From a virus: 64,000 bases of DNA. The translations under genes were made by a program, and so were the position numbers. The notes under the pieces were generated by a model. The model was given only the letters and a program-made list of their open reading frames with translations, made no database searches and had not been told where the DNA came from. Positions within the stretch are counted from its first letter, which is position 1; every line of letters begins with the position of its first letter. This document shows positions 1 through 64,000 of this stretch, piece after piece. The DNA is taken from the IMG/VR virus record IMGVR_UViG_3300007735_000799, positions 55,267 to 119,266 of that record. One strand, 5' to 3'.

Positions 1-83
1 CTTGGCTCGGCGTTGGGTCTTTCAACCGTCCACCGAATTTGACGAGTTTCATGTTTTGTATTCCTACAAAACTGCTCCTATTG
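1..83 (-). mobile_element. Group I intron (IC3-like), 5' part, inserted in a tRNA anticodon; continues beyond the left edge
   Basis: Minus strand reads CUU^CAAUAGGAG (P1 with U34.G pair), GUUUUGUA-GGAA-UACAAAAC (P2 with GNRA loop), AAAUUCGGUGGA (P element), GGUU-GAAA-GACC hairpin and AACGCCGAGCCAAG (Q element), as in tRNA-Leu(UAA)-type introns. Confidence 0.85.
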
Positions 84-117
84 AAGTCGGCTACTCTACC
101 AATTGAGTTACCAGAGC
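84..117 (-). tRNA. tRNA 5' exon (positions 1-34; anticodon begins with U, identity unresolved)
   Basis: GCTCTGG TA ACTC AATTGGTA GAGT A GCCGA CTT gives acceptor 5' strand, D-arm with GG, anticodon stem 5' strand, C32 U33 U34; exactly 34 nt. Confidence 0.9.
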
Positions 118-132
118 ATATTAACTTGTAAG

Positions 133-207
133 CGTTCCTGATAGGATTTGAACCTATGACCTGATGCTTAGAAGGCATCTGCACTATCCGGGCTGTGCTA
201 CAGGAAC
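133..207 (-). tRNA. trnR: tRNA-Arg(UCU)
   Basis: GTTCCTG/CAGGAAC acceptor stem, GATGC-CTTCTAA-GCATC anticodon arm, GGTTCAAATCC T-loop; CCA not encoded. Confidence 0.95.
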
Positions 208-215
208 TTAGTTTT

Positions 216-488
216 TTAAGATTCCTGTTTTATACTTTTAACAGAATCCAATGTGAAACTGCGCCAAGCACTCTTATCCAAATCCCAAACGGAAATGGTG
301 GTATCGCTCTTCTTTCTAGGAGTCTTCGCTGTTGTGGATTCAACAACAGGAAGAACAGGAAGATGCTCGGTCTTCAAGGTGCAGCGCATCACTCGTTCAG
401 AACCATCACGCTTGGTGAAGGTAACAACACAAATGTTGTTGTGCAAAATTGCGCTGTATTCGTTTCGCTTATCTTCGGTGGTAATCAT
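216..488 (-). CDS. Stand-alone WYL-like (WYL_2/SH3-fold) protein
   Basis: VTFTKRDGSERVMRCTL ... VWDLDKSAWRSFTLDSV pattern. Confidence 0.75.
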   Translation of the reverse strand: MITTEDKRNEYSAILHNNICVVTFTKRDGSERVMRCTLKTEHLPVLPVVESTTAKTPRKKSDTTISVWDLDKSAWRSFTLDSVKSIKQES

Positions 489-508
489 CGTCGCGTTTCC
501 TTGTCGTC

Positions 509-537
509 AGTATACTTCATATAAGCCGACCATGCAA
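509..537 (-). promoter_or_regulatory. sigma70-type promoter
   Basis: TTGCAT-17 bp-TATACT upstream of the WYL gene and tRNAs. Confidence 0.7.
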
Positions 538-585
538 GAGTAATTGCTACAAAAACCAAAAGAAAAAATGTAACTGCGGAATCCA

Positions 586-816
586 TTATTGATCCAACTT
601 GTTATCGCTCAACCCACGAAACAATCCACTAAAGAATGCGTGTGTAAAGAAAAACGCTAGTGGAATCCATAGTGGAGAAAGAGTCCATCGCCAAGACCAA
701 TCCAATTGATCCATAACCTTCAGCACCACCAAAGTAATGGTGGAAGCGGCGGCGGCTGTTGCAACACTATTAAATGTATTGTTGGTTTGTTCCATGTGGT
801 ATATCTTACCACACAA
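586..816 (-). CDS. Small two-TM membrane protein
   Basis: LKVMDQLDWSWRWTLSPLWIP motif of a widespread phage membrane family. Confidence 0.65.
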   Translation of the reverse strand: MCGKIYHMEQTNNTFNSVATAAAASTITLVVLKVMDQLDWSWRWTLSPLWIPLAFFFTHAFFSGLFRGLSDNKLDQ

Positions 817-822
817 ATCAGG

Positions 823-1242
823 TTAAGTCAAGGCTCTTCTGATTGCATTTCCTCTAGCAAGCAAAGGTAATTTTAAATCAGTAGAACCCTTCATTTTTGA
901 AATTGATTTATAAACTTTACGAAGTGCTTTCAATGAATTTTTACTTTCGTGAATCTCTACCGCTTGCTTATCACCGTCTGTGGCTAAAGCAACCCATCCA
1001 CCGCTTCTACGCTTTTTTAAAGTTCCGTAGAAACGACGCATGGCTCCTGTGGGTTCACGAAGTGCCCAATCGTAAGATTCTTTACCTACGCGATAATCTC
1101 GGTGTTTTTTAACCATAACAGTAATGCAAGGTTTTTCGTGACGCATATCTGTGGGACGAATAACAATTGTGCCTGATGGTTCCACAGGTTTGTCTTCATC
1201 TGCTCCAGTTAATCTGTCCCACAAATCTCTAAAACTTGCCAT
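823..1242 (-). CDS. Hypothetical protein
   Basis: 139-aa ORF tightly packed in a minus-strand operon. Confidence 0.6.
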   Translation of the reverse strand: MASFRDLWDRLTGADEDKPVEPSGTIVIRPTDMRHEKPCITVMVKKHRDYRVGKESYDWALREPTGAMRRFYGTLKKRRSGGWVALATDGDKQAVEIHESKNSLKALRKVYKSISKMKGSTDLKLPLLARGNAIRRALT

Positions 1243-1247
1243 TTGAT

Positions 1248-1442
1248 TTATTTACCGTAGTTTGGTTTTTTACGAGAATAAGGAGAAACTTCTATTGCTA
1301 CAGAAACTTTTTCATCGTTTATTGGAGAAGCAGCAACAACTTTAAGAAGAGGCAATCCTGGTCTGTCTATAACAGTTCCAAAAAGTAAAAAATTATTGTA
1401 TATTTCATTTGGAATAGAAACATTGACTACTTTTTTAGGCAT
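1248..1442 (-). CDS. Hypothetical protein
   Basis: 64-aa ORF with AAGGAG RBS. Confidence 0.55.
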   Translation of the reverse strand: MPKKVVNVSIPNEIYNNFLLFGTVIDRPGLPLLKVVAASPINDEKVSVAIEVSPYSRKKPNYGK

Positions 1443-1469
1443 AGAATATCTCCTTTAAGTATATTGCTA

Positions 1470-2276
1470 TCATAGTGTTTCCACTAATTGCTTAAGTTTC
1501 ATGTAAACTCTAGATTGAACCATGACACTATTCTTAGCATTTTGTATATGAACATATCCTTTTTTGATGGCATCGTTGTCTAGTTTTATGTTACTAATTC
1601 TATCAGAATCATCACCATCCAAATATGTTGTTACAGTAATTCCATATTTTTTTGCTAAAAACCATAAGTAATATTGCTCGGATATTGTGGCTGGCATCCA
1701 TGTTTTTTCTTTATACATCACTTCAAATACATCTTTATTTTTTGCGTCTAAACTGAAATCCAAAGCACTCTTTGCATATTTTTTTATAAACTCATAATTT
1801 GTTCCACCAAAAATTCCCATGTTGTATGCTTTATGTGTCTTATCTGGCAATTCAAATTCATATTTCTCACCTATGTTAGCATAAAATTTTTCAAGTTTAT
1901 AATTATTGTATGCGTAAACTTCTGTACTCTGAACCACAATATCATTTTGTATAAACTCTTCAGGAATAGGTTTCATTAAAAGAACATCGTAATCTATATG
2001 TAAAAATGGTTCTTCTTTTTCTGCCAATAGTTTATAAGCATACAGTTTACCTAATGCCCAGTTACGATTTTCAACTCCATCAAAAACATCCAAATCTGTT
2101 GTTATGTTTGTGAATGGAGCATCTCGGAATAGATCTTTACTTTTACTATCCGTAATAAGTGTTATTTCTTTATAGTGTTTCACGGCATAACTTGCGGATA
2201 GTTTATGCAACCCCAAAACATATTCGTTGGGTGTTTTTTGATATCCACCAGACCAATAAGACATATAAACCTTCAT
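1470..2276 (-). CDS. DUF6734-like, glycosyltransferase-like protein
   Basis: WALGKLYAY and FLHIDYDV (DxD) motifs; GIFGG block. Confidence 0.65.
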   Translation of the reverse strand: MKVYMSYWSGGYQKTPNEYVLGLHKLSASYAVKHYKEITLITDSKSKDLFRDAPFTNITTDLDVFDGVENRNWALGKLYAYKLLAEKEEPFLHIDYDVLLMKPIPEEFIQNDIVVQSTEVYAYNNYKLEKFYANIGEKYEFELPDKTHKAYNMGIFGGTNYEFIKKYAKSALDFSLDAKNKDVFEVMYKEKTWMPATISEQYYLWFLAKKYGITVTTYLDGDDSDRISNIKLDNDAIKKGYVHIQNAKNSVMVQSRVYMKLKQLVETL

Positions 2277-2296
2277 AATTATAACTCCTATTTGTT

Positions 2297-2611
2297 TTAT
2301 CGTTTGGCTGTTTGCCAGTCTGGAACTTGCGGGAGTGATTGGTCAGCAACTGCTTCTTTAGCATTTGCTCCTGCGGCTTTTAGCCACTTTGCAACTGTTT
2401 CTCTGCGTCGTTCCGCATGTAAAGCATTCTCAACTTCCCAAGCAAATTTCTTGTGACGAATTTTCTTTTTGTCTATATCGTCTGTGCCTTCAAAATCTTC
2501 CACATCAAAATCAGCGGGAATCACATCAGCAAAAAATCCAAGACCATAATTGAAAATGGCTGTACTATTGCCTGCGCCTTCTTCCTTGATGTAATTCTTA
2601 AAAGACTTCAT
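2297..2611 (-). CDS. Candidate internal head protein
   Basis: N-terminus MKSFKNYIKEE resembles the T4 capsid-targeting sequence. Confidence 0.55.
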   Translation of the reverse strand: MKSFKNYIKEEGAGNSTAIFNYGLGFFADVIPADFDVEDFEGTDDIDKKKIRHKKFAWEVENALHAERRRETVAKWLKAAGANAKEAVADQSLPQVPDWQTAKR

Positions 2612-2883
2612 TACTCAGATTTAGGAGTTTTAATTTCTTCTGTTTCTTCTTCTTTGCAAGGTGTCTTAAAATATTGATTATAAGCCCACACCACAACCAA
2701 GAACACAACAGGCAGATACCATAGAATCCATCCCCAATTAGTTGTTAGATGGGCGTTGTTTGTAATTTCCCATTGAAGTTTCTTCATCACCACATTGTCT
2801 TTCGTGGTATCAGGAACAATAACTGGTGCTGTGCTGCAAGCCGTTAAAACGAGTGAAGCGATTAGTCCGATTAGGTATTTCAT
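2611..2883 (-). CDS. Lipoprotein with additional C-terminal TM segment
   Basis: Start MKYLIGLIASLVLTA-C (lipobox) after AAGGAG; WGWILWYLPVVFLVVVWAY hydrophobic segment. Confidence 0.65.
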   Translation of the reverse strand: MKYLIGLIASLVLTACSTAPVIVPDTTKDNVVMKKLQWEITNNAHLTTNWGWILWYLPVVFLVVVWAYNQYFKTPCKEEETEEIKTPKSE

Positions 2884-2893
2884 GTTTACTCCT

Positions 2894-3322
2894 TTACGAC
2901 TTGTTTGCTGCTGCTGCTGAACCAAAGTAGAATCCTACAATGCTCAACAAGATTTGACGATTCTCTGATGTGAACAAGAACCCGTTGATTTCCACGAAGT
3001 ACTTTCTCAGAACATCAGGCCCCAAGAAATTGGTTTGAGTTGCATCCACTTCAACGAATGTAGGAACACCAAAGAAGGGCAACACAAACGGAGCCAAGAA
3101 AGTTGCAAACAAGGTTGACAGAACTATAATCTGACGCACTCCCTTACCCATATCTAACGGAACACGCTCAACTGCTTTTTGTTGATTATCGGTGGTCTGC
3201 TTGTTTGCAGCCATCATCTGCTGAAACATTTCTTTTTGATCTTGAGACTTCTGTGCTATAAAGCGAAACAGAAAGCCTACCGCTGAACCACCAAGCATTG
3301 ACAATAGTTCTATCATAGGCAT
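2894..3322 (-). CDS. Holin-like 3-TM membrane protein
   Basis: N-terminal hydrophobic helix, central TM, C-terminal LLSIVGFYFGS motif similar to 3TM holin families. Confidence 0.5.
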   Translation of the reverse strand: MPMIELLSMLGGSAVGFLFRFIAQKSQDQKEMFQQMMAANKQTTDNQQKAVERVPLDMGKGVRQIIVLSTLFATFLAPFVLPFFGVPTFVEVDATQTNFLGPDVLRKYFVEINGFLFTSENRQILLSIVGFYFGSAAAANKS

Positions 3323-3349
3323 ACCAGCCCCTTTCTAAAAATACTAAAG

Positions 3350-3356
3350 TATTTAG
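3350..3356 (-). promoter_or_regulatory. T4-like late promoter box
   Basis: CTAAATA just downstream of a terminator and upstream of the holin-like gene. Confidence 0.5.
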
Positions 3357-3366
3357 GCGGCAAATG

Positions 3367-3393
3367 AAAAGGGGAGGAGTCTCCTCCTCCCCT
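3367..3393 (-). terminator. Rho-independent terminator
   Basis: GGGGAGGAG-GAGA-CUCCUCCCC followed by UUUU. Confidence 0.8.
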
Positions 3394-3415
3394 CTCAAAG
3401 AATCTATTTTATAAA

Positions 3416-4186
3416 TCAGAACTTGATGCCGATACCAGCAGTCACATTCCACGAGTTCTCGTTGGCAGCATTCATTTCCTGCCATACAGGAACGCCGAAG
3501 CCTGCGTTTAGGTCAACATTGTTGGAGACCTTCCACTCAGCCTTTGGGCCAAGGAAAGCCACATTGCTGCCCTCGGTGTACCACTGGTTCAAGTCTACGC
3601 CGACCTGTAGACTGCTCCACTTGTAGGCAACAAACGACTCAGCATTGAGACCGTAGTTGTTGAAGTTACCAAACACAGGAGTGTAAGCGTATGAGCCAAC
3701 CCACAGAACATCAAAGGTCTGTGTGTAAGCAACCGAACCCCAAGTCATATCGTAATTAAAACCAACATGTGGGTTCACATTGTCGGTGTTGTAACCAGCA
3801 GAACCGGTTGGCATCCATGCGCCACCTTCAACAGCGAAGTTGGTGTTTGCACCAAGGAACTTTGCGTCCTTGACCAAACCGTATTCAACGCCGATGTCAA
3901 TAGCACCGTAGCCTGTTACATCTTGCGAGTAAACAGGAACAGTAATGTGCCATCCAAGCAAGTCATACAACTTGCCGCTGATGGTGGAATCCAACTCAGT
4001 TACAGTACTAACATTCGTCTTTCCCCAAAAGGTCAAGGTTTCATCAACCGAGATACTGTTGAAGAGAGAAGCCGATGCCTGCGGAGCAGGAGCGGTAGTA
4101 GTTGCAGCAGCCTGTTGAGCAACTGCATTGCTGTTTGCCAAAACTACTACGGCTACAGCAGCGAGGTATCTAAAGAATCGTGTCAT
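3416..4186 (-). CDS. Outer-membrane beta-barrel protein
   Basis: Signal peptide MTRFFRYLAAVAVVVLANSNAVA, alternating amphipathic beta-strands, WMPTG motif, terminal GIGIKF (C-terminal Phe). Confidence 0.8.
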   Translation of the reverse strand: MTRFFRYLAAVAVVVLANSNAVAQQAAATTTAPAPQASASLFNSISVDETLTFWGKTNVSTVTELDSTISGKLYDLLGWHITVPVYSQDVTGYGAIDIGVEYGLVKDAKFLGANTNFAVEGGAWMPTGSAGYNTDNVNPHVGFNYDMTWGSVAYTQTFDVLWVGSYAYTPVFGNFNNYGLNAESFVAYKWSSLQVGVDLNQWYTEGSNVAFLGPKAEWKVSNNVDLNAGFGVPVWQEMNAANENSWNVTAGIGIKF

Positions 4187-4278
4187 TACATTTCTCCTTA
4201 TATAAGTTAAACCCCTCAACTCCGAGGGGTCTAGTATATTGGCCTGAAATGTGTTTAGGATACCATTTATAAAATGGT

Positions 4279-4428
4279 TTAGATTTTAACTTTTTCAGCA
4301 CGAAGCGTCATGTTGATGTGTGCTGGATAAGTTTTAGGCAATCCTGAACGAGAAACGCCACTTGGACGATTTCTAGTTTTGTATCCGCCTTTTTTAAAAG
4401 CCTTACTCGTGTCCTTGTTCTTTGCCAT
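4279..4428 (-). CDS. Small basic protein (49 aa, not in ORF track)
   Basis: MAKNKDTSKAFKKGGYKTRNRPSGVSRSGLPKTYPAHINMTLRAEKVKI, translated by hand. Confidence 0.4.
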   Translation of the reverse strand: MAKNKDTSKAFKKGGYKTRNRPSGVSRSGLPKTYPAHINMTLRAEKVKI

Positions 4429-4591
4429 CTGTTTTGCCTTTCACTTTCACTTCTTTCTTTACATCTTCAAGTTCTTCTTGCGCCTTTAACTCTTCTTTAG
4501 TTTCTGATGGTAGAGAAATTTCATTAACTGGTTTTATCTTACCAATCTCTACTCTTTCTCTAAAATTTGGCCCAAGAAAAAAATTACCCAT
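4403..4591 (-). CDS. Hypothetical protein
   Basis: 62-aa charged ORF coupled to the upstream gene (TAATG). Confidence 0.5.
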   Translation of the reverse strand: MGNFFLGPNFRERVEIGKIKPVNEISLPSETKEELKAQEELEDVKKEVKVKGKTDGKEQGHE

Positions 4592-5487
4592 TAAGCGTAT
4601 CCCTTCATCACCAAGTTGTGTGCTTGTGTGAAGCCTTTAACGATTTCGTTCCAATCACGAAGATTGATGAATGCTCTGTGTACAGTTTCTTCATCGCCAG
4701 AATCTCCACCTGAGCAGACATTTGCTTTCTTGCAAAGTGCATCAGGAATGAAACTCAGATCGCCGTAGACCGACCAAGTTTGACGGTATCCACCAAAAGT
4801 CTTCTTGATACCACCCTCAGAGTAAATCACCATGATGGTTCCAATTCCAGGAATGATCTTTTCAATTGCGGGAATACCAGGACCTGTTGGATCGTCTAGC
4901 GTTGTTGCCTTCCATCCTTGTGGTGGACGGTTATAAAAATCTGGAATCTTTGGTGCAGTTTTCTTACCACCGAATCCAAAAATCTTCTCTTGTAGAGAAC
5001 GCTTTGCTTCTTCAAATATCTTACGCTGATAGTGTGGTGCACTGCCGCTAAGTTCAGCAGACTCCACCTTGGAGAAGTTATACTTCTGAGCCAAACCAGG
5101 AATAATCTCTGAGGCTAGGCGAGAAATCAAATCTCTTTCCTTCTGTGTGCATTCAGTATTGAGAATTTTTAGAACCTTTTCAGGACTGTTTGCATTGCTA
5201 TTGATCTTTGCAGCCAATCGTGGAAGAACCACAGAAGAGAAACTTGTAAGAAGTAGTTGCTCTGCTGGAGTAGCCTTGGTCTTGAACCATCCAAAGAATT
5301 CATTTACAGGAATAACTATGTGTGGTGTCTTGTCTGAAAGTACGCGAAGCATCTCGTCAAGAGTAACTTCACGATCTTCGTTCACAGACTGATTTTCAAC
5401 TTTTGGAGCGGCGATTTCGTTGGAAACAACCGACTTGGGTTGAAACTTGGCGGCTTCTTCCTGTAATTTCTTATTGTAATGGTACAT
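4591..5487 (-). CDS. Candidate head-core/internal protein
   Basis: Late promoter upstream; several xxE-A type sites (LQEEA, VESAE, IFEEA, LQEK). Confidence 0.55.
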   Translation of the reverse strand: MYHYNKKLQEEAAKFQPKSVVSNEIAAPKVENQSVNEDREVTLDEMLRVLSDKTPHIVIPVNEFFGWFKTKATPAEQLLLTSFSSVVLPRLAAKINSNANSPEKVLKILNTECTQKERDLISRLASEIIPGLAQKYNFSKVESAELSGSAPHYQRKIFEEAKRSLQEKIFGFGGKKTAPKIPDFYNRPPQGWKATTLDDPTGPGIPAIEKIIPGIGTIMVIYSEGGIKKTFGGYRQTWSVYGDLSFIPDALCKKANVCSGGDSGDEETVHRAFINLRDWNEIVKGFTQAHNLVMKGYA

Positions 5488-5514
5488 TGTCTCTCCCTGA
5501 AAATAGGTTCTAGT

Positions 5515-5556
5515 TTATTTATGTTGCAAAATACGGCGGTTAAAATTACATAAATA
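5515..5556. promoter_or_regulatory. Divergent pair of late promoter boxes
   Basis: ATAAATA on the minus strand (about 5516-5522) and ATAAATA on the plus strand (5550-5556, 7 nt before ATG 5564). Confidence 0.55.
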
Positions 5557-5563
5557 CTCAAAA

Positions 5564-6196
5564 ATGCCTCTAAAGGAGCGTACCATGAACTCGGATTTTA
5601 ACTTTCGTACCCCACTAAAAGCAAAGAACAATATCCTATCGGAAGCGTTCAAGCGTATCGGCAAGATTGCCGCAGATAACTTTAGCCCACTCAAGGGTAA
5701 GGGTTCTGAAAACTTGGTGGAGGCGGTTACTCTAGACCCAACAGAACGAGAGATTTTTCTGTATACCGTGAACCATCATGGCATCTATCGCAGTCGCATC
5801 ACCCCAATTATTGACAACTATAAAAAGAAGATCAGCGGTGGTAAGTTTGATCGTAACCTTGCAACCAAAGGATTCACCTACGCTGTTGAAGACGGCATCA
5901 AGGAATACAACAAAGAGAACGGAACCACAATCAAAATGAATCCTGCCTCGCGCATGCGCGTGGCTGAAAAGATGCTTGAGTATTACGGCGAAGAGATTGG
6001 CATGTCTGCTCGTAATGTATCGGTACACAAAGAAGAAGTGGCAGACGAAATTAAACTATCAGAAGTGTCGCCACCAGCAGGTGCTGCTCGCAGATTCTCC
6101 AAGAAGCCAGAAGTTAAAGCCTCTTTCAAGAAGCGTTACGGAGATCGTTGGAAGGAAGTAATGTACGCCACCGCTTGGAAAATGCACAATAAATGA
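5564..6196 (+). CDS. Candidate internal head protein (multi-module)
   Basis: ILSEA, LVEA and LSEV junctions; C-terminal FKKRYG...VMYATAWK module seen in T4-like phages. Confidence 0.65.
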   Translation: MPLKERTMNSDFNFRTPLKAKNNILSEAFKRIGKIAADNFSPLKGKGSENLVEAVTLDPTEREIFLYTVNHHGIYRSRITPIIDNYKKKISGGKFDRNLATKGFTYAVEDGIKEYNKENGTTIKMNPASRMRVAEKMLEYYGEEIGMSARNVSVHKEEVADEIKLSEVSPPAGAARRFSKKPEVKASFKKRYGDRWKEVMYATAWKMHNK

Positions 6197-6765
6197 AATC
6201 GTTTCGCTCATTCCTAACCGAAGCACCTGATTGCGCCGAACAATCCAAATTTATTTGGAAGGGTGCGGTTAAATCTGTTGCTGTATGCAATTTCAAGGAT
6301 GGGGTTGTATGGAAGGGAGCAACACAATCGGTTCCTCTTTTTAACATCAAGGGTGGTGTAATGTGGGAGGGTGTGCTGCAAGCCAAGGCTATCGGCAACT
6401 TCAAAGAAGGAATTCTTTGGGAAGGCATGGTTCAAGAAAAAGCCTTGTGCAACATTCGTGAAAATACCGTATGGCAAGGTATGCTTCAAGCCAAGGCAAT
6501 TTGTAATTTTGGAACTGCTGATGTTCCTGATGCCAAACCGGTATGCAATCAAGAAACCGTATTCGTATGGCGAGAGATGGTTAAGAGTGAAGCCATTCTT
6601 AACTTTAATATGAAAATGAGTAATCACACTAAACTTGCGATTGCATACACCTTTGTTATGAAGAATTCTTCTCCTAAAGTAAATAAAAAAACAGCCTCGG
6701 GGGATAAGCCCAAGGCTGTTAAAATCACACCAAAACCAAATAAGGTTCAGGCGTCCAAAGCGTAA
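6193..6765 (+). CDS. Beta-repeat protein with capsid-targeting-like N-terminus
   Basis: MKSFRSFLTEA followed by about five 18-aa repeats with G-x-x-W-x-G cores. Confidence 0.65.
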   Translation: MKSFRSFLTEAPDCAEQSKFIWKGAVKSVAVCNFKDGVVWKGATQSVPLFNIKGGVMWEGVLQAKAIGNFKEGILWEGMVQEKALCNIRENTVWQGMLQAKAICNFGTADVPDAKPVCNQETVFVWREMVKSEAILNFNMKMSNHTKLAIAYTFVMKNSSPKVNKKTASGDKPKAVKITPKPNKVQASKA

Positions 6766-7565
6766 TTTTGCGCTTGCGATTTAGGGTTGTTGATGAAGTC
6801 TTCCATAGCCTTCATTATTTCCTCATACTGCTCGTACTGAACTTGATCCCGACCGTTCTTGTCTACGCATTTGGTAGCAACACGCGGTGAACGGAAATCG
6901 GGTTGACAATCCGCTAACACACCAGGATGATTGGCAATGTATTCCCGAGCCGTAGCAACACGATCAAGGTTGGTGGCAAGTACTGCTTCCACATCTAGTT
7001 TGCTCGTCAATCGTTCCCACACCTCATTGGATTCTACCATCGTGGTAAGTGTGCCGTTGCTGCGAACACACATGTTGGGAAGTGTGGTATTTCCCCAAGC
7101 GTACAATTTCTCCCACAGAAGTTTAGCAAGCGGCTGACGCATCAGAAGAAAATCTGAACCGCAAGCATCCAAACGAGTAGACAATCGGGGAAACACTTTA
7201 TGCTTGCGATTCCAACAATTTGCATCTGTAATGCAAGTTTTCCAAGAATCTCTAACACACTCAAGTTCTGAGGAATGCAGGAAGATTGGATCTCTATCTT
7301 CCACGCGATCTAAAAAAAGAAAATGTTGAATATCCGTGATGCTGTACGGACACCACGCTCGCAGGAGATTCTTACCGATGCCGCGAGGAGACTCACCCAC
7401 CCACTCGCGCATGAGAAAAGCAATTCTTGTATCCTCTTTGGTATCCAACTCCCAAAAGTGAGCCTCCACCACATTGTGGTAGTTTACACCGTACATGCCG
7501 ATGCTGTGCTTGCCCAACACAGGAACGCCACACAGATTCTGAATTTCCAACAGATCGTCAGTCAT
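6747..7565 (-). CDS. Hypothetical protein
   Basis: 272-aa ORF, coupled to upstream gene. Confidence 0.65.
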   Translation of the reverse strand: MTDDLLEIQNLCGVPVLGKHSIGMYGVNYHNVVEAHFWELDTKEDTRIAFLMREWVGESPRGIGKNLLRAWCPYSITDIQHFLFLDRVEDRDPIFLHSSELECVRDSWKTCITDANCWNRKHKVFPRLSTRLDACGSDFLLMRQPLAKLLWEKLYAWGNTTLPNMCVRSNGTLTTMVESNEVWERLTSKLDVEAVLATNLDRVATAREYIANHPGVLADCQPDFRSPRVATKCVDKNGRDQVQYEQYEEIMKAMEDFINNPKSQAQNYALDA

Positions 7566-7794
7566 TTGTTTCCTCTTCTAAGATAAGAATTGCTCCGCGA
7601 GCCATGACATAATCCCAATACCCACGAGCGGTTTCAAGGTTTGTGGTGTAGACCTTTGGAGAGGCTGTCTCTCCTTTAACCCAATGCTTGAAAATCACAA
7701 ATGTTGGATCAACACTATCGGCTTCAAACTGATAGATGTCGCATCTGTGTGCAGTTTGGTTCACGAGTTGCCACTTTCTTCGTGTGCGAATCAT
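7558..7794 (-). CDS. Small protein, W-x-x-L-x-x-x-G helix family
   Basis: ETARGYWDYVMARGA C-terminus. Confidence 0.6.
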   Translation of the reverse strand: MIRTRRKWQLVNQTAHRCDIYQFEADSVDPTFVIFKHWVKGETASPKVYTTNLETARGYWDYVMARGAILILEEETND

Positions 7795-8045
7795 TGCAGT
7801 TCACTCAGCCACTTGTGCCGAGCAATCAATCCAAATTCTTTTCTGATAGGCTTGCCTTCACGAAACGCTTGCATCATGTCCATCAGGAACATGGTCATAT
7901 GCTCGTCGCCTGCAATCAGAGTCTCGTCAAACAGAGTCTCAAACATTTCAATCAGGGCGTTGAGAGTAACAGGATACTTCTCTTCGCCGTGACGGTAAAT
8001 CCACACCGGCTTCTGCTTGGTGTTTTTACGAACAGGCTTCTTCAC
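7791..8045 (-). CDS. Hypothetical protein
   Basis: 84-aa ORF with 4-nt overlaps on both sides. Confidence 0.55.
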   Translation of the reverse strand: MKKPVRKNTKQKPVWIYRHGEEKYPVTLNALIEMFETLFDETLIAGDEHMTMFLMDMMQAFREGKPIRKEFGLIARHKWLSELQ

Positions 8046-8302
8046 GCTCCACCCGTTTCCATCATCATTTTGCCGGTTTTGTAAAGTTCCGAAAGACGAA
8101 GAACAGGATGAGCCATTGCATCCCGAAACAGATTCAAGGTTCCGTGCAAGCCGTCAACCGTATCGCTCAACACGCTTGCAAAGTGCGGAGACACCAGAAC
8201 GAGAGCGTCATCCTCATACGCTGCTTCGTGAATTGCGAAGAACTCGTTTCCTTCTTCATCAGTATCGTGGTGAACCACGCGATGATTCCATGTGAATGCC
8301 AT
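8042..8302 (-). CDS. Conserved phage protein (W-x-[HY]-R-V ... IHE family)
   Basis: TWNHRVV...FAIHEAAY; similar to 56486..56947. Confidence 0.65.
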   Translation of the reverse strand: MAFTWNHRVVHHDTDEEGNEFFAIHEAAYEDDALVLVSPHFASVLSDTVDGLHGTLNLFRDAMAHPVLRLSELYKTGKMMMETGGA

Positions 8303-8315
8303 TTTCTGTTTTCCT

Positions 8316-8648
8316 TTACTTGATGGGGTATGTGAACGGAACGGTCTGACCAGGCGTGAAAGACTGGTCGTTGCGAATCTCGGTCATCTCGGAACGATAC
8401 TCACCACACTGCTTGGTGACATAGTGTTGCCACAGTTTGCGACCCTCTTCTAAACTACCTTTCCAATTGCTGAGAATCTTGCCAGGCTTGCCGTTGGCAT
8501 CGTTGTGACGCACCAACACGCGGCACGGAACAACTAATTTGTTGAATTGAGTTTTCTTGTGAATCACGAACTGCACCCACTCATGCTTGGCAACGCCGTT
8601 GTAGTTGTCTTGGATAAGCAACCAATAATGAATAACTTCCCATCCCAT
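8316..8648 (-). CDS. Small protein, W-x-x-L-x-x-x-G helix family
   Basis: Start MGWEV (TAATG coupling); LEEGRKLWQHYVTKQCG. Confidence 0.6.
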   Translation of the reverse strand: MGWEVIHYWLLIQDNYNGVAKHEWVQFVIHKKTQFNKLVVPCRVLVRHNDANGKPGKILSNWKGSLEEGRKLWQHYVTKQCGEYRSEMTEIRNDQSFTPGQTVPFTYPIK

Positions 8649-8977
8649 TAGACGGTCTCCTCCAACCATTCTGCGGCAGCGATAAGCCCCGCAGCAAGTT
8701 CACGAATCTTGGCAGGGTCATTCATTTCCACGCCAACAGTTTCGTTGTCGTAGCCATCGTTGAACCATGCGTCAACAGACACACGGCGAGCACCAGTCTT
8801 GCCGAAAGTCCGTGAATACCACGGGAACACGGCAATCCCTGAACGGTCTGCTGCATCACGAACACTCACAGACTTCGGAGCAGTAGCCATCGCCGCGTCC
8901 TCAATCTTCTGCATTTTTTCTGCCTTCTTCTGCAACTTGGTTTTCAGAGTCGGCTTCTTGGTCTTTTTGGTCTTCAT
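8648..8977 (-). CDS. Hypothetical protein with Lys-rich N-terminus
   Basis: Start MKTKKTKK follows the duplicated junction sequence. Confidence 0.6.
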   Translation of the reverse strand: MKTKKTKKPTLKTKLQKKAEKMQKIEDAAMATAPKSVSVRDAADRSGIAVFPWYSRTFGKTGARRVSVDAWFNDGYDNETVGVEMNDPAKIRELAAGLIAAAEWLEETV

Positions 8978-8983
8978 GTTTGC

Positions 8984-9025
8984 TTTCAGTAAAAGTTTGG
9001 ATAGTTCGGGTTTGATTCCACGAAC
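8984..9025. repeat. Direct repeat copy 1 (about 42 bp; second copy at about 9524-9565)
   Basis: ctttcagtaaaagtttggatagttcgggtttgattccacgaac is present twice. Confidence 0.95.
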
Positions 9026-9102
9026 TGTACCCACTCAAACTTGGCAACGCCGTGGTAGTTGTCGTGGATACGCAACCAGTAGTGAGTGACTTCCCATCCC
9101 AT
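8986..9102 (-). CDS. Chimeric 38-aa mini-ORF (N-terminus of 8316..8648 fused to C-terminus of 9526..9756)
   Basis: MGWEVTHYWLRIHDNYHGVAKFEWVQFV-ESNPNYPNFY, translated by hand; TAATG coupling. Confidence 0.6.
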   Translation of the reverse strand: MGWEVTHYWLRIHDNYHGVAKFEWVQFVESNPNYPNFY

Positions 9103-9512
9103 TAGACGATCTCCACCATCCTGGTGTAGATGCTGTTGATGCGGAACGGACTGCTGGCGAAGTTCTTGAGAACGGCAGTCATCTCCGACTTGCTGCCCTC
9201 AAACCCGAAGTCACGCAGACCCGTCATCAGGCAAGTACCGCTTCCCATGAGCAGACGATCAATCGTCCCCTCACCCATGCGATCCTCCACCCAATCAATC
9301 GGATCGTTCATGTCTTGCGTGTTGTTCAGCGTGAAGGTGATGTTCACACGGTACTGCGGCTCGTGCGTGAAGATGTTGCTGCACAGAGCGTTGTTCACCT
9401 TGCGAGTGTTGATGTCAGCCGTGACAGCCTGTGGACTGCGTGGTTTGTTGGTGGGAACGGTGGTCTTGGCCTTGCGAGAACGATTGGTGTTGTTGCGAGT
9501 CTTGGTCTTCAT
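9102..9512 (-). CDS. Hypothetical protein
   Basis: 136-aa ORF with AAGGAA RBS. Confidence 0.6.
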   Translation of the reverse strand: MKTKTRNNTNRSRKAKTTVPTNKPRSPQAVTADINTRKVNNALCSNIFTHEPQYRVNITFTLNNTQDMNDPIDWVEDRMGEGTIDRLLMGSGTCLMTGLRDFGFEGSKSEMTAVLKNFASSPFRINSIYTRMVEIV

Positions 9513-9525
9513 GGTCAGTTTCCTT

Positions 9526-9756
9526 TCAGTAAAAGTTTGGATAGTTCGGGTTTGATTCCACGAACAGAGTGTTGAGAATTTGAATCACCCGAAACATTCG
9601 GGCAGATTCATCAGCAGGTTCATCCGCGTAATACGCAGAGATTGCTCTTACCACGGTTTGACGCAACCGCAGAATCTCGCTGCCTGCTGCTTTAGACAGG
9701 TCATCGTTTCTGCGGAACAGGTCATCCACGATATCGTGTTTGAACGGTTGAGGCAT
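9526..9756 (-). CDS. Hypothetical protein
   Basis: 76-aa ORF coupled (TAATG) to upstream gene. Confidence 0.55.
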   Translation of the reverse strand: MPQPFKHDIVDDLFRRNDDLSKAAGSEILRLRQTVVRAISAYYADEPADESARMFRVIQILNTLFVESNPNYPNFY

Positions 9757-10670
9757 TACACATTCCTGCTGCCCAAACGAACGCTCACCCCAAGATAGTC
9801 CATAGTGTTCTGATTACACTGAAGACTCGGGTGAGCCGTGGGGAAATCCCACTGCGGCATGGCATCCACGAACGCAGAATAAACCCCCGTGGAGTGTTCC
9901 GTGGCAACCTCGTCAACCTTGCTAGCGTCCTGCTTCAGACGCTCCAAAGTCTGCATGTCGGAATCGCTTGGCACATACTCCAAGTTGTGTGGCGACACAA
10001 AGCCCACATCCGTGAACTTGCCATCAGGACCACGCTTGTCACTCCAAGCCAACCCGTAGGAATTACCGAAGCGAGTGCGACCCTCCCAAAACAGAACGCC
10101 AGTCTTGCCCTTCGGATACTTGCGTCCTGCGATCACTTGCCACTTGGAACCCTTGACAGGCTTCGGGTGAACCGTCTTCTCCCACTGGTCACGCAGATTG
10201 GCAAGGTAGCGTACCTTCACGGTAGCCTCGGCGTTCTTCGCCTGCCACTTCGCCCAAGTATTACGCCACCAAATCTGAAAAGCGATTCGCTCCTTCATGG
10301 GAGCATCAACGCGGAACTTGGTGTAGAACTTGCTGTCTCCACGCATCGCCACATACACAGTCTCGTGGCTCTGCACACGCTTGCACAGATACTCATGCTC
10401 CATGCCCTTGGCAACGGCATCGGTGTTCTCGTTGCGGAACCAAGCGTAGAGGCTTGCGAAAGGCGTGATGCTGTCATCCGCGTAAACATGCTCGCGGGAA
10501 ATTTCGTCCGTCAGGGCAACAATCTTGCCCGTGAGGTTGGTGAAGAACTCCTGAGCCTCGGTGTTCCACCCGTGCAACTTCGCGGCTTCGGGATTGTCCG
10601 AATGGAAGAAAATGGGCGTGATGACGCGCTCGGAAGCGAGGGTAACGGTGTTGGTTGTGGTCGCAGACAT
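9756..10670 (-). CDS. Putative early protein with KOW/SH3-like segment
   Basis: KGSKWQVIAGRKYPKGKTGVLFW; first gene after a strong promoter. Confidence 0.65.
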   Translation of the reverse strand: MSATTTNTVTLASERVITPIFFHSDNPEAAKLHGWNTEAQEFFTNLTGKIVALTDEISREHVYADDSITPFASLYAWFRNENTDAVAKGMEHEYLCKRVQSHETVYVAMRGDSKFYTKFRVDAPMKERIAFQIWWRNTWAKWQAKNAEATVKVRYLANLRDQWEKTVHPKPVKGSKWQVIAGRKYPKGKTGVLFWEGRTRFGNSYGLAWSDKRGPDGKFTDVGFVSPHNLEYVPSDSDMQTLERLKQDASKVDEVATEHSTGVYSAFVDAMPQWDFPTAHPSLQCNQNTMDYLGVSVRLGSRNV

Positions 10671-10676
10671 ACCCTA

Positions 10677-10705
10677 ATTCTACCCGAAAAACGGGGGCCT
10701 GTCAA
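10677..10705 (-). promoter_or_regulatory. sigma70-type promoter, leaderless
   Basis: TTGACA-17-TAGAAT-6 nt-ATG(10670). Confidence 0.85.
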
Positions 10706-10888
10706 CCTGTAGGGCCGCCGAATCCTCATTTTTTATTATCGGACTATACCCCTAAAAGGGCCGGTTTCCTGCGGTGTTTTAGGGGTCATTGGGGAGGCTA
10801 GAATGCCCCAGGAGGCATCCCCGCAGTCGGCCCCGCCCGTTACCCCCAGAACGGGACCACCTCCCCAATGGGCCCTATATTATCGGAC

Positions 10889-12151
10889 TCACCATCTGTA
10901 GGTTAGTTCGGTGGGTTCCAGGTTCAAGTAGCGGAAGAATGAGCCTACGCCGCGACTCAACAAATTTGCAATAAATGAAATTACCTTTTTGATGGCTTCA
11001 AGCAATTTCTTAAATCCATCTTTAATGTATTGATAACCTTTCATGCCTGCCTTGGTCATACTCTTGCCTGCTGTGGTTAGCCAATCACCCAAGCCTTCGT
11101 TGAGTTCATTGTAATAGTAGTTGTATCTTTCGGTTAATTCTTTTTCTGAGAATACCGTTTCATCCAAATCCTCGTCTTCCAATTTTGAATCGCCTGCCTT
11201 TTGAGCGTAGTCAATGCGAGCAGCGATACCACGAGAACCACCGCCACTCTTGCTGCTCTTGCGACCACGATCACGAAGACTAAACTTAAAGTTGGGAAGA
11301 GTCTTTGTAATAAATTCGTTTGCGTCCATGAACTTAATGGTTCCGTTTTCAAACCATTCAAGGAAGTGTGTAGCAATAAAGTCTTCATTCAAGAAACGCT
11401 TTTCGCCTGTGGCAAACTCTCGCAGAAGTTTCTTGCGATTGTTGGTGTCAATCATAAAGCGACTCATCTCTATAGTCAACTTTTCACGAATTCCTATAAT
11501 GCCTAGAAACTCGTTCATCTGCTTTATTTCTTCCTTTGAAGGAACGCCTGCGCCACTCTTGAATCCTGTGACACGACTGAGTAGTTGGTCAAATCCGTCT
11601 ACCCCGTATTCGTTTTCAAACTTCTTGCGTGTAGCCTTGTAAACAGTTTCGTTTCCTGATTCTGTAATAATGCGAGCAATGGTTTGTGTGAGTTTTGATC
11701 CTTCGCTACTGTTTTTAAATGTGGCGTTTAGAACCGCGTAGATTTCATTTGTTTGTGCGGAAGCAACCTGAAATGCTGTGCCGTTCTTGATGGAGCAACG
11801 AAACTTTTTGCCACCCACCATAAACACCGCATCTGTTTTTGGTTCACCACTCTTGATGCTTCTGCCTTCTCCACCTTCAGTATACGCAGGAGCAATCACG
11901 GACGGTGGGGCTTTGCCTGCCATGCGATACGCAAGACGAGGCTTACCACCTAGTTTAGGAAGCAGGGCTTTAATGCACGACTTTGCTGTTTCTTGTGCGT
12001 ACTTGTTTTGATACTTTAAAGATTCACCGCGAGCCTTACCTTCAGTTGAAACTTCATTGAAAGCCTTAACCAAATCAATCTCAAACTGTGTAGAGTTGAT
12101 GGTTCCTTCGGTTAAAAACTTTGTATGAATAAACGAGGTAAACTTGTTCAT
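10889..12151 (-). CDS. PD-(D/E)xK restriction-endonuclease-like protein, candidate internal head protein
   Basis: GEPKTDAVF...RCSIKNG motif; N-terminus ...KFLTE-G; ATAAATA 5 nt upstream of ATG 12151. Confidence 0.6.
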   Translation of the reverse strand: MNKFTSFIHTKFLTEGTINSTQFEIDLVKAFNEVSTEGKARGESLKYQNKYAQETAKSCIKALLPKLGGKPRLAYRMAGKAPPSVIAPAYTEGGEGRSIKSGEPKTDAVFMVGGKKFRCSIKNGTAFQVASAQTNEIYAVLNATFKNSSEGSKLTQTIARIITESGNETVYKATRKKFENEYGVDGFDQLLSRVTGFKSGAGVPSKEEIKQMNEFLGIIGIREKLTIEMSRFMIDTNNRKKLLREFATGEKRFLNEDFIATHFLEWFENGTIKFMDANEFITKTLPNFKFSLRDRGRKSSKSGGGSRGIAARIDYAQKAGDSKLEDEDLDETVFSEKELTERYNYYYNELNEGLGDWLTTAGKSMTKAGMKGYQYIKDGFKKLLEAIKKVISFIANLLSRGVGSFFRYLNLEPTELTYRW

Positions 12152-12185
12152 GTGAGTATTTATTCTTTCCATATGATCGTCACTA

Positions 12186-13124
12186 TTAAACTGGCAAAAC
12201 TTTAAATGCCTTTTTTGCTATATCAGGACTTGAGAAATATTTGCTGAAGTGTCGCATGAATATTTCTTCATCCTCTTTCTTCCAATCCCAAACGGTTGTG
12301 CGGTTATTTCCTTCAGCCCATTCCGGATCTTCTCCGTATCCTCCTGGTATATTCTGCATCATGGCAACAAATGCTCGCACAGGAATATAAACTTTACAAC
12401 GAAGCGGAGAATTGCTTAAACGAATCACTTCTTCTTCATCACTAATACTTCCCATTACAGCATTCAAAAACGCGCTGCTTGAGTAACGGTTAAACAGAGT
12501 TTCTTGTTTGGTTAGATGTGCTTCCATGATTGCCATAACTCTAGACTTATTGGTTCGGTCTCGCACAAACCTTGAGGATGTTTTAGCAAATGTTTCTGCA
12601 ATGCTAAATGTATATGTCCACGATTGTCCTTCATATCTAGACTTGTAAGTTATATCTGTTATTAGATAATTGCCGCCGCCAACAAACGCAACATTATCAA
12701 ACTTCACATTCTTGAAGTCATCTAATCCCAAGGTAGTTCCGCGATACGCTAAACCATCAAACCAACTCCACGAAGCACGGGACGGACAGGCAATCAAAGA
12801 TTTCAATCCTCGCTTCATTGTGTTCATTTCACTTTGTGAAATATCTGCGTCTACTCCTAGTTTAAAATGCTCTCCAATATTTACTGCCGTCATCCAAATT
12901 TCTTTTGTTATGTCTGGCGCACCATCAGCAAACTTTTTGCGATACTCGTCGTATGCAGTTTTTATTTTATCTGTTTCAATCATATTGTAATCGTAACGAA
13001 CAGTTTCAAATCTTTCATAACAGAAATACACCAACTCTTTTAAAGCGTTGTGATGGGGCTGACGAATCCACCAGCAGATGCCTTCGTTTGTGCTTTCTTG
13101 AAGATAGTCTGAGAAGTCTTTCAT
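12186..13124 (-). CDS. ADP-ribosyltransferase paralog 1 (R-S-ExE)
   Basis: AYRG, YKSRYEGQSWT...AETF, DEEEVIR; N-terminus MKDFSDYLQES. Confidence 0.75.
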   Translation of the reverse strand: MKDFSDYLQESTNEGICWWIRQPHHNALKELVYFCYERFETVRYDYNMIETDKIKTAYDEYRKKFADGAPDITKEIWMTAVNIGEHFKLGVDADISQSEMNTMKRGLKSLIACPSRASWSWFDGLAYRGTTLGLDDFKNVKFDNVAFVGGGNYLITDITYKSRYEGQSWTYTFSIAETFAKTSSRFVRDRTNKSRVMAIMEAHLTKQETLFNRYSSSAFLNAVMGSISDEEEVIRLSNSPLRCKVYIPVRAFVAMMQNIPGGYGEDPEWAEGNNRTTVWDWKKEDEEIFMRHFSKYFSSPDIAKKAFKVLPV

Positions 13125-14410
13125 ACGCGATACTGCCTCCTAGCAATCTTCTCAAACTCTTTCCATACAGGTTGTGTAGTCATCTTTTTTACTGCGTCTT
13201 CGCCTGCAATCTTGGCAAGACGCTGTTGGAAATTTTTCAGGTCATCTGTGGTGGCATTACCTAGTTCTGCGTGTGCCAATTCACCCCAAATGCTTGGTAG
13301 ATTAACATACCCACGAACTGTTATTGGAGTGTTGCTTACACGAAGCACTTCTTGCTCATCAGGATGCACAGACACTTGACGAATCACATCAGGCATTAGG
13401 AAAGTTTCTTGGCGTTTAATAACATGCTCTATTATTAGAGCAACTGTATCGTATGAATTTCCTGGCCCAATGTTTGTGAAATTGTCGGCTACTTCGAAAC
13501 CGTAAGCCCAAGATTGTGCAGGATACTTAGACTTGTAGTTTCCTGCACACACCAAATATTTTCTGCCTTGTATTTCTACAACCTCACCTGTGAATCGGAA
13601 ATTCTGTCTCAGATAACCAGTAGACTTTCGTAATCCTCGCCAAACTTTTTTGTTGTCAAACGAGTAAGTCCAGTTTGCACGATTAGGACACTTTGACATT
13701 TTAACTATTAACGCATCAGAACCATACTTTTCTTCGCCTGATTTATCAAAGTAATCGCATACAGCACGAGTATACTGTAACAGTTCGCTGTCTAACGATG
13801 AATACTTATACTTGGAATTTTTTTTGTCAACTGCTTTAACCCAATTCACAAACTCTTTTTCATTTGGTTGAGACAGCAGTTCGCAAATAGTTGGTTCGGT
13901 TTCAGTTTCTGCGGCTTCGGTTAACTTCATGTAAGGCGTCAAGTCAAGCATAATTACTTTTGGCGTGATGCCGTTCATAAACGCAATGTCCATTCGGGTG
14001 TTGCCTGCCAACACTCGCATTTCGCCTTTAGGAAACTTCACCACGATAGGCATGTCTACCGGCTTGCCTGCTTTTATAAGTTTCTCTAGTTCTTTAAGTG
14101 TGTCTTCGTTTCTAAACTTTGGAAACGAACGATATCCTGAGATAAGGTTAAGCAACTGCTCCATGTTTTTAGTGCGACTACGATTATCAATATTGCGGTC
14201 AACCGCAGCAGATACCTCAACCACAGGAGCGGCTTTTACGGCTTTCACAAATGCCGCTTCGGTTGGAAAAATGTTTCTAGGCAGTTCGTGAATCAGATGT
14301 TTCAGATACTCAATCTGATACTCTTTGCGAATACTAGCATCGCTTGGGCGAACCCAATTGCCTGCTTTCGCTTCAGATAATGTTTCACGCAATTGCCAAT
14401 AGTCTTTCAT
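13121..14410 (-). CDS. ParB/Srx-like domain fused to ADP-ribosyltransferase paralog 2
   Basis: MPIVV...LAGNTRM (ParB/Srx-like); linker KLTEAA; VWRG, YKSKYPAQSWA, DEQEVLR. Confidence 0.72.
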   Translation of the reverse strand: MKDYWQLRETLSEAKAGNWVRPSDASIRKEYQIEYLKHLIHELPRNIFPTEAAFVKAVKAAPVVEVSAAVDRNIDNRSRTKNMEQLLNLISGYRSFPKFRNEDTLKELEKLIKAGKPVDMPIVVKFPKGEMRVLAGNTRMDIAFMNGITPKVIMLDLTPYMKLTEAAETETEPTICELLSQPNEKEFVNWVKAVDKKNSKYKYSSLDSELLQYTRAVCDYFDKSGEEKYGSDALIVKMSKCPNRANWTYSFDNKKVWRGLRKSTGYLRQNFRFTGEVVEIQGRKYLVCAGNYKSKYPAQSWAYGFEVADNFTNIGPGNSYDTVALIIEHVIKRQETFLMPDVIRQVSVHPDEQEVLRVSNTPITVRGYVNLPSIWGELAHAELGNATTDDLKNFQQRLAKIAGEDAVKKMTTQPVWKEFEKIARRQYRV

Positions 14411-15516
14411 TTTTTCTTACCTAGAAGAGTCTTGTAGATATACTCTACCACTGAGTCCTCGTGACGAACTGCTCCTCGGAGAGATTCCTTGGTGATAATA
14501 AACTTTGCTTTAATCGGAGCGTTAGACACACGAATCACTTCTCTTTCATACACTCCTAATCCTGCCGTTTCCCCTATTTTTTTTGAGGATTGTGCGTTAA
14601 GTATACATTCTTGCTTAGGAACTGCTGCGGAAACCACAACAGGAATCCAACCAGATATCTTTGTAGAACCAACTGAAGGAAGATCTCCTCCTGAGATTCC
14701 TGAGATGTGTATATTGCCTTCAACCGAACCGCTAGCATTTGCATCGCCTATAGTTGAATTTCTTGCAAATGTTTTGGCTACACTAATGTTTGTTGTCCAA
14801 GATTGTGCTCCAAGTCTACTCTGATAAATTCCTTCAGCGTGTAGTTCAGAACCCACTTGTTTCCATTTCATTTGCTTGGCTTTATCCCAAGGAATAGTTT
14901 TTCCACGAGATAATGTGCCACTAAAATTTGGTATTGTCCAATTGGCTCGTGTTGGACAATCTCGTATTGCTTTGAAAACTTCTAGAACTGAACTTTTTCC
15001 GCGACCCATTAAATTTGATCCAAACCAATCTTTAAACGCATCATTAAGTTTTAAGACTACAGCCTCAAATTTACTCCATCCGTTCAACTTCCAGTCTTGT
15101 AAGAAATACTTGGTGTTTTCGCCCCACTCCGCGTCTATAACCATAGCATCTTTCCACGGAAATCCTGAACGCACATAAGCCATTTCATCATAAGGCAAAC
15201 TTATAATATCACACATGGTGACATTAGAGAAATCAGGAAATCCATCTTTATCCTTTTTTCCTTTGGTTATCTTTAAGAATAATTTATTGTCGTAGGAATC
15301 AAGTTTATAATCCTTGAGTTTAGGAGAATCATCATCCTTGTCTTTATAACTAGAACTAGATTTCTTTGGTGTCTTGGAACTTGAACTAGATTGCTTTGTT
15401 GTTGTTGTCTTAAAATACTTAGGATTGGGTAAACCTAAAGCAGTAAAATATCCATTTACACTGTCCTCTTTAACGACAGCCTTTAAATCTTTTCTTAGTT
15501 GCCAATAGTCTTTCAC
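14407..15516 (-). CDS. ADP-ribosyltransferase paralog 3
   Basis: LSRG, YQSRLGAQSWTT...AKTF, YEREVIR. Confidence 0.72.
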   Translation of the reverse strand: MKDYWQLRKDLKAVVKEDSVNGYFTALGLPNPKYFKTTTTKQSSSSSKTPKKSSSSYKDKDDDSPKLKDYKLDSYDNKLFLKITKGKKDKDGFPDFSNVTMCDIISLPYDEMAYVRSGFPWKDAMVIDAEWGENTKYFLQDWKLNGWSKFEAVVLKLNDAFKDWFGSNLMGRGKSSVLEVFKAIRDCPTRANWTIPNFSGTLSRGKTIPWDKAKQMKWKQVGSELHAEGIYQSRLGAQSWTTNISVAKTFARNSTIGDANASGSVEGNIHISGISGGDLPSVGSTKISGWIPVVVSAAVPKQECILNAQSSKKIGETAGLGVYEREVIRVSNAPIKAKFIITKESLRGAVRHEDSVVEYIYKTLLGKKK

Positions 15517-15518
15517 AT

Positions 15519-16463
15519 TTACTTTCTTTTACTAATGATATTAAAGATGTGGTCGGTCTGTTCACCGTTAATGGTTACAGAATCCAACATTTGTCGTGTA
15601 ACGAAGAACTTTGCTTTAATTGGTTCGGTGGAAACGCGAAGCACTTCCTTCTCGTTTAATCCGCCCATGTCTATAGCAGTTTGAATCTTATCAAGCGTGT
15701 TTGGATTAAACAAACAATCTTTTGCAGGAATTACTGCTTGAATAATTACAGGAAGAAATCCTGTTATATTTTTTCCGTATACTTCTTTGTCTGCTCTATC
15801 ATCCCACCGTTCAGGAATTTCTAAATCTAAACCACTCATAGCACCTTCGTGTCCTGATGCAAAACTTCTTGCTGTAATCAGGTCTGTTGTCCATGATTGC
15901 ATAGCCAGTTTACTTTGATAGGTTGCGGTGCATTCTAGTTTACTGCCCCCGCTAGAAACCCGCCACGGCATTTGCTTGAATTGTTTCCAAGAAATTCTCT
16001 TGCCGCGATACAGAGTTCCACCTGCGAATCTTGCCCAATCACCTCGGGTTGAACACGATTTAATGTTACGGAAAACATGCACAACTTCCGACTTGCCACT
16101 ACCCATGAGTTCGTCACCAAACGCTTGTCCAAACACTTCGCGTATCTTATCTAACATTCCATCAAAAGTATACCATCCACGAACCTTGTAACCCGACATA
16201 ATAAAATCATCACTTTGACGAGAAAAAAATCCAGAACCAACATGACGAAGCAAATATCGGAAATCATCAGTATTCAACGAAACTATATCACAAAGGGTTA
16301 CTCCGGTTAAATCAGGAACGCCATTTTCGTCTCGTTTGCCTTTGTTGATCTTCAGAAGTAGTTTTTCATCTGTTGGATTGAATCCTGGAATATCATAATC
16401 ACTTTTCAGAGTTTTCTTCTGAGCAGCGGTTAAGTCTTCTAGTAGTTGCCAGTAGTTTTTCAT
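15519..16463 (-). CDS. ADP-ribosyltransferase paralog 4
   Basis: LYRG, YQSKLAMQSWTT...ARSF, NEKEVLR. Confidence 0.75.
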   Translation of the reverse strand: MKNYWQLLEDLTAAQKKTLKSDYDIPGFNPTDEKLLLKINKGKRDENGVPDLTGVTLCDIVSLNTDDFRYLLRHVGSGFFSRQSDDFIMSGYKVRGWYTFDGMLDKIREVFGQAFGDELMGSGKSEVVHVFRNIKSCSTRGDWARFAGGTLYRGKRISWKQFKQMPWRVSSGGSKLECTATYQSKLAMQSWTTDLITARSFASGHEGAMSGLDLEIPERWDDRADKEVYGKNITGFLPVIIQAVIPAKDCLFNPNTLDKIQTAIDMGGLNEKEVLRVSTEPIKAKFFVTRQMLDSVTINGEQTDHIFNIISKRK

Positions 16464-17236
16464 TTAAGTAAGAAACTTTCCGCTTCTGAACCTCTGTCAA
16501 TATAATGATGCTTTTCTTTTCCTGATGGGGTTATCTCAAGTATGGTAACACTAGTTTTATCTCCCATTACGGATAGAATCTCACGAACCGCTGCTTTAAA
16601 CGCTGCCATGTTTGTGCCTTCTAGACTGCAACTTGCTGATTCAGCACCGTAAACTTTCAACCAGCCTTTATCAAACGCTCGCTTGGCTAGCGGTGGACAA
16701 AGGTCTATGATTTCCCGTTTAATCATTTCTTTAATGCCCGAGGCTTCTATCTTTTCGCCTTTTTCAAGACCTATGGTTCTCTCGTAGTAATCACGCGACC
16801 TTGGATCTAAACCGCCGCTGTTTAATCTCTGTTTTTGAATATACTCATTCAATGCTTGATCCATTTCACTATCAGTAACACCAAACCTCTGAGGATTTTT
16901 CACCACCTGAGTGATGTGATACCCGTCTCCGAGATGTGAAAAAGTGAACGGAGGTTTTACTGCGTGCCACCAGCCTGCACACTCTCGCTTCCACGGAAAC
17001 GGTGGACGATTCAACCCAGACTTTTGTTGCTGTTGAATCTTTTTGAGTGCATTCGCATCACGACGCTGTGCTGCTGCAATAAGTGCTTGACCGCGTGGAC
17101 TTCGTTCAAACTTTAAACGCAACTCACGCTCGCGGGGAGTTTCGTAGTGTCCTCCCTTTGGTTCAAATGCGTTAGGATTAGTGTAGATACCAAGTGCTTC
17201 AGTTAACTCGGATAATAATTGAGATAAGGTTTTCAT
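16460..17236 (-). CDS. Candidate internal head protein
   Basis: Start MKTLSQLLSELTEA; GWW...YH...KGWLKV pattern. Confidence 0.6.
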   Translation of the reverse strand: MKTLSQLLSELTEALGIYTNPNAFEPKGGHYETPRERELRLKFERSPRGQALIAAAQRRDANALKKIQQQQKSGLNRPPFPWKRECAGWWHAVKPPFTFSHLGDGYHITQVVKNPQRFGVTDSEMDQALNEYIQKQRLNSGGLDPRSRDYYERTIGLEKGEKIEASGIKEMIKREIIDLCPPLAKRAFDKGWLKVYGAESASCSLEGTNMAAFKAAVREILSVMGDKTSVTILEITPSGKEKHHYIDRGSEAESFLLK

Positions 17237-17240
17237 AGGT

Positions 17241-17744
17241 TTAGTCCCACAACATATCTTCGCCACGATCTAGTAGAATTCGGCGAGAGGCTTTGTCTAA
17301 TACTTGCAATCCTGTGCCAGCGGCTTTCAGTTCCACTTCTTTGCCAGACATGCTTAGGTAAGTTTCGCGTCCTAACTTCATGGCTTTCTTGACGAACATG
17401 GAACGAGGCTTGCCGTCACGCTCGCGTCCCATGATTTCAATTTTAATGTTTACCGGCTTGATGCTCAAGGTTAAAATCATATCCTTGGCGTTATCAATAG
17501 CAGCCCGGGTCATTTGCCGAGTAGTGGACCACGCCTTTTTGTTTGGCTTGGGAATTACATTTCCCATTGCGTCAGTCTTTCTAGCCTTTAAAGGATTCTG
17601 AGATCCTACAAAGCGTTGCGGATCGTCTAGATTAACTCCGTAACCAATGGTTCCTAAACTTGGGCCTTTGGGAAACTTTGGCTTCTCGGCAAGCAAGCCT
17701 AAAACCGCTTCCGCGTTTTCTAAAATCTCTCGGTAATCGCGCAT
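17241..17744 (-). CDS. Candidate internal head protein
   Basis: MRDYREILENAEA N-terminus; lies within the payload operon. Confidence 0.55.
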   Translation of the reverse strand: MRDYREILENAEAVLGLLAEKPKFPKGPSLGTIGYGVNLDDPQRFVGSQNPLKARKTDAMGNVIPKPNKKAWSTTRQMTRAAIDNAKDMILTLSIKPVNIKIEIMGRERDGKPRSMFVKKAMKLGRETYLSMSGKEVELKAAGTGLQVLDKASRRILLDRGEDMLWD

Positions 17745-17767
17745 ACGCCGTATCCTCCTGAATTCAA

Positions 17768-18487
17768 TTATTTAGGCTTTGTAGTAAACGGGGACGCTTC
17801 ACCCCACCAAGCCAAGGTGCAGTTCGCCATTTCAGGTCGGGGAGAAGGCATTGGATACAGTTTCGCTCCCATGCTACCGGCTAATCGCTTGGCTATGGTA
17901 TTGTAGATTACCGCACGAACCGGTCGAGCGTTCGGCTTTGTGCCCCAAAAGATGCCTTCAGGGTTTTTTTTCTGTTTAAAATCTTTCACAATTTCAATAA
18001 TGGTTCCAAACACTCGGGTGACATGAGCGGTATCCGTTCCGCCTAAATCATCGTCTGTGCCTTGGTCAAAGCCGGAGCCGTTTGTGTCTACATAAGTGCC
18101 GAAGCCTAGTTCCCACATAGACTCAAACACCGGCAAAGCGATTTTAGGTCTGATTTCCGCTGAGAAATTTGCTCTGGCTAAACCACGATTGATTCTTCGC
18201 ATGCCTTCAAAGGCTGTAGTTCCCCGATGCTGAGTAAAGGTGACTACAACGCGCTGACGCAAGCCGGGATTCTCGGCTCGGTGCTGCGTCATTATGCGAT
18301 CTGTGGTGGCTATGGATCGTGGCACACCTGGCGTGAAGTTTGGGCCAGGATCAGGCTGCCAATCTGTACTGCCTGCGGGTTTTATCACATCAAATCGGTA
18401 ATCGTATGTTGCGCCACCTGAAGTGAAAAGCCGCCACGGATAAGATCGTTCAAAGATTTCTGTGATGTAAGATTCAAAGTATTTCAT
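17768..18487 (-). CDS. Candidate internal head protein (paralog of 40902..41402)
   Basis: MKYFESYITEIFERSYP; VFGTIIEIVKDF...P.GI.W...R..IY. Confidence 0.6.
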   Translation of the reverse strand: MKYFESYITEIFERSYPWRLFTSGGATYDYRFDVIKPAGSTDWQPDPGPNFTPGVPRSIATTDRIMTQHRAENPGLRQRVVVTFTQHRGTTAFEGMRRINRGLARANFSAEIRPKIALPVFESMWELGFGTYVDTNGSGFDQGTDDDLGGTDTAHVTRVFGTIIEIVKDFKQKKNPEGIFWGTKPNARPVRAVIYNTIAKRLAGSMGAKLYPMPSPRPEMANCTLAWWGEASPFTTKPK

Positions 18488-18494
18488 TTGTAGG

Positions 18495-18501
18495 TATTTA
18501 G
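18495..18501 (-). promoter_or_regulatory. T4-like late promoter box
   Basis: CTAAATA 7 nt upstream of ATG 18487, heading the payload operon. Confidence 0.6.
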
Positions 18502-18526
18502 AAAAAACAAACCTCCTTGCGGAGGT
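18502..18526 (-). terminator. Rho-independent terminator
   Basis: ACCUCC-GCAA-GGAGGU followed by UUGUUUUUU. Confidence 0.75.
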
Positions 18527-18570
18527 GTGTTTTCAAAAGTTAAATTTAATTCAGGTGAATTAATTCTCAG

Positions 18571-19035
18571 TTAACGAGTATCAGTAGGAATATCGTTTGT
18601 TGCATTCTCTAAACATATTTTTAAATGTGCTTCAATCTCTAAAAGTAGACGGTTATGGGCGGAGTTGATACTCTGTACTGCTTCTTCATATTTTTTCCAA
18701 GCATCTTCTATGTCTTTATTATATTTTTCGTCACATTTCTCTATAGTCCAATTAGGATAATCAGTTATAGCCCAGATTGACTTACATTCAATATAGGTTG
18801 CATATGCTTTTATCAATCTCTGCTTAAGGAAATACGCCGCGTTTTTCAAAATTTCCTGACGACCGATTTCCAACTGATTTATGTCTCTGTTGGCCTTTTC
18901 AAAACATAGTTCAATACTCATTTTACGCTGCCACCACGGAACACGATCTATATCAGAGAGAACTATAGGCGCGTCGTAATCGACTCGTTGATTTAAGTAC
19001 GGATAATTGGTATTTGTGTTTGGTTTTATAGCCAT
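18571..19035 (-). CDS. Helical Cys-containing protein, paralog A
   Basis: Start MAIKPNTNTNYPYLN; shares its 5' DNA with 19068..19532. Confidence 0.6.
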   Translation of the reverse strand: MAIKPNTNTNYPYLNQRVDYDAPIVLSDIDRVPWWQRKMSIELCFEKANRDINQLEIGRQEILKNAAYFLKQRLIKAYATYIECKSIWAITDYPNWTIEKCDEKYNKDIEDAWKKYEEAVQSINSAHNRLLLEIEAHLKICLENATNDIPTDTR

Positions 19036-19067
19036 TTGGTGTAATTTCCCGTACCGATATTCATCAG

Positions 19068-19532
19068 TTAAGCAGTAGGCCCTTGTGTTCCTTGTGCCTT
19101 CTTTAAACAAGAGTATAAAATTTTGTAATTCGACAGTTCCTCTAGAGCCGTCTGTTTTCCAATCGACTCTATTCCTCTTTCATATTGTTCTGCCGCCTCA
19201 TTTATTAGTTTATCTTTTTGTTTCTTACATTCGGCTATAGACGGTCGGTTAGGATTCGATAAAGGAAGTTGCCTGATTGTAATACACTCAAAATAGATTT
19301 TATATGCTTTTGAGATATCCTCCTTGTACAATGCTTTGTAGTATTTGATGCGGCGGTAATAGTTTGTTTGTGTCTCTAATTGTAAATTATAGAATGTATC
19401 AAAACACTTCTCTATCTCTTCTTTAAAGCGCGTATCAGTATCCTGATCCTGAGAACCAACATCTTCCAAGGCATCTTGATCTGATTCATTTAAGTACGGA
19501 TAATTGGTATTTCTTTCTGGTTTTATACCCAT
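19068..19532 (-). CDS. Helical Cys-containing protein, paralog B
   Basis: Start MGIKPERNTNYPYLN; ATAAATA upstream. Confidence 0.6.
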   Translation of the reverse strand: MGIKPERNTNYPYLNESDQDALEDVGSQDQDTDTRFKEEIEKCFDTFYNLQLETQTNYYRRIKYYKALYKEDISKAYKIYFECITIRQLPLSNPNRPSIAECKKQKDKLINEAAEQYERGIESIGKQTALEELSNYKILYSCLKKAQGTQGPTA

Positions 19533-19824
19533 TTGGTGGAATTTCCCTTCCCGTAAACAGATATTTATTCAAAAGTTAAATTCAACCTGGTTTTAGGGTT
19601 TGGGCCACCGCGTGTTTAGGGCGATTTTCAGGAAACCGAATGGTTATAGGTTTTAGGGGGTGGGGGCCGACTTTCTACGCGGACGCGATATAATTTTTCC
19701 CACTCGGGGTTTACTTGTATGGGAACCCATGCGTTTCTAAACTAAAGTGGGGGCCCCTTTTTTCTGGCGGAAATAAAAAAACCTCGCCATTGCTGACGAG
19801 GTTCTCTGTAAATCTATTCAGTTT

Positions 19825-20286
19825 TCAGAAGGGAGGCAGCGTATCGGTACGATCATCAGGATCCTCGGGAATATCCTGGTCATCAATATCATCCGTCATG
19901 CCTTCAATCTGCTTGTTCATATCTTGAATCATCTGTTCAATCTTATCAATCAGATCGTCCTTCATGTTGGTTGTACCGTCCCAAGGAAAGAAAAATACTT
20001 CGTTTACTCCCTTGCTAGGCTTTGGCTTGGCTTCCTTGATGATGTTTCCACCCTTGAAAATCTTGCCAGTACTTTCCGAGTAGATGGTTTCAATCTCTTC
20101 AGGAGTCTTAGCCTTGATGATGCGAGCCGTGGCTTCCATCATGCAGGTATCGGTATTAGTCATAGCCACACCTGCTCGCTGAAGCACTACACTCAGATGA
20201 TCGTGACTCAAGCAAACCTGATAAAGTTTACTTGCAAGCAGTTTGTTTTGCATTTCCAAACGACGCACACGCTTTTCAGTATCCAT
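19825..20286 (-). CDS. Hypothetical coiled-coil protein with acidic tail
   Basis: 153-aa ORF with AAGGAA RBS. Confidence 0.6.
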   Translation of the reverse strand: MDTEKRVRRLEMQNKLLASKLYQVCLSHDHLSVVLQRAGVAMTNTDTCMMEATARIIKAKTPEEIETIYSESTGKIFKGGNIIKEAKPKPSKGVNEVFFFPWDGTTNMKDDLIDKIEQMIQDMNKQIEGMTDDIDDQDIPEDPDDRTDTLPPF

Positions 20287-20288
20287 TT

Positions 20289-20696
20289 TTAATTCCTTTC
20301 GTGAATCCAGCGAAGGGCTTCAGCAAACGCTGCTGATTCCTGTTCAAGTGTCCAATCCAAGTCTCGTGTCCACCATTTAACCAGCCAGTATTTATGAGTT
20401 TCTCCCAGATGGCGGGTAATAGTGGTGTTATATCGGGCTGAGGGGAATTTTGAATTCGGGTCAGCAGGTGTACATTGAACCATTACCTTCTCTCCCCGAC
20501 CCCACGGTGAAATCACCAAGGCTCCTTCGGTATGAGCCAGTAATTCAAGTTCAGGATCTGTGGACTCTACCTCTACACACCACAAGGCAGGAGTTAACTC
20601 GTGGCACTCGGCTCGGGTGACGGGAACTGACGCACGGGTGATGTTAAGGTTTACTTGCACTAGACGCCTTTTGTTGGAAATGTTGATGCAGACCAC
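20289..20696 (-). CDS. Hypothetical protein
   Basis: 135-aa ORF in operon. Confidence 0.5.
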   Translation of the reverse strand: MVCINISNKRRLVQVNLNITRASVPVTRAECHELTPALWCVEVESTDPELELLAHTEGALVISPWGRGEKVMVQCTPADPNSKFPSARYNTTITRHLGETHKYWLVKWWTRDLDWTLEQESAAFAEALRWIHERN

Positions 20697-20949
20697 TTAA
20701 CTCATCAGGACGCAAGATTCTGCAACACCAATACGGTGAGTTGTAAGAATCCATAGCAGCGTTCCATGCACGACGCAATTTCTCTCGCGTGGGATACGGA
20801 ATGGTTCGCTCCACGGCAGTCAAGGAATTTGTTTTAAAAATTGACATAACAAACCGTTGCTGTCTAGGACGGGTTTGAATTCGGAACTGACGCACAAACT
20901 GATCGCCGGTGGGATTGTGAACCGCAATCATGTAGTAGTATTCAATCAT
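20644..20949 (-). CDS. Hypothetical protein
   Basis: 101-aa ORF, ATGA coupling. Confidence 0.5.
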   Translation of the reverse strand: MIEYYYMIAVHNPTGDQFVRQFRIQTRPRQQRFVMSIFKTNSLTAVERTIPYPTREKLRRAWNAAMDSYNSPYWCCRILRPDELSGLHQHFQQKASSASKP

Positions 20950-21197
20950 GTGGTATACACAACATCGTTAAATTTCCTGTCAATAATTGCGCCTTGCGAC
21001 ACAATTAAATCCCAAAGTTTCCGAGCGGGTTCTCGTGTGTGAATAGCACACTGACGAGTTTTAATTAGATTACCCACCTCCCATGAAATCACGGTAATCT
21101 CGTTCGGATCAGCCTCGGATTGTTCAAATCGCCAGTTGTACAGCACACCTTGCGACCGATGCTCTAACGCCCAAATGTTTCGCTTGAAAAGCCTCAC
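20946..21197 (-). CDS. Small protein, W-x-x-L-x-x-x-G helix family
   Basis: REPARKLWDLIVSQGA. Confidence 0.6.
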   Translation of the reverse strand: MRLFKRNIWALEHRSQGVLYNWRFEQSEADPNEITVISWEVGNLIKTRQCAIHTREPARKLWDLIVSQGAIIDRKFNDVVYTT

Positions 21198-23578
21198 GAC
21201 AGCACCACCTTCTTGCTGCTCGCAGGCTTCGCCATCAGATCCACGAGGCGGGTGCAGAGCAGACGATTGTTGCCTGCCTTCTCCACGCTAGCCGCGAACG
21301 CCTTGGCAAGCGTAGCCTTGGTGGCCGACGCCGTGGGAATACTGTCAAACGGATCAGTCTCGTCCAACTTAGGATTCGGCACAGCGAACCACACCGTGTG
21401 ACCGTGAACACCCTGAGCCGTCAGGAAGCCGTCACGCTTGCTCTGCTCAAGGCACTTATCCTGCTGCTCACCCGTGAGACCTGAGTAACGCAGCAGACCC
21501 TTGAACTCACGCTTCGCGGTGATAGAGATGCCCACAGAGTTGAGACCCGCGACACGCTTACGCAGCAGTTCATTCATCGCGGCTACATCACGGCTACCGT
21601 TGGTGCGAACACGCAGACCCGTGACAGGATCAATCAGTTCGCTGCCTGCGGTGTTCCAACCGGTGTAGTTGCTCACAGGATTCGCCACCTCGTCTGAGCC
21701 GTAGTAATTCTTCTTGCCGGTAGCCTTGCCGCGAGCGTACACACGATCACTCGGCTGTCCGTCCGTGAGCGTCACGAAGTGAACAATCTGAAGCGCGTGC
21801 TGACGCTTGAACTGTTCCACCACGGTGAGAGCCGCAGCGGTAGCCGCCACGGTCGGGGTGGAGTTCAACTGAAACAGACGCATCGCCGCCTTGTACTCCT
21901 CGTCAGTACCCCAACGACCGTTGGTGTTGTACACGCTGTAGTTACGAGCAGAATCAAACGCCGCCATCAAGCCACCTGCGGTGACGCGCCAATCGCGCTC
22001 CGACAGACCCTTGGTGCTGACAATGTGAATCAGACGCATGCTGGTTTCAAGATCAGCACGATTGGTTTCCGAATCCTTGAAAACCCAAGGAGACTTGATA
22101 TTGCCAGTCTCGTCCTTGCCCATCCACACCGAGCCACAACCGTCGCTGAATCCGTACACATCGCACGGAATGTTGCTGCGACGACACCACGCAGCCAGCA
22201 TCAGCATCTGACGAATGGTTTCACCCATGATGCTTGCCATGCTGCCCGAGAAGTCCACGAAGATCACGATGCCGTGCGACTGACCGTTACGCACCGTGGT
22301 GTTCTGAAGAAAGATATCGTCGGAAATCTTGTAACTCCACAGACGGTTCACATCAATGCTACCGGTATCCGCCACGCTAGTGCGAGCCGAAGCATCCGCC
22401 GCCATGCGACGAATAAACTCCTGCTGCATGATGCTCACATCACGACGGCTCGTGCTTTCCCACTTGGCAAGCAGCGTAGCACCATCGCACAAGGCGTTGA
22501 ACTTCTCAAGAACCGGCAGCACCTTGGTGCGGAACGCAATCACGCCGATCTTGGTGTCAAACGCAGGCATGGTGATCGGCATGAAGTACTGCGCCTTGTC
22601 GTCACGGAAGCCGTTGCTAGCGGTCTGCATCACGCTGTCGGTTTCAGCAGCGGTCGGCTCACGATCCGTATCGCTAGGCATACCCTGAGCATCCGAAGTC
22701 TCGTTGCCCGCAGCGTCCTGACCTTCGCTCTTGGCGCGCTTCGCCTTGCTCTGGTCACCCTTGCTCTCGGTCTGCTCCTCGCCCTTGCTGTCATTGTTGT
22801 TCTTCTGGCTCTTGCTCTCGCCAGCGTCCGTGTTCTTGTTCGGCTCGCGGGTGCTGCTGCTGCCCTGCGGGTTGTCCTGCTGCTGACCCTCTTCGCCAGC
22901 CGCACCCTCGTTGCCTTCAGCACCTTCGCCACCCTGCTGACCCTGCTCCTGCTCCTGCGGCTGAGGCTCGGCGTTCTCCTGCTCGCGCTGCATCTCCCAA
23001 ATGCGGTGAGCCACATCGATCACATCGTCAAAAGTCTTCGTGGTTTCCACAGCCTGCACCACGGTCAACTCCTCAGCAGTGAACGGCACAGTAACCCACG
23101 CGCCCCACTTGTAGTGAATGTTCACGCGATCAATCAGACGCATCTCGCCCACCTTGCTGAACAGATCAACAAACAGCGGGTGCTGCATCAGTTCCTTGTA
23201 GCCGTTGAAGAACGAACGACGCAGGCCCGGCAGACGGGTCTTCATCAGACGCTCAATTCGGGCATCCTCCACGATGTTGAGAAAGGTCTTCGCCGCGCTG
23301 CTACCGTTGCGGGTATCCACCTTGCGAATAGCGTCCATCAGCGGCTGAACGCCAGCCGGAGTGAACAGAGCGTGACCCGTTTCGTGACCCGCGAGCATAT
23401 CGTACAGGTCGCTGCTCATGCCCTTCCAACACGGGAACACGAGGCGGCGGCTCTCGGTGTCAAAGTAGGCGGTTTGTGCGTTCGGCACATGCTCCACGGT
23501 GATGTTTTCCGTCGCCATAAGACGAGCGAGAATGGCCTTGGAGTCGAGAACGGTGCGGTTGAGAGTACTTGTGGTCAT
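21194..23578 (-). CDS. CobT-like protein: HExxH metallopeptidase-like domain, acidic linker, VWA/MIDAS domain
   Basis: AGHETGH...EDARIE; Q/E-rich linker; DFSGSM, LNSTP and TDG MIDAS elements. Confidence 0.85.
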   Translation of the reverse strand: MTTSTLNRTVLDSKAILARLMATENITVEHVPNAQTAYFDTESRRLVFPCWKGMSSDLYDMLAGHETGHALFTPAGVQPLMDAIRKVDTRNGSSAAKTFLNIVEDARIERLMKTRLPGLRRSFFNGYKELMQHPLFVDLFSKVGEMRLIDRVNIHYKWGAWVTVPFTAEELTVVQAVETTKTFDDVIDVAHRIWEMQREQENAEPQPQEQEQGQQGGEGAEGNEGAAGEEGQQQDNPQGSSSTREPNKNTDAGESKSQKNNNDSKGEEQTESKGDQSKAKRAKSEGQDAAGNETSDAQGMPSDTDREPTAAETDSVMQTASNGFRDDKAQYFMPITMPAFDTKIGVIAFRTKVLPVLEKFNALCDGATLLAKWESTSRRDVSIMQQEFIRRMAADASARTSVADTGSIDVNRLWSYKISDDIFLQNTTVRNGQSHGIVIFVDFSGSMASIMGETIRQMLMLAAWCRRSNIPCDVYGFSDGCGSVWMGKDETGNIKSPWVFKDSETNRADLETSMRLIHIVSTKGLSERDWRVTAGGLMAAFDSARNYSVYNTNGRWGTDEEYKAAMRLFQLNSTPTVAATAAALTVVEQFKRQHALQIVHFVTLTDGQPSDRVYARGKATGKKNYYGSDEVANPVSNYTGWNTAGSELIDPVTGLRVRTNGSRDVAAMNELLRKRVAGLNSVGISITAKREFKGLLRYSGLTGEQQDKCLEQSKRDGFLTAQGVHGHTVWFAVPNPKLDETDPFDSIPTASATKATLAKAFAASVEKAGNNRLLCTRLVDLMAKPASSKKVVLS

Positions 23579-23584
23579 GCCTTT

Positions 23585-23613
23585 AGTATAGCCTAGAAAG
23601 GGGTTTATGGCAA
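23585..23613 (-). promoter_or_regulatory. sigma70-type promoter, leaderless
   Basis: TTGCCA-17-TATACT-6 nt-ATG(23578). Confidence 0.85.
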
Positions 23614-23925
23614 GTCTATAGGGCGAAAAACGGGGGCCAAAATGCCGATTTTCTCAAATTTTTACCTAAAGTCCGATAACTATACCCCCGTTATTTCATC
23701 AAAAACAGGGCCCTATTACCCGGTAAAGGCCCCCGTGGCAAGGGGCCTACTTATCAAGAATTAAGGTTAAATCTTGAATCCTAAAAAGAACAACCCCTGG
23801 ATTCAAGGTCCAGGGGAGTTCCAAAGGGGGAAGTTTTTCAGTAGCCGAACTGCGGGATGTGGTGGGCGACCACAGGATTCATTTCAATTATACGCCCACC
23901 ACACCCCCACAGGTTAACCACCAAC

Positions 23926-24231
23926 TCAGGCCGAGTAGGTGTAGTAGTTCGGGTAGCCAGCGCGGCGCAGGGTGTTGCGACGGAACGAAGCGCGGTGAGC
24001 CGACTTCTCCTTCAGCGACACCTTCTGATCCCACGCAAAGGTACGGCTCTCGCCGCACTCAAAGCGAACGCGCACCGTGCCCTTGCTAGCGTTGCGAGTG
24101 ATGCTCTCAACAAACAGGCTCGGCTCGCCACGCAGAAGGAACTCATCGCCCTCCAGCATGTTCTGAGCAGCGACGCGGATGCGAGAGGCGATCTTGACAT
24201 TACGACCGTTCGTGGTCATGGTTGCAGACAT
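23926..24231 (-). CDS. Small basic SH3-like protein
   Basis: GGAG RBS; LEGDEF...VRVRFECG pattern. Confidence 0.55.
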   Translation of the reverse strand: MSATMTTNGRNVKIASRIRVAAQNMLEGDEFLLRGEPSLFVESITRNASKGTVRVRFECGESRTFAWDQKVSLKEKSAHRASFRRNTLRRAGYPNYYTYSA

Positions 24232-24534
24232 AGTGACTCCTTAAGTGAATGCGCGAGTGTTTACATTAACTCGCTAGGTTTTGAAAATCCTTAGTGATGA
24301 TTTCTCACCACTAAGGGGTGTGCAGCAGGAGCAAATATACGGCAGAGGGTTTCGCATCATGCTGCTGAGTGCTACTCGCCTTGAGTTCTTGATCCGACGA
24401 CCCGAATTTTAACTCAGTAAATTATATTATTCATGGTTCGTATGTTCCGTTAGGGAAAATCCACCTGTCCTGTTTCCAAGACAGGTGGGGGTGCGACTCA
24501 GATGCCTCACAGGAGTCGCCACTGTCCCTCTACA

Positions 24535-24846
24535 TTAGGCAGTCGCAGCAGCCTCCGAGGGGGTGACAGGGGACTGCGCCCCATTCGCTGCCACGAAAGC
24601 ATCGAATTCCACCCAAGGGAGGGAGTAAACGGCTCGCTGCACAGTGAAGTTCGCCGAGTTCGTCAGCCAAGCAGGCCACCGAAGCGTGTACCCGAAAGGA
24701 CCAGTCTTGCCTTGCCACTTGGTTTGAATATCCAAGAGTGCCTTGCGTGTCACCGTGGTGGTGCGACCAAACTCCTGTTCAAACTGAGCCATGAAGTTGG
24801 CTTGACGCTTGTTCAGACGAATCGTGATGTTGTTGGTGTTGCTCAT
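24535..24846 (-). CDS. Stand-alone homolog of the N-terminal domain of the MoxR/CobS-like ATPase
   Basis: VTRKAL...WPAWLTN...RAVYSLP versus IDRTTV...NPAWLTN...RGYYRIP in 26016..27296. Confidence 0.6.
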   Translation of the reverse strand: MSNTNNITIRLNKRQANFMAQFEQEFGRTTTVTRKALLDIQTKWQGKTGPFGYTLRWPAWLTNSANFTVQRAVYSLPWVEFDAFVAANGAQSPVTPSEAAATA

Positions 24847-24857
24847 TTGACTCCTTT

Positions 24858-24885
24858 ATTATACCTGATTTCAGGTGAGATGCAA
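24858..24885 (-). promoter_or_regulatory. sigma70-type promoter
   Basis: TTGCAT-16-TATAAT, followed by AAAGGAG RBS. Confidence 0.7.
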
Positions 24886-24925
24886 GAGGCTAGGACTGAT
24901 TTTGCCTCAGATTCTTTTTTTAAAT

Positions 24926-25270
24926 TCAGTCCTCGCATTCCACATCCACGATTTCAGAATCGCGGAACAAATGTTGAATGCCGTTGTCGGTAATTCCACT
25001 CAGGAGAAACTCAACTTCAGTTTCCTTGAGATACGGAAAGTAAAGTGCAGCAGGCTTCAAGGGTGATTCAAGATTTCGCCAAGCCTGCCAGTCTGCGGTT
25101 TCCACTGTAACCGAGAACCATTCACCGGTAACTGGACACTTTCTAGTTACAGTATGCGGTTCCGTGAATTGGCGTGCCACGGGCGTCGCGGGCGTTAACG
25201 CCTTCTTCTCTGCAAGTTCAGTTTTCGCTGCGGTGATACGCTGTGCAATTTCAGTTTCCGTCATGCTCAT
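24926..25270 (-). CDS. Hypothetical protein
   Basis: Start MSMTET after AAGGGG; CPVTG motif. Confidence 0.6.
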   Translation of the reverse strand: MSMTETEIAQRITAAKTELAEKKALTPATPVARQFTEPHTVTRKCPVTGEWFSVTVETADWQAWRNLESPLKPAALYFPYLKETEVEFLLSGITDNGIQHLFRDSEIVDVECED

Positions 25271-25292
25271 TTTGATTTCCCCTTTGTTGTGT

Positions 25293-25613
25293 TCAAGACT
25301 GCTTGGCAACCCAAGCGAAGATTTCCACGAGTTCTGTAGCCTGCACCCAACCCTTCACGGTATCGCCGCTTTGAAACGGCACGAGTTCACCTTGAGGATT
25401 AAAGACGCCGACTTCCACAGATTCAAAAGATTGAGTTGTAGACCAGGTGTGCGTGGTGATGTAGGTAAACTTGCCGTTAAGATACGCGGAGTAGATGCCG
25501 TTACCTGCACCAAAGCCGCCTACCCAAGAAACTTCCCATCCGTTGGGAAACTTAAGGCGACCGCGAAACACTCCATCGGTTTCTCGTGCGTGATCGTGGT
25601 TGAATGTAATCAT
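25293..25613 (-). CDS. Conserved phage hypothetical protein
   Basis: KFPNGWEVS...EVGVF...DTVKGW pattern. Confidence 0.65.
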   Translation of the reverse strand: MITFNHDHARETDGVFRGRLKFPNGWEVSWVGGFGAGNGIYSAYLNGKFTYITTHTWSTTQSFESVEVGVFNPQGELVPFQSGDTVKGWVQATELVEIFAWVAKQS

Positions 25614-25683
25614 GGTGGGCCCTGAGGGGCGGGGAGGACCGAAGTCCTCCCCTCCGCACGAAGCGGTTAACCCCTCACCAGGA

Positions 25684-25938
25684 TTAGGCGAGAGCCACGG
25701 TCACCTGAGCCGCGTCCATGCCGCTGCCCAGACGCTGATTCCATCGCTGCATCACGATAGGCAGACCCGCTTCGCTGGTCTTGTAGGTGTACGCCACGCG
25801 GTCGCCGATGTAATCAATACCGGCAGACTTGATGTTCGTGCCGCACAGACGCTTGCTGAACGCATCAAACTTGGTCTCGGTGCTGTTATCAAACAGATCC
25901 ACGCTGACGGTCACGAAATACTTGTTGCTGTTACGCAT
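25684..25938 (-). CDS. Hypothetical protein
   Basis: 84-aa ORF with AAGGAA RBS. Confidence 0.6.
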   Translation of the reverse strand: MRNSNKYFVTVSVDLFDNSTETKFDAFSKRLCGTNIKSAGIDYIGDRVAYTYKTSEAGLPIVMQRWNQRLGSGMDAAQVTVALA

Positions 25939-26015
25939 AGTGAGAGTTTCCTTTCAAAGAAACAGGGTTGAGAAGTGAGGAGTGAAACAGGATCAACACG
26001 ATCCTGAAGTTTAGT

Positions 26016-27296
26016 TTAGAACGGGCACTTGGTGGAGTTCACCGGCGCGACGGCTTCCTGCGGAGCCTTGCCGAGCGTATCATCCTTCGGGGCGTTCGCG
26101 GGATCAATCTTCTGGAACAAGGAGAGCATCGCCTCGCGGGTCACCTCATCGTAGATGTTGATGCCGAGTTCCACCGCAAGGGTACGCTCGCCGAGAATGC
26201 TCAGATTCTGAGCAATCTGCACAAGGCGGCGCGTGGTCATGGTTTCATCAAGACCGCCCTCGCGGTTCGTCTTGCGAATCATGCCTGCCCAATCCACGAG
26301 CAGCGCGGCGAATTCCGCGTCATCCACGCCTGCCACAGCCATGGCCTTGTTCAGAATCTTCTTCTCCACAGCCGGAGTGGGATAGTCGGCCACGAAGCAC
26401 ATGCCGCTGAGACGATCACGGAATGCAACATTCAAGGGATTCGCACCCACGAAGCGACCTGTATCATCGCCGTTGCCCTTGGTATTCGCGGTTGCGCCCA
26501 CATTGAAGCCCTCAGCAGGCTTCACCCACTGGTTAATCTTCTTGAGGAACACGGGCTTGCCGTTCAGAACCTGCTGAAGGCACATCACCTTGCTCGTGGC
26601 CTGGTCAATCTCGTCAAGCACCAGGAATCCGCCACGCATCATAGCCAAGGTGACAGGGCCGTAGATGAACTTGGTTTCGCCGTTCACAAGGCGGAAGCCG
26701 CCAAGCAGATCGTCTTCCGTGGTTTCGGTTGTAATCTGCACCTCGTAGTACTCGCGCTTCAGATCGGCGCAGGCCTGCTGATAGGCATAGGTCTTGCCGC
26801 AACCCGAAGGGCCAACCACATACGACGGGGCCCAACGACGCGAGCCGATGATACGCTTCACCGTATCGTAGTGACCATAGGCCACGAACAGCGCGTCTTT
26901 TTGAGGAATGCAGTCGCCGCACTCTGCAATCGCAGCAAGCGAGAGAGTAGCGTCAACAAGCGAATTAGAAGTCCCCTGCGCTGCGGCAGCGACCACCGGT
27001 GCAGCAGATGCGGAGGGGACGGTGACAGCCGTGGGAGACTTGCGCTCGGTCACGGGCGTCGTGTTCAGACTCTTCGCCACGGCAATCTTGTCCGCAGGAA
27101 TGCGGTAGTAGCCGCGACCGTGACGATTCGCGGGATCGTTGGTGAGCCACGCGGGATTCGCAACGCCCGCTTCACGAGCGGCGCGCAGCACCGTGGTGCG
27201 GTCAATGATGCAATTGCCGTTGCTAATCTTGAGAGCGGCGAGAATGAAAGCGGTCTGAGTGGCCGCACGATTACCGGTAGAATTCTTGGTGGTCAT
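26016..27296 (-). CDS. MoxR/CbbQ/CobS-like AAA+ ATPase
   Basis: Walker A GPSGCGKT, Walker B LVLDEID, sensor TAN, arginine finger DR, sensor-II TTRRL. Confidence 0.9.
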   Translation of the reverse strand: MTTKNSTGNRAATQTAFILAALKISNGNCIIDRTTVLRAAREAGVANPAWLTNDPANRHGRGYYRIPADKIAVAKSLNTTPVTERKSPTAVTVPSASAAPVVAAAAQGTSNSLVDATLSLAAIAECGDCIPQKDALFVAYGHYDTVKRIIGSRRWAPSYVVGPSGCGKTYAYQQACADLKREYYEVQITTETTEDDLLGGFRLVNGETKFIYGPVTLAMMRGGFLVLDEIDQATSKVMCLQQVLNGKPVFLKKINQWVKPAEGFNVGATANTKGNGDDTGRFVGANPLNVAFRDRLSGMCFVADYPTPAVEKKILNKAMAVAGVDDAEFAALLVDWAGMIRKTNREGGLDETMTTRRLVQIAQNLSILGERTLAVELGINIYDEVTREAMLSLFQKIDPANAPKDDTLGKAPQEAVAPVNSTKCPF

Positions 27297-27303
27297 TACC
27301 TAT

Positions 27304-27332
27304 AGTATAGCCTATAAACGGGGCCGTGTCTA
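27304..27332 (-). promoter_or_regulatory. sigma70-type promoter, leaderless
   Basis: TAGACA-17-TATACT-7 nt-ATG(27296). Confidence 0.8.
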
Positions 27333-27752
27333 CCCTATGGGGGCATTATACCGTCAGATTGTGCAGATTTTTATTATCGGACACAGAGTTTTTCAGCGGG
27401 AAATCGGGGGGTGCGTCCGATAATTATTTCCGTGAATAAACTTGAATAGTTATGCAAAAATATTCAGCGGTAAATTTTAAAACGACGCGATACACCGACC
27501 GCTAAGGCGAACACGATATTACGCATTCCCCCGTGGTCCGCAAGTGGGGGTAAGTGGGGCAAGGTGTAGCCGTGTGCAGATTCCTAGAGTTAAATTAAAA
27601 AATTCCCTGATATCGCTCAGAGGAAAGCGGGTTCTTCGGAATAGGTGAACCGAGTTTGCTTTCGCTCTCTACCTAGACCCGTTGACTCTTACACGGTGAC
27701 AACGCAGACGGTTAGAACTCTAGAATTCAGGAATACCGACACCTTTGTTTCG

Positions 27753-28058
27753 TTACAAGTCACCGATCCAATCACTTACAGGAGGATGCGGTTCACACCA
27801 CGGTTCCCATCCTGCGGCAACAAGCGTCTGCCATACAAGTCTACCTGTCGCCACAGGCATGGTTGACACATCTAATGGTTTTAACTGATGGTGGGCCGAA
27901 TCACTTACTTTAAAAACAACAGTTTCTCGGCTTCGGTTTTCAATGGTAATCCAGTGCGGTGTCTGCGTCAAGGGTTCCGCTACAATGAAGCGCAAGCGGG
28001 TTCCGTCACCGCCGTGTTGTGGGTTTCGCCATAAACTGTACTCTTGATGCGGTCGCAT
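27753..28058 (-). CDS. Small protein, W-x-x-L-x-x-x-G helix family
   Basis: Start MRPHQ; ATGRLVWQTLVAAGW. Confidence 0.65.
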   Translation of the reverse strand: MRPHQEYSLWRNPQHGGDGTRLRFIVAEPLTQTPHWITIENRSRETVVFKVSDSAHHQLKPLDVSTMPVATGRLVWQTLVAAGWEPWCEPHPPVSDWIGDL

Positions 28059-28064
28059 GGTAGT

Positions 28065-28093
28065 AGTATACTGTATAGACAAGCGAGCGTCAA
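28065..28093 (-). promoter_or_regulatory. sigma70-type promoter, leaderless
   Basis: TTGACG-17-TATACT-6 nt-ATG(28058). Confidence 0.85.
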
Positions 28094-28117
28094 GCGGAAC
28101 TTGGTTGAATTAAAAAT

Positions 28118-28151
28118 AAAAAACCTCAGTCCAGACTGCTCAGGACTGAGG
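28118..28151 (-). terminator. Rho-independent terminator
   Basis: CCUCAGUCC stem / GGACUGAGG followed by U tract. Confidence 0.7.
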
Positions 28152-28250
28152 CTACTATGAAGATCTAAAGGTAGCGAAGTTCCTTTTAAAGCATGAATGG
28201 CGTAGTTCGCTGGTATACACTGTCCTACACGCCAACTCAGCCCGATCATC
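28118..28250 (-). ncRNA. Candidate late small RNA (about 130 nt)
   Basis: Bracketed by TATAAATA (28253-28260) and a terminator; internal complementary segments. Confidence 0.35.
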
Positions 28251-28291
28251 TTTATTTATAATATAACTTCTTTTCAGAACAAGAGTTAAAT

Positions 28292-28318
28292 AAAAAAGCC
28301 CCGATATCGGGGCTTTTT
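28292..28318. terminator. Bidirectional terminator
   Basis: AAAAAAGCCCCG-ATAT-CGGGGCTTTTT. Confidence 0.85.
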
Positions 28319-28341
28319 CAAGGCGTGAACCTTTTAAATTA

Positions 28342-29316
28342 TCAATACGGATACTTTACATTGGATTGTGTATCACTCTGTTCTAACACCCGTGCGCCTG
28401 ATTCTTTTGCCTTTAGGCATTCCTCGTAAACCCGTGTGCCTTCCACACAACACAATATCTGCTCACAAGGCTTAGTTGTAGGAGGTGAGTCTGGCCATAT
28501 TCCAGGTTCTTGTCCAGTTTTCCTTCGGTAGGTGTCGTCGTTATTCTTGGTTGCATTTCCCGCTTCAGTTTCAGCATTAGCAGCACAAATCGCGTAACGC
28601 AGCCCGCATTGTTCTGCGGTATTATCCCATCTTTCACAACTAATCTTATCCGCATAACATTTTGCTAAATCCTGCTTTAGTTTTTGTTCTATTCGGTTGT
28701 CTTCTTGTTCCCAGTCTGCAAAAGCCTTGTTTCTACAGTTTACGCTAGCACTAATCATACGGTTTATACATTCACGAAAATCTTGACCGGTCGGTGGTTT
28801 GTATATAACAACTTCAGAACCTGAATTTTGTGAGTTTGTTGATTGCCTTGCAATAAAATTTGAAATTACAGGAGTTCCTTTAATTCCGTAATCCCGAACA
28901 GGAGTGTAGGTTCCTGCATACTGTGCGGTATCAGATATACCACCAGTTCCTATAGGGCCATTTGTATCACAACAAATTTGATACATAGTATCACCTTCTT
29001 GTGTGCAATACTGTTCATCGCAACAAGTGAATGATGCTCGAAGTTCCGCAAGATCTGTGTTGTATCTATTTTCAAAAAACGCAAACATCTGATTTCTTGT
29101 GTCCGCGCACTGAGTTGCACAACCACAAGGATCACAACCACACGCTGCAACACACAAGTAATACTCATCACTAATTTGTTGTTGCCGAGCCACCCATTGC
29201 TCTGCTAGCATTCTTTCTTGAAACGCTAACATTTGAGCACGAATAGCAAAACAAGAAGTTTTTGCTCTTTGTTTTTGAATATTGCAGTAGTATTCCCATT
29301 TACATGTGGTTGACAT
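28342..29316 (-). CDS. Cys-rich protein
   Basis: Start MSTTCKW after AAGGAG; CVAACGCDPCGCATQC and many further Cys clusters. Confidence 0.7.
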   Translation of the reverse strand: MSTTCKWEYYCNIQKQRAKTSCFAIRAQMLAFQERMLAEQWVARQQQISDEYYLCVAACGCDPCGCATQCADTRNQMFAFFENRYNTDLAELRASFTCCDEQYCTQEGDTMYQICCDTNGPIGTGGISDTAQYAGTYTPVRDYGIKGTPVISNFIARQSTNSQNSGSEVVIYKPPTGQDFRECINRMISASVNCRNKAFADWEQEDNRIEQKLKQDLAKCYADKISCERWDNTAEQCGLRYAICAANAETEAGNATKNNDDTYRRKTGQEPGIWPDSPPTTKPCEQILCCVEGTRVYEECLKAKESGARVLEQSDTQSNVKYPY

Positions 29317-29330
29317 TTTATGCTCCTTTA

Positions 29331-30335
29331 TTAAGAACTGTTTCTGCTTGGCCACGGCGGTAGACCTAGCCCTGCGGGAGGAGGCGCAGTGGGTAGTGAA
29401 TTTGTTGGTGGAACCGGATTGATTGGTGGAACCGGTTCGCCCCATGCGTCTCGAAGTTTTTTAAGAATCTCAATTAACAACTTTTGATCTATTTCAGGTG
29501 GGCCCAGCAGTGATTTTAAAAACTCTATAAGTGCTACAAGTCCACGATGATGCCCTGATAAAATTGTTAGTAAATTTATCAGTTCTTGAATAGCGTCGGT
29601 TGGACTTTTTTGTGCTTTTCGTATCAATTGTTCCATGTAACAGCGTTTTGGAGTTGAACTTTTACTGCAAGGTGGTGCAGTCAGCATTTTCTCAAAGTTT
29701 AATGAGTCGAAAAGCAAGTCTACACAACGATCACCAAATGGATCGTTTTTACAGTCCTTCCCCAAATCTTCAAGGTCTTTTAAAATGATTCTAAACGCTT
29801 CTGCCAAGCAACTAGCAAAATCTTTACATCTGTATTTGGTTTTTAAACACTCGGGACATGGTATTCGAGGAGGGCCCGAACAATCCAACATCATTCCACG
29901 ATTTTTTGGACGAATCCAAACCGAATTTAATTTTTCACACAATCCTTTTAAAAGATCGTCTTCGTTTGCAAATACACCAAGAAGATTACCGACAGAATCA
30001 CGACGAGTTTGTTCTATATCCGAAATATTACGATACGAATCAATGTAAGCGTAAGCATCAGATAAAGGCTTATACGGGTATTGAATGCTAGCAACAAGTT
30101 TACTTACAGTTGGCTCTTCAATACTTCTTTTTACAGGAGACATGCATTTTTCATACTGTTCAGCAAGTTTTTCCCATGCGTCTAATATTTTTTTACATTT
30201 AGGATCGTCTGAACGAGTGTTGGGATCATTGCAACACCCACAAACATCTTCGTCTTGACAGCAGTAGAAAAAGTACCGCAAGTCAGAAATTTGTTTTCTT
30301 AAATCATCACATTGTCTAACTCGAATGTACGGCAA
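29331..30335 (-). CDS. Cys-rich helical protein with Pro-rich tail
   Basis: TTG start after ATAAATA and AGGGGAG; CCQDEDVCGCC; PPINPVPP tail. Confidence 0.7.
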   Translation of the reverse strand: MPYIRVRQCDDLRKQISDLRYFFYCCQDEDVCGCCNDPNTRSDDPKCKKILDAWEKLAEQYEKCMSPVKRSIEEPTVSKLVASIQYPYKPLSDAYAYIDSYRNISDIEQTRRDSVGNLLGVFANEDDLLKGLCEKLNSVWIRPKNRGMMLDCSGPPRIPCPECLKTKYRCKDFASCLAEAFRIILKDLEDLGKDCKNDPFGDRCVDLLFDSLNFEKMLTAPPCSKSSTPKRCYMEQLIRKAQKSPTDAIQELINLLTILSGHHRGLVALIEFLKSLLGPPEIDQKLLIEILKKLRDAWGEPVPPINPVPPTNSLPTAPPPAGLGLPPWPSRNSS

Positions 30336-30402
30336 GACGCTCCCCTTGTTGCTAACAGTTTACAGTATTTATCTAATTTGAGTTATTGCTTTTATTTTTA
30401 AA

Positions 30403-30876
30403 TTATTGTTTATTGTTTTTCTTTGAGTTTTCCCAAAGTTCCCAAATCATCGTTGGGTTTTTTTGCACTTGATTTTTTATGTCGTTTTCCATTTTGTTTA
30501 ACGAGTCTTCAGTTGGAGTCTCTGAAAATGGAATTCCCTCATTTTCCATCCATTCTCCTCCTGTAGAATCCAAAATTTTCCATCTACTTCTTTCAGGGTT
30601 ATTGGTATCAAGGAAACTACTAGCCCTAAGAATAGAAAGACTGTTTGCTCGATAAAGGTTGTACACACTGTCGCAAAAATTTACATAATCCAAAAAATTT
30701 ACAAATTCAAATGAGTCTAACGACAAAATTAAATCTGTGTAGTCTACCGCAATTCCATCAATATAATAAACTTTACAGATCTTTATGTTTTGATTTTCTA
30801 TAAAAATTTCACAGTCATTCAAAATTACTCTATAGTTGTGAGTGACTTTATTTGTATTACTCATATTATTACTCAA
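30403..30876 (-). CDS. Hypothetical protein
   Basis: 157-aa ORF coupled to the receiver gene. Confidence 0.55.
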   Translation of the reverse strand: MSNNMSNTNKVTHNYRVILNDCEIFIENQNIKICKVYYIDGIAVDYTDLILSLDSFEFVNFLDYVNFCDSVYNLYRANSLSILRASSFLDTNNPERSRWKILDSTGGEWMENEGIPFSETPTEDSLNKMENDIKNQVQKNPTMIWELWENSKKNNKQ

Positions 30877-31271
30877 TTTCCAATAAGTTTAAAAAGATTT
30901 TTCATTGTCCAAGCCCACGGAATTTTAAATGTGTAATTTTGAGTTCTAGCAAATAAAGAAAGAATATCTTGCGCTCCAACAGAATTTGCAGAATGCACAA
31001 CAAGAAGAGTGGAATCTGAAATATCGCCGTCATCAATCTTCTGACGAACCGCTCGGGCAAAAGGCAGAGAAGTAACATACTCACCAGCAGATCCCTCTCC
31101 CAAATCGTGATCGAAACAAATCACATCATAATTGTTAGTCATCAATAAATCAAAAGCCTCCACACAAGTGTATGCAGAATCAACTCGGCAATTTGGGTTG
31201 TTTTGAATGAATGCGGCGTGACGATGTTCATCGTCATCAAGAACCAATACAATAATAGGGTGGGTATTCAC
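30873..31271 (-). CDS. Stand-alone receiver-like domain (cyclic-phosphate-processing cREC type)
   Basis: VLDDDEHR, CFDHDLG, VHSANSVG motifs. Confidence 0.75.
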   Translation of the reverse strand: MNTHPIIVLVLDDDEHRHAAFIQNNPNCRVDSAYTCVEAFDLLMTNNYDVICFDHDLGEGSAGEYVTSLPFARAVRQKIDDGDISDSTLLVVHSANSVGAQDILSLFARTQNYTFKIPWAWTMKNLFKLIGN

Positions 31272-31277
31272 ACTAAA

Positions 31278-31305
31278 AGTATATCACATTGCTCAAAACA
31301 GTCAA
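31278..31305 (-). promoter_or_regulatory. sigma70-type promoter, leaderless
   Basis: TTGACT-16-TATACT-6 nt-GTG(31271). Confidence 0.7.
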
Positions 31306-31346
31306 CTTGTTTTACAAAAATTAAAATATAAGATTTTAAATTAAAA

Positions 31347-32054
31347 TTATGCTTCCCAACCCGAAACACCCTCTCGTTGACTTATCCTCTTTACAGGATC
31401 TATTATAACTTCAGGAAATTTTATTGGAACTGGAGGAACAACTACTCCACCACCAGGTCTAATTACAGGAGGTAAAGGGGGTTTTCCATTTTGTTTACAG
31501 GCATCTTCGGCTTTCTTTCTTTTATCACAGCAATTACAAGGAATTGGTGGTGTGTTAAAGGGAGGATAATTTGTTCCAACACTTTCAGCCCATTCTTTAT
31601 TAGCAGCATCTATTTCTTTTTGATATTCTTCATAACCTTTATTGTATATGTTATTGTATATGTTGTTACATTCTTGACAAGCACGACTTTGCAGGCTACT
31701 CCCTTGATTTCCGCAACTTTTTGTTTTATATGTACAATACGGAAATTTTTCTACATCTTCAGCACAATCGTTTGAACTACACAGAGGATTACCAGGAATT
31801 CCAGGAGCGTAAACCCCGCGTCCAGATTCGCGGATGCATAGTGGTGCTTCTTGGCAGTCTATTCTAGCCTTAATTGCTTCGTGCACCACTCCAGGAACTA
31901 AAAGTTCATTGCTGTTTGGAGGCGGCTTAAATTTTCCAAACAGTTTTTCTTGAGCGAGTTTTATTCTCGCATCTCTTTTTGCTCCAGCCGCGCTTAGACA
32001 TTCCTCGTATATTTTGTCTGCATAGGATTTACAATCAATTGAGTCGAGTGGCAT
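31347..32054 (-). CDS. Cys-rich protein with Pro-rich tail
   Basis: Many Cys (CNCC, CQEC), KPPLPPV tail; ATAAATA upstream. Confidence 0.7.
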   Translation of the reverse strand: MPLDSIDCKSYADKIYEECLSAAGAKRDARIKLAQEKLFGKFKPPPNSNELLVPGVVHEAIKARIDCQEAPLCIRESGRGVYAPGIPGNPLCSSNDCAEDVEKFPYCTYKTKSCGNQGSSLQSRACQECNNIYNNIYNKGYEEYQKEIDAANKEWAESVGTNYPPFNTPPIPCNCCDKRKKAEDACKQNGKPPLPPVIRPGGGVVVPPVPIKFPEVIIDPVKRISQREGVSGWEA

Positions 32055-32113
32055 ATTAGAGGTTCCTTTAAAGGTTTTGTTTTAAATTACAAAAATATTT
32101 ATGAAAAACAATT

Positions 32114-33709
32114 TTAAACACCGATTGCTCCACCACTACTTATGATACCATCTATAACTCCAGGCAAACTGCTAAGAGAGGAAGCAAATGCTTCGTAAAT
32201 ATCTCCAAAATTACAAGGAATAAGTTCGGGATCGGGATGCCAACCACAAGCACATCTGTGAGAGTGTACAAAAACACCATACGAAGTCATAACTTGACAT
32301 GTATTAGCGTGTTTATTAGCGGGTGTATTAGCGGGTGTATCCCCCGTACAACCCGGACCACAAACTGTCCAAGTATTGATAGCGTATGATGATGGAGGAT
32401 TCACATCGCCGTTAACTAAACCACATTTTGTACAATCGGGTCCTGGTGCACTTCCTCCGTAACCGCTTCTTGGCGGGCAATTTTTCTTAAATCCATTTTG
32501 TCCAGGCGTTGCTGCAACATTAGTATTCAGGTAATTTTCATTTATATTATCGTAATAAGTTGGAATATACTTGTTGCCCATTAAAAGAGTTAATCCAACT
32601 CCTTGAACGCAAGAACCACTACCATCAGAACCTGATGAAGAATTTCCACTGCAACCATCTACATCTTTGTCACAACAGCCACTTTTTATTGCGTCTTCCA
32701 TATCGTTATAGTACTGCTCGGCGGCTGTATATCTTTCTATTTGCTCGGCATTACGAACAGTTGTTGTCCAATTTTCACATTTTTGATTTAAACATACAAC
32801 TAAATTCGCTAGTGATCCTAAAAGGATAGCGAGAGCAACATAGGGAACTGCTCTACCAGTTGCTAGTAAAAGTGTTCTTAAATTACCAATTGTGGAACCC
32901 ACTAAACCAACAAAAATAACACCAAAGGTTTTAAGTGCTCCTCTTATTCCTCCAGAGAATTTTGAGAAATTTGCTCTAATGCTTTCTTTGATGTTTTTTA
33001 ATTCGTGTTGAACCAAAGTGCTAAAAGAAGTTATGTTTCTTTTGGGTAGTGTTAACAGATATCTTAGTTTGTTTTCAATTTCTCCTTTTAGAAGCCTTAA
33101 CGCATCTTTTTCTGGATTTGTAAGTTTTCTGTTTTTCGTAGGATGCCAACCACTAAACAACATTTCTTCTATTACTTTAAGTTTTTCTCTTTGACCTAGT
33201 ATTTGCCTATCAAGATTCTCATTAAAAAATATATTTTCCAGCATTTCCTTTGTTGTAAGAGCCTTAATATTGTTTATTCTTTCAACAATCCAAGTGCTAG
33301 CACTTCCAAGAGCAACAGATAAATCTATTAGGTAAGTAAAAATAAGAGCAATACCAAATATTTTCATCAAAAAAGAAATCCAGTCTTCCAGACAGTCTAA
33401 TGCACCATATATAAAGTCTTGTGCCGCTTTTGTAATTTTACTGTTTACGGCTCCTAATCTTTTTTCAAAGTTACAATAAATTTCATTAAAAGTATCCGCA
33501 CAGTCTTTGCTTATGGTGTCGGCATTTTCTCCGATAATTGTAGTAACAGAATCTAAACTTTTACCCACATAAAGAGGAAGTTTGTTTATTGGCATGGAAT
33601 AAGGATATTCCGCGCCTTTAAAATATACAGTAGACAACAACATTCCACTTTCATAGTTTAATCCTGTCGGAATGACATTGGTATATAAAAATTGTTCAAT
33701 TCGTCCCAT
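32114..33709 (-). CDS. Cys-rich/hydrophobic paralog A of four-gene array
   Basis: Start MGRIEQFLYTN aligns with the other three; hydrophobic central helices; SGCC-GS linker-VQGVGLTLLMGNKYIPTYYDNIN core. Confidence 0.8.
   Translation of the reverse strand: MGRIEQFLYTNVIPTGLNYESGMLLSTVYFKGAEYPYSMPINKLPLYVGKSLDSVTTIIGENADTISKDCADTFNEIYCNFEKRLGAVNSKITKAAQDFIYGALDCLEDWISFLMKIFGIALIFTYLIDLSVALGSASTWIVERINNIKALTTKEMLENIFFNENLDRQILGQREKLKVIEEMLFSGWHPTKNRKLTNPEKDALRLLKGEIENKLRYLLTLPKRNITSFSTLVQHELKNIKESIRANFSKFSGGIRGALKTFGVIFVGLVGSTIGNLRTLLLATGRAVPYVALAILLGSLANLVVCLNQKCENWTTTVRNAEQIERYTAAEQYYNDMEDAIKSGCCDKDVDGCSGNSSSGSDGSGSCVQGVGLTLLMGNKYIPTYYDNINENYLNTNVAATPGQNGFKKNCPPRSGYGGSAPGPDCTKCGLVNGDVNPPSSYAINTWTVCGPGCTGDTPANTPANKHANTCQVMTSYGVFVHSHRCACGWHPDPELIPCNFGDIYEAFASSLSSLPGVIDGIISSGGAIGV
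32540..32607. repeat. 68-nt identical block, copy A
   Basis: atttatattatcgtaataagttggaatatacttgttgcccattaaaagagttaatccaactccttgaa; also at 34173-34240, 35827-35894, 37423-37490. Confidence 0.95.
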
Positions 33710-33731
33710 ATGAGTGTCCCGTTTCTTATGT

Positions 33732-35477
33732 TTACATTCCGCCATAGCCCACAGATCCTGGTCCGTTTCGGGATAACCAGTCACCAATATAGGATGCAAA
33801 ATCTGTCATTCCTTGTTTAAACAACGAAAGACCATCTGAAAGAAGGTTTCCTATTTCGTATGGTGCTGGAGGGTGTTCTACATGTCCGAAGTAGCCTCCT
33901 TCGTTAGCCCAACCCGTTTTATCGGGGTATCCACAAGCGCATTCAGGCGACGGCACTGTTAAAGACCCAAAACCCAGAGAAATTTGTTTAGTACACCCAT
34001 TCCAAGGATTGTTGTTTGGGTATGCTCGGAACTCACCACTGTCGTCAGGATCTATAATTTTTCCGTATTTAGTACAATCAGGGCCACCAATGCTTCCTGG
34101 TTTTGGAGGACAATTTGGTTTCCAACCGTTTACTCCAGGCGTTGCTGCAACATTAGTATTCAGGTAATTTTTATTTATATTATCGTAATAAGTTGGAATA
34201 TACTTGTTGCCCATTAAAAGAGTTAATCCAACTCCTTGAACGCAAGAACCACTGCCGCTGCCGAAACCACTGCCACCACCACTGCCGCCATTGCAGTCTC
34301 CGCTACCTTTATCACAGCAGCCACTTTTTATCAGATCATTGATTTCTTTTTCGTATCTAACTTCAGCACAAAATATACTATCAGGGTAATTTTTGCATGC
34401 GTTTTCTCTATCTGGTCCTAAATAATTTCCTCTTCCAACCGCTTGATCTATAGCAGATTGCCAACGACGATTGGCCTTGTCGATATTGTCTACTAGTTTT
34501 TGATAAGAGTTTAAAAGTGCTTGGACTAGTAGATACATCAAATAAACATCTAGCACATTGATAAGTAGTTTAATAGTCAACTTTAATACTAGCCAAAAGA
34601 CTTGAAGAACTGTCTTAAATCCTGATAGAATTTTTGTTATTATATTTATACTTACACTGCCTTTTCTTGCCTTTTTAACCCAATCTTTAGATAACTGTGC
34701 TGCGGAAGGTGAACTGTTTCCCCAAGTGGCAACTGCGGGAAATCTTGAAACAATATCTCTTATGAGAGAGTTAAGAATTGCTTGTCGTAAACGAAGTCTG
34801 TTTAATTCATCAAGTAATTGTGATCTTTTTGCATCGGTCATGTTAGTTCTAACAGACCGCCAATCAGGAACAGTACCTCCAGTACCACCAAGCAGGAGTA
34901 TTATTTCACTCATACGCTTTTGATTGTTTTTTAATTCTGTCGTATATGCTACCCATTCTGCTTTCATTTGACTATACTGCTGATACAAGCCAGTTGAGAT
35001 GTCTGTACGAACTACAACACCAGCGGCAACAAGAGCAGCATACTCTTCAGGAGTATTGAATGCTTCGGCAAATTTATCAGTCAAAATTGCTGGTATGTTA
35101 AAAACAGTATATAATGCAGTTGCTTCCCCCAACAGACTACCGTATTCATACAGACTATCAATAATATCATCATACCAGTTGGAATATGCGTTCCTAATTT
35201 GTATGTTAGAGGTTGCTAATGATACTTCTAATTTACGAAAGACATTATGGAAGTTATTCAAACATTCTTGAGATACATCGTCAGGATTGCCAGTCAGCAT
35301 TTTTGTTAAAGAGTCTTTTGATTTACCAACATATAAAGGTAAATTGTTGGGAAGAATTAAGTATGGATACTCAGAGCCCTCAGTTTGTACCAAAGACCTT
35401 AAAATATCAGTTTGATAATTTAATCCTGTTGGTATGTTGTTTGTGTATAAAAAATGTTCAATTCTGTTAGATTGCAT
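33732..35477 (-). CDS. Paralog B of four-gene array
   Basis: Same N-terminal and core motifs. Confidence 0.8.
   Translation of the reverse strand: MQSNRIEHFLYTNNIPTGLNYQTDILRSLVQTEGSEYPYLILPNNLPLYVGKSKDSLTKMLTGNPDDVSQECLNNFHNVFRKLEVSLATSNIQIRNAYSNWYDDIIDSLYEYGSLLGEATALYTVFNIPAILTDKFAEAFNTPEEYAALVAAGVVVRTDISTGLYQQYSQMKAEWVAYTTELKNNQKRMSEIILLLGGTGGTVPDWRSVRTNMTDAKRSQLLDELNRLRLRQAILNSLIRDIVSRFPAVATWGNSSPSAAQLSKDWVKKARKGSVSINIITKILSGFKTVLQVFWLVLKLTIKLLINVLDVYLMYLLVQALLNSYQKLVDNIDKANRRWQSAIDQAVGRGNYLGPDRENACKNYPDSIFCAEVRYEKEINDLIKSGCCDKGSGDCNGGSGGGSGFGSGSGSCVQGVGLTLLMGNKYIPTYYDNINKNYLNTNVAATPGVNGWKPNCPPKPGSIGGPDCTKYGKIIDPDDSGEFRAYPNNNPWNGCTKQISLGFGSLTVPSPECACGYPDKTGWANEGGYFGHVEHPPAPYEIGNLLSDGLSLFKQGMTDFASYIGDWLSRNGPGSVGYGGM
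34173..34240. repeat. 68-nt identical block, copy B
   Basis: Identical to copy A. Confidence 0.95.
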
Positions 35478-35487
35478 TTAAATTCCG

Positions 35488-36975
35488 TTATCTATCACCT
35501 ATTGCTCCACCTGTGTCTAAAACTCCGTCTATAATACCAGGAATACTTCTAACCAAAGTTAAAATCCCACCAAGTGCTGAATCAAGAATATCCTTTAAAT
35601 CACATGGATCTAATGATGGTTCCTTTTTCCATCCACACGCACAGGTATGATTAGGAATCGGAATTCCTAATGAAGAAGTTATCGGTTTATCCTTACACTT
35701 TTCCCATTTATTATCATCAGGAGTTCTAGTTAATCCACAGGTTAGACAATTAAATTGTGGAGGACAATTTGGTTTCCAACCGTTTACTCCAGGCGTTGCT
35801 TCAACACTAGTATTCAAGTAATTTTCATTTATATTATCGTAATAAGTTGGAATATACTTGTTGCCCATTAAAAGAGTTAATCCAACTCCTTGAATACCAG
35901 AACCACTGCCACTACCGTTATCACAGCAACCTGATTTAAATATTGCTTCCATAGTGTCATAGTATAGGATTGCTGCGTTAGATCTGTCTATCTGTTCAAG
36001 ATCTCGAATTTTTGTTAATCTTTTTTCACAAGCGGCTGTAAAACATTGGTACAGTTTTGTATTAGCATATATCAATACTGATAAAGCGACCCAAGGAAGT
36101 AATCGTGCTAATCCCGCCGCCAAAGTACCAAGTAATGTTTTAATTTTTGAAAAAAATGTACTAATAAATACTTTCGCTTTGTTTAAAACTCCGGAAACTC
36201 CTGAAGTGCCACTTTTTGTGTACTGTTTAACTAGTCTTTCAATTTCTTGTGCTTCTCGCTCTAATTCGGCAGTTATATAGTTTAGCGGACGAAGTTGTTG
36301 TCTCAAATTTCGTAATTCAACGATCAATTCTTCTCTAAACTTAACGAGAACCCGGCGAACAAGCGGTCCTTCGGGCTTATGACCGTTACGACCAACCAAC
36401 TGACCTGTAATTTCTTCAATAGTGTCCTCTAGATATTCGATTCGATTTTTAAGTGCATCATTGAACTGTTGATTTGCTGCGGTTTGCTTTCCAATTGCTT
36501 CTTTATGTTTTGCTATTCTTGCCGTCAGCCAGGCTGGAATAGTAGCAGTAATTCCTGATTCTAATCCAGATTCAAGGATATATTCAAATGCTTCTGATAA
36601 TAAATTTATTCCTAGAAGTGCGCCATAAGTACGAGCCCAAGTTAAAAGACAATTCATAATATCGTCAACCCAGTTTTCATCCGCTTTATCAATTGAATAT
36701 TGTATTGATTCTAAATTTTTTTCAAACCCACAATAATTTTGATTAAATTTTTCTTGGCATTCTGTGGATATAGAGTCACTATCAATACCACTCATATTTT
36801 TTGTAAGAGAGTCTCTACTTTTTCCAACATAATTTGGCAGATTAAAAATGTCTATATGAGGATATTCCGCGCCTTTAAAATATACAGTAGACAACAACAT
36901 TCCACTTTCATAGTTTAATCCTGTGGGAATAGCATTTTGATATAAAAATAACTGAATTCTATTATTGATTATCAT
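35488..36975 (-). CDS. Paralog C of four-gene array
   Basis: Same N-terminal and core motifs. Confidence 0.8.
   Translation of the reverse strand: MIINNRIQLFLYQNAIPTGLNYESGMLLSTVYFKGAEYPHIDIFNLPNYVGKSRDSLTKNMSGIDSDSISTECQEKFNQNYCGFEKNLESIQYSIDKADENWVDDIMNCLLTWARTYGALLGINLLSEAFEYILESGLESGITATIPAWLTARIAKHKEAIGKQTAANQQFNDALKNRIEYLEDTIEEITGQLVGRNGHKPEGPLVRRVLVKFREELIVELRNLRQQLRPLNYITAELEREAQEIERLVKQYTKSGTSGVSGVLNKAKVFISTFFSKIKTLLGTLAAGLARLLPWVALSVLIYANTKLYQCFTAACEKRLTKIRDLEQIDRSNAAILYYDTMEAIFKSGCCDNGSGSGSGIQGVGLTLLMGNKYIPTYYDNINENYLNTSVEATPGVNGWKPNCPPQFNCLTCGLTRTPDDNKWEKCKDKPITSSLGIPIPNHTCACGWKKEPSLDPCDLKDILDSALGGILTLVRSIPGIIDGVLDTGGAIGDR
35827..35894. repeat. 68-nt identical block, copy C
   Basis: Identical to copy A. 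Confidence 0.95.
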
Positions 36976-37014
36976 GGTTGATCCTCCTGCAACTACTATA
37001 TCTGGAATTATTCA

Positions 37015-38754
37015 TTATTCTCCTCCTGTAACTACTATATCTGGAATTATTGTCCTGACATAATCAATAAGCCCTTGGTGAAGACTTTCAAATCCTTGAT
37101 AAAAAGTTGATACAAAATCGCAAGGACTAACGGCTGGCTTGTTTGGACGAGGCCAACCACAGGCACATGTGTGGTTTTGAACAGATACTACCGGACTATT
37201 TGGATCCGTTGTATTTCCCACAATAGTTACCACAGGATCAGTACAAATGCTCCATGTATTTTTATCATAAACCGTCCCCGACGAGGAGTTCGTTTCGTCT
37301 GCTACTTTGGTTTTACATCTAACGCAATTAGCAGAATAAGGTGAACCAGGCATAGGCGGGCAATTTGGCTTAAATTCGTATTTTCCTATCACCGATTCTT
37401 CATTCGTATTCAGGTAATTTTCATTTATATTATCGTAATAAGTTGGAATATACTTGTTGCCCATTAAAAGAGTTAATCCAACTCCTTGAACGCAAGAACC
37501 ACTGCCGCTACCGCTGTTTGATCCACCATTGCATCCTCCGCTACCTTTATCACAGCAGCCACTATTTAATATATTTTGAAGACTCTCATAATATTCCTTA
37601 GCGGCTTCTGCTCTTTGATTCTCTGCCGAACGAACCGTTCTTTCCCATTTTGCACATGCTTGTGATATTTGTTGTTTTAGATTTCCCAACCCTGCAATTA
37701 ATGCTGATACCGCATAAATTCCAGCAGCAACAATAATAACACTCAATGCTATCAAAGTTAATTTTAATGCTATAATAAACGCTCCAACTGCTGCTCCAAG
37801 TAAAGAAAAAAGTTTAAGCCATTCCTCCGCTGTTGGAAGATAAACAGACCCTCGTCTCCAAAAATTTTCTCCGGCAAAATAAGTGTCGCTCTTCCTAGCC
37901 ATCAGTGTTTTAATAAGAAGATTTATAGTATTTCTAAAATCTGCCGTAATCGACCCTATTGTTCCAGGACCACCGAACAACTGTGGATTATTTTTTACTA
38001 TACTTAAAAGTTCAGCAGCGGTTCCTCTTATAGTATCTCTCATTATATTCAGTGTTGCTCCAAGTCTGTTTGCTTGAGCGCGCAATATTTTAAGTTCTTT
38101 ATCAATATCAAAGAGGACACTTTGCTGGCTCATCTGTCTTCGAACTGCTTCCAATTGAGCAATTCTCTTTCTTGTTTTCATAAATTCAGCGTTTGTCTTT
38201 TGAAATTGTATATCTAAGTTCAACAAGTCTTCCAAATATTCTTGGGCTTGTTGAAATATTGGATCATCTCCTTGAAAACCACCCGCAAATCCTACTGCGA
38301 GTATATAATTCGGATCAGTTTTAATATCAAAACCGTCTTCGCCGACTGGAGTAGTTCCAGCAAGAGAATTTATAAAATTTAAATATAATTCTGGAAGTGG
38401 AAATATATCTCTTAAAATGCCAACCCAATCTACCAATGCACCGCTAATATCCTTAACAAATGTATCTCTTGCGTCTATGATTTTTTTGTTTATACCAGCC
38501 AATTTATATTCAAAATTGCAATAAGTGTTTTCGAAGTCATTCAAACATGCTTGAGATACCTCGTCAGGATTGCTAGTCAGCATTTGTGTTAAAGAATCTT
38601 TTGATTTACCAACATAACTAGGCAGTTCAGGTGGTAAAAATGGGTACTCTGCTCCCTCGTGATACACCAAAGACCGCAACATCGCTGTTTCATAATTTAA
38701 CCCTTTTGGGTGATTATTGGTGTAAATAAAGTGTTGAATTCTGTTAAATTGCAT
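37015..38754 (-). CDS. Paralog D of four-gene array
   Basis: Same motifs; CTAAATA upstream (about 38791-38797). Confidence 0.8.
   Translation of the reverse strand: MQFNRIQHFIYTNNHPKGLNYETAMLRSLVYHEGAEYPFLPPELPSYVGKSKDSLTQMLTSNPDEVSQACLNDFENTYCNFEYKLAGINKKIIDARDTFVKDISGALVDWVGILRDIFPLPELYLNFINSLAGTTPVGEDGFDIKTDPNYILAVGFAGGFQGDDPIFQQAQEYLEDLLNLDIQFQKTNAEFMKTRKRIAQLEAVRRQMSQQSVLFDIDKELKILRAQANRLGATLNIMRDTIRGTAAELLSIVKNNPQLFGGPGTIGSITADFRNTINLLIKTLMARKSDTYFAGENFWRRGSVYLPTAEEWLKLFSLLGAAVGAFIIALKLTLIALSVIIVAAGIYAVSALIAGLGNLKQQISQACAKWERTVRSAENQRAEAAKEYYESLQNILNSGCCDKGSGGCNGGSNSGSGSGSCVQGVGLTLLMGNKYIPTYYDNINENYLNTNEESVIGKYEFKPNCPPMPGSPYSANCVRCKTKVADETNSSSGTVYDKNTWSICTDPVVTIVGNTTDPNSPVVSVQNHTCACGWPRPNKPAVSPCDFVSTFYQGFESLHQGLIDYVRTIIPDIVVTGGE
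37423..37490. repeat. 68-nt identical block, copy D
   Basis: Identical to copy A. Confidence 0.95.
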
Positions 38755-38815
38755 TTGTCCCCCAATTGATTTTAATTTTTTTACTGTTAATATTTAGGTT
38801 TTTGCCTATATTGTG

Positions 38816-39916
38816 CTATTCGGTAATTTCAGCAGACTCTTTAATTGATTTCATACCAGCAATAATCATTGCTTTTGTTTGCTTATCGTAGGAATTTATG
38901 ATTTCTTTAATTCTTTCAACAGCGTCAGCAGCGTTCATTTTACGAATCTTTGCGTCAATCTCAGCCTGCTTTGGGTCAACAGCCTCTTCAACTTCTTCTT
39001 TCTTAACAGGCTTGCTTGGCTTGCCGGTAATCTTGTAAAGAGTATCACCTTCGCCGTGTTGAACGGAAATCTTGTAGCCTTGCTGGCGAAGAGCGTTCAA
39101 GTCAACCTTGGTTTTCTTTAAAGACTTCCACTCGGCTTCGGTAACAACCTCTTCCTTCTGAATCTTTTCCTTGGTAACAAAGATGCTTGCAGGCTCGCCT
39201 ACATCAACCACATACCCACCGCCGTGCTGCTGTGCCTTGCTTGTGCCACCGTCATCGTAGCGAATAATCCTGCCAGACACCATCTTGCCCTTGTGAGGAA
39301 CCTTTACCTTGTCGCCGTCTTTAAACGCTTCAGCAATCTGAACATCTTCACCCATCATTGAGCCTTTAGGACTCATGCTACGCACAATGTCAACTCCCGA
39401 GAAGCCTAGACCCTTGCCGTAATTGAATCCACCGCTAATTGCACCATCGTAAGCACCGCCAACCTGAACTGAATTGCTTGGAAACTGCTTTCTAACAGCA
39501 TCGTATACACTCTTGCCGAAACGATCTAGCAGTTCTTTGTTGCTGGCAATTATATTGCCAGTATCAACGGTTATGCCTTCAAAACCACCGTGAAACAATC
39601 CTGAAGTGTCTTTAGGCGTCATATACCGAACATCAAAACGACTTTGAGCCACAATCTTGTATTGTTTGCCAGCGTCGTTCAGCACCTTCTTAAAGAAATT
39701 TACAAGTTCAGGTGAAGCACTCTTGCCGTAGACACGAAGCATAAACCCGCTAACCGCAAACTTAACATCACCGTCTTCGTCTGCACTCATGGCTTTCAAG
39801 AGTTCCATGTTGTAGTTAAAAGGTGCAACTGTGCCTAGTTGCTTGGCTTCAGCAATAGGCTGTGGGTTAACAATCTGATTTGCGGCTTCGGCTAGTCTTT
39901 TGGCGGTTCCTGACAT
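38816..39916 (-). CDS. Candidate multi-module internal head/core protein
   Basis: Repeated LAEA, IAEA, IAEA, VTEA, VEEA junctions; SH3/Tudor-like GDKVKVPHKGKMVSG module. Confidence 0.65.
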   Translation of the reverse strand: MSGTAKRLAEAANQIVNPQPIAEAKQLGTVAPFNYNMELLKAMSADEDGDVKFAVSGFMLRVYGKSASPELVNFFKKVLNDAGKQYKIVAQSRFDVRYMTPKDTSGLFHGGFEGITVDTGNIIASNKELLDRFGKSVYDAVRKQFPSNSVQVGGAYDGAISGGFNYGKGLGFSGVDIVRSMSPKGSMMGEDVQIAEAFKDGDKVKVPHKGKMVSGRIIRYDDGGTSKAQQHGGGYVVDVGEPASIFVTKEKIQKEEVVTEAEWKSLKKTKVDLNALRQQGYKISVQHGEGDTLYKITGKPSKPVKKEEVEEAVDPKQAEIDAKIRKMNAADAVERIKEIINSYDKQTKAMIIAGMKSIKESAEITE

Positions 39917-39942
39917 GGGTATATCTCCTGTTAATCTTATAT

Positions 39943-40905
39943 TTAGGTGTTTAAGAGTGCTTCCATCGGTATGCCACCTGGAGCATCCGACCCGAAATCG
40001 TATAGGATATAGGTGGCTGTTATAGGTTGAGCGGATATCCGAACTGTTTCTCGCTCACGAGTATTTTTAGTAGACAGTTTCAGAGTCAACTTGATTTTGT
40101 CGCTAGCATCAGGATTAAACAAGAATTCTTTATCGTTGGTGCGATACTCTATGGTTACAGGCAGCACGGTATCTGTCACGGTTGCTCCGGCTCCTGATTT
40201 AATTCCTCGTTTCAACAACTCTACAAACTTGGCTCTTTCTACAGGTTCGTCGCCAGGATACTGTGGTTTATCAAACGGCAAGGCTCCTAGTTTAAGGGCT
40301 TTTTTAATTTGACTTTCCAAGTCTTCAGAACGCATTTTAGCAAACTCTAAAGCCTTTTGATAGTTGTAACTCCAAGACTGTAGGGGATACTGACTTTTGT
40401 ATGGAGCAGTGCAAACCCAAGATTTGCCTTGTTGTTTCCACTTACCTAACTTGTTTAGTTCTGCCAACGACATGGCTTTGCCACGGTATATCAGTTGTCC
40501 TGCTTTAGGCAGCATCCACGATGATTTGTTTTGACAGTTAATCAAGTCACGGAAAAACGGGTACACTTGCTGCTTCTGCTCAGGAGTGGCAGTCATAAGA
40601 CGATCACCAAAAAAGTCTTCTAGGTTTCGTCTAACATTATTGGTGTAATGCAGCAACTGTAGGATTTGAAAATTGTCTATTTGCTTCAACAGTTCATCGG
40701 TATTACCAAACTCAAATAGTCTTGGTGCTCCACGAACTTCACCACCAAAACCTTTCAGCAAGGCTAGAGCATCGTCTAGTGTTAAAGAAGCAAACACGCA
40801 CGGCGAAATAGGCGCACCTGATTTCAAGTATGGAATAACCTTTTCCAACACTCGGTTGGTTTGTGCAACAGACGCGGCTTCGTTGAATACTTGAAAGTCT
40901 TTCAT
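39943..40905 (-). CDS. ADP-ribosyltransferase paralog 5
   Basis: IYRG, YKSQYPLQSWS...ALEF, RERETVR; MKDFQVFNEAA. Confidence 0.72.
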   Translation of the reverse strand: MKDFQVFNEAASVAQTNRVLEKVIPYLKSGAPISPCVFASLTLDDALALLKGFGGEVRGAPRLFEFGNTDELLKQIDNFQILQLLHYTNNVRRNLEDFFGDRLMTATPEQKQQVYPFFRDLINCQNKSSWMLPKAGQLIYRGKAMSLAELNKLGKWKQQGKSWVCTAPYKSQYPLQSWSYNYQKALEFAKMRSEDLESQIKKALKLGALPFDKPQYPGDEPVERAKFVELLKRGIKSGAGATVTDTVLPVTIEYRTNDKEFLFNPDASDKIKLTLKLSTKNTRERETVRISAQPITATYILYDFGSDAPGGIPMEALLNT

Positions 40906-41402
40906 TTCTTTACTATGGTAAACAATTCTCTGGTGTTTGGAAAGTTAATGTTAACTGTAGGCATTTCTTTTCTGCCTTCTAGTTTGTATCCGTGTGCTTC
41001 AGCGTATCGTTTAATCAAAGCCATGTAGAGTTTAACGCGAGAACCACTGGTATACGACAAGGTTGTAGCATTTATCTCACTCTTGGCTGCAATGAAACTT
41101 ATATCTTGCGGCTTATACTTTTGTAGGAATCGTTTGAATCCGTCTAATACTGAAGCAAATACTTGAGCGGCTTTTCCTTCGCCTGTTAAAGCGGTTGAAC
41201 CGTTTCGTGAAAAAGTGCAATCCCATGAATCAGGTGTAGGAGTTGATAGTCGGGCAAAATACACAACAACAAACTGCTCTTTGCCGTTTTCCATCCACTT
41301 GTAAGAATACTTGGCTTCATCCGTTCCTTCTCTTTGCAAATGGATGGGAAACGGTTTGTCAAACAGTTCAGTAAGATGTGTCTTGAATGATTTCACAGCC
41401 AA
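40902..41402 (-). CDS. Candidate internal head protein (paralog of 17768..18487)
   Basis: VKSFKTHLTELFDKPFP; TGEGKAAQVFASV...SRVKLY. Confidence 0.65.
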   Translation of the reverse strand: MAVKSFKTHLTELFDKPFPIHLQREGTDEAKYSYKWMENGKEQFVVVYFARLSTPTPDSWDCTFSRNGSTALTGEGKAAQVFASVLDGFKRFLQKYKPQDISFIAAKSEINATTLSYTSGSRVKLYMALIKRYAEAHGYKLEGRKEMPTVNINFPNTRELFTIVKK

Positions 41403-42301
41403 CTTTGTTTCTTTAATAGGGTTTTGAATTTAGGATGATTTGCAATCTGTTTAGCAGCAGTTGTTCCTAGTATTGTAGCCAATCGCTTTTCCGCATATTC
41501 TGTCACCAGTCTGATTTGTTCTTTTTCTGAATCTATGTTTTCTAGTTTTTTCAGATAGTCTCTGCTCATAGTCTGCATTTCTTGTTCAACAAAATTGTCT
41601 AATTGCACATACATCTTTACTGGCGTTGGAACATTGCTTACTCGTATAATTTCATCTTCGCCGTATGAACCTAAAGTGTTGGAAATCTCGGGCGACAAAA
41701 AAGTGTTTTGTTTAGTTACATTGGTTTCCATAATCACGCCTATGCCACCAGCACTTGAACCGTATTGGTCGGATGTGAAACTCATAGACACTTCAAAATC
41801 TTTAGCCCATGATTGTGCCGCGTATTTGCTTTTGTAAACTCCGTTGGCTACAGCAAAAAATGCATCTTTCTTTTCCACAACCTCGCCTGTGAATTTCAAG
41901 CCTTTAATCCAATCGCGGGACTTGAACAAACCACGATAAACTTTGCCTGAGTAACCTGCCCATGCTGCTTTACCAGAACACGATGCCATCTTTACAATCT
42001 TAGGCATGAACGGTGCTTTTGCCCCACCTTGTGATTCAAACCAAGAATTCATTGCAAAAATGTATTCTATCAATTGCTTGTATGCTGCTTGTTTGTCGGG
42101 AGTAAAAGTTTGATTTAAGGCTTTTGCCATTAACTGATATAGTTTATTGATACTTGTTTTACGAGCATCATAATATCCCTCTGTGCCGTTACCAACAGCA
42201 GTATACAAATCTATAAGACGGTCTGGTGACGAGTCCGACATTAGTTCACAAATGGTGGGAACGCCAGCGGCTTCGGTAAGATGTGTCTTGAATGATTTCA
42301 C
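41393..42301 (-). CDS. ADP-ribosyltransferase paralog 6
   Basis: VYRG, YKSKYAAQSWA...SMSF, GEDEIIR; MKSFKTHLTEAA. Confidence 0.75.
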   Translation of the reverse strand: MKSFKTHLTEAAGVPTICELMSDSSPDRLIDLYTAVGNGTEGYYDARKTSINKLYQLMAKALNQTFTPDKQAAYKQLIEYIFAMNSWFESQGGAKAPFMPKIVKMASCSGKAAWAGYSGKVYRGLFKSRDWIKGLKFTGEVVEKKDAFFAVANGVYKSKYAAQSWAKDFEVSMSFTSDQYGSSAGGIGVIMETNVTKQNTFLSPEISNTLGSYGEDEIIRVSNVPTPVKMYVQLDNFVEQEMQTMSRDYLKKLENIDSEKEQIRLVTEYAEKRLATILGTTAAKQIANHPKFKTLLKKQSWL

Positions 42302-42426
42302 TTGCTCTTTTTCTTTCTGCCTTGGCAGTGTGCTCGCTGTGAAAATCCTTTAGGATTAGAGCAATTGATGCTTTGCTTGTATTTCCGCGACCACTTTTCC
42401 GAGATGTAACGCTTAAATGATTTCAT
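42298..42426 (-). CDS. 42-aa basic Cys/His mini-protein with capsid-targeting-like N-terminus (not in ORF track)
   Basis: MKSFKRYISEKWSRKYKQSINCSNPKGFSQRAHCQGRKKKSK, translated by hand; coupled on both sides. Confidence 0.75.
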   Translation of the reverse strand: MKSFKRYISEKWSRKYKQSINCSNPKGFSQRAHCQGRKKKSK

Positions 42427-42836
42427 ACAGAGGTTGCATTTCTTTTAATTTTGCCGTGTAGTTGACGAGAGAACAAGTTGGAACGATAGTCAAGGGGTTT
42501 GCCTGTTACCTTGTTTCTTAACGCCCAATCTCCTCCTGTGATTCTAGACAGAACAAGGTCTCTAATCTCCACAACATCTCCAACACGAAGTGGAGGTAGT
42601 TCTTCCTGTCGTTCGCTCTTGCCGATATATCCCATCAACATCCAACCCTCACTTGTTTTTATACGAACACGCCATCTCCAAAATTTAGTTTTATTCTTGT
42701 AGTTCTTGGTGGTTGTTTCATACACAGCCACAGCACTCACAACATTTCCGCTAATGTTAAAACGACTGATAAAATACTCACCACGGGGTTTAGGAGCCTC
42801 ATGCTGTTCTGCAAGATGTGTGGTGAATGATTTCAT
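42423..42836 (-). CDS. Candidate internal head protein
   Basis: MKSFTTHLAEQ N-terminus; possible OB-like beta content. Confidence 0.6.
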   Translation of the reverse strand: MKSFTTHLAEQHEAPKPRGEYFISRFNISGNVVSAVAVYETTTKNYKNKTKFWRWRVRIKTSEGWMLMGYIGKSERQEELPPLRVGDVVEIRDLVLSRITGGDWALRNKVTGKPLDYRSNLFSRQLHGKIKRNATSV

Positions 42837-43180
42837 GTGCTAGTGCGATTGTAATCGTCCTCTATTCGGAAAATGTCAGATTCATCAAAAGATTCGCCCA
42901 ACTGAACTTCAACAAAAATCAAGTTTCCCTTGCCAGTATTCTTGATGCGATGTGAGTCTCCTAAACCAATACTTAAAATATCACCTGCTTGCACCACACG
43001 CTCCACACCATTCAAAGTGAATACTCCTTCACCCTCCACAATTGTCCAACGCTCACTACGGCGTTTGTGATACTGGTAACTTAAGCGTTGACCAGGATAC
43101 ACGGTGATTTGCTTCACCTTCATGTTGTGGGTCTCATACAAAATTGTAAAATTGCCCCAAGGACGCTCTTCTGTATACAT
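42833..43180 (-). CDS. Mannose-6-phosphate isomerase type II-like cupin
   Basis: RPWG...VKQITVYPGQRLSYQYHKRRSERW...EVQLG. Confidence 0.85.
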   Translation of the reverse strand: MYTEERPWGNFTILYETHNMKVKQITVYPGQRLSYQYHKRRSERWTIVEGEGVFTLNGVERVVQAGDILSIGLGDSHRIKNTGKGNLIFVEVQLGESFDESDIFRIEDDYNRTST

Positions 43181-43198
43181 GATGAATCTCCGTTTGAA

Positions 43199-43236
43199 TA
43201 TTTAGGAAAAAGAAACAACCCTGTTGCCAGGGTTGT
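43199..43236 (-). terminator. Terminator followed by late promoter box
   Basis: ACAACCCUG-GCAA-CAGGGUUGU followed by U tract, then CTAAATA at 43199-43205. Confidence 0.7.
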
Positions 43237-43273
43237 CGGACCAGAGATGCTATCTTTGGTGGGGTCTGTCTAT

Positions 43274-43564
43274 TTAGTCTGTGGTGATTTGCAGGCGAAC
43301 TAGAAATTCCTTGCCAGTAACTTTGGGTAGCCACTCTAAATTTTTAATAATTTTGTTGTCAGCACCCGCAACTTCCACCACAAGACTCAAAGGTAGTCCT
43401 GTTTCAAGATATGGGCCACCTTCAAAGTCTGCCATTTTCCACCCATTGCCGTCATCCGAGCCACGCACATACAGACTCTCGCCTTCAAGAATCCAAGTGT
43501 GCTCGTCAATCTTGTGAACGGTTCGCATCTGACCGTATCGGGATTTAAAAGTTTCAACAATCAC
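43274..43564 (-). CDS. Hypothetical protein
   Basis: 96-aa ORF, coupled; DFEGGPY motif. Confidence 0.6.
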   Translation of the reverse strand: MIVETFKSRYGQMRTVHKIDEHTWILEGESLYVRGSDDGNGWKMADFEGGPYLETGLPLSLVVEVAGADNKIIKNLEWLPKVTGKEFLVRLQITTD

Positions 43565-43911
43565 AGTCCAATCTCCTCGTCAAGTTGGCTCAGTTTATCA
43601 AGTGCTTCGTTGGCAGTTCCCCAACGCTTACGCCAAGCCTTCCATCGGGTAAATGCCGCGTTAAGATAAGCGTTAGGTGGATTCTCCATTGCTTCAAACA
43701 CACGCTTGGCATCTTCAGGAGACATAGCGTTTAGTTTCCACTCTAGTTCCACAGAACTCATCTGATGAACAGGCAGTTTCAAGAATTCTTTAACAGGGTC
43801 AAACGGTTCACTCATCCCCAAACTCGCTTTCTGATTTCCGCAAGGGAAATCGGTGTGTAGTTGATACGCTCCACGCATACCGAGAAGTATCGTGGGTCTT
43901 CGGTTTGACAC
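43561..43911 (-). CDS. Hypothetical protein (true start probably nearer 43812)
   Basis: ORF overlaps the phosphoesterase; internal MSEP start likely. Confidence 0.45.
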   Translation of the reverse strand: MSNRRPTILLGMRGAYQLHTDFPCGNQKASLGMSEPFDPVKEFLKLPVHQMSSVELEWKLNAMSPEDAKRVFEAMENPPNAYLNAAFTRWKAWRKRWGTANEALDKLSQLDEEIGL

Positions 43912-44378
43912 GCACGGAAAGCATCGTCTGCATCCGGCTGGTCAATGCTCATTACCGCTTCGTTGTGCAGGTGAGCGTGAATGTTCAGCCAATACTCGCC
44001 ACGATTTCTGCGAAACAAGGAGCCAGGATGAATCGGAATATGCGACAGCACTTCGCGTTCCATTTTGTGATACGCACGAATATCCTTGAAATACTTCAGA
44101 TACTCGCCAGGCTTCAGAATATCGTGATTGCCTTTAATAAGAATCTTGCGACCCTTTAGTTCACCTAGAATCTTGAGACTCTTGTTGGTAAACGCCACAT
44201 CGCCAAGCACATACACCTTGTCATCCTTGCCAACGGTGGCGTTCCAACGCTTCACCATCTCGGCATCGCCTTCTTCAGCCGTCTTGAATGGTCGCACCTT
44301 GGTTCCATCTTTGCGAGAAAACGAATACAGTTTCTCGTGACCAAAGTGAGTGCAACCTATAAAGAAAACATCATTCAT
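43812..44378 (-). CDS. Calcineurin-like metallophosphoesterase
   Basis: GCTHFGH, LGDV, GNHD, SHIP, HAHLH. Confidence 0.9.
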   Translation of the reverse strand: MNDVFFIGCTHFGHEKLYSFSRKDGTKVRPFKTAEEGDAEMVKRWNATVGKDDKVYVLGDVAFTNKSLKILGELKGRKILIKGNHDILKPGEYLKYFKDIRAYHKMEREVLSHIPIHPGSLFRRNRGEYWLNIHAHLHNEAVMSIDQPDADDAFRACQTEDPRYFSVCVERINYTPISLAEIRKRVWG

Positions 44379-44380
44379 GG

Positions 44381-44746
44381 TTAAAGTTCCTTGTGCCAGC
44401 CTTTTTCAGGAATCCACCCGTTTTGATGCAACCAATTCCAAATGCTTCGGGCAATAGCAGCAGGATACTCGGTGTGAGAGTCTTCACGGTGTATAGTATA
44501 CTCTTTATCCTGTAATCCTGCAATAGTGCAAGGAACAGTAATACTGTTTGTGTTTGCACTTTTATAAATTATAAGAACTCGTCTGTGCCAATCCATACTA
44601 AAATTAGGATTCACGGTATCAACATACTCAACATGGTCATAGCGAAACTGCATGTGACTTTTGCCGTCAGGAGAAAACAGATAAGTTACCCACCTGTTAT
44701 CCCTGAAATCTAAATCTGCAATTTCACTTGGATGTGAGTTGTTCAT
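44381..44746 (-). CDS. Small protein, W-x-x-L-x-x-x-G helix family
   Basis: AIARSIWNWLHQNGW; paralog of 44750..45085. Confidence 0.65.
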   Translation of the reverse strand: MNNSHPSEIADLDFRDNRWVTYLFSPDGKSHMQFRYDHVEYVDTVNPNFSMDWHRRVLIIYKSANTNSITVPCTIAGLQDKEYTIHREDSHTEYPAAIARSIWNWLHQNGWIPEKGWHKEL

Positions 44747-44749
44747 AGT

Positions 44750-45085
44750 TTAAAATCCTGAGACTCGTCCTGTTTCCGGCTTCCATCCGCAAGGAATCAG
44801 CAGCCAGTTCCAAATCTTTCTGGCTTCTGTAATACGACATTCGTAATACTGGTTACGGTTAAGTGTGTATTCCTCGCTACCATCATTGACCGGAATACTC
44901 AAATATCCGTGAAGATATCCTGTAACATGACTCTTGTAAACAATTCCAACATAATCGTCAACGCTGTTTTTGCCTGTATCGTAGTAGTGAAATTCCACAC
45001 AATCCTTTTGTGTAGGAGACACCATAAAGGTTATCCACTTTCCTCCACGAACATCCCAAACGCTAAGATCACGAGTAGTGTTCAT
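44750..45085 (-). CDS. Small protein, W-x-x-L-x-x-x-G helix family
   Basis: TEARKIWNWLLIPCGW. Confidence 0.65.
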   Translation of the reverse strand: MNTTRDLSVWDVRGGKWITFMVSPTQKDCVEFHYYDTGKNSVDDYVGIVYKSHVTGYLHGYLSIPVNDGSEEYTLNRNQYYECRITEARKIWNWLLIPCGWKPETGRVSGF

Positions 45086-45263
45086 CGTCAGTTTCCGTTG
45101 TTACTTCATCAACCGTGGGCACACGATTCAAGACCCGAAACATACGCCAAGCCTGACACGCAGTACAGGTGGCGTCATAGTCGGGACATTGCACTCCCCA
45201 CTCAGCAACCATGCGTTCAAGCAGACTCAACGCTTTCTCCTGAATCCAAACACAGGCGCACAC
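45069..45263 (-). CDS. Small Cys-containing protein
   Basis: CPDYDATCTACQAW. Confidence 0.5.
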   Translation of the reverse strand: MCACVWIQEKALSLLERMVAEWGVQCPDYDATCTACQAWRMFRVLNRVPTVDEVTTETDDEHYS

Positions 45264-45760
45264 AACAGCAGCGCAACCGATGCAGGTGCAGGCACAGATG
45301 AAACTTCAAAAGTTCCCGAGATTGCGGCTTGGTCGCCGGGAGTCAAGGTGAAGTGCAATCGCATTTCAATACCTGTAGACGCGGGAAGCGAACTACCAGC
45401 AGACACCCAACCAAAACTATTGGTATACGAATTACCACCGCGAGCAGGAGCCGTTAAAGTAAACGCGGTGCTAGGCATAGCCTGAACCTGCACAGAGTTA
45501 ATCCATGCGGTATACAACATGCCAGAATCAGCGGAAAGGGTTGCTCCATCACGATTAAAATCGCTGAGAACAACGCTAACCGAACCTCGCATATAAGCAG
45601 GAGCAGTTAGCACACCCAATCCGTTAGTCGCAGAGAAATCGTATGTTTGAGTGGTAAAGGTGTTATTGGTTACAATCTGTGAAATTGAAACCAAAGCGGC
45701 TTGTGAAGCATTGGTTGCGGCAAGAGCGAGAACGGTAGTGGCGAGTAGCGGATTACGCAT
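45227..45760 (-). CDS. Secreted protein with PEP-CTERM-like (VPAP) sorting signal
   Basis: Signal peptide MRNPLLATTVLALAATNASQA; C-terminus VPAPASVALLLCAPVFGFRRKR. Confidence 0.85.
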   Translation of the reverse strand: MRNPLLATTVLALAATNASQAALVSISQIVTNNTFTTQTYDFSATNGLGVLTAPAYMRGSVSVVLSDFNRDGATLSADSGMLYTAWINSVQVQAMPSTAFTLTAPARGGNSYTNSFGWVSAGSSLPASTGIEMRLHFTLTPGDQAAISGTFEVSSVPAPASVALLLCAPVFGFRRKR

Positions 45761-46229
45761 TGCGAGAAGTCTTTCGTAGAGAGAAAATTGCGGAACAAAT
45801 CAAGATGACAATAGAGGCGGGTGACGGAACAGGTGGGGGTGGTGGCGGTTCAGGTTCGGGAGTGCCAAGATACGGCACAGAAGTAGTGCTTGGCGTGAGT
45901 GGCACACCCATACAAAACCCTTCAACACGATCAAATGTCACAGAGAACGAAAATACTTGATTGCTGAATTGATACACGCCCACAAGTTGATCGTTTAGAT
46001 ACAGTTTGTAAATCCACAAACCAGTTGCTTCACCTGTAAACATGGTGTTACTGTATTCAGCAAGAGGAACAGTATTCCCCTGAATGGAACTACCAAACTC
46101 TGTAGGCATGGTGAGTGCCGCCTTATACTGCGGCGGTTCGCAGTAAGTCTGTGTAGTGTAAGTAGAACCTTCGTAACTAGCGGTGTACGGCTTGTTGCCG
46201 CTACCGTAAAAGATTGATGTGAATCCCAT
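45753..46229 (-). CDS. Protein with Pro-rich linker and PEP-CTERM-like (VPSP) tail
   Basis: PEPEPPPPPPVPSPASIVILICSAIFSLRKTSR; no obvious N-terminal signal peptide. Confidence 0.65.
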   Translation of the reverse strand: MGFTSIFYGSGNKPYTASYEGSTYTTQTYCEPPQYKAALTMPTEFGSSIQGNTVPLAEYSNTMFTGEATGLWIYKLYLNDQLVGVYQFSNQVFSFSVTFDRVEGFCMGVPLTPSTTSVPYLGTPEPEPPPPPPVPSPASIVILICSAIFSLRKTSRNA

Positions 46230-46231
46230 AA

Positions 46232-46444
46232 TTATCTCCTTCGGTCGTTGATGGCTTGTGCCCGACGCAGATTTTCGCGGTCATCAGGATTCACCATCAC
46301 AAGATCAGGTGCAGTTTTATGCTGCCAGTCCATAAAACCCTTGTAGGCGCGAACCGATGAACACTTCACGCAAGTCTCTGTGAGAGGAAGGGCTTGCAGA
46401 CGAATCACGGGAATCTCAATCCCGCACTTGATACACGGGCGCAT
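46232..46444 (-). CDS. TraR/DksA-like C4 zinc-finger protein
   Basis: CIKCGIEIPVIRLQALPLTETCVKCS. Confidence 0.8.
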   Translation of the reverse strand: MRPCIKCGIEIPVIRLQALPLTETCVKCSSVRAYKGFMDWQHKTAPDLVMVNPDDRENLRRAQAINDRRR

Positions 46445-46637
46445 TGTAACCTCGGGTAAAAGTTTGCTTGATGGTTCGGCACTCAACACGGGCTTCGCCG
46501 TCTTTGTGCATACGACGCTGCTTCAGAATGCCGCGATTCCATCCGAACGGCTTGCAGATATGCGGAGCAAGTCGGCGAATAGCAGCAGACTCACGCTCGG
46601 CTTCCATATCAAATCGGTCTAGAACACGCTTAGGCAT
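46416..46637 (-). CDS. Hypothetical early protein
   Basis: First ORF after a leaderless promoter. Confidence 0.55.
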   Translation of the reverse strand: MPKRVLDRFDMEAERESAAIRRLAPHICKPFGWNRGILKQRRMHKDGEARVECRTIKQTFTRGYNAPVYQVRD

Positions 46638-46643
46638 TACTAT

Positions 46644-46671
46644 AGTATACCCTATATTAAATCACAGTCAA
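46644..46671 (-). promoter_or_regulatory. sigma70-type promoter, leaderless
   Basis: TTGACT-16-TATACT-6 nt-ATG(46637). Confidence 0.75.
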
Positions 46672-46714
46672 GGCATAATTGAAATTTAAAATATTTAAAT
46701 ATTTTAAATTAAAT

Positions 46715-46744
46715 AAAAACGGCGAGTTTAACCTCGCCGCTTTT
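46715..46744. terminator. Rho-independent terminator
   Basis: AAAAA-CGGCGAG-loop-CTCGCCG-CTTTT. Confidence 0.75.
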
Positions 46745-46765
46745 ACAAATTTAAATTTATGATAT

Positions 46766-48706
46766 TTAGTTTGTTGTTGGTGGAATATAGGTTTGATTTA
46801 CTCCACCAGTCTCTATAGTATAACCAGTTCTGAGAATGTCAGCATAATTAGCATTTGAAGAATATGCTGGATTATTGCCGGGAGAGTAGAGATTTGCTCT
46901 AGCATCAATTCCACCTATACCATCACTACCAACAACTTTACTGTTTGCAAATTGTGTACCCTTAGATGGTCTTATTGTGCAAGTATCATCTTCAACCAAG
47001 ATACCGCCAACGATTTGTGTGTTTACACCTGTTCCTGTGAAACCACCTATGAATAAGGCATCCATATCAGGATTTCTAGAGAAATCCAAAGATGCTCCCT
47101 CACGCATTCTCAACGCTCCCATATAAACGGTTGCATTATTTGAACCACGAGACGAGTAATATACATTTGCACCATGAGCGAGCACATTACCTAACTGACA
47201 ATTTCCTAAAAGTTCTAGAGAATAAGAGGTTATTGCTCCTAACTCCGAATCACTTCTTGTTTGATCCCAATCTGGTGTGCCGTCTCTAGTGTTTGAATAC
47301 ATTTCTATAGAAGGAACAAAGGTGTAGAATCCTGTCACCGAATCTGCTGTAGCATAAATTGGGCCAGCAGTTCCACCAAACTCACCAACTCCAATTAGAG
47401 GATTTGTTGTGGACCAAGTAAATCCTGACATGCCTTTAGCGTAATTAGTGTTGTAGGTTGACGGATTTGTATTTGCAAGTATTCTGTTGTTCCAAGGTAA
47501 ATCTGTTTTTGCAGAAGCAGTTCCGTATGTTGCTTGTCTAGCACCAGCGGTTATTCCACCTGCAAAATATAGAACCCAAGGATGATAACGAGGATCATTA
47601 TTCTCAGTATCAATAACCAATCCACCAACTCTTGATTGTGGGCCTACAGATGTGTAATTGTGATAATCGGTTTGAATGCTTCCTGCTGTGCAAGCCTCAA
47701 ACATCATAGCCGCATCTCCTTGAGAAATGACGGAACGGAAAGTACCTGTTCTAAACACATAAGAGTGTAAAGGATTTCCACGACTTAGAATTTTAAGATC
47801 TGAAACAATCTGATTACTACCAGCAAGTTTGTCTCCAACCGTGTTGATGTCTAAGTTAAAAATTCTGTTTTGTGGTGTTGCGTTATCTCCTGGAGAGATT
47901 AAAAAGGCGGTTCTTGTGCCGAGAGAATCCTTTCCGCCTACACGAACTCGCAAACCTGCTTTTGCTTCTGCTGAAATTGAAGCATCAGTTCCCGTCCATC
48001 CTCCGCCAACCCAAGCATTCTCTGCTCTAGTATTAATGTCTCCCGCAGTATAACCTTGGAGAGAAAGATTCCATACACTCTTCAAGTAACGAAGAATATC
48101 TCCTGTAATTCCTCCTCCCAGATAAGGGAATGGATATTTGCTACTTTCCGAATTACTGATTGCTTGAACGGGGGTTGCTATTCCGCTTCCGTGTGGGTTG
48201 ATTGTCTGAAGCATTTGGAAGTAAAATGCTTCAGGGTTAATTCCAATATATGATGCAGCATTATTGATATTTTCTGTGCTGAATATTTTATTTGGCTCGT
48301 TAACAGAAACAGTACTATTAATAAGTTTTAGACTAATTGCATTAGATACCGAATCCATGCCGCTAACAGCAAGATTATCGGTTGCAATCACCATCATTGC
48401 GCCGCCTCCTGTAACACCAGCAGTATAGCCTGTGGAGCCGTGAGCATCGCCAGCGGTTTGACCTTGACACCAATTGCCTGCCGTACTACCAATACCGGTT
48501 GAGCCACTATAGCCACCGTATAGAAGTGGACTGAAGCAGTGAAGATCAGTACCGATCTTTACGGTATCGTTTCCTTGTGGTAATCTGCCGTAGGTTGAAG
48601 CACGAATAATTCCTTGATTTGTGCTTACTGCCCAGTTATTAATATTGTTCCAATAAAATTTTGTTATATTGTTGCCTGTGGAACCGATCCAGTGGAATTC
48701 TGCCAT
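46766..48706 (-). CDS. Gly/Thr/Asn-rich beta-structured virion protein (adhesin/tail-appendage-like)
   Basis: FHWIGSTG...WNNINNW start; YPFPYLGGG; C-terminal half similar to 62685..>64000. Confidence 0.65.
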   Translation of the reverse strand: MAEFHWIGSTGNNITKFYWNNINNWAVSTNQGIIRASTYGRLPQGNDTVKIGTDLHCFSPLLYGGYSGSTGIGSTAGNWCQGQTAGDAHGSTGYTAGVTGGGAMMVIATDNLAVSGMDSVSNAISLKLINSTVSVNEPNKIFSTENINNAASYIGINPEAFYFQMLQTINPHGSGIATPVQAISNSESSKYPFPYLGGGITGDILRYLKSVWNLSLQGYTAGDINTRAENAWVGGGWTGTDASISAEAKAGLRVRVGGKDSLGTRTAFLISPGDNATPQNRIFNLDINTVGDKLAGSNQIVSDLKILSRGNPLHSYVFRTGTFRSVISQGDAAMMFEACTAGSIQTDYHNYTSVGPQSRVGGLVIDTENNDPRYHPWVLYFAGGITAGARQATYGTASAKTDLPWNNRILANTNPSTYNTNYAKGMSGFTWSTTNPLIGVGEFGGTAGPIYATADSVTGFYTFVPSIEMYSNTRDGTPDWDQTRSDSELGAITSYSLELLGNCQLGNVLAHGANVYYSSRGSNNATVYMGALRMREGASLDFSRNPDMDALFIGGFTGTGVNTQIVGGILVEDDTCTIRPSKGTQFANSKVVGSDGIGGIDARANLYSPGNNPAYSSNANYADILRTGYTIETGGVNQTYIPPTTN

Positions 48707-48841
48707 TAGTGTTCTCCCTTTGAGAATTAGTAGTGGTTATAAAGTCTATACCTTGTGTTAGGTGTATTTATTATTAAAGGGATTTTCGTTACCATTTTTT
48801 TTATTATTTTCTATTTTATTGCATTTTTACTTAAATAGAGT

Positions 48842-49342
48842 ATGCTTGACACTATGGAAACGGTGATACCTTTACCCCCAAAATTCCCTAATATCGACCA
48901 ATTTGTCTATTGGGCGATTAAAACGACTCTTATTAAGAAGGTTCCAGAACGAGCAATCAACGAAATGGGACTTCATAAATGGTGGATTATGCGAGATTAC
49001 TCTCGTGGCGTTAACTCGCCCGAAACTTATGTAATGTTTGTAAATATTGATGTAAACAACCCTCCAATATGTGAATTAAACACCGCTTTTGTGTGTTGGA
49101 ATCCAAGATCGTTTGGTTGGCGAATGTGGGAAAGGTGTTGGCGAGCACTAAAAAAGGCAAACTACCCGAAGCGTGGAGACTTGCTACAAGTTATTCCATT
49201 AATAGAAGGAATGAGTTTCAATTTGCGTCAGATGGTTCCTATTGCATCTAAAGCAGAACAATCTCGTAGGCTTTGGTATAACATGCAGGGAATAGGTTGG
49301 ACTCTTGTTGCTCAAGGCGAAACTCTAATTCGCAAACCATAA
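48842..49342 (+). CDS. Protein with two W-x-x-L-x-x-x-G-like helices
   Basis: RCWRALKKANY and SRRLWYNMQGIGW; TTGCAT-16-TATGCT upstream of ATG 48854. Confidence 0.6.
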   Translation: MLDTMETVIPLPPKFPNIDQFVYWAIKTTLIKKVPERAINEMGLHKWWIMRDYSRGVNSPETYVMFVNIDVNNPPICELNTAFVCWNPRSFGWRMWERCWRALKKANYPKRGDLLQVIPLIEGMSFNLRQMVPIASKAEQSRRLWYNMQGIGWTLVAQGETLIRKP

Positions 49343-49364
49343 ATACATTCAAAGGATTTATACT

Positions 49365-49736
49365 ATGCATTCCTCTACACATAAAGTTCTGCCACCAAAA
49401 GGCTCAAAGGTTTGGAGTCTAGTATCTCCTGAAACTCCGCAGAACATAAAGCGAATTTTACAGTTCGCACAAGATCCAGTAACAAATATAATTTACATTA
49501 GCAATCTTGGTGATACAGTATTGTCCCTGAGTATACACCATACCGAACATCTTGGTTCTCCTGTTAGTGGGAAATCTTCTTTGAGTTTACGAGAACTGAA
49601 CTCTTCCACTCCTGCTACTAGTGTCCATGATGTAACATTGTATCCTGTGGAAAAATCTGGCTCTTATGTGACAAGTTTGGATTTTGCTCGTAAGATTTGG
49701 GATAACTTGGTAAACGCTGGCTACAAGACTGTTTAA
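49365..49736 (+). CDS. Small protein, W-x-x-L-x-x-x-G helix family
   Basis: FARKIWDNLVNAGY. Confidence 0.65.
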   Translation: MHSSTHKVLPPKGSKVWSLVSPETPQNIKRILQFAQDPVTNIIYISNLGDTVLSLSIHHTEHLGSPVSGKSSLSLRELNSSTPATSVHDVTLYPVEKSGSYVTSLDFARKIWDNLVNAGYKTV

Positions 49737-49747
49737 AGGAGTCTAAA

Positions 49748-49960
49748 ATGTCTAGAATCAAGGAATCAAAAACCCGTTTTGAAGCACGGGAAGACGGTGC
49801 TACTTTTGAAATACAACACGATGAAGACAGCAATCACCTGTGCTTCACAGGACAGAACTATGTGTATTTGGATAAAGATCAGGCGGGGCGTCTTTACGAT
49901 TGGTTGAAGAAAAATCTTCGTCGTATGAACTCGTATAAGCGCAACAGAGAAGCAGCATAA
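49748..49960 (+). CDS. Hypothetical protein
   Basis: AAGGAG RBS, 70 aa. Confidence 0.6.
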   Translation: MSRIKESKTRFEAREDGATFEIQHDEDSNHLCFTGQNYVYLDKDQAGRLYDWLKKNLRRMNSYKRNREAA

Positions 49961-49993
49961 CTACTTACTCACAAATTCATAAAGGATTATCAC

Positions 49994-50194
49994 ATGGCTA
50001 AAAAGGTATCAAAGAAACTCAGTAAAAGCAAGAGCAAGAAGAAGCATGCAGTAAAGGTAAAGTTAAACAAGGATACTCCATACGAAGTGGAGTGGTTGTT
50101 TGTTCCTAAGACTCCTACCGGCAAGTTTAGTGCTTTTGGTGAATGGTTGATTAGAGTTAGCAAGACTGTTTGGACTAAGGTCACCGGTAATTAA
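49994..50194 (+). CDS. Small Lys-rich protein
   Basis: AAGGA RBS; KKVSKKLSKSKSKKK. Confidence 0.55.
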   Translation: MAKKVSKKLSKSKSKKKHAVKVKLNKDTPYEVEWLFVPKTPTGKFSAFGEWLIRVSKTVWTKVTGN

Positions 50195-50195
50195 A

Positions 50196-50885
50196 ATGAA
50201 AACTTTCGGCGATCATCTAGATCAACACAGAGAATACGAACAAGAGATTGCGGAATTCACCTATCTCACTCAGAAAACACATAACGCAAGAATAATTGGT
50301 TATGTTGACGGTACTTCAATCTATTTGTTTGAAGCAAAAAGTTCTGATGGAGTTCTAATTACTTCTGGTTGGCAGGGCGATGAGCCTGCGGGTTGGGGTG
50401 CATCAAAGATTTTGTGTCAAAGATTTCCAAACGCATCGTTTATTCCTTTTGTGTCGCCTGCTTGTTTCAAGAGTAGACAACACCGAAACGATTACGGTCA
50501 GAATGTAGATCGTAGGTGGCCCAATCCTGAAAGTTCAGAAGGCAAAGTTTTAAAAGGAATAACCAAGGATTTAATTCGTCTTGGAAATCGTTGTTTCATT
50601 TCTTTGCAAGAAGATCCACATCGGTTTATTTCGTATTTTTACGGATGGGGTGTGGGAGTAGAAATGGAAGAGTTGATTACTCGCAAACTCAAAGAGCATT
50701 TTCCACTAACAGAAGACCCAAGACATACTGTACACGAAGGTATGTTTGGCGGGTACATGGTGAGTTCTGGTAGCAGAATGGCTATTCAGTTAGAGACTCC
50801 CGGCGATGGTTCTTACACCATCTCTAAGCGTATTGATTGTCAGGTTGATACTGCTTCGGCTATTATTAAAGCCACCGCAGATTAA
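50196..50885 (+). CDS. M14 carboxypeptidase/desuccinylase-fold protein with atypical metal site
   Basis: GWQGDEPAG, GQNVDRRWP, SLQED, QLETP. Confidence 0.65.
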   Translation: MKTFGDHLDQHREYEQEIAEFTYLTQKTHNARIIGYVDGTSIYLFEAKSSDGVLITSGWQGDEPAGWGASKILCQRFPNASFIPFVSPACFKSRQHRNDYGQNVDRRWPNPESSEGKVLKGITKDLIRLGNRCFISLQEDPHRFISYFYGWGVGVEMEELITRKLKEHFPLTEDPRHTVHEGMFGGYMVSSGSRMAIQLETPGDGSYTISKRIDCQVDTASAIIKATAD

Positions 50886-51397
50886 CTTTTAACTTTAAAT
50901 CCCAACGCTTTGGCAATCTTAGGAAACTTCTTAGGATATTTCTCTACCAACTTCTTGAGAGTTTCATAGGCTAGTTGCTGCATGTTCAGCATCTTTTTGC
51001 CCTCAGGAGAAACTTTATCCTTTGCTGGCTCTGCTGACTTTTCAGCGGCTTCTTCCATATCACCCTTGGTTTGTGCGGTAGAGGTGTTGCCGTGCTTTTT
51101 TAAAGTTTTAGGATTGGCTGTGGGAGGAGACTTTGGGTCTTCCGTCTTGGGGGCCAGTTTCTTCTTGCCTTGCCCTGTTCCTGCGTGTTTGGCTAGACTC
51201 AAATCCTCTACGCCAGTAGCCGCTACATGGGTTCCCAGACTCTCTAGAATGACCTGTGTTGCGTTTTCATCTAGAGACCCCTCTACGACCACATATCCTG
51301 CGTGAGTGTGTCTTGCGGTGTATCCCCGATTCTGTAACCGCTCAACCACAAAACGGGCTGAGGATATGGTTGGAAATTTAAAAATAGAGTTGTTCAT
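50882..51397 (-). CDS. Hypothetical late protein
   Basis: 171 aa, CTAAATA and GGGAG upstream. Confidence 0.6.
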   Translation of the reverse strand: MNNSIFKFPTISSARFVVERLQNRGYTARHTHAGYVVVEGSLDENATQVILESLGTHVAATGVEDLSLAKHAGTGQGKKKLAPKTEDPKSPPTANPKTLKKHGNTSTAQTKGDMEEAAEKSAEPAKDKVSPEGKKMLNMQQLAYETLKKLVEKYPKKFPKIAKALGFKVKS

Positions 51398-51417
51398 TTT
51401 CTCTCCCTGTTGCTTCT

Positions 51418-51433
51418 GTATTTAGTTAAATAC
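51418..51433. promoter_or_regulatory. Back-to-back late promoter boxes
   Basis: GTATTTAGTTAAATAC contains TAAATA on both strands between divergent ORFs. Confidence 0.55.
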
Positions 51434-51437
51434 CGAT

Positions 51438-51581
51438 ATGAGCATAAGCGAACAAGAACTACAGACTATTATTCAGGAATTGAAAAACTACCGAGCAAAT
51501 GTTGCTGCTAGCATGATGCGTATACGGGAAATTGAACAATTCTTGGAAAGCCGACTGCCACAGAAACAGCAACAGTCTTAA
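51438..51581 (+). CDS. 47-aa coiled-coil peptide (not in ORF track)
   Basis: MSISEQELQTIIQELKNYRANVAASMMRIREIEQFLESRLPQKQQQS. Confidence 0.5.
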   Translation: MSISEQELQTIIQELKNYRANVAASMMRIREIEQFLESRLPQKQQQS

Positions 51582-53296
51582 GCAATCTTACTGAAGTTAT
51601 TCTTCTTAGTGAAGGTAAGATGGCTGGTGAACTTGGTTTCTAGCAATTCCTTTGGTTTATGTGAGATCACGAACGCATTGGTTCCGTCTCCAATAGCCCG
51701 AAGAATCTCAAGGAATGATTCCACCGAAGCATCATCAAGGCTACCGTCTAGAACCTCATCCATAATCAACAGATTGGTGTCTAGGCTGTTCTTCAGGGTA
51801 GCGATGGTTCGCCACGCAAACAGCAGGGCCAAATCAATCTTACGCTTCTCGCCTTCCGAGAATGAAGAGTATGTAAACACATCACGATGTCGGCTTTTGA
51901 TGGTTTCGTTGAACTCTTCATCCAAGTTGAATGATACAAACAATCCCATCTGATTCAGGTATCGGTTGATGATTTGATTGATGACGGGAATGTAATGCTT
52001 GATGATTCTGCTCTTGATACCACTATCCTTTAGTAGAGCAGAAGCAATACCAAAATAATATTGATCGTCCACCATCTCTTTTCGGGTGTCTTCAAGTTCT
52101 TGTAATCCTTCTTGCAGTTTAGTCAGTTCTTTTTCGTCTGCATCGCCTTGTGCCTTCTTTGCGGTTTCAAGTTCAACCAAACGACTCTCAAGTTTCTTAC
52201 GATTTGTAATTGTGGTTTGTAGACTTGCCGATGCTTGCGAACGCTTCACTTCAAGCGAACGAATTTCACCAAGCACAGAGTGAATCTGCTCTACTCGTTC
52301 GTTGGCTTTGCCCATAGAATCTTCAATATCGGTGATAGCCTCTTGAAGTTCCTTGCCCTTCTTGGTTTTAGTTTCCACAACAGCAGACTTAAACTGCGGA
52401 TCAATCTTCTGTGAGCAGGTTGGACACGAATCGTTCTTGTTGTAAAAATCTATCTCGTTAACAATAGTCTTTACTTTACCTTTTAGTTGACGCTGAATAG
52501 TAGATAGATCGGTGATACTTTTACTGACGGTATCAGTATCTTCAATCAAAGCGTGTTTGTTGTTGATGTCTTGATCTAGTTTTTCAATTGCTTGAATTAA
52601 AATCTCTTCATCTTCGTTGCACTTCAATACATCTGCACGACATTGATCCGCTGCAATATCTGTATTCTTGCCTCTATTCTCAAGATACTTCTGATTCAGA
52701 CGAACCTTTTCTCGTTCTACATTTACATCTGCATCAGTAACCGCCAACTCTTCCTTGAGTTTAGACAGTTTGCCTTTCAGCAATCCGTTCATTACAGAGA
52801 AGATGTTGATATCAAGAATGGATTCCACAACTGCTCTGCGCTCGGCTGCGGTTAAACGCATGAACGGAACATAGTTGGCTGAACCTAAGATTACCACCTG
52901 ACAGAACGCTTTGTATGACATACGAAGAACTTGTTCTTCAAACTGCTTTTGGTAATCTTTGCTCTTGGCGTCCTGATCTACAAGTTTGCCGTTCTTGTAA
53001 ATCTCAAATACAGCAGGTTCTAGTCCACGCTTAATTAAGTAGACATCAGAGCCAACTTCCATATCAAGTTCAACAAGGCAATCCTTTTCGTTTACCGAAT
53101 TCACGAGTTGCGGCTTGTTGATGTTGCGATAAGGTTTACCAAAAAGAGCAAAGGTAAGAGCATCCAAAAGGGTACTCTTACCTGCTCCGTTTTCACCTGA
53201 TATTAAAGTTGTATTTGAGGCACACAGGTCTACTTTCGTAGGATACTGTCCTGTAGAAAGGAAGTTAGACCAGCGTATCTGCTTAAATTTAATCAT
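51578..53296 (-). CDS. gp46: Rad50/SMC-like recombination endonuclease subunit
   Basis: GENGAGKST, QVVILGS, CPTC zinc hook, FSEGE signature, IMDEVLDGSLD, ISH. Confidence 0.95.
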   Translation of the reverse strand: MIKFKQIRWSNFLSTGQYPTKVDLCASNTTLISGENGAGKSTLLDALTFALFGKPYRNINKPQLVNSVNEKDCLVELDMEVGSDVYLIKRGLEPAVFEIYKNGKLVDQDAKSKDYQKQFEEQVLRMSYKAFCQVVILGSANYVPFMRLTAAERRAVVESILDINIFSVMNGLLKGKLSKLKEELAVTDADVNVEREKVRLNQKYLENRGKNTDIAADQCRADVLKCNEDEEILIQAIEKLDQDINNKHALIEDTDTVSKSITDLSTIQRQLKGKVKTIVNEIDFYNKNDSCPTCSQKIDPQFKSAVVETKTKKGKELQEAITDIEDSMGKANERVEQIHSVLGEIRSLEVKRSQASASLQTTITNRKKLESRLVELETAKKAQGDADEKELTKLQEGLQELEDTRKEMVDDQYYFGIASALLKDSGIKSRIIKHYIPVINQIINRYLNQMGLFVSFNLDEEFNETIKSRHRDVFTYSSFSEGEKRKIDLALLFAWRTIATLKNSLDTNLLIMDEVLDGSLDDASVESFLEILRAIGDGTNAFVISHKPKELLETKFTSHLTFTKKNNFSKIA

Positions 53297-53322
53297 GGTA
53301 TAAAAATCTCTTTAAGGTGAAA

Positions 53323-53436
53323 TTACTTGTTCCAAGGCATCTTGGTTGAAACCCACTTCCAAAGTGGTGCTCCAATTAGTGCGCCTGCAACAAACATCAA
53401 TACACTCCACCATGCAGTTCCTAGTAGTTCGCTCAT
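53323..53436 (-). CDS. 37-aa membrane peptide (not in ORF track)
   Basis: AGGAGG RBS; MSELLGTAWWSVLMFVAGALIGAPLWKWVSTKMPWNK. Confidence 0.65.
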   Translation of the reverse strand: MSELLGTAWWSVLMFVAGALIGAPLWKWVSTKMPWNK

Positions 53437-53468
53437 GTTAGTCTCCTCCTTTCCTACCTGTATTTAGG

Positions 53469-54083
53469 TCAGGGATAGTAAGAAAGAAGAGCCTCTCTGA
53501 TACGGTTTGGTATCTTTTTATCTGCTTTTGCTTTAAAAGTATCAGGCATCATACCAATAAGTTTGCGTGAATTCATTGGATCCTTTGCTCCCTTTCGGTA
53601 ATTCCAAGAACGACGCTCTCGCATAATCCAGTGCATGTAGATGTAACAATTTGCTTGACGAATGTATTTTTCAATATCAACATTCAAGCCAAATCTTCTA
53701 ATCAATTCAACGGTTCGTCTTTCTGCATCTCTCTCCATCACCATAACACGACAAAACGCTTTTTGAATTTCCTTATTATCGTAATTATTTTTATTTGTAA
53801 GCCATTCAAACACTAGAAGACTAGCCTTATCGTCGGCGCGTATAATTTGTTGCGGCATTTCTAACCATTGCAAAAAGTGTGCGTATTCATGTGCAACAGT
53901 TGAAACTGGATCTCTTGATTTTTTCGCAACACGAATTTCTAAAGGTCTATCAGAAAAATAACCAACAGAACGACAACCGTCTCCACAATTTACTTTTTTG
54001 CCTCTGCCAAAAACCAACTTACCACCATATTCAGATAGATGTTCACGGACATGCTTAAGAAAAGTCTTTGCGTTTTTGTCCAT
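53469..54083 (-). CDS. HExxH metallopeptidase-like protein
   Basis: VAHEYAHFLQW...MERDAERR. Confidence 0.7.
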   Translation of the reverse strand: MDKNAKTFLKHVREHLSEYGGKLVFGRGKKVNCGDGCRSVGYFSDRPLEIRVAKKSRDPVSTVAHEYAHFLQWLEMPQQIIRADDKASLLVFEWLTNKNNYDNKEIQKAFCRVMVMERDAERRTVELIRRFGLNVDIEKYIRQANCYIYMHWIMRERRSWNYRKGAKDPMNSRKLIGMMPDTFKAKADKKIPNRIREALLSYYP

Positions 54084-54101
54084 GTGCGGTTTTCCTTTAA
54101 A

Positions 54102-54425
54102 TTACGGTATACTTACAATAAACTCTTCCCCGTATCTAAACTCAACTTGCTCCCCCATAATCTTATAAACTTTATTCTTCTCATCTGCGTTCAAGTTTTT
54201 AAGGTCTTTGAATTCAGAAATCAAAATATCTTCATTCAATCCCTTTTTCTTGCAACTACAAATATTAGGATCATACCACAATCTTGCTCGGTTTATCCAA
54301 TTATGAAAAATGCCTCTATTTTCAAAAGCCTTAATTTGAATGTGAGCAAAGCGGTCTTCAACGAGTCTTCTATCAATGTGCTGTAGAATTTCTGTTGGAT
54401 TTCTTAATATTTTAACATCACTCAT
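54102..54425 (-). CDS. Hypothetical protein
   Basis: 107 aa; CSC motif. Confidence 0.55.
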   Translation of the reverse strand: MSDVKILRNPTEILQHIDRRLVEDRFAHIQIKAFENRGIFHNWINRARLWYDPNICSCKKKGLNEDILISEFKDLKNLNADEKNKVYKIMGEQVEFRYGEEFIVSIP

Positions 54426-54789
54426 TTTCGTCTCCTAATCGGTCAAACCAACTAATCATGGCAGATACTCCAAAGTATGTAGATAAACTACCCAAGTATA
54501 CTACTGGAAGCCATTCTAGGCAAGAGAAAATCGCAGAAAATCCCAAAGAAAGCCATGCCGACAAACAATACGGGCAAGTCACTAATCTTGTAAAAAATGA
54601 GTTGTGTGTGGTCATCCAAAACATTTTATAAGAAAGAGTAAAGTTATATCTTTTTTCTATTTCGTATTCTTTAAGTTTTGTAACTCGTTCAGGTAAAGGT
54701 AAAACTTTAAAATACTCGTAAACAGCAGTTGTTTTAAATACTACAAATAATGTTGCCGCGACCCAAGATATTGCAGCAAGTATGTTCAT
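54418..54789 (-). CDS. Membrane protein, DUF1360-like
   Basis: LVTCPYCLSAW flanked by TM segments. Confidence 0.6.
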   Translation of the reverse strand: MNILAAISWVAATLFVVFKTTAVYEYFKVLPLPERVTKLKEYEIEKRYNFTLSYKMFWMTTHNSFFTRLVTCPYCLSAWLSLGFSAIFSCLEWLPVVYLGSLSTYFGVSAMISWFDRLGDENE

Positions 54790-54810
54790 GGTGTAAATCT
54801 CCGTTTGTAT

Positions 54811-55695
54811 TTATTGCTCGGCTTGAGCGTTTAGATACTTTTCTATTTCTTCTTTGTCTGGCGTGTTTTTCAGAATCCATCTTAAGACTATGTTTGATAT
54901 AGCCGTGGATGGTTTAAATGGTTGACCCACTTCCTTTACTTTAACATACTGAAATTCTTTAACAACCTTTGGTTTTGGTAAATTGGTTGCGCCTGCAAAT
55001 TGTTGTCTAGTCTTATCTGCACCAGCAGGGGGTTTAAAATAAACCGTATTTTCTTCTCCACCAAGAATAACAAAAGCGTCTCCGTTAATCAAGTTGGAAG
55101 GATAGTTTTTAAACAAGAAATGTTTCATGGTTTCTGCTGCACCACTATGAGTTCCAATCAATACGGTAACAGGAACTGTTCTATCTCGGTTCATGTTGGC
55201 TTGAAGCGCAATACGATAATTTGTTAGCACCCAAACAAGATGCATGTCTTCTTTTTTGTAACCCATACTTATCAGTTGAGGAACAAGTTCCTGAAACTCT
55301 TCAGCGTCTTTAAATGTTTTATCAAAGATGATGTTAGGAAGATTGTTTTTATCTGCTCGGTGTACCGCTAAAAAGTTACTCAAAATTTTCTTGTCCCACT
55401 TTAACCGATCACGAACAAATGTGTGAATAAACGATACATCATTAGGATTTCTTAAACTCTTTCCTAACAGTTCAGGATATTTTTTCGTGGTTTCGTTCCA
55501 ACGAAGAATAGTTTTCTTTAGAGCATCAGGATCAAAAACCTTAAAATCATTTGACTGTATGAAATGCTCTATTGCAAAACCTTTGCCTGAACCTGCACCA
55601 CCTGCTAAAAAAATAACTTGTCCTGTTCTCTTGCCGCCACCGACAATAACAAGTTTCTCTTCAAGATATCGTTTAAGTGTGTTAAAAGTTTTCAC
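54811..55695 (-). CDS. P-loop kinase (zeta-toxin/AAA_33-like), candidate internal protein
   Basis: GGAGSGKG, FDPD, IIFDKT, ANMNRDR lid; GTG start giving MKTFNTLKRYLEEK. Confidence 0.75.
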   Translation of the reverse strand: MKTFNTLKRYLEEKLVIVGGGKRTGQVIFLAGGAGSGKGFAIEHFIQSNDFKVFDPDALKKTILRWNETTKKYPELLGKSLRNPNDVSFIHTFVRDRLKWDKKILSNFLAVHRADKNNLPNIIFDKTFKDAEEFQELVPQLISMGYKKEDMHLVWVLTNYRIALQANMNRDRTVPVTVLIGTHSGAAETMKHFLFKNYPSNLINGDAFVILGGEENTVYFKPPAGADKTRQQFAGATNLPKPKVVKEFQYVKVKEVGQPFKPSTAISNIVLRWILKNTPDKEEIEKYLNAQAEQ

Positions 55696-55976
55696 TTGTG
55701 GTGATTCTTTACTCTTTCGGAGGTACTTTTTGCCAAAGTTTCTGTAAACTTCTTGTTGTCTTTCACATACCACATCTCTTCCGTATCGTGTTCCTCTTTG
55801 GTTTTACTGTTTGAAGTTTTTACTTGAGTTGTGGTTGTTACTTTTGGAGTCATTATCATTTTTGCACTAACCGAGCCTGGGGCTTTACCTTCAGAACCAC
55901 TAATTCCCAATCCTTGACCGGATGCAGAATTTGAACTTTCTCTTAGTTTAAGTAGTAGATTTTTAAATGTAATCAT
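55692..55976 (-). CDS. Candidate internal head protein
   Basis: MITFKNLLLKLRES. Confidence 0.5.
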   Translation of the reverse strand: MITFKNLLLKLRESSNSASGQGLGISGSEGKAPGSVSAKMIMTPKVTTTTQVKTSNSKTKEEHDTEEMWYVKDNKKFTETLAKSTSERVKNHHK

Positions 55977-55978
55977 TT

Positions 55979-56419
55979 TTATGGATTAGGTGCTGGTGGT
56001 CTAGGATCTTTATTTGGTGGTGGACGAGTACCAGGATCGCGGGGTGAGGGTTTTGGTGCATCTGGCCCATAAGGTTTTGGTTGCGGTGGTTGTCCAGTGC
56101 CTGGTTGACTACGATCTGCTTTAGGATTCACAAAAGTATTTTGTTGTATTTTAATTTCATGCGCGTGCTTATTTTGCCACATATCAATCGTTTGCTTTAT
56201 AATTTTTGTTTGTTCTATATTTTGTTGCGTATACAGCATTTTTACGGGGTCATCTTTATCATCGGTATTCATTTGACCTTGTGTGGGAACATAACGAAGT
56301 GCTCCTGATCTTTCTGAGGGGGTAATCAGATCTGCTTCTAATTGACCACCACCAATTAAACCCGCAGAATTACCGAAATTTTCTTTTAACTTGTTTATTA
56401 GTTGCTTAAATGTTTTCAT
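55979..56419 (-). CDS. Candidate internal head protein with Pro-rich tail
   Basis: Start MKTFKQLINKLKEN. Confidence 0.55.
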   Translation of the reverse strand: MKTFKQLINKLKENFGNSAGLIGGGQLEADLITPSERSGALRYVPTQGQMNTDDKDDPVKMLYTQQNIEQTKIIKQTIDMWQNKHAHEIKIQQNTFVNPKADRSQPGTGQPPQPKPYGPDAPKPSPRDPGTRPPPNKDPRPPAPNP

Positions 56420-56485
56420 TTTGACATGTCTCCACACTTTATTTATTCCTTTTAGAAGCCCCATTTTACTAAATACAATGGAGGG

Positions 56486-56947
56486 ATGCCTATGTCGTGG
56501 GATTACCGAGTTTTGAGAAAGTACGAACGAGCAGGCGGCAAAACCTTTGTTTTTTACGAAATTCACGAAGTCTACTATAGTGACCAAGGTAAGGTTGCGT
56601 CTATAACAGAAGATGCTGTAGCCCCGTATGGCGAGAACATCTCGGAACTAATGATTGAAATGAGCATGTTTTTGGATGCCTTCACCAAACCTATTCTAGA
56701 CTTTGAGTTAATAGACAAAAAAGGATACGAGGCGGAAATACAAGAGTATCTCCGCCCCGAAAACCTTAGTTTTAAGAAAATGCTTGAAACTGCTCCCGAC
56801 AAGAACGATTTAAAAAATCTTGAAATTGAACTACGCCGAGAGCGCGATCTTGCCGAGGATGTCTATAACGAGGTTTGTGTAGACAAGCCTAAGCAAACCG
56901 TAATGGACTTTATTGAAGTCTTACGGAAGAAGTGGCGACAAGTTTAG
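56486..56947 (+). CDS. Conserved phage protein (W-x-Y-R-V ... IHEVYY family)
   Basis: SWDYRVL...YEIHEVYY; CTAAATA upstream. Confidence 0.7.
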   Translation: MPMSWDYRVLRKYERAGGKTFVFYEIHEVYYSDQGKVASITEDAVAPYGENISELMIEMSMFLDAFTKPILDFELIDKKGYEAEIQEYLRPENLSFKKMLETAPDKNDLKNLEIELRRERDLAEDVYNEVCVDKPKQTVMDFIEVLRKKWRQV

Positions 56948-57267
56948 TCAGTAACCAACTTCAAGCCACTATTTGGAGTAGCAATCTTCTTGGATGGGGC
57001 TACCAAATTGCTGATGAATCCCATACGATACTCTTCAGCCAAATCCTTGAGTGGCTTGAAAGTAAAGTAGGTTGATTCCTTGGGAATCAAGATTCCATTC
57101 TCGGGCAACTCTCCGTACATCAACCAAGGCAGCATGCCAAGGTTTCCCTTGCCAGCAGGCACAAGCATTGCAGGCTTCTTGAGCAAATAGCCTTCATCTG
57201 TGGTGGTGACTTGAGAAATAACATCTTCACCGCTACGCATACGCACAATCAAAATCTCGGGTTCCAT
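56944..57267 (-). CDS. Sm-like domain protein of the T4-like core region
   Basis: IVRMRSGEDVIS...LKKP...PWL. Confidence 0.65.
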   Translation of the reverse strand: MEPEILIVRMRSGEDVISQVTTTDEGYLLKKPAMLVPAGKGNLGMLPWLMYGELPENGILIPKESTYFTFKPLKDLAEEYRMGFISNLVAPSKKIATPNSGLKLVTD

Positions 57268-57282
57268 AGTGTCTCCTATTGG

Positions 57283-58335
57283 TTAGATAAAAAGTGATTC
57301 CATGTAAAGGTCACGAATGATAGACTTGAGTTTGACGGAATTCGTCACCTCTAAATTATCAATCTCCTGATTGATGAGAGAAAGTGTATCTTTACTCACA
57401 TCTACTGTTGTTGATAGTTCCGTTTCGCTGCCTTTGTCTTCAAGAACAGTTACTCCGTGTGCTCCAACGCTATTAATTGCATCCATGAACAGATCAAACA
57501 TGGCGGGATTGCGTTTACGATTAACGCGAACTCGCACAAAAGTTTCCTTGAATCTACTCATGTCGGGCATCGCCTTGGTGTAATCTGTAACAGCATCATC
57601 GTAACCCAATTCACCAAAAATGCGAAGTGGATTTTCAATATACTGTATAGAACGATCTTCCGTATCAAACACATGAAACCCCTTTGGTTCATTCAAATCG
57701 CCAAAGGTAATCTGATACGGAGTACCCAAGTAATGCACATTTCCTTTAGTATGCTTGCAATGAAAGTGCCCGCTGTATACTGCTTGAAACCTTTCAAGCG
57801 GAGCAGGATCCATTCCGTTAGTAAACTGTGTTCCACGAAGAACTTCATATCCTGTCAATTCAAGATGCCCCAAAACAATAGGAGCGTCTGTTGTGGCAAT
57901 CAGTTTTCGTGATGCCTCTTCATTACTGCGATTTATCCACGGCAGAAGAAGAAACTTTGTTCCCCCTAAAGTCAATTCGGTTGGATCTTTATGAACAACA
58001 ATTCCCTGCTTGTCCATACCACCAAAAAGTTCTTCAATTGAATTAATACTGCTGGTATTGCGGAAATAGGTATCGTGATTACCAAGTAGAATGTTTGCAC
58101 GAATTCCCTTTTCAAGCAATTTATTAATAAATCTCTCTCGGGTTTCGTGTAGTGTGGCAAAATTTACAAATTTACGCCTATCCATAAGATCACCAAGATG
58201 TAAAATTTCGGTGATACCTTCTCGTTCAAGATATGGGAAAAATACCTCATCTAAAAAACGGAAGAAGTAGTGCAGAAAAATTGGAGAATCGTTTCTAGCA
58301 CCAAAATGAGTATCACAAAGGATGGCTACTCGCAT
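57283..58335 (-). CDS. gp47: Mre11-like recombination endonuclease subunit
   Basis: DTHFG, HLGDLMD, GNHD, GHLE, SGHFH, YLGTPY. Confidence 0.95.
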   Translation of the reverse strand: MRVAILCDTHFGARNDSPIFLHYFFRFLDEVFFPYLEREGITEILHLGDLMDRRKFVNFATLHETRERFINKLLEKGIRANILLGNHDTYFRNTSSINSIEELFGGMDKQGIVVHKDPTELTLGGTKFLLLPWINRSNEEASRKLIATTDAPIVLGHLELTGYEVLRGTQFTNGMDPAPLERFQAVYSGHFHCKHTKGNVHYLGTPYQITFGDLNEPKGFHVFDTEDRSIQYIENPLRIFGELGYDDAVTDYTKAMPDMSRFKETFVRVRVNRKRNPAMFDLFMDAINSVGAHGVTVLEDKGSETELSTTVDVSKDTLSLINQEIDNLEVTNSVKLKSIIRDLYMESLFI

Positions 58336-58349
58336 ACCCTAATATACTC

Positions 58350-58928
58350 TCATTTCATAAAGTTGTCAAGTCTTGTCTTCTCAGGTTTTTCGCTTTTTGC
58401 CACTTCTGTCTTTTTAGAAGTTTTCTTTTTGTTCTTAATTTTAAACTTCTTTTCAAAAACTTCTACATCTTCTTGCGACAACTGAAGTATATCAGAAAAT
58501 GGATTTTGTTCAGGTTCAAACTTTTCCTTTAACCAGTTGCGAAACTTTCCTGTAGGATCGTGTTCCTCAAACTGCTTCATCTTGATATACAACTGCTTCT
58601 TCTCCTTCTGAATGCGACGAAGAAAAGCATAGAAGATGATCTGTGTGAAGAATGCGAATGGATTCTTTGATTTGGCGGTATCAAAGTTTGTGGTGTACAT
58701 CATGCAGTTTTCCACCGCATCGCCGATCATCTCTTCTTTAAACGGGTAATTGGCAAAGTTTGGCTTCTTTGCCAAGTTTTCAGCGATATCCATAAAGCAT
58801 TGACCGATGTAATTATTAACACCCGGTTTAGGAAGGTTTTCTCGCTTTGCCTTCTTAACTTCCTTCTTGTACTTTATAATTTCTTCTAAAAACTTCTTAT
58901 TGTCTATGTAATGTGAATTTTTCGCCAT
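58350..58928 (-). CDS. gp55: Late-transcription sigma factor
   Basis: HYIDNKKF...YIGQCF..IA...PNF.NY.F.EEMI.DA.ENC...NPFAFFTQI..AF.RRI..EKKQ. Confidence 0.95.
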   Translation of the reverse strand: MAKNSHYIDNKKFLEEIIKYKKEVKKAKRENLPKPGVNNYIGQCFMDIAENLAKKPNFANYPFKEEMIGDAVENCMMYTTNFDTAKSKNPFAFFTQIIFYAFLRRIQKEKKQLYIKMKQFEEHDPTGKFRNWLKEKFEPEQNPFSDILQLSQEDVEVFEKKFKIKNKKKTSKKTEVAKSEKPEKTRLDNFMK

Positions 58929-59045
58929 GATATAAAATCTCCATAAATCTATTTTAATTATTGTGTGACTGCAACTTTGCTCGCATAAATCTCAGTGTCC
59001 GGTTTGATGAAAAGGACCATAAATTACTAGAGTACCTTAAGTAGG

Positions 59046-59519
59046 TTAATCAGAATCTTCTGGTCTACCTTCTTCATCTTCATCGTAGTACTCATCGTCC
59101 TCATCTTCATAATCTCGTATATCTGAATTATACTCTATATCCTTATTGTTGTCAGGATTATTTTTACCATAATTCTTGGATATATCTTCAAAGTCTCTTT
59201 GAATTCTATGAAGTTCATTGTTCTCTAAAGCATCAAAGTACTCGTTAATCATCTCGTCTTCGGGATTTGCAATAAGCATTACTACATCTTTTGGAATCTT
59301 AAAATGTTTATCTTTGCTGTATTCCAACCATTCTTGCATGAAGATAGTCATGCTTTGTATTCCCTTTTTTGATACCACAGGAAGCATGTTTATCTGCATA
59401 GGACTTTCTAGCAGATAGCAGTACTCTTGAAAGTTATTATCTACCGACAATGAGCAGATGATTGTATCACCATTTTTGAATCTTAGAATTTTTACATTGG
59501 TTCTAGATTTTTCGCTCAT
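59046..59519 (-). CDS. Sm-like domain protein with acidic tail
   Basis: ILRFKNGDTIIC...LESPM...QEW; conserved position between uvsW and gp55. Confidence 0.65.
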   Translation of the reverse strand: MSEKSRTNVKILRFKNGDTIICSLSVDNNFQEYCYLLESPMQINMLPVVSKKGIQSMTIFMQEWLEYSKDKHFKIPKDVVMLIANPEDEMINEYFDALENNELHRIQRDFEDISKNYGKNNPDNNKDIEYNSDIRDYEDEDDEYYDEDEEGRPEDSD

Positions 59520-61026
59520 TTTGAGAACTCCTTATTAACGGTAGTTTAATCATCTTGTATGGAAATCCTTCTTCAGAGTATATTTTGATTCTTTCCACAA
59601 AATGCTTTAGTGTGTGATTTTTACGACTCTTCCATCGTAAGTCATCGGAAATATCATACAGTTTTGCAGTATCCTTCTTTTCGCTTTTACGCAACTGCCT
59701 GCCTATGGATTGAAGAACTCGTATTCTACTTTTTGATGGACTAGCAAAGATGATATTTTTCAGACTACGAATATTTATGCCTGTAGAAAAAGTACCATAC
59801 GAGGCTACGATAATGGCATTGTCGTGTTCTTCGGTAACTAATCGTACACTTTCACGATAATCGGCTTCTGTTTCTCCGTGAACAAAGAATATCGGTCTTG
59901 ATTTGGCTTTCTTCTTTATCATATCGTACAGAGGCTTACCGTGCTTTTCTACAAACTGAAACAGTACAAGAGTGTTTCCCTTTGTGGATAGCGCAAGATT
60001 GGTTATGAAAGAATTTCTAGCACTATTAGAAACTAAAAATTCTAGTTCATCCTGATACGATGCTTCCTTGAGAGATTTGCATACTTCAGGTGGATAGTTT
60101 AACACAATACAGTCAATAGAAATGGTAGACAACAGATTGCTGTCAATTAAATCCTTAGTGGAAGTTACCTTAAGCATTGAACCAAACAATCCCTCAATAG
60201 TTAGTTTGTTGGTTTTAGTTCCATCCAAGGTTCCTGTTAGGGCAATGCGATACGGACACTTAGTGAGTTTAGTCATTATGGAAGTTAATGACTGTGCTTT
60301 AAACAGATGTGCTTCATCACCAATCACCACTTCAAACTGGTCAAAATACGATTTTGGTAGTTCGTAAATAGACTGCCATGTGGAAATCACAATTTGCCGT
60401 GAGTCCATTTTTTGCTGTCCACCAAATATTGTGTGACAGTTTTCTTCTGCATCCCATCCCTCAAGTTTTGAGTAATCAGCAAAATCAGATTTCATTTGAG
60501 AAACAAGAGAAATTGTAGGAACCACAATTAGTATCTTGCGATCAGGAGGAATAATATCCTGATACCATCTCAGTAATGAATAAATTATAAGAGATTTACC
60601 ACTAGCAGTCGGTGACAGCAACAAACATCGTTCTCGGTTTATTGCTGCGTGAATAGCCTGCAACTGATGAGGATGCGGCTCAATAGTCTTTCCGTTGGCG
60701 TGCAGTTTAAGACCGCTTAAGAATTCACTAAGAGATTCTTCGGTTACTTGCGGTGGAGTTTCTGTGAATCCCTTGTCAAATTGTAGTGTATAGTTTCGCT
60801 CTTTAGCAAACTGTGCAAGATAATCTAGCAGTCCAATATACAGCAATCCGTTGAAAGGAGAAAACAAACGAATCTTTCCGTCCCAATATCGGTTTTTATA
60901 CGCTGGTGTGAATTTTGCGTTTGGTACATCAAATGTGAAATACTCTTGTATCTCACGAGCAATACCTGGCTCGGTCATAATCCGAGCATGCACAGTATTA
61001 AAACATGTAATAGAAATCACAGACAT
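59503..61026 (-). CDS. uvsW: SF2 DNA helicase
   Basis: SPTASGKS, GDEAH, TGT, QSIGRQLR; T4-like gene order. Confidence 0.95.
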   Translation of the reverse strand: MSVISITCFNTVHARIMTEPGIAREIQEYFTFDVPNAKFTPAYKNRYWDGKIRLFSPFNGLLYIGLLDYLAQFAKERNYTLQFDKGFTETPPQVTEESLSEFLSGLKLHANGKTIEPHPHQLQAIHAAINRERCLLLSPTASGKSLIIYSLLRWYQDIIPPDRKILIVVPTISLVSQMKSDFADYSKLEGWDAEENCHTIFGGQQKMDSRQIVISTWQSIYELPKSYFDQFEVVIGDEAHLFKAQSLTSIMTKLTKCPYRIALTGTLDGTKTNKLTIEGLFGSMLKVTSTKDLIDSNLLSTISIDCIVLNYPPEVCKSLKEASYQDELEFLVSNSARNSFITNLALSTKGNTLVLFQFVEKHGKPLYDMIKKKAKSRPIFFVHGETEADYRESVRLVTEEHDNAIIVASYGTFSTGINIRSLKNIIFASPSKSRIRVLQSIGRQLRKSEKKDTAKLYDISDDLRWKSRKNHTLKHFVERIKIYSEEGFPYKMIKLPLIRSSQNERKI

Positions 61027-61061
61027 CTCCCCTTTATTTAGGGAGGTCTGTACGAGAGGTT

Positions 61062-61499
61062 TTACACCACGCCTTGAGTGAACTTTCGCCATTCTATTGC
61101 ATTGCGAATAATCCAATGTCTCTGAGAAATGCCCTTTAACAGAGATTCTAGATATTCTACTTTTTCGGTTTGCAAAGCAAGTTTGCTTCCCATTTCATTC
61201 AGATGTGGATCAGCATCCATATACAGGCTGATATCTTGTCGCATAATTCGCGTTTGAAATGGTTCCCACCCAAGCGCAGTCAATTGTTCTTGACTCATCT
61301 TGCCTGTCATCCATTCCCACTTATTTTTATGAAGTATTTTGTACTCTGCGGTCAACTTGTTCAAAATTAACCGCTCGTCGTGAAATAGGTTTAGATACTT
61401 GTTATGTAATTGAGGAATACGAGTAGACTCATCGCCTAATTCGGTTTTATCTATACCGATATCTTTTTCTACCATTTCACGAATTTGTTCAAATTTCAT
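61062..61499 (-). CDS. uvsY: Recombination mediator
   Basis: IPQLHNKYL...YMDAD...RHWIIRNAIEW.KF..G. Confidence 0.9.
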   Translation of the reverse strand: MKFEQIREMVEKDIGIDKTELGDESTRIPQLHNKYLNLFHDERLILNKLTAEYKILHKNKWEWMTGKMSQEQLTALGWEPFQTRIMRQDISLYMDADPHLNEMGSKLALQTEKVEYLESLLKGISQRHWIIRNAIEWRKFTQGVV

Positions 61500-61535
61500 A
61501 CCAAATATTGTAGCAGCAATATTGCAAAAGTCAAA

Positions 61536-62075
61536 TTATAAATCTTCAATAATGTAATCGTTTAATGTGAATTTTGCTGTAGCAATAATCGGTTTGTTTT
61601 CAGTATCGGTATAGTTAAATTCAATACCTGATAATTCTGTGGGAAATACCCCACGCATGGTTATTTTTTTATACGGAACTTTTTTGTTTGTAAGATAAAT
61701 CAAAAACGCTTCTTCCCAAACATCTTTTATAGGCTTCACTTCAGTAAAATCTTTATAAGGCGTTGCTTCTCTTAACCATTTTACTATCTCGTAGTAGTTT
61801 TGCATATTTTCATTCACCAAAAAAGTTACTGTAAAATATGTTATAGACGCAGAAACTGATGGTAGTTTTAGATTAGGGCCTAAAAGCGAAGGCACATCCA
61901 TAGGATCAGAACTCACCTCATTTAATGCTACAGTTTGTATAAAATATGAAAATGAGGGCATTCGTTTCATAGCAAATTGAAAATTTTGCGGTATTGCTAT
62001 GTTAGTATTATCTGATGGTCTGTTTATACCACCAACAGGTCTATCAGGTATTCCGTAATAATCTGAATTAGTCAT
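61536..62075 (-). CDS. gp3: Tail completion/tube terminator-like protein, copy 2
   Basis: NFQF.MKRMP.FSYF.Q...F.V.FLV.E.M.NY.EI..W...FP..LSGIEF. Confidence 0.75.
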   Translation of the reverse strand: MTNSDYYGIPDRPVGGINRPSDNTNIAIPQNFQFAMKRMPSFSYFIQTVALNEVSSDPMDVPSLLGPNLKLPSVSASITYFTVTFLVNENMQNYYEIVKWLREATPYKDFTEVKPIKDVWEEAFLIYLTNKKVPYKKITMRGVFPTELSGIEFNYTDTENKPIIATAKFTLNDYIIEDL

Positions 62076-62613
62076 TGAAGAATTCCATATTGTAATAGGT
62101 GAATGACATTGAAGCGGTTGCCGTCATATTATTTGCTTCAGGATCTGCGCTGTTTAAAGTCATGCCTGAAAGTCTATTTGGAAATAATCCTCGGAAAGTT
62201 ATTCTGAACTTTGGATTTTTCTTGGCAGATAAAACAATTAATTGTCCTTCTTCACTCATCCAATTTCTATATTTTAATATAGGATCATCATCGGTAAAAG
62301 TAGTCATATGACGAAACCATTCTTGAAGTTCTGTATAATTTTTTAGTTTTTCATCTACAAGATAAGTGAACGACAACTCTCCATGTATAATCTCGCTGCC
62401 TGGAACTTTAAGATTCATACCTCTTCCTCTTTTATACTTCAGTTCCGGACAACTCATACCTGGCATGCTTACATTAGTGCAAAAGTAAACAGCATTTGGT
62501 ACTTTGGGTAGAAAAAACACAAAGTTGGTGTTGTATGCTAAATTTGTGTTTGATGGTTGGCTGCCCAAAGCACCAGCGGTTATGTAATTTGGTATACCGT
62601 AGTCTTTTTCCAT
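62068..62613 (-). CDS. gp3: Tail completion/tube terminator-like protein, copy 1
   Basis: NF.F.LPKVPN.VYFC..V.MPG...YLVDE.L.NY.EL..W...FP..LSG; CTAAATA 5 nt upstream. Confidence 0.8.
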   Translation of the reverse strand: MEKDYGIPNYITAGALGSQPSNTNLAYNTNFVFFLPKVPNAVYFCTNVSMPGMSCPELKYKRGRGMNLKVPGSEIIHGELSFTYLVDEKLKNYTELQEWFRHMTTFTDDDPILKYRNWMSEEGQLIVLSAKKNPKFRITFRGLFPNRLSGMTLNSADPEANNMTATASMSFTYYNMEFFND

Positions 62614-62684
62614 AAGAGTATTTAGAAAAGAAAGGACGGCTCTGAAGCCGTCCTCTCATAGGGTATAATGTATATTTTAATGTT

Positions 62685-64000
62685 TTATGGCAATGGAAGT
62701 TCTGCAACATCATCCTGTCTAGCAACAAATCGCCTTGTTGTTGATAGGATATTGTTGTTTGTATCAGCAACAAAGTTCTCGGAAGATACTGCGTTATTGA
62801 TATTCTTGTTGAACAATGCAATACCAGAACTGGTTCTAATTGTGCAAGTGTCGTCTGCGTAGATACCACCCAATATTTGAGTTGTTGTACCGGCAGCAGG
62901 AAGTAATCCAAAATTCCAAGAGTTTATATCAGGAGCCGCATTAAGTAACAATTCTGATTGTCTACTCATTCGCAAACTACCAATATCAATTGAACTGTTT
63001 TGAGCATCCCTCCAAGCACTTATTTTTGTATTAACTACTTGAGCGTCTGCTATAGCAACAGTTCCCATGAACACAAGATTTGTTGGAGTTAAGTAGTTGT
63101 TGAAAATTTCCAAAGAAGAAATTTTAGCAGAACCTGTATAGCCTATACCAGTAACTCCTGAATAATTTAGGAAGTTGCCTATAGCCACATTAACTTGACT
63201 GCTTGTTATTCCTCTAGTGGTTTGAAAAACTTCTGGAGTTGCGTTTACTGACAATTTACCGTATTCAACACCAGTTAAACCACTCGTTAAGGTATATCCT
63301 AAAGCAGCAAGAGGTTTATCTGAAATTTCACCTAGAACTGTTAATGGATATTCTGATAATCCCAAATATTGTGTAGTGTTTGAGTAGGAATATACAGTAT
63401 TGATATTCATTTTTCCAACAGTAGAATTGTTATCTACAACAACATTGCATAGATTATATCCCGCATATGATCCTAGAGTGAGTCCAGAACTATTCCATCC
63501 TAGATTCACTTCAGGATAACCGTATAGACCTTGATTTAAATCGGTATAGTCTTGACGAATTTGCGTTACATCACCACTTGTTCGTATAAAATTATCGCTT
63601 GGTCGGGATTCGTCTCGGAATTCGTTTAAGAAACCTGTTAAATGAATTTTTGATCTGCTTGATGGGCCATTGTTCCAAGAATTTCCACTACCACCCGATC
63701 CCTTTGTAAACAATCCAACAGGATATCCCGCAGGAGAAACCGCTTTAACAAGATTTAAGAAGATTACTTTATTGTTTGCTCTTGAAGATTCTTCTTTAAA
63801 TGATTGTGCTTTAAGTTTTAGTGATTGATAGTGCGGATTAGCGGAATATGCACCAAAAGTTACACCGTATGCGGCACTTACACCAGTTACAGAACCTGAA
63901 GTAACTCCCATAGAGTATAGTGAGTTTAATCCTCCACCAACAATATTAAATGGATATTTTTGTTCGTAGCCATATTCCCATTTAATGTTTACTTCTTGTA
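62685..64000 (-). CDS. Beta-structured virion protein, paralog of 46766..48706 (5' end outside window)
   Basis: Frame stays open to the edge (...KYPFNIVGGG...); shares IG.LRM...TQI.GGI..+DTCTIR.S.G with 46766..48706. Confidence 0.7.
   Translation of the reverse strand, partial: QEVNIKWEYGYEQKYPFNIVGGGLNSLYSMGVTSGSVTGVSAAYGVTFGAYSANPHYQSLKLKAQSFKEESSRANNKVIFLNLVKAVSPAGYPVGLFTKGSGGSGNSWNNGPSSRSKIHLTGFLNEFRDESRPSDNFIRTSGDVTQIRQDYTDLNQGLYGYPEVNLGWNSSGLTLGSYAGYNLCNVVVDNNSTVGKMNINTVYSYSNTTQYLGLSEYPLTVLGEISDKPLAALGYTLTSGLTGVEYGKLSVNATPEVFQTTRGITSSQVNVAIGNFLNYSGVTGIGYTGSAKISSLEIFNNYLTPTNLVFMGTVAIADAQVVNTKISAWRDAQNSSIDIGSLRMSRQSELLLNAAPDINSWNFGLLPAAGTTTQILGGIYADDTCTIRTSSGIALFNKNINNAVSSENFVADTNNNILSTTRRFVARQDDVAELPLP

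Follow-up and report, generated by a model that had tools for sequence, protein, structure and literature searches.

The stretch of DNA analysed here (the window, 64,000 nucleotides) covers positions 55267-119266 of a 119,266-base IMG/VR virus record (G000:C1), and its left edge cuts through a tRNA gene that lies on the minus strand and is interrupted by a group I intron. Together with the window we examined the flank G000:C1 47267-57266 (L002), in which every position equals the window position plus 8000, so that features beyond the left edge carry negative window numbers. The viral origin of the record is indicated by its IMG/VR entry, by genes for an SbcCD-like nuclease and a helicase, by a set of 18 tRNAs and by its presence in viral-metagenome runs, and we estimate that the 119-kb contig is a fragment representing about half of a freshwater phage genome. 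DNA runs containing the stretch stem from several studies and include river, lake, wetland and viral-metagenome samples.

The 5' exon of the interrupted gene (tRNA nucleotides 1-34; window 84-117, minus strand), recognised both by reading the sequence and by ARAGORN in intron mode, runs from window position 117 down to 84 as GCUCUGG-UA-ACUC-AAUUGGUA-GAGU-A-GCCGA-CUU and comprises the acceptor strand, the D arm, the anticodon stem strand and C32, U33 and U34, just as a sequence-only reading of the window had described it (a 34-nt tRNA 5' half ending at U34). The 3' exon lies to the left of the window (L002 7898-7859, window -102 to -141, minus strand); it starts with UUAAUCGGU and ends with CCGGAGC-A, the last base being the discriminator A73, and its UCGGU and CCGGAGC segments pair with GCCGA and GCUCUGG of the 5' exon, respectively. 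ARAGORN in intron mode reports the two halves together as tRNA-Lys(ttt), i(35,185), at L002 c[7859,8117], corresponding to G000 c[55125,55383]. Since the spliced anticodon loop reads CUUUUAA, the gene encodes tRNA-Lys(UUU) and the intron is located between nucleotides 34 and 35; of the two identities suggested earlier from the 5' half, Lys(UUU) is retained and Thr(UGU) is discarded.

Besides the split gene, the contig carries 17 ordinary tRNA genes, and the split gene is the sole tRNA-Lys that ARAGORN found on it. When the window is analysed alone, default ARAGORN does not call the split tRNA and returns only a tRNA-Arg(UCU), and Rfam at the gathering score yields the same neighbouring tRNA-Arg(UCU) without a group I match. 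The tRNA cluster also includes, 2.1 kb to the left of the window (L002 5798-5883, minus strand), a tRNA-Ser called by ARAGORN with the anticodon ACU, whose A34 is unusual for bacteria and phages.

Anatomy of the intron

The whole intron is 185 nt long (G000:C1 55165-55349; L002 7899-8083; window -101 to 83; minus strand). Its first 83 nt occupy window 1-83 (minus strand), the window edge falling inside P6, and the remaining 102 nt (G000:C1 55165-55266), to the left of the window, contain the rest of P6, P7, the 3' strand of P3, P8, P9 and the terminal omega-G. With these 102 nt of flank added, the covariance-model check proposed in the sequence-only reading matches the intron to Rfam family RF00028 from end to end (48.5 bits, E = 1.4e-11, model positions 1-253). 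The intron scores 1.5 bits under the RF00028 gathering score of 50, which is a curation threshold and not a defining trait of group I introns, and an allele from a related phage (L005), different at two intron positions, scores 50.6 bits with the same model. No second group I intron copy was found in the record.

All the elements that had been read from the window portion, namely P1 (CUU/GAG with a U.G pair), a GGAA-capped P2 and the P and Q elements, are located within window 86-7, on the minus strand. P1 is formed by exon CUU (window 86-84) and intron GAG (77-75) and consists of 3 bp with the U.G pair at the splice site. The intron begins with CAAUAG-GAG, of which UAG|GAG constitutes the internal guide sequence (5'-UAG/GAG-3'; window 75-80, minus strand): GAG provides the intron strand of P1, whereas UAG (80-78) pairs with UUA at the very start of the 3' exon to form P10. 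P2 (window 53-72, minus strand) is an 8-bp helix closed by a GGAA tetraloop at 64-61. The 5' strand of P3 (window 46-41, minus strand) is followed by J3/4 AAA, and P4, composed of the P and Q elements, has its 5' strand at 36-31 and its 3' strand at 12-7 (minus strand). The P5 hairpin (27-16) and the start of P6 (5-4), both on the minus strand, complete the part inside the window. To the left of the window, where P7, the omega-G and a pairing 3' exon had been sought as a check, all three were found; the omega-G is L002 7899 (minus strand), and the intron ends in ...GUGGUAAG.

P9 forms a three-way junction both in the structure alignment and in the free-energy fold, and computed on the intron by itself, the minimum-free-energy structure contains P2, P4, P5, P6, P8 and the three-way P9 (z = -3.64). 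The boundary of the intron is set to the base by an allele with an empty site (L176), given the sequence of the loop.

Related introns in viral tRNA genes

A search of IMG/VR with a 20-nt motif spanning J6/7, P7 and P3 (AAGGUGUAGAGACUNGACGG) retrieved at least 120 loci, and a search with the 3' end of the intron retrieved 14. Among the matches listed, 94 introns could be mapped inside split tRNA genes using ARAGORN in intron mode and the U(-1)/terminal-G rule, two of the 94 being the window locus itself (as L001 and L002). The hosts of these 94 introns, again among the matches listed, are predominantly tRNA-Leu(UAA) (68), followed by Lys(UUU) (8), CAU (7), Arg(UCU) (6) and Thr(UGU) (2), with single introns in Lys(CUU), UCA and Arg(CCU) tRNA genes.

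To these data we added an alignment (A1) of 47 distinct introns from tRNA genes on viral contigs, taken from the matches listed. The P1-P9 structure used for the pair counts was derived from the window-phage intron, with P7 treated as a pseudoknot, and the aligned sequences are kin; with this structure, 91.9% of the cells are paired, compared to 30-47% after sliding the 3' partners by 1-3 columns. P3 and P7 are 100% paired and P4 is 99.6% paired. Changes on both sides are seen in 37 of the 52 pairs, including all eight pairs of P2 and four pairs of P3, and none of 500 shuffles attained any of the observed covariation measures. Forty-five columns are invariant over the 47 introns, and every one of them is kept in the window-phage intron. 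Together with the Rfam match (E = 1.4e-11) and the ARAGORN intron-mode call, the covariation over the 47 introns bears out the central claim of the sequence-only reading, namely that a phage tRNA is interrupted by a group I intron at position 34/35.

The guide sequence changes with the host gene. P10 pairs at all three positions in each of the six distinct Lys introns among the matches listed; in Leu hosts, where the 3' exon starts with AAA, the guide is UUU|GAG, in Thr hosts (GUA) it is UAC|GAG and in Arg(UCU) hosts (CUA) it is UAG|GAG. Such tracking of the host tRNA is the pattern expected of working, retargeted introns and is hard to explain for dead sequence. One further tRNA-Lys(UUU) gene (L018 2510-2774) is split by a related intron at position 35/36, with a 5' exon ending in CUUU and a 3' exon starting with UAA, so that the same tRNA has been invaded at two adjacent positions.

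The window-phage intron belongs to a compact sub-lineage of seven members, about 183-189 nt in length; the other six reside in tRNA-Lys (L005, L012, L019 and L031) and tRNA-Leu genes (L046 and L113). In every member P8 has 5 bp and the loop AGAAC, and P2 carries a GGAA loop, whereas most other members of the family have a longer P8 with CCUAA...UAUGG and a GAAA-type P2 loop. The window-phage intron thus lacks the Azoarcus-type clamp between a GAAA P2 loop and an 11-nt-type P8 receptor, an absence that we treat as a variant feature and not as one that defines the subgroup. The shared changes suggest that the P2-P8 tertiary contact was remodelled in the compact sub-lineage, and the seven members may go back to one evolutionary event. 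With P8 cut to 5 bp without a receptor-like motif and P1 reduced to 3 bp, the intron may depend on a protein or high Mg to fold efficiently.

Several other introns were met in the course of the searches. Around 21 Rfam group I matches, all on one strand and separated by ~50-160 nt, fill 10.7 kb of one viral contig (L004 252-10693, IMGVR_UViG_3300034096_001425; the same sequence recurs as L007, L008 and L009); one of these introns has the 17-nt junction GCCGACTT|CAATAGGAG in common with the window tRNA intron, and comparison of the array with annotated phages gave matches to intron cores only. In a 595-kb uncultured phage (LR756511.1; L010 819-1605, unannotated in the record), tRNA-Leu(UAA) is interrupted, at 34/35, by a group I intron of 700 nt with an HNH-like ORF in the P6 loop and a P7-P9 end that is 86% identical to that of the window intron. 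The capsid genes of Pelagibacter phage HTVC120P (L003 2473-2665) and of uvDeep KM23-C739 (L011 1447-1627 and 2156-2336), though annotated as two separate CDS, are split by compact, related group I introns, those of L011 scoring 77-78 bits with Rfam; judging from the sequences, marine podophages, cultured as well as uncultured, seem to have splicing that their annotation misses.

Alleles of the locus and the adjoining HNH gene

The search for a homing endonuclease to the left of the window, suggested in the earlier reading, revealed a free-standing ORF for a 119-aa HNH endonuclease downstream of the tRNA gene (L002 7820-7461, window -180 to -539, minus strand). The ORF is contained in a 411-nt cassette (L002 7858-7448, window -142 to -552, minus strand) that directly follows the tRNA and is absent as a block from L005 and L176. 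Its best PHROG match is phrog_2255, 'HNH endonuclease' (E = 1.3e-19), and its match to the Pfam HNH family (E = 0.0018, 18.8 bits) falls under the cut-off of 21.4. The predicted protein includes an N-terminal four-Cys module and an HNH motif and keeps the residues C52, C55, H67, H68, D70, C99, C102, H103 and H107, which do not vary among the 23 family members aligned. The family comprises ~50 clusters, all of them metagenomic, and a profile search of the PDB with it gave no matches.

Searching viral contigs with the spliced exon junction identified 95 tRNA-Lys(UUU) loci without the intron, among them L176, whose two flanks are syntenic with those of the window phage and whose gene is uninterrupted, with the exons joined at CUU|UUAA. 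In a three-way alignment (A2), L176 lacks exactly the 185 nt of the intron, L005 has the intron only and the window phage has both the intron and the 411-nt block. Across relatives, four allelic states are found: neither element in L176, the intron only in L005, both elements in the window phage, L012 and L021, and the HNH gene only in L425, L426 and L430. The last group of loci, HNH-positive and intron-less, indicates that the enzyme can do without the intron.

The eight closest HNH homologues in IMG/VR (at least 50% identity) all adjoin a tRNA-Lys(UUU) or Lys-like gene, which is intron-bearing in four cases (window phage, L012/L427, L021/L428 and L431) and intron-less in the other four (L425, L426, L429 and L430); two of the latter four are odd tRNA-Lys-like genes not called by ARAGORN. 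These two sequences (L425 1385-1460 and L430 1385-1460) combine the loop CUUUUAA with D and T arms of unusual form (T arm GUGGGGGCAGUACCCAC), are ARAGORN-negative and directly precede the respective HNH homologues. In L431 (1190-1500, IMGVR_UViG_3300045125_000034), the 5' strand of the acceptor has an extra base and the 3' strand matches it poorly, and this allele may be a decaying copy of the intron-bearing tRNA-Lys gene.

More distant members of the HNH family adjoin many other phage tRNAs, and a tRNA gene is present at most 400 nt upstream in 46 of 80 loci. A family HNH gene adjoins 4 of the 10 intron-bearing tRNA-Lys contigs among the matches listed versus 1 of the 95 intron-less loci, a comparison that may not amount to four independent events, because the four loci with intron and HNH gene may share one ancestor. 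The arrangement is the one described for collaborative homing systems, in which a free-standing endonuclease gene lies next to the intron and is separable from it in relatives.

Splicing, mobility and known tRNA introns

We consider it highly likely that a true group I intron of the IC3 type, probably capable of self-splicing, is inserted between U34 and U35 of the only tRNA-Lys gene found on the contig. The anticodon loop location and a core like that of the Leu, CAU and Arg tRNA introns agree with IC3, a label that rests on the survey of Williams 2020 (bioRxiv 10.1101/2020.01.27.920355) and the database cited in it, and the features shared with those introns here are the 34/35 position and the 20-nt motif. 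Catalysis by the intron, which we infer from its sequence and structure, would proceed along the following lines. Upon transcription of the tRNA cluster, the intron would fold into P1-P9 with the P3/P7 pseudoknot, and the guide 5'-UAG|GAG-3' would hold both the end of the 5' exon, CUU, through a U.G wobble, and the start of the 3' exon, UUA. Free guanosine would then attack after U34, and the freed 3'-OH of U34 would attack after the terminal G, yielding mature tRNA-Lys(UUU) and a linear intron of 185 nt.

One reservation concerns autonomy, as a true group I ribozyme of this kind could be non-autonomous and may need an RNA chaperone or maturase, of the host or of the phage, at physiological Mg. 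The short P8 without a receptor-like motif and the GGAA P2 loop in all seven members of the compact sub-lineage point in this direction, as does a Rfam score of 48.5 bits compared to 64-86 for many viral introns; yet none of the 45 invariant columns is missing, the sub-lineage has been maintained in six or more distinct sequences that show compensatory changes, and the Azoarcus intron works with a 3-bp P1. We deem dependence on a protein unlikely. A much smaller place has to be given to the idea of a dead relic, that is, a tRNA pseudogene with a splicing-defective intron. The irregular acceptor stem of the IMGVR_UViG_3300045125_000034 allele might be cited for it, but the window gene is the only tRNA-Lys on its contig and its exons form a regular cloverleaf, while conservation, with compensatory changes between lineages, extends to the guide, the U.G pair, the terminal G and the core; decay of the window copy is therefore very improbable. 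Hardly any more credence is due to the proposal, raised in the sequence-only reading, that the intron guards the precursor against anticodon nucleases, whether by protecting the tRNA-Lys or by timing its supply. tRNA-Lys(UUU) is the classical target of PrrC, and the precursor has no anticodon loop; however, splicing would yield a tRNA-Lys(UUU) of the ordinary kind, as cleavable as any, close relatives manage without the intron (L176 and the 95 intron-less loci), the same intron family also resides in tRNAs that PrrC does not target (Leu, Arg, Thr and CAU), and neither nuclease nor repair genes are linked to the locus. The shielding proposal thus finds no support here.

As to mobility, and with clearly less confidence, somewhat short of even odds, the downstream 119-aa HNH protein may act as a free-standing homing endonuclease whose targets are intron-less phage tRNA-Lys genes, and may take part in collaborative homing with the intron. 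By splitting the target of the endonuclease, the intron would protect its own genome, and it would be carried along during repair of the cut gene. It is also quite possible, if somewhat doubtful, that the HNH gene is unrelated to the intron, being a SegB-like endonuclease of the tRNA cluster that lies beside tRNA-Lys by chance, with the intron spreading or persisting through vertical descent, recombination or reverse splicing. In favour of a chance association, the wider family is found beside many different, mostly intron-less tRNAs (46 of 80 loci with a tRNA within 400 nt upstream), close homologues adjoin intron-less tRNA-Lys genes, and both L005 and L019 retain the intron without the HNH gene. 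Against it stand the specificity of the closest homologues for tRNA-Lys(UUU) and an adjacency that is far commoner at intron-bearing loci (4/10 versus 1/95, with the shared ancestry mentioned above in mind).

Assembled contigs of four metatranscriptomes, which cannot display a 76-nt tRNA or its splice joint, span nearly the whole intron (L002 7899-8075, with two differences), and their coverage stops short of the exons, the HNH gene and the other flanks; no splice joint or spliced product was seen among them. In two RNA contigs from two studies (runs X16 and X18), the match ends exactly at the terminal G and is followed by 30 letters unlike the tRNA 3' exon. This 30-mer maps to window 24617-24646 (minus strand) of the same genome, inside an ORF for a 103-aa protein (window 24535-24846, minus strand), making window 24617-24647 (minus strand) a possible ectopic target. 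At the junction the omega-G is joined to ...CACUGUGCAGCG, the stretch that in the ORF directly follows ...GGCGAACUU; the break thus lies at the terminal G of the intron on one side and directly after CUU, the target of the guide, on the other. No DNA copy of the intron/mRNA junction was found in the viral contigs of IMG/VR or in JGI metagenome contigs (0 matches in each), all 66 matches to the presumed 5' junction pattern are unrelated GC-rich coding sequence, and the two loci with relatives of the 103-aa ORF are both uninterrupted. That the excised intron acts on other RNAs, the junction being a product of reverse splicing or the trace of a protein gene that the intron entered very recently by that route, strikes us as rather unlikely; alternatively, the junction may come from an unsampled strain with the intron in the 103-aa ORF. 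According to a 2014 review, direct evidence for the reverse-splicing pathway was lacking (PMC3984707).

Williams 2020 raised the number of known settings of bacterial tRNA introns from 4 to 21, and the seed alignment of that study includes two rows from bacterial tRNA-Lys genes, Mle24.Lys.3Ug (34/35) and Mpe6.Lys.4Ug (35/36) (10.1101/2020.01.27.920355). A Lys host at 34/35 is accordingly not new for bacteria, and the isoacceptor, called atypical in the sequence-only reading, is so with respect to the four classical cases and not with respect to Lys.3Ug and Lys.4Ug. The window intron has the traits that make up 'Lys.3Ug', namely a tRNA-Lys host, insertion after loop position 3 (34/35), U at -1 and G at omega, and differs in that the introns of Williams come from bacterial genomes while the window intron is on a virus contig. 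In its visible letters, the Mle24 seed row differs from the window intron in the P3-P4 region, and on this partial view the two may represent separate lineages.

The 20-nt J6/7-P7-P3 motif is also present in at least 120 bacterial loci, chiefly in Leu(UAA), CAU and Arg(CCU) tRNAs and, among the matches listed, in Proteobacteria, Acidobacteria and others; the first 120 bacterial loci include neither a tRNA-Lys host nor a full-length close relative of the window intron, the best being 77% identical over 120 nt. The window intron resembles the classical bacterial tRNA introns in being ORF-less and compact (185 nt; the Azoarcus intron has 205 nt), in its anticodon loop location, in its P1-P9 architecture and in GNRA-capped P2 and P9, but differs from them in the 5-bp P8 without CCUAA/UAUGG, the GGAA P2 loop, the three-way P9 and the phage tRNA-Lys host. 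A bacterial Leu intron occupies the same 34/35 position, 'CUU/a...g/AAAA' (Williams 2020, 10.1101/2020.01.27.920355).

Known pairs in collaborative homing are the psbA intron of cyanophage S-PM2 with F-CphI (PMC6083498) and T4 mobE with I-TevIII (PMC2790892; reviewed in PMC3984707). As in these systems, intron and endonuclease gene are found both apart and together in relatives of the window phage; unlike in these systems, the interrupted gene encodes a tRNA and the putative enzyme is a small HNH protein with an N-terminal four-Cys module. SegB of T4/T6 (PMC2330249, cited in PMC3984707; PMC13096335) is a free-standing GIY-YIG homing endonuclease encoded in a tRNA gene cluster; the HNH gene shares with segB its free-standing location inside a phage tRNA cluster and differs from it in family (HNH versus GIY-YIG) and in its association with an intron, which SegB is not known to have.

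According to the 2014 review, every phage intron then described resided in a protein-coding gene, despite the many tRNA genes of phages (PMC3984707), and the literature searched, including that after the review, yielded no mention of group I introns inside tRNA genes of phages. The window locus and ~90 other interrupted tRNA genes from viral contigs show that the statement of the review fails for uncultured phages. The window intron is an unusually small addition to a known intron family, in an under-reported class of hosts, the tRNA genes of phages. Since default tRNA finders miss split genes, the tRNA sets of phages are under-counted. The compact sub-lineage represents a natural minimal group I ribozyme of possible use in folding and engineering studies, and the series of empty, intron-only, endonuclease-only and combined alleles coexisting in related phages is of the kind predicted for the birth of mobile introns.

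Follow-up and report, generated by a model that had tools for sequence, protein, structure and literature searches.

Why should eight consecutive genes of a phage begin with variants of the same short peptide? The question is raised by an operon at positions 10889-18487 of the stretch of T4-like environmental phage DNA analysed here (the window, 64,000 nucleotides), whose products a sequence-only reading had likened to the internal proteins (IPs) of T4, which bear an N-terminal capsid targeting sequence (CTS). Our analysis confirms that a T4-like N-terminal CTS is carried by 19 proteins in this 64-kb window, about 19 different proteins among which enzymes are in the majority. We consider it likely that these genes encode phage-head cargo, tagged by the CTS, packaged, cleaved and injected, in which case the injected toolkit would probably be much larger than that of T4 and its mechanism the known one.

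All eight ORFs lie on the minus strand with the coordinates and N-termini originally read, behind an operon boundary (18495-18526, minus strand) made of an intrinsic-terminator hairpin at 18511-18526 and a late-promoter-like CTAAATA box (18495-18501), separated by 7 nt from the first ATG. The first gene (17768-18487, 239 aa) combines a strict CTS (F4, Y7, I8, E10) with a predicted GNAT-like acyltransferase fold, and its family is present in every related cassette examined. The second (17241-17744, 167 aa) has its CTS in a 9-residue register (I-L-E) and a CTAAATA box of its own at 17769-17775, and in the third (16460-17236, 258 aa) residue 4 is Leu and L-x-E occurs twice (E10, E13), the CTS starting at an internal Met at 17236 and the longest ORF at 17266. 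Four genes encoding ADP-ribosyltransferase (ART) domains follow. In the fourth gene of the operon (15519-16463, 314 aa) a CTS with L-L-E precedes an ART domain of the R-S-E type, and the fifth (14407-15516, 369 aa, GTG start) has Asp at CTS position 10, a residue that in T4 allows targeting and blocks cleavage (PMC9026906); its next V-K-E site ends at residue 17. The sixth (13121-14410, 429 aa) consists of a CTS, a ParB/Srx-like domain and an ART domain, with a relic second CTS (M-K-L-T-E-A) where the two domains join, and its counterpart in the relatives L001 and L002 is two separate CTS genes. A strict CTS and an ART domain make up the seventh (12186-13124, 312 aa). The eighth (10889-12151, 420 aa) has a weaker CTS (N2, F4, F7, I8) starting at 12151, not 12172, with a cleavage-type L-T-E ending at residue 15; its homologue in cyanophage S-SM1 is without the tag and its L001/L002 orthologue has a clearer one.

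In keeping with the earlier description of these genes as mostly coupled, overlapping or near-abutting junctions are found at 13124/13121, 14410/14407, 16463/16460 and 17241/17236, and four such junctions occur in a second run of five tagged minus-strand ORFs at 39943-42836, a finding consistent with translational coupling in both operons. The second run lies downstream of a CTAAATA box at 43199-43205 and of a cupin gene without a CTS (42833-43180, minus strand), and begins with a 137-aa gene with a strict CTS (42423-42836). It continues with a 42-aa ORF (42298-42426) in which a strict CTS is followed by a very basic, Cys-containing peptide of 32 residues, conserved in L005 and L007; a 302-aa gene (41393-42301, GTG start) with a strict CTS and an ART domain; a 164-aa gene (40902-41396), whose GTG start sits in a GTGA overlap and which encodes, behind a strict CTS, a short paralogue of the GNAT-like first gene; and a 320-aa gene (39943-40905) with a CTS in the 9-residue register (F-N-E-A) and an ART domain.

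The six scattered examples reported before are likewise present. Two have a strict CTS, namely a 104-aa gene at 2297-2611 (minus strand) and a 190-aa gene at 6193-6765 (plus strand, L-T-E-A); the latter protein is internally repetitive and is not an ART. A 229-aa metallopeptidase-like protein (50196-50885, plus strand) keeps F4, H7 and L8 but has Gln at position 10, and its first I-A-E site ends at residue 20, as in T4 IPI. The others are on the minus strand: a 294-aa P-loop kinase of the Zeta-toxin family (54811-55695, GTG start) with a CTS-like N-terminus and Y-L-E ending at residue 12; a 94-aa protein (55692-55976) with a weak CTS-like start (Ile at position 2, F4, L7, L-R-E ending at 13); and a 146-aa protein (55979-56419) that starts at an internal Met of a longer ORF, is CTS-like (F4, L7, I8, L-K-E ending at 13) and has a Pro-rich C-terminus. 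Elsewhere in the genome, a tagged lysozyme has a SAR-like hydrophobic stretch directly after its tag, and this lysozyme may be exported and not packaged.

The form shared by these N-termini is M-[K/R]-x-[F/Y/L]-x-x-hydrophobic-[L/I/V]-x-E. In T4, mutagenesis showed that CTS residues 4 and 7 matter for targeting and residues 8 and 10 for cleavage (PMC9026906), and the window peptides retain these key positions. T4 IPII and IPIII do begin with the peptide to which the operon had been compared (the IPI version has 19 residues), and IPI, IPII and IPIII were all recovered with our patterns as positive controls. Thirteen of the 19 candidates are close to the T4 IPIII register; four are moderate (14407, with Asp at position 10; 54811 and 55979, with Glu at 12-13; 50196, with Glu at 20) and two, 10889 and 55692, are weak. 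Position 4 is F or Y in 17 of the 19 and L in two, position 7 is F, Y, H, L or I, and the Glu of the [L/I/V]-x-E site, a predicted gp21-type cleavage site, is residue 9 or 10 in 13 of the proteins; the others have it at 12-20, and one has Asp at 10.

Chance could account for about three of the 19. The CTS regular expression gave 14 matches in 35,932 residues, every one at or near a gene start, and the strict 10-mer pattern matched nine of 3,891 possible starts, each a plausible gene start. By ORF, 19 of 181 match in the 119-kb contig versus two of 230 in S-SM1 (Fisher p=1e-5); in T4, 8 of 282 match, a count that includes false positives. The loose pattern flags thymidylate synthase, among others, in T4. 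The density of tagged genes here is 3-14 times that of T4, S-SM1 and the related genomes G001 and G003, and the sequence-only estimate of some 18 candidates, far more than in T4, came close to the present count. The tagged genes are also clustered, with 12 adjacent pairs (permutation p<1e-5) and a longest run of seven (p=4e-5). At least 22 are found in what is about half a genome, 19 of them in the window.

It could be argued that this similarity is a by-product at the nucleotide level, of an A/U-rich initiation region or a copied recombination cassette, and that the peptide has no function. Indeed, the second codon is AAA in 15 of the 19 candidates, and the neighbours 41393 and 40902 are near-identical over their first 10 codons, pointing to local duplication or conversion. 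Codon use at the conserved sites, however, is varied (Ser at position 3 is encoded in four ways, and ten different codons are used at P3), and synonymous codons differ between genes at the conserved Ser3, P3 and Phe4, so that selection acts at the protein level. Furthermore, the coupled genes lack a conserved upstream non-coding cassette, and conservation reaches residue 10, past any effect of the initiation region and in agreement with the functional positions of T4. We regard such a by-product as very improbable.

That the peptide behaves as a separable module is evident from the proteins behind it. Unrelated folds bear the same CTS in the window, and homologues in other phages are either without the tag, as in RM378 p033 and S-SM1 gp188, or bear it in another form. 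Among orthologous ParB-like domains, three variants of the tag occur directly upstream of a conserved N-W-V block, and the fusion junction within 13121-14410 can be aligned with the tag at the N-terminus of ARTs encoded on their own.

The expression context is of the late type. Genome-wide, 16 of 25 CTAAATA boxes are followed by a start codon at a distance of 0-40 nt (p=1e-18), and a gene for the late sigma factor gp55 is found in the window (58350-58928). We take CTAAATA to be the late promoter of this clade; on the basis of these boxes, the tagged operons are predicted to be transcribed late, alongside the head genes. No gp21, gp22 or gp23 gene was found on this contig, which is 52% complete by CheckV, and the prohead protease and its specificity are thus known only from relatives. 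The near-complete related genomes G001 (93%) and G003 (98%), which have the same cassettes, encode a Peptidase_S77 protein of the gp21 family, and in relatives the N-termini of the prohead protease and of gp23 have [I/L]-x-E sites. The lineage itself is distant, its gp41 being about 50% identical to cyanophage and Methylophilales-phage homologues.

A protein-level tag might nonetheless serve a purpose outside the capsid, such as docking to a phage or host machine, regulated proteolysis or export. Packaging in this phage is something that we infer, and the SAR-like segment of the lysozyme would suit export; the peptide, however, has neither a hydrophobic core nor a signal-peptidase site, it agrees with the T4 CTS position by position, and a related N-terminus is found on the prohead protease itself in relatives. 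The published virion proteomes of two T4-like cyanophages bear on this point, as they show proteins with this tag in purified virions. In S-CREM2, all five strict-CTS proteins (a SAM hydrolase, an APH-like kinase, a cytidylyltransferase and two hypothetical proteins) appear among the virion proteins identified by MS. Six of the eight proteins matching the loose pattern are listed there, as compared to 44 of the 222 other ORFs (p=0.0016), and the NMNAT detected in S-SCSM1 virions starts with a strict CTS. The S-CREM2 authors noted that late proteins made in large amounts might co-purify with virions (PMC10665884). The kinase, the cytidylyltransferase or NMNAT and the SAM hydrolase of the S-CREM2 and S-SCSM1 (PMC9602691) virions carry the same tag as the proteins described here, but the two genomes have about five tagged genes and no ART array, as compared to at least 19 tagged genes here. 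Full-text literature searches combining a CTS term with "cyanophage" did not return the S-CREM2 and S-SCSM1 papers among their matches. Overall, we find a purpose outside the capsid quite unlikely.

If the tag does address proteins to the head, the next issue is what these proteins might do. The predicted cargo includes six paralogous ARTs of the R-S-E type and two proteins with a GNAT fold, together with a ParB-like domain, a kinase of the Zeta-toxin type, a metallopeptidase-like protein, a probable nuclease and the 42-aa basic peptide. The ARTs gave no Pfam or PDB sequence match. Their catalytic residues R258, S300 (within Q-S-W) and E352/E354 do not vary among the six paralogues and follow the order Arg, Ser, Glu-x-Glu that is typical of the R-S-E clade (cholera-toxin, C3 or Alt-like). 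The AF2 model of the domain (pLDDT 80-90) has the Vis toxin as its best Foldseek match (probability 0.99), and in a VIA comparison (Z 7.4, rmsd 3.8, 146 residues aligned) nearly all rows are ARTs; the Z score of the model is middling, and the fold assignment draws its weight from the uniformity of the list and from the motifs. The family, for which there is no Pfam model, comprises 432 clusters at 50% identity, and among its best 150 representatives at least 61 are tagged, with many further near misses.

For the other proteins, evidence is of uneven strength. The kinase scores 32.5 bits with Pfam Zeta_toxin (PF06414; gathering cut-off 22.3, E=7e-8) and has a visible Walker A motif (G-x-G-K-G), and the protein at 50196-50885 matches the metallopeptidase PDB 3b2y (E=1e-6). 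The ParB-like domain of 13121-14410 has no Pfam match; a profile search against the PDB places ParB chains first, yet with E=0.4, in an alignment that spans the P-I-V-V ... A-G-N-T-R block, and ParB_N is present in 63% of the proteins of its look-alike cluster in the Atlas (score 0.93). The GNAT-like family (the first gene and 40902-41396) has neither a Pfam match nor a clear Q/R-x-x-G-x-G/A motif, and its assignment comes from a model (pLDDT 70.5) whose top 50 VIA matches among 48,161 representative PDB chains are almost all GNATs (Z 6.3-7.6). The enzymes originally named among the cargo are therefore borne out for the ARTs, the kinase and the peptidase fold; for the nuclease, similarity of the central region of the eighth gene product to PD-(D/E)xK restriction-endonuclease-like proteins provides weak leads only.

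These assignments also bear on whether tagged proteins might stay in the head, or aid its assembly as core filler, DNA-condensing or charge-neutralising proteins, instead of acting on the host. The T4 internal proteins are abundant, basic and DNA-contacting (PMC3012670), the 42-aa peptide at 42298-42426 would suit such a role, and ejection is here again something that we infer. Most of the cargo, however, has catalytic folds with intact active sites (the R/S/ExE residues of the ARTs, the Zeta kinase, the metallopeptidase match), and it is not obvious what these enzymes would act on within a capsid; Alt of T4 and proteins fused to a CTS, moreover, do reach cells (PMC9026906). A role confined to the head is in our view unlikely.

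Returning to injection as the preferred reading, packaging, cleavage, ejection and host targets in this phage would conform to the following scheme. A gp55-type sigma factor would drive late transcription from CTAAATA boxes, with mostly coupled translation, and the tag, about 10-19 N-terminal residues with an aromatic at 4, a hydrophobic at 7 and an [L/I/V]-x-E site, would attach the proteins to the scaffolding core during prohead assembly. A gp21-type prohead protease would then cut after the Glu, freeing mature proteins inside the head, and would probably also cut relic sites between fused domains, such as L-T-E-A in the ParB-ART protein. At infection the proteins would exit with the DNA and act ahead of any phage gene expression; we assume, by analogy with T4 fusion experiments, that enzymes of 30-110 kDa can be ejected through the tail. 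The cargo would consist mainly of enzymes modifying host macromolecules, and the six R-S-E ARTs would multiply the role of T4 Alt.

In spite of many commonalities with known systems, there are also differences. As in T4, unrelated mature proteins share only the tag (a 10-19-residue N-terminal peptide with aromatic 4, hydrophobic 7, aliphatic 8 and Glu 10), expression is late-type and the lineage has a gp21-type protease; but T4 has three IPs, small basic proteins whose nearest analogue here is the 42-aa ORF, whereas the window has 19 tagged genes, mostly for enzymes of 100-430 aa, in long coupled late operons of a distant lineage. T4 Alt is similarly a head-packaged, injected R-S-E ART, made late and trimmed after [I/L]-x-E near its N-terminus, but it is a single protein of 682 aa, whereas here there are six much shorter paralogues, each with a canonical IP-type CTS, and no sequence or profile link to Alt or ModB could be detected (hhalign against single sequences, probability <1%). 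Polyvalent proteins (Iyer et al. 2017, PMC5512222) follow a like logic, in that domains of the ART, ParB-like DNase and peptidase kinds enter along with the invading DNA and are the first to act, and the ParB-ART fusion and a 999-aa NTase-RimK-protease protein are small polyvalent proteins; in our case, however, most domains are separate genes with their own tags, the ARTs are of the R-S-E and not the H-Y-D type, and in processing the prohead protease, acting at [L/I]-x-E sites, would take the place of an embedded zincin peptidase. In phiKZ-like giant phages such as SPN3US (PMC5694885, PMC7411985), many head-internal proteins are cut after Glu by a gp21-related protease and ejected, but the cleavage logo is S/A/G-x-E, propeptides are long and there is no short shared N-terminal address peptide.

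The mechanism is already known, and the T4 literature foresaw that T4-like phages would pack varied proteins by means of the CTS; the scale found here is, however, well past the T4 paradigm. If the tag works as in T4, a 10-residue motif would predict the injected proteins of uncultured T4-like phages, and candidate effectors of the first minute and anti-defence proteins could be listed from metagenomic contigs. Such a finding would also explain the recurrent kinases, NMNAT-like enzymes and SAM hydrolase in cyanophage virion proteomes, whose authors were unable to separate packaging from contamination. A broader reading, which we put forward tentatively and with some doubt, is that the CTS is a portable address label across a large clade of cyanophage-like and environmental T4-like phages, with cargo shuffled at the tag and fused cargo re-cut at relic tags, and that tagged ARTs may be a major unrecognised class of injected enzymes that modify the host. 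The phage studied here would accordingly carry an NAD-centred first-strike kit, made of six diversifying ARTs, a tagged NMNAT-like/RimK polyprotein encoded elsewhere in the genome, and acetyltransferase-, kinase-, nuclease- and peptidase-type enzymes; were this true, injected effectors could be read straight from sequence. The 19 tagged genes, the six ARTs among them and the mostly tagged, unannotated family to which these belong suggest that pre-loading capsids with enzymes is a major and evolvable strategy in this clade.

All eight ORFs that the sequence-only reading had placed at 10889-18487 are present, all on the minus strand and with the N-termini it described, and they share the pattern M-[K/R]-x-[F/Y/L]-x-x-hydrophobic-[L/I/V]-x-E, a tag of the T4 capsid targeting sequence (CTS) type, after whose [L/I/V]-x-E a gp21-type protease would cut. 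Neighboring genes overlap by 4 nt or are separated by a few nt, one of the genes (15516) starts with GTG, and in two cases (17236 and 12151) the CTS starts at a Met codon inside the longest ORF. The second run at 39943-42836 was likewise found, with five ORFs, one of 42 aa, as were the single examples at 2297, 6193, 50196, 54811, 55692 and 55979. Where about 18 candidates in 64 kb had been claimed we count 19 in the window, 13 of them near the register of the T4 internal protein IPIII, 4 moderate and 2 weak, and a few of the 19 may be chance matches; at least three further tagged genes lie in the half of the contig upstream of the window. The best reading is still the one first proposed, namely that these are head-cargo genes whose products would carry a T4-type CTS as their address and be released from it by the prohead protease. 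The cargo would probably be ejected with the DNA, ejection being assumed. Two neighbors of the second cassette deserve mention. At its head, behind the CTAAATA box, is an untagged gene of the cupin/mannose-6-phosphate isomerase C-terminal type (42833-43180, minus strand; PF01050, 88 bits). After it comes a 366-aa gene (38816-39916, minus strand) with a CTAAATA box of its own. The product of this gene is without the K2/F4 part of the tag, but the processing half of the T4 CTS is there as L8-A9-E10-A11.

In the 35,932 residues of the called ORFs, the motif expression matched 14 times, always at or beside a gene start and never internally, and the strict 10-residue pattern occurred at 9 of 3,891 possible start sites, each of them a plausible true start. 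Tagged genes are also strongly clustered in permutation tests, with 12 adjacent pairs (p<1e-5) and a longest run of 7 (p=4e-5). The synonymous codons used at the conserved residues vary, so it is the peptide that is constrained rather than the RNA. When five genomes were scored by a single loose definition, 19 of 181 ORFs came out as tagged in the window's contig (15.9 per 100 kb), compared with 10/201 and 8/217 in two near-complete related IMG/VR genomes (G001 and G003, respectively), 2/230 in cyanophage S-SM1 and 8/282 in T4, a count that includes false positives such as thymidylate synthase. The claim of more tagged genes than T4 is borne out, at roughly five times T4's number in half a genome.

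The same scripts run on T4 recovered IPII and IPIII, and IPI shows a 19-residue version. In PMC9026906 (section 2.6), which reviews the work of Black, residues 1-10 of IPIII are described as sufficient for head incorporation, with targeting depending on residues 4 and 7 and cleavage on residues 8 and 10, and Asp at position 10 blocks cleavage and leaves targeting intact. Positions 4, 7, 8 and 10 are exactly those conserved in the window's tags, and in one product, an ADP-ribosyltransferase (ART) encoded at 14407-15516, residue 10 is Asp. In T4, [L/I]-x-E sites are found near the N-termini of gp21, gp22, gp24, gp67 and Alt as well. Also in T4, gene 61.1 (NC_000866, 18966-19130), which adjoins the primase gene, encodes a 54-aa product. 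The N-terminus of this gp61.1 is a near-perfect CTS-like peptide (K2, F4, F7, I8, E10). We know of no report of gp61.1 being packaged.

Independent evidence that such tags go with virion content comes from T4-like cyanophages, and first of all from S-CREM2, for which Table 3 of PMC10665884 lists 52 virion proteins. When the S-CREM2 genes were translated, the tag was found at the start of the non-structural proteins of that list, namely the SAM hydrolase gp6, the APH-like kinase gp14, the cytidylyltransferase gp154 and the hypothetical proteins gp13 and gp136. Genome-wide, the loose pattern picked out 8 S-CREM2 ORFs, 6 of which are in the table, whereas of the remaining 222 ORFs only 44 are (Fisher p=0.0016). 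The table includes every one of the five strict matches, and both misses are weak ones. Four consecutive S-CREM2 genes whose products the table lists, gp12-gp15 (OR473000, 7704-13331), encode a Cas9-like nuclease, a hypothetical protein, the APH kinase and another hypothetical protein. A strict CTS is found on two of these products; in gp12 an F-M-A-E-A site lies some 25 residues past the annotated start, and gp15 has a shortened version. This run is a cargo cassette resembling those of the window. In S-SCSM1, the NMNAT-like ORF91, reported in virions in section 13 of PMC9602691, has a strict tag at its start, followed by Ala; this comparison is of one protein, as the supplement holds no virion protein list. 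The virion proteome of S-CREM1 comprises only 14 proteins.

The CTAAATA box noticed ahead of the operon is at 18495-18501, 7 nt 5' of the ATG, and a terminator hairpin (18511-18526) lies upstream of it. The box differs by one base from the T4 late promoter TATAAATA and is the putative late promoter of this clade, in line with the cyanophage literature. Its raw count in the window is not above that of shuffles (15 vs 10.1, sd 3.05), and its significance lies in position and strand only: 16 of the 25 copies on the contig are 0-40 nt upstream of a same-strand gene start, against an expectation of 0.8 (binomial p=1e-18). Genes 1 and 2 of the operon each have one of these placed boxes in front of them, and another (43199-43205) heads the second cassette; sigma-70-type promoters showed no enrichment within the operon. 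In several cases (window 18487 and 62613, contig 2718) a mere 5-7 nt separate the end of the box from the start codon, and the late mRNAs would be leaderless or nearly so if, as at T4 late promoters, they began a few nt past the box.

Six of the tagged genes (12186, 13121, 14407, 15519, 39943 and 41393) are paralogous ARTs of the R-S-E type, as their invariant motifs and fold matches agree. The Arg of Y-R-G, the Ser of Q-S-W and Glu-x-Glu are invariant in all six. An AF2 model of the ART domain (pLDDT 80-90) found the Vis ART toxin as its best Foldseek match (probability 0.99), then cholera toxin A1, HopU1 and C3, and VIA-align returned nearly all ARTs (Z 7.4, rmsd 3.8, 146 residues aligned). 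The family had no Pfam match, and its profile had none among PDB sequences; with hhalign, no significant link to T4 Alt, the precedent for a packaged ART, or to ModB was detectable. It comprises 432 clusters at 50% identity (E<=1e-3), and at least 61 of its top 150 representatives have the tag, with many near misses besides. The product of 6193-6765 initially aligned with the ARTs and was rejected as a member.

For the remaining cargo, searches of the eight operon proteins against Pfam and PHROGs returned only phrog_22045, of unknown function, for gene 8. Gene 1 (17768-18487) and its short paralogue 40902-41396 gave a GNAT-like fold model (pLDDT 70.5), and GNATs make up almost all of the top 50 matches of the gene 1 model among 48,161 chains (Z 6.3-7.6). 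The expected kinase is a Zeta-toxin family protein by Pfam (54811-55695), and the peptidase fold is that of 50196-50885, which matches the co-catalytic metallopeptidase structure 3b2y (E=1e-6). For the nuclease, weak leads make 10889-12151 possibly PD-(D/E)xK. The N-terminal domain of 13121-14410 is probably ParB/Srx-like. A 32-residue basic peptide behind its tag (42298-42426), conserved in relatives, is the closest analogue here of T4's small internal proteins, and genes 2 and 3 and those at 42423, 2297, 6193, 55692 and 55979 are tagged with no function assigned. Outside the window, contig 9423-12422 (minus strand; L064:6424-9423) encodes a 999-aa protein with Pfam RimK ATP-grasp, Zn_protease (PF05618) and DUF3140 domains and a weakly cytidylyltransferase-like N-domain, which shares a G-R-F-N-P-P-T motif with the virion-detected S-SCSM1 NMNAT. 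The N-terminus of this 999-aa protein is a variant tag with I-T-E-A at its end, and the 1201-aa G001 counterpart has a canonical tag; a tagged NAD-synthesis enzyme beside six tagged NAD-consuming ARTs is suggestive. Nearby, a phage lysozyme (contig 8553-9164, minus strand; L064:5554-6165; PF00959) has a strict CTS-like start, and the stretch directly after it is rich in Ala, Gly and Ser and weakly hydrophobic, as is typical of SAR endolysins. Either this lysozyme is packaged, or the motif has given a false positive here.

The tag behaves as a module, as it is found on unrelated proteins, some of whose homologues elsewhere are without it. Rhodothermus phage RM378 p033, which begins untagged right at the conserved N-W-V block, shares 46% identity with the N-terminal domain encoded by 13121-14410, and orthologous domains in two related loci (L004 and L005) have differing tag versions at the same spot; S-SM1 gp188, which matches the central region of 10889-12151, is also untagged. 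In 13121-14410, the ParB-like and ART parts meet at a junction that can be aligned to the N-terminal tag of free-standing ARTs and that still has an M-K-L-T-E-A relic; loci L001 and L002 encode the two halves as separate genes, each with a tag. A deletion between two neighboring CTS genes would be expected to leave just such a remnant, and with it a predicted site for the protease between the two domains. In 9 of 9 related IMG/VR loci, which were found by ART profile, tagged genes follow one another in runs. These loci include those of records G001 (93% complete) and G003 (98%), both of which encode a Peptidase_S77 prohead protease with tag-like features and [I/L]-x-E sites at its own N-terminus, and G001 gp23 starts with an I-S-E-A site just ahead of the conserved mature N-terminus.

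Bases 55267-119266 of a 119,266-nt IMG/VR virus contig, 52% complete by CheckV, make up the window, which encodes the T4-type gp41 helicase, gp46/gp47 nuclease and gp55 late sigma factor. Among cultured phages, gp41 has its nearest relatives in Methylophilales phage Melnitz (54% identity) and in T4-like cyanophages (around 50%), which makes the phage a T4-like myovirus belonging to the cyanophage-like environmental group. Searches of the contig found neither the gp21 prohead protease nor the gp23 capsid protein, which places the head module in the missing half of the genome. Against cultured phages, the operon DNA had no megablast match and gene 1 no tblastn match.

The T4 literature already contains the proposal that the CTS serves T4-like phages for packing proteins of various kinds (PMC9026906, section 2.6), and the concept of polyvalent proteins (PMC5512222) spans the same domain vocabulary. 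A full-text search of the open-access literature for the CTS term with "cyanophage" returned only that review (PMC9026906), and Petrov et al. 2010 do not discuss the CTS. What is new here is the degree and the content, that is, a distant lineage, the number of tags, a cargo made up mostly of enzymes and an array of ARTs, and, in addition, evidence that in cyanophages virion content can be predicted from the tag.

Follow-up and report, generated by a model that had tools for sequence, protein, structure and literature searches.

The window analyzed here, a 64,000-nucleotide stretch of a 119-kb contig from an uncultured T4 relative (~52% of the genome), encodes six diverged proteins predicted to share the ADP-ribosyltransferase (ART) fold. 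The predicted fold, the ordered catalytic motifs, a T4-type N-terminal leader and the layout of the genes argue that these proteins are active ARTs, which would be packaged in the phage head, cleaved there and injected to modify acceptors in the host. We regard this reading as probable. Their most likely working model is T4 Alt.

Six diverged paralogs in two gene clusters

The original prediction had described six ORFs with ordered R-G, Q-S-W and E-x-E motifs. The ORFs (P0001-P0006, Table 1) are minus-strand frames whose coordinates are exactly those first noted; they translate without stops, and all six contain, in order, [YWS]-R-G, Y-x-S-x4-Q-S-W and E-x-E. Pairwise identity among the paralogs is 20-25%, and their alignment has 17 invariant columns. 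A family profile search recovered each of the six with E-values between 1e-44 and 4e-66, and none of the other ORFs of the 119-kb contig scored better than E 0.04. The invariant columns and the strong profile scores indicate that the likeness reflects homology, not chance.

Variability among the paralogs had been expected in N-terminal helical domains. The N-termini do vary, but they are not the only variable part, as the inserts between the Ser motif and ExE vary too. The Ser-to-ExE spacing is 51-107 residues across the paralogs, the longest insert being that of P0005 (107 residues). P0003 also holds a Ser/Lys-rich low-complexity stretch, and P0006 has a helical extension at the C-terminus. 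In P0002, residues 1-165 are a leader-tagged N-terminal domain joined to the ART; this domain is possibly ParB_N-like, which we offer as a lead only. The junction contains an internal ..YMKLTE|A site, a remnant of the earlier leader of the ART.

Table 1 Features of the two clusters (positions are those of the window; motif residues are numbered in each protein).
Feature	Position	Strand	Length (aa)	Leader	Arg / Ser / ExE motifs	Remarks
P0001, ART-fold paralog	12186..13124	-	312	MKDFSDYLQE	YRG R128 / QSW S168 / EEE E230-x-E232	
P0002, ART-fold paralog	13121..14410	-	429		WRG R258 / S300 / EQE E352-x-E354	Two-domain fusion
P0003, ART-fold paralog	14407..15516	-	369	VKDYWQLRK	SRG R204 / S239 / ERE E324-x-E326	Lys at cut position
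P0004, ART-fold paralog	15519..16463	-	314	MKNYWQLLE	YRG R153 / S190 / EKE E271-x-E273	Model pLDDT 85.4
P0005, ART-fold paralog	39943..40905	-	320	MKDFQVFNE	YRG R141 / S177 / ERE E284-x-E286	
P0006, ART-fold paralog	41393..42301	-	302	VKSFKTHLTE	YRG R123 / S164 / EDE E215-x-E217	Model pLDDT 90.4
Cluster 1 last gene	10889..12172	-	427			phrog_22045 (function unknown)
Leader-tagged non-ART ORF	16460..17266	-		MKTLSQLLSE		Probable start ATG 17236; compare ortholog L005:5444-6232
Leader-tagged non-ART ORF	17241..17744	-	167	MRDYREILE		
Leader-tagged non-ART ORF, cluster 1 first gene	17768..18487	-	239	MKYFESYITE		
Leader-tagged non-ART ORF between P0006 and P0005	40902..41402	-		VKSFKTHLTE		Probable start GTG 41396; phrog_16075 and phrog_6387 matches (function unknown)
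Leader-tagged non-ART ORF upstream of P0006	42423..42836	-	137	MKSFTTHLAE		
Hairpin and CTAAATA, cluster 1	18495..18526	-				Terminator-like hairpin 18526-18511; CTAAATA 18501-18495, 8 nt upstream of first gene
Hairpin and CTAAATA, cluster 2	43199..43237	-				Terminator-like hairpin 43237-43214; CTAAATA 43205-43199

Predicted structures resemble ADP-ribosyltransferases

Structural comparisons were made with AlphaFold models of two paralogs, P0004 and P0006. VIA-align searches of the PDB with both models returned lists that consist almost exclusively of ARTs. The best match was the Vis toxin (4xzj), at Z 6.8 for P0004 (149 residues aligned) and Z 7.0 for P0006 (146 residues), values of about 7 being middling by the tool's own scale. 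Other ART matches were Tre1, TreX, HopU1, C3bot2, iota-like CPILE-a, C2-I, Certhrax, VIP2 and SpvB, and the pertussis, cholera and diphtheria toxins were also among them. Foldseek gave the Vis toxin a probability of 0.96, and neither model had a PDB match that reached E 0.001. In BFVD, ART fusions of the head-morphogenesis and portal kinds are among the matches at probability 1.0, and the arginine ART of S-PM2 was found at probability 0.97. We base the fold assignment on the make-up of the match lists and on the Foldseek probabilities, not on the Z values. As originally proposed, the six proteins are thus predicted to adopt the ART fold, with a split beta-sheet core and an N-terminal helical lobe.

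The motifs occupy corresponding places in both models. The Arg falls within the first strand of the core (residues 148-158 in P0004 and 119-127 in P0006). The Ser motif forms a strand followed by a helix (188-192 and 195-202 in P0004, 163-166 and 169-173 in P0006), and its wording here, Q-S-W-[TSA], is a variant (S-W-T) of the S-T-S type. ExE follows a loop, and a core strand begins at the second Glu.

The structural matches also bear on the substrate. Some R-S-ExE enzymes modify guanine in DNA; one of these, Scabin, appears in the match lists, and the best match, Vis, was crystallized with agmatine (entry 4xzk). Both observations would suit packaged ART-fold enzymes that are not directed at protein arginine and instead ADP-ribosylate small molecules or nucleic acids, transfer NAD-capped RNA, or hydrolyze NAD+. 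Within the R-S-E clade, however, it is ExE rather than QxE that is typical of arginine-specific protein ARTs, and a set of six diversified paralogs is more easily explained by several macromolecular targets than by a single small substrate. We consider such a different chemistry unlikely.

Predicted catalytic residues are conserved across a large family

A profile search of metagenomic proteins identified 360 representative clusters at 50% identity. Across 120 diverse members, whose mean column identity is ~7%, R153 and E273 (P0004 numbering) are invariant, and conservation reaches at least 90% at G154, Y182, Q189, S190, W191, A198, F201, E271 and R276. In these diverged members, conservation is highest at the Arg, the Ser and ExE, which bears out the R-S-ExE catalytic set first read from the six sequences alone. 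Dead folds usually lose catalytic residues, so this pattern argues against catalytically inactive ART-fold internal head proteins, whether cargo with a structural or DNA-condensing role or binding decoys. An enzymatic role of the family is a prediction from sequences and models, and T4 itself has abundant internal head proteins, IPII and IPIII, for which a review names no enzymatic role (PMC9026906); even so, we regard inactive proteins as very improbable.

Searches of Pfam and PHROGs with P0001-P0006 gave no match. With the 120 members, Pfam returned no ART family and only scattered chance matches, and four members matched four PHROGs of unknown function. Sequence searches of the PDB gave nothing relevant, whether the query was P0004 by itself or a profile built from 6 or from 120 sequences. 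Neither megablast of the array nor tblastn of five family members produced a match in 50,697 GenBank phage records, and the family profile matched nothing in the genomes of T4 and Synechococcus phage S-RIM2. Judged by sequence, this appears to be a large family without a Pfam model, seen in metagenomes only and distantly related to ModA and ModB. The earlier remark that no cognate ADP-ribosylhydrolase is visible holds for the whole contig (~52% of the genome), in which we found no Macro or ARH hydrolase.

Relationship to T4 ModA, ModB and Alt

Aligned with hhalign to a ModA/ModB alignment, the family gave a probability of 69.9% (E 4e-5) over 73 columns that cover only the region from the Arg to the Ser motif and its helix; against single ModA or ModB sequences the probability was 6-21%. 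The register places the family R-G on ModB R73-G74, S190 on S99, A198 on A107 and F201 on F110, and R73 is the catalytic Arg of ModB (PMC10468400). The ExE region did not align with that of ModB, and a greedy hhalign setting added no confident columns. In precomputed Pfam annotation, the 32 listed family relatives carry no assignment at all, and all six ModB homologs carry PF26816.1. The kinship with the T4 Mod enzymes implied by the original prediction is thus weak, with a correct register that superimposes the family Arg on the catalytic Arg.

ModA and ModB resemble the proteins described here in being small R-S-ExE ARTs of T4-type phages, and they are the sole family with a sequence-profile link to P0001-P0006. 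ModB, the closest sequence relative, also RNAylates, attaching NAD-capped RNA (PMC10468400), which lends some weight to the non-arginine chemistry considered above. T4 Alt did not align (hhalign probability 0.1%). Like the six proteins as proposed here, it is an R-S-ExE ART in the head of a T4-type myovirus, processed by gp21 and delivered with the DNA (PMC9026906, PMC9503650). It has an N-terminal propeptide that ends in [LI]-x-E, T4 Alt starting with MELITE. However, Alt is a single-copy protein of 682 aa, compared with six proteins of 302-429 aa here, and its leader is unlike the capsid-targeting sequence (CTS) of internal proteins, whereas the leaders here are of the IPII/IPIII type.

A T4-type leader on the ART-fold proteins and their neighbors

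Five of the six paralogs fit the strict leader pattern M/V-K-x-[FY]-x(2,3)-[LF]-x-E; P0003 has Lys in place of the cut-site Glu. In the T4 record, IPII and IPIII start with MKTYQEFIAE and IPI with MKTFKEF. The 10-residue T4 CTS suffices for packaging, positions 4 and 7 serving targeting and positions 8 and 10 cleavage (PMC9026906). The leaders here follow the layout of MKTYQEFIAE|A, with Lys at 2, an aromatic residue at 4, a hydrophobic residue at 7/8 and Glu at 9/10, although several have 9 residues and not 10. The strict pattern occurs in 10 of the 167 contig ORFs, ORFs unrelated to the ARTs included, and at least six neighboring non-homologous ORFs bear the leader, in the way that T4-like phages carry it on many unrelated, fast-evolving small proteins (PMC9026906). 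The cargo here, however, would be an enzyme family as judged from its sequences, not small basic internal proteins. Among 152 family representatives, only 39 have the strict T4-type leader. A capsid-targeting-like N-terminus had been claimed for each of the six proteins; five match the T4 CTS, which also appears on unrelated neighbors, and P0003 departs from it at the cut site. The six proteins are probably injected with the DNA because each starts with this T4-type head-loading tag, in variant form in P0003.

Among the neighbors, the ORF at 16460-17266, whose leader had suggested a seventh family member, was rejected by hmmsearch. The L005 ortholog of the last gene of cluster 1 starts with MKTLTGLLGE, and an internal start here would give MNKFTSFIHTKFLTE. 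The ORF between P0006 and P0005 has the same leader as P0006.

The leader might have another purpose. If it were a translation-initiation element or a recombination joint for cassettes, the proteins could be real ARTs that are not packaged and act late in the producing cell. The leader does coincide with gene-fusion and exchange boundaries, as at the P0002 junction, and the nearest sequence relatives, ModA and ModB, lack a CTS, nor does the annotation of the T4 record describe them as packaged. The contig (~52% complete) lacks head genes and the protease, gp21 and gp23 both being absent from it. Against this, the leader, like that of T4 internal proteins (PMC9026906), ends in an [LI]-x-E site for the prohead protease and is found on unrelated proteins as well; moreover, two near-complete relatives (G003 and G005) encode family members together with a Peptidase_S77 (gp21) gene, the G003 member starting with MQSFLAHITE. 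We judge unpackaged enzymes to be improbable.

Late-type signals precede both clusters

Each cluster follows a terminator-like hairpin and a CTAAATA motif, which fits the two late operons proposed originally, as far as sequence signals can indicate. CTAAATA is a late-promoter variant of the T4-like phage Aeh1 (PMC1524935). It lies 8-37 nt upstream of the cluster starts, after the hairpins, and in cluster 2 it is 19 nt upstream of the opening start at 43180. On the minus strand, 8 of 13 CTAAATA motifs fall within 45 nt upstream of starts, a zone that takes in 4.9% of positions, and the total count is unenriched (15 found vs 10 expected). The motif may not be strictly late, because it also precedes a gene beside a gp46-like recombination nuclease gene. 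Sigma-70-like promoters are unenriched in both clusters, and the presence of late-type signals in their stead is a further argument against the unpackaged enzymes discussed above. The T4 consensus late promoter, TATAAATA, was unenriched and absent upstream of the clusters, where CTAAATA fits instead. Another CTAAATA is located at 17769-17775.

Proposed mechanism and comparison with known systems

In the packaged-enzyme reading that we favor, the products of the six genes would be active mono-ADP-ribosyltransferases from the R-S-ExE clade, distant kin of ModA and ModB. The proteins would be made late, with an N-terminal CTS of ~10 residues of the T4 internal-protein type that takes them into the prohead core, where a gp21-type prohead protease would cleave after [LIF]-x-E at the end of the leader. 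The mature enzymes would remain in the filled head until they are ejected along with the DNA. Once in a new cell, they would draw on its NAD+ and modify different macromolecules of the host, the differing N-terminal domains and Ser-ExE inserts probably directing the paralogs to different targets.

A more far-reaching version, which we put forward tentatively and think less likely than its opposite, is that the leader-tagged clusters are exchangeable cargo, in which the CTS segment serves as packaging and cleavage signal and as cassette joint, and that the six ARTs are co-injected against distinct targets. Cleavage by the prohead protease at the internal ..YMKLTE|A site of P0002 would then free two effectors from one polypeptide, and the six ARTs might disable several host targets, such as defence proteins, seconds after DNA entry.

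To our knowledge, T4 Alt was for a long time the only well-studied case of an enzyme that a phage carries in its head and injects. Comparative genomic work has since made the case that packaged ARTs are widespread among myoviruses, and head-packaged phage ARTs are already published (PMC9503650); the present system extends the known T4 Alt strategy and is not a new one. What is new is a large Pfam-less family distantly linked to ModA/ModB, the coupling of this ART-fold family to an internal-protein-type CTS, and its expansion to six diverged copies within half a genome. If the proposed mechanism is correct, T4-like environmental phages deliver an assortment of distinct ADP-ribosylating enzymes into their hosts. 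Some of the hypervariable internal proteins, a repertoire with few known roles, would thereby gain a definite function, and the family would provide natural enzymes, probably differing in acceptor specificity, for studying early host takeover and counter-defence.

The Vibrio splendidus toxin Vis and the C3/VIP2-like bacterial ART toxins share the helical lobe and split beta-sheet core, Vis being the best structural match to both models. They differ in sequence (11-19% identity only) and in having S-T-S where Q-S-W-[TSA] is found here; they are secreted toxins, whereas the proteins described here would, by analogy with T4, be phage cargo. In phage head-protein/ART fusions (MuF, portal and minor-capsid), an ART is likewise loaded into the capsid (PMC9503650), and the BFVD matches include minor-capsid fusions in addition to the head-morphogenesis and portal fusions. 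Loading here, however, would be by a cleavable 10-residue tag and not by fusion to a structural protein. P0002, with two domains in one protein, resembles polyvalent proteins on a small scale.

Six paralogous ORFs define a divergent ART-fold family

The six ORFs that the original prediction had named as paralogous ADP-ribosyltransferases (ARTs; P0001 to P0006) were confirmed at the coordinates given there, and all translate cleanly from the minus strand. They share 20-25% pairwise identity, and their alignment contains 17 invariant columns common to all six, which include R-G, Y-x-S, Q-S-W, F, E-x-E, R-x-S and P. A family profile matched exactly these six among the contig ORFs (E 1e-44 to 4e-66), with no other ORF better than E 0.04. 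A word-indexed search found 32 metagenomic relatives, all without a Pfam domain or name, and a profile search across all 1.84 billion representatives returned 360 clusters at E ≤0.001, 125 of them at ≤1e-10. No Pfam family matched any of 120 diverse members, four family members match PHROGs of unknown function, and tblastn with five members as queries gave no match in 50,697 GenBank phage records.

In the alignment of these 120 members (mean column identity 7%), invariance is limited to the Arg and the second Glu. G154, Y182, Q189, S190, W191, A198, F201, E271 and R276 (P0004 numbering) are conserved in at least 90%, and the pattern recurred in a second alignment with P0006 at its head. Catalytic roles for R, S and ExE would produce this kind of conservation. 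The N-terminal regions of the six paralogs vary in length and content, and the spacing from Ser to ExE ranges from 51 to 107 residues; both the N-terminal regions and these inserts could tune target choice.

A single 119,266-bp IMG/VR viral contig, estimated to be ~52% complete (CheckV), contains the window as its right-hand 64 kb. The gp46-like recombination nuclease of the contig has 45% identity to the Synechococcus phage S-RIM2 homologue (the best match among 3,882 phage records), and gp47-like, helicase, CobS-like and CobT-like genes are also present; on gene content, the phage is therefore a distant, uncultured T4-type myovirus.

Predicted structures adopt the ART fold

Confident AlphaFold2 models were obtained from the family alignments for P0004 (pLDDT 85.4, pTM 0.78) and P0006 (pLDDT 90.4, pTM 0.87). 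On structural alignment of both models against all representatives, the match lists consisted nearly exclusively of ARTs, in agreement with the ART assignment of the original prediction. Vis toxin (4xzj) aligned with a Z of 6.8 over 149 residues of P0004 and 7.0 over 146 residues of P0006. Other matches were TreX, Tre1, an ART-ARH effector, HopU1, C3bot2, C3stau2, CPILE-a, C2-I, Certhrax, VIP2, SpvB, ExoS, Scabin, CARDS toxin, the pertussis, cholera, heat-labile and diphtheria toxins, Arr, Tpt1 and PARPs. Non-ART matches to P0006 were confined to its C-terminal helical extension (residues 234-302). As single Z values these are middling on the aligner's own calibration, and the assignment draws its weight from which proteins the lists contain and from the fact that two paralogs at 22% identity both yield such lists. 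Foldseek gave no PDB match at E ≤0.001; its probabilities for P0006 were 0.96 (Vis) and 0.80 (cholera toxin A1). Against predicted viral structures there were 11 matches at E ≤0.001. The S-PM2 arginine ADP-ribosyltransferase is among the listed matches, as are ART fusions annotated as head-morphogenesis, portal or minor-capsid proteins.

The two models agree in motif placement: the Arg lies on the first core strand, Q-S-W-T lies on a strand followed by a helix, and the ExE opens a strand after a loop. A strand-borne Arg, a Ser motif with helix and an ExE after a loop form the canonical order of the R-S-E clade.

The family is probably a distant relative of T4 Mod proteins

We compared the family with ModA, ModB, Alt and three internal proteins taken from the T4 record. 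Against single sequences, the family profile gave a probability of 6% for ModA, 21% for ModB and 0.1% for Alt; against an eight-sequence ModA/ModB alignment it reached 69.9% (E 4.1e-5, 73 columns). The register is the correct one: the family R-G falls on ModB R73-G74, which includes the catalytic arginine (R73) and whose double mutation R73A, G74A abolishes activity (PMC10468400). S190 pairs with S99, A198 with A107 and F201 with F110, and these do not vary within the Mod alignment. Because the match is weak, the ExE region does not align and the precomputed Pfam annotation PF26816 on ModB relatives is blank for the family, the family is best called, from its sequences, a distant relative of the Mod family and not a member.

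ARTs and neighboring ORFs carry leaders like those of T4 internal proteins

T4 IPII and IPIII start with MKTYQEFIAE and IPI with MKTFKEF (T4 record). The ten-residue T4 leader is sufficient to load foreign proteins into the head; targeting relies on its positions 4 and 7, and cleavage by the prohead protease gp21 on positions 8 and 10 (PMC9026906). A strict pattern for this leader is found in 10 of the 167 contig ORFs, five of them ARTs, where our rough residue-frequency estimate of the chance expectation is well below one. The five non-ART ORFs encode unrelated proteins and have no convincing Pfam match, with one sub-threshold match to Topoisom_bac; correction of start codons adds two more tagged ORFs. 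Of 152 family representatives, 39 match the strict pattern and 53 match a looser version; in many of the rest the start combines M-K/R with a hydrophobic residue and an early Glu.

Leader-tagged ORFs and terminator-like hairpins in the window
Feature	Coordinates	Strand	Leader	Remark
P0001	12186-13124	-	MKDFSDYLQE	ART, cluster 1
P0002	13121-14410	-	MKDYWQLRE	ART, cluster 1
P0003	14407-15516	-	VKDYWQLRK	ART, cluster 1
P0004	15519-16463	-	MKNYWQLLE	ART, cluster 1
P0005	39943-40905	-	MKDFQVFNE	ART, cluster 2
P0006	41393-42301	-	VKSFKTHLTE	ART, cluster 2
Tagged ORF	17768-18487	-		non-ART
Tagged ORF	17241-17744	-		non-ART
Tagged ORF	42423-42836	-		non-ART
Tagged ORF	2297-2611	-		non-ART, far from both ART clusters
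Tagged ORF	6193-6765	+		non-ART, far from both ART clusters
Tagged ORF	16460-17236	-		non-ART, after start correction
Tagged ORF	40902-41396	-		non-ART, after start correction
Hairpin	18526-18511	-		directly before cluster 1
Hairpin	43237-43214	-		directly before cluster 2

P0003 has a Lys at the position of the expected cut-site Glu, where its ortholog in a relative has Glu. As Asp at this position of the T4 leader blocks processing and not targeting (PMC9026906), P0003 may be loaded uncut, or may be cut at V-K-E17.

Further ORFs with an MK[ST]F...[LI]xE-type leader lie far from the ART clusters, at 50196-50885 (+) in the window and at contig positions 8553-9182 (-) and 9161-9421 (-) outside it, and those tested among such distant tagged ORFs had no Pfam match. 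Since tagged ORFs occur far from the clusters and partly on the other strand, the putative head-cargo repertoire seems to be larger than the two clusters. The leaders of P0006 and of the ORFs at 40902-41396 and 42423-42836 are near-identical in nucleotides over the first 12 bases displayed.

P0002 is an in-frame fusion of counterparts that are separate in the closest relative's locus, L005 (8323-10004). The first L005 gene encodes a leader-tagged protein of 295 aa, whose residues 1-172 are 81% identical to P0002 1-170, and the second a leader-tagged ART of 265 aa with 53% identity to P0002 residues 154-421. The leader of the latter, MKDFIDYLQE/A, aligns with an internal YMKLTE/A of P0002. As the join falls exactly at the old leader and keeps the L-x-E site (L-T-E/A), the prohead protease could split the two halves. 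For the N-terminal half, an Atlas lead hints at a possible ParB_N-like character.

Cluster layout and expression signals

Nine genes in one orientation, with overlaps or gaps ≤25 nt between them, form cluster 1 (18487 to 10889), and its four ARTs lie in tandem. Cluster 2 (43180 to 39943) consists of an untagged first gene (42833-43180), two ARTs and two other leader-tagged ORFs. CTAAATA, the late-promoter core of the T4-like phage Aeh1 (PMC1524935), is located 8 nt (cluster 1) and 19 nt (cluster 2) upstream of the first start codon. Thirteen of its 15 copies in the window are on the coding strand, and 8 of these 13 are found no more than 45 nt upstream of a start, a zone that takes in only 4.9% of positions; the canonical TATAAATA is not used. 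Together with the hairpins, these signals support late expression of the clusters without proving it. At most within-cluster junctions the start and stop codons overlap (ATGA or GTGA, e.g. 41393-41396), which suggests translational coupling.

A near-consensus sigma-70-type promoter (TTGACA, 17 nt, TAGAAT; 11/12) lies at 10677-10705 (-), directly downstream of cluster 1 and upstream of a gene at 9756-10670; the cargo clusters, by contrast, have CTAAATA signals.

Related loci and comparison with known packaged ARTs

No gp21 or gp23 gene was found in the contig, an absence to be expected if the missing half of the genome holds the structural module. We identified 11 related loci in IMG/VR and searched the records of five whole. 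The two closest relatives (39% and 38% complete) contain a syntenic tandem array of the family. Two near-complete relatives (93% and 98%) each encode family members and a Peptidase_S77 gene above the Pfam cut-off, and the family member of the 93%-complete genome starts with MQSFLAHITE.

It is established that Alt is a packaged ART, as are the capsid targeting sequence (CTS) and the hypervariability of internal proteins that bear it (PMC9026906). [quoted passage not shown] The literature searched contained no report of CTS-tagged, Mod-like ART arrays; what is new is a large ART family using the internal-protein tag, expanded to six copies. The original reading of ARTs packaged for injection is supported; the ART activity, acceptor, triad geometry and packaging of the six paralogs are putative. 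The absence of a cognate ADP-ribosylhydrolase, noted originally for the window, holds for the whole 119-kb contig, where no Macro or ARH domain was detected and the search controls matched.

The region between the clusters

A metallophosphoesterase gene (phrog_547) lies ~1 kb past the four-ART cluster in L005 (13361-13924), whereas the same gene is 31 kb from this cluster in the window (43812-44378), adjoining the second one. The region between the clusters is thus, by gene order, an insertion or rearrangement relative to the closest relative.

The G+C content of 20000-28000 is 52-56%, versus 36-45% across the rest of the genome. This block contains the CobT-like gene (phrog_459, 21194-23578) and the CobS-like ATPase gene (phrog_249, 26016-27296), and the ~2.4 kb at 23579-26015 within it has only short plus-strand ORFs. 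Four large paralogous ORFs (561, 581, 495 and 579 aa) occupy 32114-38754 (-) between the ART clusters, and none of the four matches any PHROG. Three of them (33732-38754) start with M..NRI..F.Y.N..P.GLNY, and a CTAAATA at 38791-38797 precedes the first.
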